Part shown: one piece after another, positions 1-15,542 of the stretch | Position numbering within the stretch: the stretch's first letter is position 1 | Layout: each line of letters opens with the position of its first letter | Source of the DNA: an uncultured Deinococcales bacterium | GTDB taxonomy: Bacteria; Deinococcota; Deinococci; Deinococcales; JAAFIG01 | Length of the DNA stretch: 15,542 nucleotides | Direction: 5' to 3' | NCBI GenBank assembly: GCA_964247135.1 | Contig: CAXTTL010000111.1 | Span: forward strand, 1 to 15,542 | The notes under the pieces: generated by a model | Seen by the model: the letters and a program-made list of their open reading frames with translations, nothing else | Told to the model about the DNA's origin: nothing | Databases searched by the model: none | Translations under genes and position numbers: made by a program

Positions 1-10
1 GTCAATAGCC

Positions 11-40
11 AAAAAAGGCGCAGTAATCTGCGCCTTTTTT
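11..40. terminator. Bidirectional intrinsic terminator
   Basis: AAAAAAGGCGCAG-TAAT-CTGCGCCTTTTTT is a perfect 13-bp inverted repeat with a GC-rich stem and a 6-nt U tract on either strand. It lies downstream of the minus-strand chemosensory cluster. Confidence 0.9.
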
Positions 41-55
41 ATGGAGCTACCCCTA

Positions 56-221
56 AAAGCGTGTTGACCCTCGAGAAACCAGAATGATTCTTTCAAAAAC
101 CTCAAAACTGTAGGGTGCGCTGTGCGCACCATGAACACGTAGATGACGGTGCGCACGGCGCACCCTACCAATACCTTTTGTTTTAAGAAAAACCTTTCAT
201 AAACCAGGGTCAACACACTTT
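56..221. mobile_element. Putative MITE-like element bounded by 16-bp inverted repeats
   Basis: AAAGCGTGTTGACCCT (56-71) and AGGGTCAACACACTTT (206-221) match 15/16 as inverted repeats. The 166-bp interior is non-coding and contains a REP doublet. No clear target-site duplication is visible. Confidence 0.5.
110..168. repeat. GTAG-family REP doublet (REPIN/BIME-like)
   Basis: GTAG-GGTGCGC-TGT-GCGCACC (110-130, +) and an inverted copy GTAG-GGTGCGC-CGT-GCGCACC (148-168, -) are 20/21 identical with a 17-nt spacer. A GTAG tetranucleotide followed by a short palindrome is the canonical REP architecture. Confidence 0.85.
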
Positions 222-248
222 GCGCCAGTCTCTTTTTATGTTGAGGTT

Positions 249-983
249 TTATTTTGTCGGGTGAGATTCAAAACTCGATAGCTCGAGCAGCAACTGGAAC
301 AAACTCTTGCGAATGGTTTTGGTTTGGAGTTCCAAACTGACGGGTTCGAGCGTCTCAAAATAAAACCGTCCGTTGCTCGAGTCGTTGGCGTGGGCGCACA
401 ATCGCAGCACGGCTTCCTCGCCAATTCGTCCCTGGTGTTCGGAATGAATCGGGCGACCTTGGACGAAGAAAATAAAACTGTTTTGTTCGCCCAGTTGAAT
501 GCGAAGCTTGCCGGTGCTGTTCGATTTTGCCAGCCACTGCAAGAGGTTGAGTAAATCCGCATCGTCGAGCGAACCGCCAATCGAGGGTTCGCGGATGCTG
601 CTCATCGAAACCTCAAAATTGACTTGACGCATGACCTCTTCGACCAGGCGCTTGGCAATCAGACTGATTTCGCTGACCGTACTCGAGGTGGAGAGCACCA
701 TGTCGTTGTTGTTGGTTTCCAAACCCTCGGGTTTGGCGTTTGCCAGCAAAATAAAGGCGGTGGCTTTTAGGGCTGGGTCGCCGCGAACGATCTCGTGCAA
801 ATCCGCGCCGCTCAAATCTGGCAACTCGAGGTCGGCGACCATCACGTCGGGTTGTGAACGCTCGAGGATGCTGGTGGCGTACATGGCGCTGGGCGCAATC
901 TCGGCTTGAAAGCCTTCAAACTGCATGTCGAGCATTAGGGCTTTGGCACGAGCAACATCGCTCGAGACGATCATGGCTTTCAT
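249..983 (-). CDS. Atypical response-regulator receiver fused to a C-terminal DUF4388 (PatA-N-like) domain
   Basis: 244 aa. N-terminal REC fold (PDVMVADLELPDLSG). C-terminal GSLDDADLLNLLQWL...STGKLRI...IFFVQGRPIHSE...GEEAV...GRFYF matches the DUF4388 pattern. Start overlaps the cheA stop (ATGA, 980-983). Confidence 0.85.
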   Translation of the reverse strand: MKAMIVSSDVARAKALMLDMQFEGFQAEIAPSAMYATSILERSQPDVMVADLELPDLSGADLHEIVRGDPALKATAFILLANAKPEGLETNNNDMVLSTSSTVSEISLIAKRLVEEVMRQVNFEVSMSSIREPSIGGSLDDADLLNLLQWLAKSNSTGKLRIQLGEQNSFIFFVQGRPIHSEHQGRIGEEAVLRLCAHANDSSNGRFYFETLEPVSLELQTKTIRKSLFQLLLELSSFESHPTK

Positions 984-3904
984 GCGCTGGCTCCAACGGC
1001 AACAGGTGCTCGAGGGCTTTGGGTTTCGTGGTGCGCACGGGCAAGCTCGAGAAAGCGCCGCAATTGGTTTTCATCCAGCGGTTTGTTGAAATATTCGCTG
1101 ACGCCCAAACGCATGGCGAAGTCGCGGTGTTTGTCGCTGGTGCGGGTGGTCAGCATGGCAACTGGTACTGTCGCATAATTTGATCGGCGGCGCAACTCCG
1201 AGAGCAATTCAAAGCCGTTGACGCGCGGCATTTCAAGGTCGGTGATGACCGCCATGAAGTCTTGGCTGGCGAGCGCGTTGATCGCATCTTGACCGTCGGC
1301 GGCGGTGGTGACTTCATAACCCAGGCGGCGAATGATTTGCGAGACCACGCGGCGCACACTCAAGGAATCATCGACCAGCAAGACATGCGGCAAGGATCGG
1401 TCAATCGGCACGACAGCATTGATCAGCGTACTGCGCTCGAGCCTTTCCAGACCGGTTGGGTCGAGCAAAATCACCGCCTCACCGTCCGTGCCGACCATTG
1501 CACCCGAAACGTGTTTGATGGCGCTGAACGGTTCCTCGAGCGCCCGAACCAGGGCTTGCTCGAGTCCCAGGAAACGGTCGGCTTTGAGGGCGATGCGTCC
1601 GTCGGTCGTCTCGAGCACCACAATCGAAATGCGTTTTTCGCTGGTTTCTGATTTTGGCAGACCGAGCAGTTCGGCGAGGTCGAGCAGGTCGAGGCGCTCA
1701 TTCTGGAAGTCGTACTTGGCTTGTTTGGGGTTGCTGGCTTCAAAACGCAACTCGCTGACCAGAACGCTGCGCAACGCGCGAACCGCCTCGCCAGGCAGGG
1801 CGTAACGCTCGCCGGAAGTCTCGAGCATCAAAACGTCGGAAATAATCATGGTGGCGGGAATCCGCAAGCTAAAGCGCGTCCCGAAACCAGGTTCGGTCTG
1901 AATGGCGACCTCGCCTTTGAGTTTACGGACGCTCGAGTACACGATGTCCATGCCCACACCGCGACCCGCACGGTCTGAAATCGTGCTGGCGGTGGAAAGT
2001 CCTGGCAGAAAGATCAACTCGAGCGCCTCCTCGTTGGAGAGCTTGATGACATCTTCGGCGCGGCGCAAACCCCTGGCGACGGCGGTCTGTTTGATCACGC
2101 CGACGTCCATGCCGTTGCCGTCGTCTTGAATGTCGATCACCAGATAATTGCCGCGACGCGACGCCGAAACCCGAATCGAACCGGCAATCGGTTTGCCGCG
2201 CCTCAAACGTTCTTCCCTGGATTCGATGCCGTGAACGGCGGCGTTGTTCATCAGGTGAATCAAAGAGTCCGCCAGACCGTCGAGCACCAGATTGTCAACC
2301 TCAACGTTCTCGCCAGTCAGCTCGAGGTTGATGGACTTGCCGAGTTCGTTTGCGGTCTGCCGAATCTGACGCCTTAAGCGCTGGTAAAAGCGACCCATCG
2401 AAACCATGCGCAAACGCCCAGCCTCGAGCCGCAAATTACGGGTGGTGCGTTCAAAGCTGGTGGTTTCGCGTTTGAAGTTGAGCGAGAGTTTTTGAAATTG
2501 CTCGCCAATTTCGCCCAAGTCCGCCGTCAACTCCGAAATCCCTCGGGACATCAGGGACAGGTCGTCGTAACGGTCAAACTCGAGTTCGGAGAAGGCACTT
2601 TGCACGTCGGAGCCGACATCGCCCTCGACCCGTGATTGTTCGGGTTGGGTTGATTCAGGGTTTTGAGCTTGGGCTGATACCCCCATCGCGCTCAAATCGC
2701 TGGTTTGTAACCTCGAGTCGCCGTAACGCAACGAGAATTCGGTGGCGGCTTGCAACAGACGCATTCTTGAGCTTTCAAGTTGATCTGAAAGCTCGATAAA
2801 TTCGTTGCTCATGCGGTCCAGTCGCGCACGGGTCAGCAGCACCTCACCAGAAATGTTCATGACACTCTCTAAACGGTTGATGCCAACCCGAATCGTGGCG
2901 ATGGGCGCGGCGGGTTCTTTGACGGGTTCGCTGGCGACCGGCAACATTGGTGGCAGATTCGACTCGATAAAATCATCGTTGGTGGCATCAATAATCGATT
3001 CCACACCCAAGAGTTCATCGAGCTGCCCTTGGGTGTCGCGCATCGATTGCTCGAGTTTGGTCTCCCGACCCTCGGCGGTGTGCAGCATCATGCTGAGGGT
3101 GTCCGTGCCTTGCACGATGGCTCTGGCTATCGGTTCAGACCAGGCGCTCGTGCCGTCGCGGACTTTGACCAAAATATCTTCTAAGCGGTGCGCCAATTTC
3201 CCGACGGGCTGGCAACCCACGCTGTACGCCGCGCCTTTGATCGTGTGCATGGCACGAAACACGGTGTTGACCGTGTCGCTCGGGTCACTCGGGTCAAAGC
3301 GTTCAATTGCGGCGGGCACGCTTTCAAGATGCTCGAGCACTTCGGGCGCAAAATACTCCCAGACTTCGGGGTTTTGGGCAAAATACTCGCGCAATTCTTG
3401 TTGCAAGGTTTTGCGAACCGGCATCTGCTGGGCGCGGGTAAAATCGGGCACGAGCGCCAAGTCTCGAGCCGTCGCCAGCTCTTCGGGCGACTTGCGGGTG
3501 AAATTGCTGGTGCCCGCCTTTAAAAGCCTTGCCAGCAATTCTGGACCGCCCAGACGCGCCAGTTCCAGCCCAACTTCGCCCTCATCGCCGCGCTCAGAAA
3601 TTCGTTCGAGGGATTCGGCAAAAATCGCGCCGCAGGTTTGGGCAAATTGATTGCACAAGTCCTGTTGCGAGCCTGTGAACTCTGGGGCAGATTCAAAAAC
3701 GCGCTCGAGCAAACCCGCCAGGTTTGCGATTTCGGGAAATTGGTACATGCCCGCCGAACCCTTCAGGCGGTGCGCGGCGACCACCAACTTGCGAGACTGC
3801 ACCGGATCGGGCAGCAATTCGCTGGTGCGTTCCAAGGTCGAAACCGTGTCCCAGGCTTCGGTCAGGAACATATCGAGCATTTCTGTTGTGGGTGTTGACA
3901 TCAT
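980..3904 (-). CDS. cheA: Hybrid chemosensory histidine kinase (CheA/ChpA/PixL-like): Hpt-Hpt-dimerisation-HATPase-CheW-REC
   Basis: 974 aa. Two Hpt motifs (AAHRLKGSAG, AMHTIKGAA), ChpA-like FSELEFDRYDDL segment, N box (LIHLMNNAAVHGIE), G1 (IQDDGNGMD), F/G2 (IFLPGLST...GRGVGMDIV), CheW domain and a C-terminal receiver (VLLVDDS...ITDLEMPRVNG...MLTTR...KP). Confidence 0.95.
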   Translation of the reverse strand: MMSTPTTEMLDMFLTEAWDTVSTLERTSELLPDPVQSRKLVVAAHRLKGSAGMYQFPEIANLAGLLERVFESAPEFTGSQQDLCNQFAQTCGAIFAESLERISERGDEGEVGLELARLGGPELLARLLKAGTSNFTRKSPEELATARDLALVPDFTRAQQMPVRKTLQQELREYFAQNPEVWEYFAPEVLEHLESVPAAIERFDPSDPSDTVNTVFRAMHTIKGAAYSVGCQPVGKLAHRLEDILVKVRDGTSAWSEPIARAIVQGTDTLSMMLHTAEGRETKLEQSMRDTQGQLDELLGVESIIDATNDDFIESNLPPMLPVASEPVKEPAAPIATIRVGINRLESVMNISGEVLLTRARLDRMSNEFIELSDQLESSRMRLLQAATEFSLRYGDSRLQTSDLSAMGVSAQAQNPESTQPEQSRVEGDVGSDVQSAFSELEFDRYDDLSLMSRGISELTADLGEIGEQFQKLSLNFKRETTSFERTTRNLRLEAGRLRMVSMGRFYQRLRRQIRQTANELGKSINLELTGENVEVDNLVLDGLADSLIHLMNNAAVHGIESREERLRRGKPIAGSIRVSASRRGNYLVIDIQDDGNGMDVGVIKQTAVARGLRRAEDVIKLSNEEALELIFLPGLSTASTISDRAGRGVGMDIVYSSVRKLKGEVAIQTEPGFGTRFSLRIPATMIISDVLMLETSGERYALPGEAVRALRSVLVSELRFEASNPKQAKYDFQNERLDLLDLAELLGLPKSETSEKRISIVVLETTDGRIALKADRFLGLEQALVRALEEPFSAIKHVSGAMVGTDGEAVILLDPTGLERLERSTLINAVVPIDRSLPHVLLVDDSLSVRRVVSQIIRRLGYEVTTAADGQDAINALASQDFMAVITDLEMPRVNGFELLSELRRRSNYATVPVAMLTTRTSDKHRDFAMRLGVSEYFNKPLDENQLRRFLELARAHHETQSPRAPVAVGASA

Positions 3905-3917
3905 GTTCGGACTTTCT

Positions 3918-5873
3918 TCACGCTGGCAATTGGAATCTCGAGAGGCTCTTGTTCAATTGCTCTGCCAGGGCACGCAAGGTTTCGGCGGTGTTCTGACCCT
4001 CCAAGCTGGCGCTTTGGGTTTGCATGGCGCTGGAACTGATGCTGGACACCGCCTCACGGACTTTTTCGACGCTTCGTGCGTGGTTTTGAGCTTCACTCGA
4101 GATACCCGAAGCGTCCGCTGCCGATTGGGTTGCCAATTTTGCGATTTGGGTCAACTGCACACCCGCCTGCGCGGCGACGTTGTAACCCTGTTCCACCTGT
4201 CCCGCACTGCCCTGCACACGTTCCACCATGTTCTGAATGTCGCTTTGAACGGCTTTGACGATGTTTGCCACCGCCTGCGCCGAACGCGCCGAGTCGTCGG
4301 CAAGTTTACGAACGCTGTCCGCCACCGCCGCAAAGCGCAAACCCGCCGCGCCCGCGCCCGCCGCCTCGAGCGAGGCGCCCAGCGCCAAGAGGTTCGTTTG
4401 ACTCGAGATGCGTGAAATGGTGCGCACGATCTCGCTGATCTCACTTGATCGCAGCGCCAAAGTGTTCATGCCGGTGGTCAGGCTGCGCACCTGATCCCGA
4501 ATGTTGCCAAGCTCGGTTTGGGTGGCGCTGACCGCCGCCTGACCCGACTGCGATGCCAACAGGGTTTGCTGCGCGACCTGGGCTGTTTCCTGCGCACGGG
4601 TTGCCAAACCACGAATCGCGTTCGTGACCTCGAGCACCTGGATGTTGGTCGATTCTGCGGTATTGGACTGGGTTTGGGCGTTGGAAACAATGCCCGAAGA
4701 GGTCTTCGTCATCGAGGTTGCCGACGAACCGACCTGAACGGCGGCGCGCTGCACGTCTTTCAAGAGATAACCGATTTCGTCGGTCATCAGGTTGATGGCA
4801 TCGACCACGTTACCCAGCGCATCCTCGGAAACTTTACCGCGCTGGGTCAAATCGCCGCCCGCGATGTTCATGGCGACATCCAAAAATTCTGAAACGTTTT
4901 GTTGAAGTGCCAAACCGCGTTGACGTTCGTCTTCCTGACGAGCGATGAACTCACGCAATTGAACCACCGAAGTTCCCAAAGCCCGCGAAACCGTGCTGAT
5001 CTCATCGCGCCCTGGCAAATCCGCCACCGCCTCGAGATTGCCTTCACGCAAGGACTGCGCCTGGGTCTCGAGCCTCGAGAGGCGCGAGGTGATCGAACGT
5101 GAAATGATGAATGCCAAGATCAAACCGAGCGCAACACTGATCAGCAAGCTTAAACCGATTTGAATCAGTGTACGTTGATAAATGGCTTGCGATTCCTCAG
5201 TGGCAATACCTGCCACCTCGTTTGCCGTTCCCAACAACGTCTGCAAACCAGCTCGAGCTTCCCCTGCGCGTCTGGTCGCACCCTCCGCCAGTTGAGTCAG
5301 CGGTTTGCCTTTTTTGACCGTTTCAAGAAAAGCGTTGATGTCTGAATTGGCATTGTCATAGACGGCAGCCAAAGAGCCAAGTGCAGACTCCTCGGCTTGC
5401 ATGGTGTCTTGTCCAACTCGAGCCATCAGATTCGATCTTTTGTTGATTTGCCAAACATCTTGGTACTGTTTAATGGCAGTTTTAATCACCAGATCGTTGT
5501 TGTTGATTTGTTCAATATAGGTATCTCTCACCGATTGGTTCGACGCGACAATGCTATCTCTTAAGATCAGTAAAATACGTTGAGTATCAGCAAAAGCCGT
5601 ATTCGCCTGATTTAATTGGTCAATGCTCGGCAAGGTAACTTCCGCGAAGTTGGACAATTGGTTTTTAAGACTGTTAAAACCGATAAAAACCGAAATGGCT
5701 GTGACCAAAATACCCAAACCCAGAGCCGCCACAATCAAACCCAGCTTGGGTTGCAACCGCAAATTGTCCAACCAGTTCGCGGTTTGTCTTGGACTTGTGC
5801 TCGAGGTCTGGGCAAGACTTACCGAAGACCTTTGTTTTTCTGACGCCTCTTTTTTAGACTTTATACGCTGCAT
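3918..5873 (-). CDS. Methyl-accepting chemotaxis protein MCP3 (PilJ-like; four-helix-bundle-type sensor, two HAMPs, divergent signalling tip)
   Basis: Two hydrophobic TM segments, HAMP motifs (GRDEISTVSRA; GGDLTQRGKVSEDALGNVVDAIN) and an MCP signal domain (QTNLLAL...VRKLA). Start moved from ORF-track 5942 to the ATG at 5873, which has an AGAGG Shine-Dalgarno; 651 aa. Confidence 0.93.
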   Translation of the reverse strand: MQRIKSKKEASEKQRSSVSLAQTSSTSPRQTANWLDNLRLQPKLGLIVAALGLGILVTAISVFIGFNSLKNQLSNFAEVTLPSIDQLNQANTAFADTQRILLILRDSIVASNQSVRDTYIEQINNNDLVIKTAIKQYQDVWQINKRSNLMARVGQDTMQAEESALGSLAAVYDNANSDINAFLETVKKGKPLTQLAEGATRRAGEARAGLQTLLGTANEVAGIATEESQAIYQRTLIQIGLSLLISVALGLILAFIISRSITSRLSRLETQAQSLREGNLEAVADLPGRDEISTVSRALGTSVVQLREFIARQEDERQRGLALQQNVSEFLDVAMNIAGGDLTQRGKVSEDALGNVVDAINLMTDEIGYLLKDVQRAAVQVGSSATSMTKTSSGIVSNAQTQSNTAESTNIQVLEVTNAIRGLATRAQETAQVAQQTLLASQSGQAAVSATQTELGNIRDQVRSLTTGMNTLALRSSEISEIVRTISRISSQTNLLALGASLEAAGAGAAGLRFAAVADSVRKLADDSARSAQAVANIVKAVQSDIQNMVERVQGSAGQVEQGYNVAAQAGVQLTQIAKLATQSAADASGISSEAQNHARSVEKVREAVSSISSSAMQTQSASLEGQNTAETLRALAEQLNKSLSRFQLPA

Positions 5874-5986
5874 ACAAAAACCTCTTTTTTGCTGCCTCTC
5901 CAATTTGAAACGCACTGTTTTGAAAACCTTGTGCAACTTCAATGAGATTCTTGCAGTGAGATTGCTAACCTCAAACCAAGCTCGAG

Positions 5987-6742
5987 TCAGGCGATCTGTT
6001 GGGGCTGGAAATCTTCATTCACATTTGGAATCACGGCATTTGCCAACAGTGGCACCACCACCGTAATCAATGCCACCAACAAGAACAAATCCAGCGAGAG
6101 CACGCCATCGCTGACAGAGGCGAGCGAGTTTTTTGCTTGTTCAGAAACATCAAATTGACTTGCCAGCATTCCAGTATAGTGCATCAAAGGAACCGCCAAA
6201 CCGACCACCACCGTGACCAACACGTTGCGAAAGGGCAAATTCGCCCAGAGGTTGTTGTTCAGTAACCACAAACCCACCGACGACAACACCACGGCAACCA
6301 ATGCCGACACGCCGACCATTGGCAGGCTCAAGGTCATTTCTGCCCCCGAGCGCAAGGAAAACATTCCGGTATAGTGCATCGCGCCGACGCCAACGCCGAG
6401 CAATGTGCCACCAAGAGCAATACGAAGCAGGCTGGTTTGCTGAACGCCGACAATACCAAACGCCAACCAGGCGGCAATAAAAATAAACACGATAGACAAT
6501 GCCGTAATCGGCAGGTTGTAAGCGACCAAAACGGGCAATTTCAAGGCTGCCATGCCGACAAAGTGCATGGTCCAAACGCCGAAACCGAACGACAATGCCC
6601 CGCCCAGTTGCCACTGCATCCGGTGACTCGGGTCGGTTCTCATGCGGTTCAGGCAGGTCAGCGCCGAACTCGAGGCGACGATGGCAACCAAAAACGAGAA
6701 AAGAACGAGAATTGGATCGTAAGTGTTTTGCAAATGGGTCAT
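5987..6742 (-). CDS. Stand-alone MHYT-domain integral membrane sensor protein
   Basis: Hydrophobic throughout, with three MHYT motifs (WTMHFVGM, GAMHYTGM, PLMHYTGM) and the typical N-terminal YDPILVLFSFLVAIVASSSAL. No cytoplasmic output domain. Start moved to the ATG at 6742 (TAAGGAG SD); 251 aa. Confidence 0.92.
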   Translation of the reverse strand: MTHLQNTYDPILVLFSFLVAIVASSSALTCLNRMRTDPSHRMQWQLGGALSFGFGVWTMHFVGMAALKLPVLVAYNLPITALSIVFIFIAAWLAFGIVGVQQTSLLRIALGGTLLGVGVGAMHYTGMFSLRSGAEMTLSLPMVGVSALVAVVLSSVGLWLLNNNLWANLPFRNVLVTVVVGLAVPLMHYTGMLASQFDVSEQAKNSLASVSDGVLSLDLFLLVALITVVVPLLANAVIPNVNEDFQPQQIA

Positions 6743-6772
6743 GAAATTACTCCTTACCAAACGAGAATGGAT

Positions 6773-8710
6773 TTACGATGGCAACTGGAAGCGCGAGAGT
6801 GACTGAGAAAGTCGCTCGGAAAGTTGCACCAGGGCTTGCGCAGAATCTTTTCCCTGCTTGGATTCTTGTTCTGTTTGGCTTGCGGTGCCTGCCATCGACT
6901 GCACCGCCTTTGCCACGTTGTTGATCTGGTCGAGTTGATTGCGGGTGCTGCTGGCGATGGTCTGGGCGAAATTCGCGCTTTGGGTCGTCAGTGCTGAAAT
7001 CTCTTGTAGACGCTGACCCGCGCCAGTCGCAATTTCATAACCCAACTCCACCTCTTTGGCTCCAGCCTCCACGCCAACCACCGCCGCCTGGGTTTCGGTC
7101 TGAATGGCACGCACCAGACTGGTCACACGGCTGGTGGCGCGTTCTGCCTCTTCGGAGAGTTTACGAACCTCGTCGGCGACCGTCGCAAATCGAGCACCTG
7201 CCTCACCCGCGCTCGAGGCTTCGACGGTGGCGTTCAGTGCCAGCAGGTTTGTTTGCGCGGCGATGCCCGAGATGGTCTCGACAATTTCTGAAATCTCGAG
7301 CGAACGGTTGGCGAGGGATTTCATACCGCGCGAAATGTTTTGCACCTCGCGCCTGATGTTTTGAATACCAACCAAGGTATCCGCCACGGCTTTTTGACCC
7401 GCCTGACCTGCCTGCAATGCCTCTTGCGCCGTCTGCGCGGCGACCTCGGCGGCTTCGGACATTTGACGCATGTTGGTGGTGACCTCTAAGGTTTGAGCCT
7501 GCGCCGAAGTTGAGATTTTGGATTGTTCTTGCGCTTCAAAGGCAATGCCCGTGGACACCTGCGACAGGCTGCTCGCGCCAAGGTTCACTTCAGAACTGAC
7601 ATTTTGCACATCCTTGAGCAAGTACCCAATCTCTTCGGTCATCAGGTTGATCGCGTCAACCACGTTTCCGAGCGCATCTTCGGTGACCCGACCCTTTTTG
7701 GTCAAATCGCCACCCGAAATGTCCATTGCCACCTGCAAGAAGTCAGACACGTTCTCTTGCAACTTCACGCCCTTTTGCAGCTCGAGTTCGCGCTCCACCT
7801 GCAATTCTTGCAATTGACCCAAGGACGTGTTGAATGCCTGAGCCACGTTACCGATTTCGTCCTGACCGACGACATTGACCCGTACACCGAAATTACCACT
7901 GCGCAAGGTGTTGGCGGCATTCTCGAGTTTTGCCAGGCGTTGCCTGGTTGAGGTTGCAATCAGCAATGCCAATATCAGACCAACCATCAAGACAAGTCCA
8001 GTCAGTAACAAATTACTTAAATTGGTTGAATTGTAAGTACGAATGGCATCGTCATTTGAAATACTGGCAAAATCTTTGTTTACATCAATTAATGCTGAAA
8101 ATTGATCGGTAATAGCTGAAAGTTGATTAATTAATTCAGTTTTAAGGATTCGATTCGGTCTGCCAGCATTGACCGAATCGAAATACTTAGAGAGTTTCGT
8201 TAACACATCTGCATAATTCTTGTTGAGTGCCTCAAGTGTTGTAACTTCAGTTTTTTGCTTATCAAGTGCATTTGCTAACGCCAAAGTCGCCGTAAATTGA
8301 GGGCTGGTTGTGGTGACCCACTCTTTGTTGTACCTATCAAGTGCATTTTGCACAACTTTTTGAGCAACGTTGATTTCAGAAATGATTTTTGTTTTTGTCG
8401 ATTGAGAATCAAGAGAAGCTTCTACTGTTTCTAGGTTTCGTTCGGTAATCAAAATGTTTTTCCGAGCATCGGTCAGCGCTATAATAGGAATAAGCATGAA
8501 ATTATAAATATTATCGATTTGATAACGCATGGCTTTGAGACCATTGGAGTTTACAAGCGCAATTACCACAGTGCCAACAAACAAGACCAGAACAATCAGT
8601 GCAATTTTAAACAAAAACGGCAAATTGTCTAAAAGACCAACTCGAGCACCAACAGATTGTGCCACTGGGCGAAGCGCTTTATTTTCATATAATTTAGGGG
8701 TTTGCTGCAT
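6773..8710 (-). CDS. Methyl-accepting chemotaxis protein MCP2 (PilJ-like; four-helix-bundle-type sensor, two HAMPs)
   Basis: TM1 (KIALIVLVLFVGTVVIALV), TM2 (LLLTGLVLMVGLILALLIA), HAMP (GQDEIGNVAQAFN) and signal domain (QTNLLALNATVEA...VADEVRKLSE). Start moved to the ATG at 8710 (GAGGAG SD); 645 aa. Confidence 0.93.
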   Translation of the reverse strand: MQQTPKLYENKALRPVAQSVGARVGLLDNLPFLFKIALIVLVLFVGTVVIALVNSNGLKAMRYQIDNIYNFMLIPIIALTDARKNILITERNLETVEASLDSQSTKTKIISEINVAQKVVQNALDRYNKEWVTTTSPQFTATLALANALDKQKTEVTTLEALNKNYADVLTKLSKYFDSVNAGRPNRILKTELINQLSAITDQFSALIDVNKDFASISNDDAIRTYNSTNLSNLLLTGLVLMVGLILALLIATSTRQRLAKLENAANTLRSGNFGVRVNVVGQDEIGNVAQAFNTSLGQLQELQVERELELQKGVKLQENVSDFLQVAMDISGGDLTKKGRVTEDALGNVVDAINLMTEEIGYLLKDVQNVSSEVNLGASSLSQVSTGIAFEAQEQSKISTSAQAQTLEVTTNMRQMSEAAEVAAQTAQEALQAGQAGQKAVADTLVGIQNIRREVQNISRGMKSLANRSLEISEIVETISGIAAQTNLLALNATVEASSAGEAGARFATVADEVRKLSEEAERATSRVTSLVRAIQTETQAAVVGVEAGAKEVELGYEIATGAGQRLQEISALTTQSANFAQTIASSTRNQLDQINNVAKAVQSMAGTASQTEQESKQGKDSAQALVQLSERLSQSLSRFQLPS

Positions 8711-8742
8711 GTTATCTCCTCGAGAATTCAAAACTTAAACGC

Positions 8743-11028
8743 TCAGTTGGGCAATTGGAAACGTTGCAAAGATTGCGTCAATTGCTCTGAAAGCTTCACC
8801 AAACCCTGCGCCGAAACCTGCCCCTGCTGCGAGTCTGTTGCCGTTTGACTTGCCGTACCCGCAATTTCTTGTACGGCTTGCGCCACATTGTTGATCTGAT
8901 GCACCTGCAAACGCGTGCTGGCGGCAATGTTTTCGGCAAACGCCGCCGATTGGGCGGTCAGCACCGAAATTTCTTGCAGACGCTCACCCGCGCCGGTCGC
9001 AATCCGGTAACCCTCTTCCACCTCTCGGGTTCCGTTCTCGACACCGACCACCGCCGCCTGAACCTCGAGCTGAATGGTTTTGATCAAACCCGTAATTGAG
9101 AGTGTGGCTTTGGCGGCGTTCTCGGCAAGGTTACGAACCTCATCGGCGACAATCGCAAAACGCGCACCGGCATCGCCCGCACCGGACGCCTCGATGGCGG
9201 CGTTCAAAGCGATCAAATTGGTTTGCCTGGTGATCTGGGAGATCGTATCGACAATCTCAGAAATCTCGAGCGAACGGTCCGAGAGCGATTTGATGCCCTT
9301 GGAAATATTCTGCACCTCACGGCGAATACCCTGCATTCCTTCCAGGGTTTGCAACACCGCCTGTTGACCCGCCTGTGAAGCCTCGAGCGCCTGGCTTGCC
9401 GACAACGAGGCTTTTTGGGCATCGTCTGACATCAAACGCATCGAGGTGGTGACTTGGGTGGTTTGTTCTTGGGCTTGACGCGCGATATCGGTTTGGTTCT
9501 GGGCACCAACCACAATGCCTCTGGACACTTGAGTCACGCTGTTTGCACCAAGGTTCACCTTGGTGGTCGCGTCTTGTACGTCTTTGAGAAGATAGCCAAT
9601 CTCTTCGGTCATCAGGTTGATGGCGTCAACCACGTTGCCGAGCACGTCCTCGGTGACCCGACCTTTTTTGGTCAAATCGCCGCCAGAGATGTCCATCGCC
9701 ACGTTCAAAAAATCGCCGATGTTGGATTGCAACTGAATGCTGCGCTGACGTTCCTCTTCTTGACGACCCAAGAAATCCCGAAGTTGCAAGATCGAGTTGT
9801 TAAACGAACCCGCCAGCTTGCCCAACTCGTCTCGAGAGCGCACCGGAATGAGCTGCGACAGATCGCCAGCACCAAATTTTTGCACCACCGCGCCGATGTC
9901 ACCCAACGGCGTGGTGATTGAATTGATCACGATGCCCGTGAAAAGCAGCGCCAGCAGGAAAAGACCGATCAGCAACAGCAAGTTTGCCAAACCCGAGCGC
10001 TGCAAGTTGAGCGTGCGTTGCAAGAGGTTTTTTTGCAGGGTTTGAATGCCAAAATTTGCCATGTTTTCGTAAGCGACAATCGTTTTGGCAAAGGAATCAT
10101 AATATTCTCTGGGCGCCCTGGCAAAACTTAAACTTTCAATCAAATCGAACTGAGCCGCCCGCAAGCCCGAAGTGGAACCCAAATCGAGCGGTTGCAAACG
10201 CGTTTCCAAATCTGGACGCAACGACGGATTTGCCAGAGCAATGTCTTCGATCAAACGAGAAACACTGGCAAAACCTTGTTTTGAACGGTCAAAATAACCT
10301 GCCAAAGTGGTGCGTTGCGTCGGTGTGCCGCCGCGAGCCTGCAACAAATTCGAACCGAACGTTCGCAAGGTACTGAAGGCTTCAATCGATGTCGGGATTT
10401 GATTGATCAACAGGTCTTGGATCAACAACGAATCGAGTTCTGACTCGAGCGTCAAACCCGAAGTACGAGCCAAGCGACTGAAAATGGGCATAAAGCGCGT
10501 TTCGATAAAATCTGTTTGCACCTCGAAGGTTCGCGTCGTTTTCATGGTTGGGATTTCACCCTTAACGGCAACCCAAGCGGACTTTAAATTGTTTAAAAAT
10601 TCTGCCAAGCCAAATTCATCTCGAGCTTGGGTGTTTTTTTCGATCAAATTGTCAATCTCGAGCGAGATTTGATCTGACTTTGGTTGCATGGCAGACAAAT
10701 CTTTGCCCTCGGCAGCCAGCAAACCAGACTCGGCACGGTGCGCAACCAGTAACGCGAACATGTTGGACAAATCCTGAAGCACCACCACGCCTTTGGATTC
10801 TTGGGTCAAAATCCTGGTCGATTCGTTTTGGCGCTGCAAGGTTTGAACCACAAAGAACACCAGTGGCAAAGCCAAGAGCAGCACGATCAATGCCAATTTG
10901 ATTGAAACAGGCAAATTGGCGAAATTGAATTCGCTTCTTGGTGCCTTCAGTTCAATCGTTGCTCGAGTATCGGTGTCGACCAGCGCAGACTTTTCGGCAC
11001 GTGGGCGACGGGGTTTAATTGCGTCCAT
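8743..11028 (-). CDS. Methyl-accepting chemotaxis protein MCP1 (PilJ-like; large helical, possibly NIT-like sensor domain)
   Basis: 761 aa with an AAGGAG SD. Two TM segments flank a roughly 280-aa extracytoplasmic region, followed by HAMP (SRDELGKLAGSFN) and signal domain (QTNLIALNAAIEA...VADEVRNLAE). Confidence 0.94.
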   Translation of the reverse strand: MDAIKPRRPRAEKSALVDTDTRATIELKAPRSEFNFANLPVSIKLALIVLLLALPLVFFVVQTLQRQNESTRILTQESKGVVVLQDLSNMFALLVAHRAESGLLAAEGKDLSAMQPKSDQISLEIDNLIEKNTQARDEFGLAEFLNNLKSAWVAVKGEIPTMKTTRTFEVQTDFIETRFMPIFSRLARTSGLTLESELDSLLIQDLLINQIPTSIEAFSTLRTFGSNLLQARGGTPTQRTTLAGYFDRSKQGFASVSRLIEDIALANPSLRPDLETRLQPLDLGSTSGLRAAQFDLIESLSFARAPREYYDSFAKTIVAYENMANFGIQTLQKNLLQRTLNLQRSGLANLLLLIGLFLLALLFTGIVINSITTPLGDIGAVVQKFGAGDLSQLIPVRSRDELGKLAGSFNNSILQLRDFLGRQEEERQRSIQLQSNIGDFLNVAMDISGGDLTKKGRVTEDVLGNVVDAINLMTEEIGYLLKDVQDATTKVNLGANSVTQVSRGIVVGAQNQTDIARQAQEQTTQVTTSMRLMSDDAQKASLSASQALEASQAGQQAVLQTLEGMQGIRREVQNISKGIKSLSDRSLEISEIVDTISQITRQTNLIALNAAIEASGAGDAGARFAIVADEVRNLAENAAKATLSITGLIKTIQLEVQAAVVGVENGTREVEEGYRIATGAGERLQEISVLTAQSAAFAENIAASTRLQVHQINNVAQAVQEIAGTASQTATDSQQGQVSAQGLVKLSEQLTQSLQRFQLPN

Positions 11029-11049
11029 CAGGAACTCCTTTACAATGGC

Positions 11050-11520
11050 TCAGGCTTGAGCCAACTCGCGTCCATCAATTCGTGCCGCCAACGACCGTAC
11101 CAACTTGGCGACATCCAAAACATTGACAACCTGTCCTGCCACCAACGTCTGCCCCAAAGTTAAAGCCGAAAAACGCGCGTCAAGCACAGGCTCGAGTTGC
11201 GAGGGCACATCATCAAAACCTATCACTGCATCGATCACAAAAGCCATGTGCTTGGATTCAAATTCGATTTGCACCGCAAGTTTTGGCTCAGCGGTGCCCG
11301 TTTTAAGCCCCAAAGTTCGTTCGATTCGCACCAACGGGAAAATTTGTCCGCGCACCGCAAACAAGCCCAGCACATCTTCAGGCGCTCGAGGGACGCGGGT
11401 GATGGTTTGAAGCGTATGAATCTGACGGGTGTACTGACCAGGCACGGCAAACAAAACATCGTTCAGCTCGAACAAACACGCTCGAGCCGAGGCTTTTGGT
11501 TTGCTGGCGGCACTGTTCAT
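11050..11520 (-). CDS. cheW: CheW/PilI-like coupling protein
   Basis: ITRVPRAPEDVLGLFAVRGQIFPLV...AFVIDAVIG is the CheW pattern. Start moved to the ATG at 11520, which overlaps the upstream cheY stop (ATGA, 11517-11520); 156 aa. Confidence 0.92.
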   Translation of the reverse strand: MNSAASKPKASARACLFELNDVLFAVPGQYTRQIHTLQTITRVPRAPEDVLGLFAVRGQIFPLVRIERTLGLKTGTAEPKLAVQIEFESKHMAFVIDAVIGFDDVPSQLEPVLDARFSALTLGQTLVAGQVVNVLDVAKLVRSLAARIDGRELAQA

Positions 11521-11882
11521 TTGCTTGTCAAATTCCTGACCACGCTCAACAAGGCGTCCGTTGTGTAGGGTTTGGTCAGGTAGTCGTTCGCGCCCTGACG
11601 TTTGCCCCATTCGATATCGGTCGGTTCTTGCTTGGAGGACAAAATGCAAACTGGAATGTTTTTGGTGGTTTCGTCGCGCCGCAATTTGCGCAAAATTTCG
11701 TAGCCGTTACGCGTTGGCATGACCACATCCAATAAGATCAAATCTGGTTGCTCAGCACTGGCGAGTGCCTCGACGCCGTCACCATTGACGCAGGAAATAG
11801 ACTGATGCCCACCGGCAACCAAAACGGATTCCACAAGTTTCAACTCTGCCAGCGAATCATCACAAACGATTACTTTAGCCAT
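11517..11882 (-). CDS. pilH: Single-domain response regulator, CheY family, PilH-like
   Basis: MAKVIVCDDS...LILLDVVMP..NGYE...LSSK....DIEWGKRQGANDYLTKP has all receiver catalytic residues. The D..WG.RQGA motif is typical of PilH/PixH. Start at the ATG at 11882 with a GAGGGAG SD; 121 aa. Confidence 0.9.
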   Translation of the reverse strand: MAKVIVCDDSLAELKLVESVLVAGGHQSISCVNGDGVEALASAEQPDLILLDVVMPTRNGYEILRKLRRDETTKNIPVCILSSKQEPTDIEWGKRQGANDYLTKPYTTDALLSVVRNLTSK

Positions 11883-12018
11883 ATTCAAACTCCCTCTTGA
11901 TCGTGGCATCCCGCCACAAGTTGTCTTGAAAAACGTCCTACCACCCTGAACTTAGCACCCCAAAGACAATCGAGACGTGGAAAATGACCAATGAAAAACA
12001 TGATTGGCTCACACTTCC

Positions 12019-12048
12019 AAAATAGCTTCCGTTTCGCCCCTGATGCAA
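12019..12048 (-). promoter_or_regulatory. Candidate sigma70-type promoter of the chemosensory operon
   Basis: Minus strand TTGCAT (12048-12043), 18-nt spacer, TATTTT (12024-12019). The -35 lies inside the operator palindrome. Match to consensus is only partial. Confidence 0.3.
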
Positions 12049-12058
12049 ACGTTTGCAT
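12043..12058. promoter_or_regulatory. LacI/GalR-family-type operator palindrome
   Basis: ATGCAAACGTTTGCAT is a perfect 16-bp palindrome with a central CG and flanking AAA/TTT, as in PurR and CcpA-cre sites. It is intergenic, about 160 bp upstream of the first chemosensory gene. Confidence 0.7.
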
Positions 12059-12140
12059 TTGAAAAGTGAACTCGAGGTCAGACAAAAAGGTCTAACTTTG
12101 AGCATTTAGGTCCATGTTTTCAGTTAAGCTTTCAGGACAG

Positions 12141-12174
12141 CAAAAAGGGTTCGATACGATCACGCATCGAACCC
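12141..12174 (-). terminator. Intrinsic terminator of the fad operon
   Basis: Minus strand GGGTTCGATGCG-TGAT-CGTATCGAACCC-TTTTTG forms a 12-bp stem with one G-U pair and a U tract, 21 nt after the thiolase stop. Confidence 0.85.
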
Positions 12175-12195
12175 AGAAACTTGGGTTTTCAATCT

Positions 12196-13371
12196 TTAGT
12201 TCAGCAATTCAAAAATGCCTGCCGCACCTTGCCCACCGCCGACGCACATCGTCACCATGCCGTAACGCCCACCGCGCCGACGAAGCTCGTGAATCAGGGT
12301 CGCGGTCAGTTTCGCGCCCGTCGCCCCGAGCGGATGCCCAAGCGCGATTGCGCCGCCGTTGACGTTCAATTTCTCAAGCGGAATACCCACCGTGCGAGCC
12401 ACCGCCAAGGCTTGCGCCGCGAATGCCTCGTTCAGTTCAAACAAGTCAATGTCTGAAAGCTCGAGTCCCGCCAGTTTTAAGGCTTTGGGAATCGCTGCCA
12501 CAGGACCAATCCCCATGATCTCAGGGTCAACCCCAACCGCCGCGAACGAAACAAACCGCGCCATCGGTTTTAAACCCAATTCTGCCGCCTTGCTCGCGCT
12601 CATGATGACACTCGCCGCCGCCCCATCCGAGTACGGACTCGAGTTGCCCGCCGTGACGCTGCCACCCTCACGAAACGCGGGACGCAACTTGCCCAAACCC
12701 TCGAGCGAGGTGTCGCGCCGCAAGAGTTCATCGGTGTCAAACTGCACGGTTTCCGAAATTAATTTTGTCCCTTTGAGTTTGTCCACCCGTACAGGCACAC
12801 TGACAATCTCATCCTTAAATTTTCCAGCATCAATCGCCGCCGCCGCTCGAGCGTGAGATTCCACCGCGAACGCATCCTGATCGGCTCGAGACACCCCGTA
12901 CTTGTCCGCGACGTTCTCGGCGGTGTGACCCATGCCGATGTACGCCCCAGGGCGCGAATCCACCAGTTGCGCGTTGGCGCTAAAATGAAAGCCTGACATG
13001 GGAACCATGCTCATGCTTTCCGCACCACCCGCAATCAAAACATCATTCATGCCTGAACGCACCGCCTGCGCCGCCATCGCAATGGTCTGCAAACCCGAGG
13101 CGCAAAAACGATTGATCGTCACACCCGCCACCGAGTCTGGCAACCCAGCCTGCAAACTCGAGAGACGCGCAAAGTTAAGCCCTTGCGAACCTTCGGGCAT
13201 GGCGCAACCCAAGTAGACATCCTCGACCAATGCTGCATCAATTCCAGCTCTCGAGACACTTTCTTTTAAAACCAATGCCGCCAAATCATCGGCTCGAGTG
13301 TTGGTGAGTGTTCCTTTTTGCCCACGACCTACAGGCGTGCGAACGGTGGATACGATTACGGCTTCATTCAT
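12196..13371 (-). CDS. fadA: Acetyl-CoA C-acyltransferase (3-ketoacyl-CoA thiolase)
   Basis: 391 aa with thiolase motifs [15 protein letters not shown] (catalytic Cys), [13 protein letters not shown] and MCVGGGQG. It lies downstream of a fadN-like gene and has an AAGGA SD inside the end of the HNH gene. Confidence 0.95.
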
Positions 13372-14383
13372 GGTTAGATTCCTTTTCTGCCAAACTTGAT
13401 GATCTCAATATAGACTCTTGATAAATTTTTTCAATAAGGGGTTCGATTTTTATACGTTCTTTTGATTTTTCTTTGACATTAATTATGTAACTAAAGCTAT
13501 CAGAAAAAGACTTCCCTAGGTTACTATCGGAAATCTTAACCGTAATTGAATAATTTCCAAAAATTCCAACACTACAATCTGTTTTTTCAGTATAATTGAT
13601 TGTAACGTAATGATTAAATTCATCATCCAAAATTGGAAATTTCTCTCTAAGCGAGGTAAGTGGTCCTTCTATGACAATTCCACTATTTTTAAAAGCGTCA
13701 AAATTAATTGAATCAGTAAGAAGCAATTCTCTAATGGATTTTCCAATTGGGTCTTTCAAGTAAATTTCACCGTGTTCAAGACAGGTAATTTCGTAGGCAA
13801 TTTTTAGTAAACCTCGAGTAATCTGTGCCAAATTAAGATCAAACGTAAGTTTCATCCTGCTAATTTTTTTCTTTTCTAAAATTTTTATATTACTTAAATC
13901 TATGATTTTACCTTTCTTTAAGTATCGATCTTGTGTTTTTTTTAACATTTTAGGAAATTTTAATTCATCAGACATATCAATTTCAGCAAATAATTTAAAA
14001 CTTCCATCACTTTTTTCAGTGATTTCCAATCTTGGAACAACATAAAAATTTGATTTTCCATCTTTACTATTTCTACTATGTATTTTTGTATTTGGATCAT
14101 CTGCTGATTCAAGGTTTTCCATCCACTCTGGTAATGAACCGCTTCTCTCCTTTAAACCGAGTCGCCTTCTTTTCATCTTACAAAAAAAGGAGTTAATTAA
14201 AGGTGCATCGACCCTTCTTCCTAAGTGATTGTTACACTTTTCACACATGTTGTAGATTAGTATATTCCCACCTAGAGTTTCTGGGAATATATGCTCTTTA
14301 GATTTTAGAGAGTTTTTAAATTCTCCAAGACATAGAATACAGGTAAACAAATCTTGGTCGAATTTTGTTTCGATTTTTTCCAT
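13364..14383 (-). CDS. HNH endonuclease family protein (HNH_5-like), AT-rich, probably horizontally acquired
   Basis: 339 aa. N-terminal CILC...[12 protein letters not shown]...[12 protein letters not shown] is a zinc-binding HNH motif. DNA is very AT-rich (13861-13920 has 8/60 GC). The stop overlaps the thiolase start by 8 nt. Confidence 0.85.
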
Positions 14384-14392
14384 TACTGCGTC

Positions 14393-14650
14393 CTATCTAT
14401 AAACTTCGCGTCTGTGTCGAATCGCAACAATTTCGATCACTCGAGCTTTGGTGTCTACTTCGTACAAAATGCGGTAATCGCCAACTTTGACCCTGTATTC
14501 GGAACGATCTGTCAACTTAATAAACCCGTGAGGGAATGGATTCTCGAGCAAGGCGTTTATGGCTTCAGTCACTCGCAATTCGATCTGTTCGGGTAAGGCA
14601 AGTAATTCTTTTTCTGCACTGCGTTTGAGTTCAATGCGGTATGAATTCAC
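14393..14650 (-). CDS. relE: Type II toxin, RelE/StbE family mRNA interferase
   Basis: 85 aa: YRIELKRSAEKEL..LP...L.ENP.P.G..KL....YRVKVGDYRILYEV.....IEIVAIRHRREVYR is the RelE pattern. GTG start overlaps the antitoxin stop (GTGA). Confidence 0.9.
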   Translation of the reverse strand: MNSYRIELKRSAEKELLALPEQIELRVTEAINALLENPFPHGFIKLTDRSEYRVKVGDYRILYEVDTKARVIEIVAIRHRREVYR

Positions 14651-14862
14651 GATTCCCCGATTTGATTTTTACGTTCTTGCAATTTGGCTTTCACGCTTTC
14701 CCAAGAAACGGTTTCTTCATTGCGTCGTTCAGCAAAAATAGCCCTGTCTTCGTTGTCTTCTAATGCCTCGAGCAGCGCCTTGTACTCGGCGGCTGGAATG
14801 GTTACTTCAACTTCGTTTCCTGCCTCGTCGTAAGTAATTTTTGGTTTGGTCATTGCTGTCAT
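14647..14862 (-). CDS. Type II antitoxin (small, acidic; cognate of the RelE toxin)
   Basis: 71 aa immediately upstream of and coupled to relE. EYKALLEALEDNED...ETVSWESVK resembles RelB/Phd-type antitoxin C-termini. GAGGTG SD. Confidence 0.8.
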   Translation of the reverse strand: MTAMTKPKITYDEAGNEVEVTIPAAEYKALLEALEDNEDRAIFAERRNEETVSWESVKAKLQERKNQIGES

Positions 14863-14879
14863 GTTTCACCTCTTCCTCG

Positions 14880-14885
14880 AGTGTA
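14880..14885 (-). promoter_or_regulatory. Possible -10 element (TACACT) for the TA cassette
   Basis: TACACT on the minus strand 17 nt before the antitoxin ATG, within the 31-nt gap after fadN. No recognisable -35. Confidence 0.25.
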
Positions 14886-14893
14886 GCCGAAAA

Positions 14894-15541
14894 TCAATTT
14901 CTCAACGGTTTGCCTGTCTTCAATGTGTGCGCGATTCGTTCTTGCGTTTTCTTCTTTCCCGTCAAGGTCAAAAACGCTTCCCGCTCGAGGTCAAGCAGGT
15001 ATTGGGTGCTGACTTGCATGGTGCGGTTGGCTGTCCCGCCACACAAGATTTTCGCCAGGTGTTTTGCCAGTTCCGCATCGTAATCAGAAGCCTGTCTCGA
15101 GAGTTTCAGCGCATCAATGCCAACCATCAAGTTCGCGTATGCCGCCTCACCCAGCGCGGGAATGTCAACTCGAGGTTGCGGTTGAATGTAATTTGGTGCC
15201 AACTCGAGCACTTTTTGTTTGGCGTCGGCAATCAATCGGTCACGGTTCATGGTGATCCCGTCTGAGTTGCGCAAGTACCCCAAAGCTCGAGCCTCCAACG
15301 CGCTGGTGCTGGTTTTGGCGAGCGCGATTTGCTCGAAGGCTTTGCGAATCGCGGCAAATCCGTCTTCGCCTGGAAGCAGCGCGTCGGTAAAACGCGTGAC
15401 CATTTCAGTGGTGCCACCACCAGCAGGAATCAGTCCGACGCCCATTTCGACCAAGCCCATGTAGGTTTCGGCGTGGGCTTGCACGTGGTCGGCGTACAGG
15501 CTCATTTCTGTGCCGCCACCGAGCGCGAGGCTGAACGGTGC
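14894..15541 (-). CDS. fadN: 3-hydroxyacyl-CoA dehydrogenase/enoyl-CoA hydratase (FadN-like), C-terminal part; 5' end outside the window
   Basis: The frame stays open to the window edge: APFSLALGGGTEMSL...ETYMGLVEMGVGLIPAGGG (crotonase motifs) and the FadN-type C-terminus LLDLEREAFL...RIAHTLKTGKPLRN. Confidence 0.9.
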   Translation of the reverse strand, partial: APFSLALGGGTEMSLYADHVQAHAETYMGLVEMGVGLIPAGGGTTEMVTRFTDALLPGEDGFAAIRKAFEQIALAKTSTSALEARALGYLRNSDGITMNRDRLIADAKQKVLELAPNYIQPQPRVDIPALGEAAYANLMVGIDALKLSRQASDYDAELAKHLAKILCGGTANRTMQVSTQYLLDLEREAFLTLTGKKKTQERIAHTLKTGKPLRN

Positions 15542-15542
15542 G

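Follow-up and report, generated by a model that had tools for sequence, protein, structure and literature searches.

To our knowledge, the function and origin of the highly iterated palindrome HIP1 have been open for three decades and have been studied in cyanobacteria alone. The uptake sequences of Neisseria (DUS) and Pasteurellaceae (USS), which are non-palindromic, 9-12 nt long and present about once per kb, are thought to spread in a drive-like manner, and in E. coli very-short-patch repair by Dcm/Vsr at CCWGG raises the frequency of its target and depletes the deamination neighbours. HIP1 is GCGATCGC, and two papers give GGCGCC, GCsGC, rCCGGy, GGGATCCC and TCGATCGA as alternate cyanobacterial HIPs, with GGCGCC in Calothrix PCC 7103 as a precedent for a 6-mer (PMC4390886; PMC5861425). 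Xu et al. (2018) described a periodic long-range distribution of HIPs, at 10-90 kb, and took the positional conservation of HIP1 as a sign of selection, not of replenishment by repair (PMC5861425). In Nocardiaceae, the palindrome CTCGAG is the target of an orphan methyltransferase with a non-restriction role, and its enrichment is described as local, from dnaA to the DNA polymerase III gene (PMC4752239). The identical word is the subject of the present analysis, in which its enrichment is genome-wide.

The window, that is, the whole 15,542-nucleotide stretch of DNA analysed, belongs to a genome (G000) of 5.09 Mb in 386 contigs that is 84% complete, from an organism that we take to be Deinococcota-like; 16S rRNA and rpoB gave no match in this incomplete assembly. 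A search with the thiolase gene of the window brought up no close relative, its best match being Deinococcus phoenicis at 70%. The initial annotation had counted about 73 CTCGAG sites by hand against about four expected, and the exact count is 73, spread from 70 to 15291 at 4.7 per kb. Dinucleotide-preserving shuffles of the window (n = 200) produced 3.12 ± 1.73 sites with a maximum of 9, and none reached 73. The sites occur in differing reading frames, as the annotation had stated, with 33 as CTC-GAG, 17 as xCT-CGA-Gxx and 16 as xxC-TCG-AGx in the long minus-strand ORFs, and the remaining seven (70, 5981, 12071, 14440, 14543, 14767 and 14876) lie outside these ORFs. An Rfam scan of the window returned no match. 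The features of the window referred to in the text are the following.

70..75: non-coding CTCGAG site, located downstream of the minus-strand ORF 249-983 (PATAN/response regulator)
5981..5986: CTCGAG site immediately past the stop codon of the MHYT ORF 5987-6760, in the 44 bp that separate this ORF from the MCP ORF 3918-5942
7928..8640: longest CTCGAG-free gap of the window, 719 bp from site to site, GC 0.37
12071..12076: intergenic CTCGAG site flanked by the CheW and thiolase ORFs
13364-14383: HNH-endonuclease ORF (PF14279, HNH_5) in the AT-rich stretch
13385..14875: AT-rich stretch, GC 0.35, without a counterpart in five same-genus genomes
14876..14881: intergenic CTCGAG site, downstream of the ORF 14894-15505 (minus strand)

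Five intergenic sites had been named in the annotation. Those at 70, 5981, 12071 and 14876 are outside ORFs, and the one at 8719 falls inside the longest ORF, 6773-8731, an MCP ORF whose true start is uncertain. The gap 7928..8640 falls in the N-terminal sensor part of the same ORF. The AT-rich stretch 13385..14875 matched the five same-genus genomes over two short pieces, of 47 and 108 bases, between syntenic flanks and holds four CTCGAG sites (13813, 14440, 14543 and 14767) where composition predicts 0.15, an excess of ~27x, which, in an insertion specific to G000, we count as action on resident DNA. The claim that the sites vanish from AT-rich segments thus stood in part, as they are thinned there and still persist, both in this stretch and in 1-kb windows of the genome with GC below 35% (0.94 per kb).

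The enrichment extends far beyond this locus. CTCGAG is the commonest hexamer of the genome, with 33,925 copies or 6.66 per kb (about one per 150 bases), an excess of 24.8x over the zero-order and 35x over the first-order Markov expectation, and the lowest density on any of the 386 contigs is 2.56 per kb. Synonymous shuffling within genes (5 replicates) lowers the 28,647 sites of coding sequences to 3,988-4,041 (an excess of 7.1x), and permuting codons (3 replicates) lowers them to 1,617-1,737 (17-fold). The excess held under each null and in each frame, with 17,431 sites against ~3,100 after synonymous shuffling (5.6x), 4,574 against ~336 (13.6x) and 6,642 against ~578 (11.5x). Density was higher in non-ORF DNA (7.52 per kb) than in ORFs (6.51 per kb), and the 10 nt just past stop codons reached 15.8 per kb genome-wide. 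At silent third positions where the other five bases match, the odds ratios for a matching sixth base ranged from ~5 to 300, and these site-completing odds ratios were alike across frames and at all six positions.

Given these results, we assign a negligible probability to CTCGAG simply following from codon, dipeptide or base composition, or being an artefact of assembly or of a vector. CTC and GAG are common codons, and the Leu-Glu frame alone yields about one site per kb in GC-rich relatives, but the 7-fold and 17-fold excesses over the two shuffles, the 11- to 14-fold enrichment of frames 1 and 2 and the denser non-ORF DNA go beyond such usage, and GAGCTC, the same word reversed, does not occur at all. 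An artefact is at odds with an excess present in 19 independent assemblies, one of them closed, at conserved positions. The shuffles, the non-ORF density and the site-completion odds ratios thus rule out the codon or dipeptide explanation, in line with the initial annotation; the enrichment neither disappears under controls for codon and dipeptide usage nor is confined to this locus. Leu-Glu is the top dipeptide of the proteome (O/E 2.40, compared to 1.02 for Glu-Leu) and 76.8% of Leu-Glu pairs are encoded as CTCGAG, indicating that the accumulation of the word rewrites proteins.

Positional conservation was assessed against G005, the genome of a second species, over 287 kb aligned at 84% identity. 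Identical CTCGAG was present at 1,570 of 1,996 aligned sites (78.7%), compared to 44.1% for all hexamers, which ranks the word first of 1,860 hexamers. Third-codon-position identity was 0.84-0.91 within sites and 0.66-0.74 outside, and intergenic identity was 0.933 within sites and 0.829 outside. Among the partners of non-conserved sites, the six transition neighbours were about equally frequent (38, 35, 30, 29, 22 and 18), indicating that no particular corrected mismatch, for instance T:G at a single cytosine, has left a footprint; a single-cytosine deamination footprint was not seen, as no neighbour class stands out. Lost sites had a replacement within 30 bp in 36 cases (32.9 expected) and within 60 bp in 61 cases (61.9 expected), in keeping with chance. 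Spacing in the 386-contig assembly, over short range, was near-geometric (CV 0.96) with a sole periodicity of 3 nt; with this and the lack of nearby replacement, there was no sign of regular spacing or density homeostasis. Instead of a structural pattern, density tracks lack of constraint.

The word itself ends at six bases. Its flanks are mildly biased and each of the four 8-mer palindromes falls short of the count predicted from independent flanks, as for GCTCGAGC (4,225 copies, ~5,050 predicted) and CCTCGAGG (641 copies, ~1,450 predicted), which rules out a longer true motif or a hairpin. A repeat or mobile element as carrier is likewise ruled out by flanks without consensus, including those at the spike 2 nt past stop codons, and DUS/USS proper by the exact 6-bp palindrome with weak flank preference. 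Other 6-bp palindromes are mostly purged, 36 of 64 having an O/E below 0.2. Among them is the HIP1 core CGATCG, avoided with 47 copies (O/E 0.03) in a genome where GATC has an O/E of 0.95; this rarity and the Deinococcota-like host exclude HIP1 in the strict sense (GCGATCGC, CGATCG, GATC methylation, cyanobacteria). Nor does CTCGAG behave as a type II restriction target of the XhoI, PaeR7I or AvaI type, as it is enriched 25-fold and not avoided.

All 19 genomes of the family (f1), which is uncultured, including the closed genome G011, carry 4.3-6.8 CTCGAG per kb. Elsewhere in the phylum, the densities are ~0.9 per kb in genus g9 and 3.0-3.5 per kb in genomes G128 and G166, where they amount to 2.9-4.5x the synonymous shuffle and non-ORF DNA has ~3 per kb. 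The f3 genomes, also of this phylum, avoid the word (26-1,193 copies, 0.01-0.3 per kb). Among the 80 viral loci in the matches listed, no viral contig with three clustered CTCGAG was family-like; these loci are mostly GC-rich, with GC of 0.58-0.71 in the 15 densest.

Taken together, these data make us confident that CTCGAG is a genuine HIP-type element, maintained by a force that operates on the DNA and on each site autonomously, and the proposal of a lineage-specific palindrome of this type in the initial annotation is borne out by its genome- and family-wide presence, in all frames and intergenic DNA, at conserved positions. The force acts on the exact hexamer, is blind to frame and to coding, acts independently at each site and has done so throughout the history of the family. 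Like the HIPs, CTCGAG is a short GC-containing palindrome and the top word of its genome, is found in all frames and between genes, is conserved across species above background and is lineage-specific, being replaced or absent in related lineages. Like DUS and USS, it is genome-wide, lineage-specific, frequent in genes and shapes peptides. It differs from HIP1 in phylum and word, and its GC content of 67% is lower than the 75-100% of HIP1 and the alternate HIPs. CTCGAG in this genome is the densest HIP case known to us, at 6,663 per Mb. The ranges quoted for comparison are 300-2,700 per Mb for HIP1 and 1,000-2,000 per Mb for other HIPs, and no cognate or conserved methyltransferase was found here, whereas one accompanies each alternate HIP in the account of PMC4390886. 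Genome-wide hyper-abundance of CTCGAG was not reported in the literature searched.

At least 11 methyltransferase-like genes were found in G000, with CTCGAG at near-native density in all but one and with generic NCBIfam names. No orthologue common to the whole family was present among the five groups profiled: in the 18 other family genomes, C5_a occurs in three (at least 70% identity), C5_b in three (at least 50%; 79-89% in two and 50% in G007), N6N4_b in two (at least 74%), N6N4_c in four (~80%) and a D12-class enzyme in six (76-93%), the last without a match in five family genomes that are 91-94% complete. Pfam scans with PF00145, PF01555, PF07669 and PF02086 were patchy (PF02384 was scanned in G000 alone) and no Pfam methyltransferase class was universal among the genomes checked, with no match to PF01555 in the closed genome G011 and none to PF00145 (C5 enzyme) in G008. 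The C5 enzymes of five genomes share 25-35% mutual identity (one pair 45%), and the single C5 gene of G011, which has 0 CTCGAG and a GC of 0.42, looks recently acquired. N6N4_a, N6N4_e, N6M_a and three Eco57I-like proteins were compared with 12 loci of five genomes, and the PF07669 and HsdM-like matches were non-orthologous. In G000, at 84% completeness, neither Vsr (PF03852) nor the XhoI endonuclease family PF04555 had a match, the latter a weak negative as the control matched 0 of 14 genomes. A Dcm/Vsr-type bias is rejected on the missing PF03852 match in G000 and the missing PF00145 match in G008, and on CTTGAG and CTCAAG being unremarkable among the CTCGAG neighbours; the effect of such repair in E. 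coli is moreover small compared to the 25- to 35-fold excess seen here. A conserved classical methyltransferase as reader appears to be lacking. This result concerns orthologues, and enzymes that share the specificity without being orthologous, or that went unrecognised, may be present.

These results bear directly on an Elhai-type explanation, in which a CTCGAG methyltransferase, perhaps an orphan, would mark the sites and methyl-directed or methyl-associated mismatch repair would ratchet near-sites towards the perfect word or, in a variant, selection would keep methylatable sites for the timing of replication or repair. Such a role would suit type II methyltransferases, which typically target 6-bp palindromes, and the many methyltransferase-like genes of G000 at near-native CTCGAG density. 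Precedents come from several sources, which describe an orphan CTCGAG methyltransferase of Nocardia whose motif is clustered at the replication origin (PMC4752239), an m5C enzyme specific for CTCGAG in Halorubrum (PMC8112702), CTCGAG methylation in hot-spring communities (bioRxiv 10.64898/2026.06.24.734251) and a matching methyltransferase for each alternate cyanobacterial HIP (PMC4390886). We nevertheless consider both versions unlikely, given five orthologue groups confined to two to six of 18 genomes each, the lack of PF01555 in G011, of PF00145 in G008 and of Vsr in G000, the divergence of the C5 enzymes, the non-orthologous PF07669 and HsdM-like matches, and lost-site neighbours without deamination-type asymmetry. 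The orphan methyltransferase with biased repair suggested in the initial annotation accordingly finds no support in the patchy groups or in the two genomes lacking a Pfam class.

The word could also be a self-DNA tag, recognised in uptake or recombination, with either biased uptake and recombination or selection for exchangeability having filled the gene pool, and a density that is high, uniform over contigs, lower in AT-rich insertions and family-wide would fit this. A link of HIP1 with transformation, and a role for it as an uptake sequence, have recently been put forward (PMC13756078; bioRxiv 2024.09.10.611283), and the purging of palindromes (36 of 64 with O/E below 0.2) would suit DNA exchange across many restriction systems. 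A hexamer, however, offers low specificity per site and known uptake sequences are longer, and the site-autonomous pattern is expected here too and so does not discriminate this explanation, to which we assign the same low likelihood as the methylation-based one, from conversion bias. Still less probable is a binding site for a nucleoid-organising or chromosome-maintenance protein with each site kept by selection, a role for which Xu et al. 2018 argued in the case of HIP1, in terms of chromosome architecture (PMC5861425). Conserved positions, including silent and intergenic ones, speak for it, but spacing is random without local compensation, density follows lack of constraint and not structure, and individual selection on 33,925 sites would impose a large load.

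Biased conversion, and not a function of each site, is the force that we tentatively favour, and the combined statement of a HIP-type element maintained by biased conversion is equally tentative. The preference reflects load, as it is easier to picture a conversion bias than a useful function at each of 33,925 sites; conversion bias and per-site selection are inseparable in these data because both slow the loss and speed the gain of sites. Under biased conversion, a putative sequence-specific protein of the restriction-modification kind, whose members bind palindromes as dimers, would recognise the perfect 6-bp palindrome, and mismatch correction or gene conversion biased towards perfect CTCGAG would amount to a molecular drive. 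Recombination, if frequent between the copies of the genome and between cells, would aid this drive, and CTCGAG would build up wherever protein or regulatory constraint permits. Polyploidy and high recombination are features of cultured Deinococcota and are assumed here for the family. As neither a family-wide methyltransferase nor Vsr was found, the data point to a HIP-type element outside cyanobacteria with site-by-site, frame-blind upkeep. A bolder version, possible though doubtful, is that HIPs originated a second time, independently and outside cyanobacteria, in a system with no dedicated conserved methyltransferase, in which the putative reader would fix the perfect hexamer site by site. 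The reader might cut or nick near-cognate sites, with repair from protected copies in a multi-copy genome, giving a drive strong enough to rewrite proteins in a lineage where most other 6-bp palindromes were purged.

For practical work, XhoI cloning or mapping of DNA from this family would give ~150 bp fragments, and in its genomes the density of CTCGAG serves as a sharp guide both to binning and to DNA acquired recently. The case is independent of HIP1 and stronger, with a density ~2.5x the upper end of the HIP1 range (PMC4390886). The series of doses across the phylum, from avoidance through neutrality and ~3 per kb to 4.3-6.8 per kb, puts the factor responsible within reach of a comparative search. 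If the second-origin reading is true, phylogenetic profiling should reveal the reader and cultured relatives of intermediate CTCGAG level would allow it to be tested, and if g13 and g22 are cultured genera, as they seem to be, the question becomes open to experiment. For the organisms themselves, with Leu-Glu as the top dipeptide, CTCGAG illustrates the extent to which a proteome can be reshaped by pressure on a DNA word.

CTCGAG occurs 73 times in the window, against 3.12 ± 1.73 copies expected from 200 dinucleotide-preserving shuffles, none of which (0/200) attained that number and the highest of which reached 9, in agreement with the initial annotation, which had counted about 73 sites where about 4 were expected. 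The window is one complete contig (C111) of its assembly, and the enrichment extends well beyond this locus. The whole source genome, an uncultured Deinococcales assembly (G000; 5.09 Mb, 386 contigs, GC 52.7%, completeness 84%, contamination 1.8%), carries 33,925 copies (6.66 per kb, a site every 150 bp), occupying ~4% of all bases, where 1,369 are expected under a zero-order and 963 under a first-order Markov model. CTCGAG is the top hexamer of this genome, the runners-up being hexamers that overlap it; the contig with the lowest density still has 2.56 sites per kb, and only three CTCGAG-free gaps exceed 2 kb, with none above 3 kb. Spacing is near geometric (mean 148, median 108, CV 0.96), with 3 nt as the sole periodicity. 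Recognition is confined to the hexamer: flank bias is limited to G at −1 (39%), C at +1 (38.5%) and A at −3 (37%), and all four palindromic 8-mers around the word fall below the independent-flank prediction. A repeat element carrying CTCGAG was rejected as an explanation, given that there is no flank consensus around the sites.

Codon or peptide usage was ruled out as the cause by shuffling, by the excess in all frames and by the density outside of reading frames, as had been proposed from the window alone. In a crude set of 4,558 non-overlapping ORFs (at least 100 aa, 86.6% of the genome), 28,647 sites were observed, compared to 3,988–4,041 after within-gene synonymous codon shuffling (five replicates) and 1,617–1,737 after codon permutation (three replicates). 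By frame, the ORFs contain 17,462 CTC-GAG, 4,575 xCT-CGA-Gxx and 6,635 xxC-TCG-AGx sites, and enrichment over the synonymous shuffle in the three frames was 5.6-, 13.6- and 11.5-fold. Where five of six bases already match and the sixth falls at a silent third position, completion of the word is favored in all frames and at all positions, with odds ratios of ~5–40 against transition alternatives and mostly 25–300 (range ~12–330) against transversions. Leu-Glu is the dipeptide with the highest excess (O/E 2.40, 22,699 copies, 76.8% of them encoded as CTCGAG), compared to an O/E of 1.02 for Glu-Leu. CTCGAG is densest at sites of least constraint, with 7.52 per kb in non-ORF DNA (5,239 sites) compared to 6.51 per kb in ORFs, 9–11 per kb near gene ends and 15.8 per kb over the first 10 nt past stop codons. 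Separately, the word begins exactly 2 nt past the stop in ~133 of ~3,001 genes, ~4 times as often as at adjacent positions, with no broader flank consensus there except A-rich spacing.

Conservation was measured against 410 kb of a same-genus relative, G005 (85 aligned blocks, 287 kb, 84.3% identity). Among 1,860 hexamers having at least 60 aligned instances, CTCGAG ranks first, with 1,570 of 1,996 sites identical (78.7%) compared to 44.1% for hexamers overall (median 44.7%). Identity at third codon positions was 0.84–0.91 within sites and 0.66–0.74 elsewhere, while intergenic identity was 0.933 within sites and 0.829 elsewhere. The partner of a non-conserved site is most often one of the six transition neighbors, at similar counts (38, 35, 30, 29, 22 and 18), and no nearby replacement of lost sites was seen within 30 bp (36 vs 32.9 expected), 60 bp (61 vs 61.9) or 100 bp (109 vs 95.8). 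The sites behave independently of one another, each under a directional force, and CTCGAG is a highly iterated palindrome (HIP)-type element whose sites are kept by a frame-blind, site-autonomous force at the DNA level.

The window also holds the following features.

Features of the window
14–40: GC-rich hairpin with an A-run on one side and a T-run on the other (AAAAAAGGCGCAG...CTGCGCCTTTTTT); looks like a putative bidirectional intrinsic terminator
100–172: ~60-bp palindromic element (GTAGGGTGCGC...GCGCACCCTAC)
249–11649, minus strand: chemotaxis-like gene cluster (PATAN/DUF4388 response regulator, hybrid CheA with Hpt and receiver domains, three MCPs, MHYT membrane sensor protein, CheW), syntenic in 5/5 same-genus genomes
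13364/13385–14875: G000-specific AT-rich insertion (GC 0.30–0.35) with an HNH-endonuclease ORF (PF14279)

The element at 100–172 resembles dispersed repeats of the REP or MITE type, since it has dozens of matches on both strands in 5/5 same-genus genomes (76–100% identity). The AT-rich insertion separates the thiolase gene from the next conserved one; its flanks are syntenic (83–89%), and it has no counterpart in the relatives G001–G005 apart from two short fragments. The initial annotation held that CTCGAG vanishes from such DNA. Across the genome it does become thinner, from ~7 per kb at GC 50–60% to 0.94 per kb where GC is under 35%, but it does not vanish, and 13385–14875 (GC 0.35) contains 4 sites against 0.15 expected.

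Among palindromes, CTCGAG (O/E 24.8, followed by TTTAAA at 3.7) is the single, extreme exception to widespread avoidance. In G000, O/E is under 0.2 for 36 of the 64 palindromic hexamers, including GAGCTC (0 copies), GGGCCC (1), CGGCCG (3), AGGCCT (4), CGTACG (5), GGATCC (7), CCGCGG (11) and CGATCG (47), and GGCC occurs 380 times (O/E 0.016). This avoidance, together with many fast-changing methyltransferases, points to long exposure of the lineage to diverse restriction systems. The methyltransferase-like genes of G000 comprise two C5, four or five beta-class N6/N4, one D12-class, one HsdM-like and three large Eco57I-like enzymes. A search for orthologues of five of these covered 41 genomes, 19 from the family of G000 (f1) and 22 others, and showed a patchy distribution for all five.

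Orthologues of five G000 methyltransferases
C5_a: G001, G012 and G090 (f1)
C5_b: G001, G002, plus G007 at 50% (f1)
N6N4_b: G002 and G007 (f1); a 54% copy containing a stop codon in G013 (family f2)
N6N4_c: G006, G009, G077 and G090 (f1)
D12-class (DPPY) adenine methyltransferase, contig C320:2155–2985, minus strand: 7/19 f1 genomes including G000; not found in G007, G008, G009, G012 and G025 (91–94% complete)

The D12 enzyme shares 84% identity with its counterpart in G011, a closed f1 genome of another genus, and only 76% with that of same-genus G005, a pattern suggestive of horizontal transfer, perhaps by way of a prophage. A beta-class gene (C189:4856–5632; no CTCGAG, GC 0.40) adjoining ftsZ (C189:5722–6798) looks like a recent acquisition inside CTCGAG-rich surroundings. 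PF01555 matched in 17/19 f1 genomes and not in closed G011; PF00145 matched in 4/5 genomes and not in G008, its members being mutually only 25–35% identical (one pair 45%); PF07669 matched in 5/5, non-orthologously. Vsr (PF03852) and the XhoI endonuclease family (PF04555) had no match in G000 (84% complete); the control for the latter matched in 0/14 control genomes, which makes that negative weak. Species differ in their methyltransferase sets, yet the abundance of CTCGAG stays constant, which weakens the idea of a single conserved orphan methyltransferase; differing, non-orthologous enzymes of one CTCGAG specificity may nonetheless be at work, and a methylation-linked model (PMC4390886) is a live alternative.

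We favor a mechanism in which a putative restriction-modification-type protein would read 6-bp palindromes and would bias repair or gene conversion toward perfect CTCGAG. This is preferred over a useful function at each of the 33,925 sites given the random spacing, the lack of compensation for losses, a density that follows lack of constraint, a force that overrides protein sequence, and action even on the recent AT-rich insertion. Selection at each site is nonetheless a live alternative, as the present data cannot separate it from a conversion bias, and comparable conservation of the cyanobacterial HIP1 was taken as selection by Xu et al. 2018 (PMC5861425). A tag that marks self-DNA in uptake or recombination, as now proposed for HIP1 (PMC13756078), and a nucleoid-binding role are likewise live.

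The nearest known systems are HIP1 (300–2,700 copies per Mb) and the alternate cyanobacterial HIPs (1,000–2,000 per Mb), each paired with a matching methyltransferase according to PMC4390886. CTCGAG differs in word, in phylum and in density (6,663 per Mb in G000), and a matching conserved methyltransferase was not found in the f1 genomes examined. CTCGAG-specific methylation is known from Nocardia (PMC4752239), Halorubrum (PMC8112702) and hot-spring communities (bioRxiv 10.64898/2026.06.24.734251), in passages that do not mention genome-wide hyper-abundance, and no published report of such hyper-abundance was found in the literature searched, which covers few subscription journals.

The phylum of G000 appears to be Deinococcota. 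Against PDB chain 4v4o_A (Thermus thermophilus) its GroEL reaches 873 bits, compared to 694 for the next natural chaperonin; its DnaK scores 860 to the best PDB chain and ~616 to the E. coli type, and the best named match of the window thiolase is a Deinococcus (70%). The composition of the phylum, in which one large genus has genomes of 2.7–4.8 Mb and another has genomes of 1.9–2.5 Mb, would also agree with this placement. Two samples, from the order (151 genomes) and the phylum (101 genomes), yielded the same five families, across which the CTCGAG element is family-wide in f1 and graded beyond it.

CTCGAG and its reversed word GAGCTC across the phylum
f1: 19/19 genomes, five genera; CTCGAG 4.3–6.8 per kb; GAGCTC 0–568 copies (0 in G000), at most 25 in 16/19 genomes
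Family f3: 36 and 55 genomes sampled; CTCGAG 26–1,193 copies; GAGCTC similarly low
Genus g9: 22 genomes; CTCGAG ~0.9 per kb; GAGCTC about equal
Parts of families f5 and f2: several genomes; CTCGAG 2–3.4 per kb; GAGCTC low

Two intermediate f5 genomes, G128 and G166 (both 99% complete), were analyzed over 146 kb and 168 kb (loci L307–L328). CTCGAG occurs there at 3.0–3.5 per kb, 2.9–4.5 times the synonymous shuffle, with 5–8-fold enrichment in frames 1 and 2 and ~3 per kb in non-ORF DNA, compared to 7–9 copies of GAGCTC in the sequence tested. These values indicate a weaker form of the behavior beyond f1. It is of approximately half strength, and the two f5 organisms may offer culturable models for CTCGAG.
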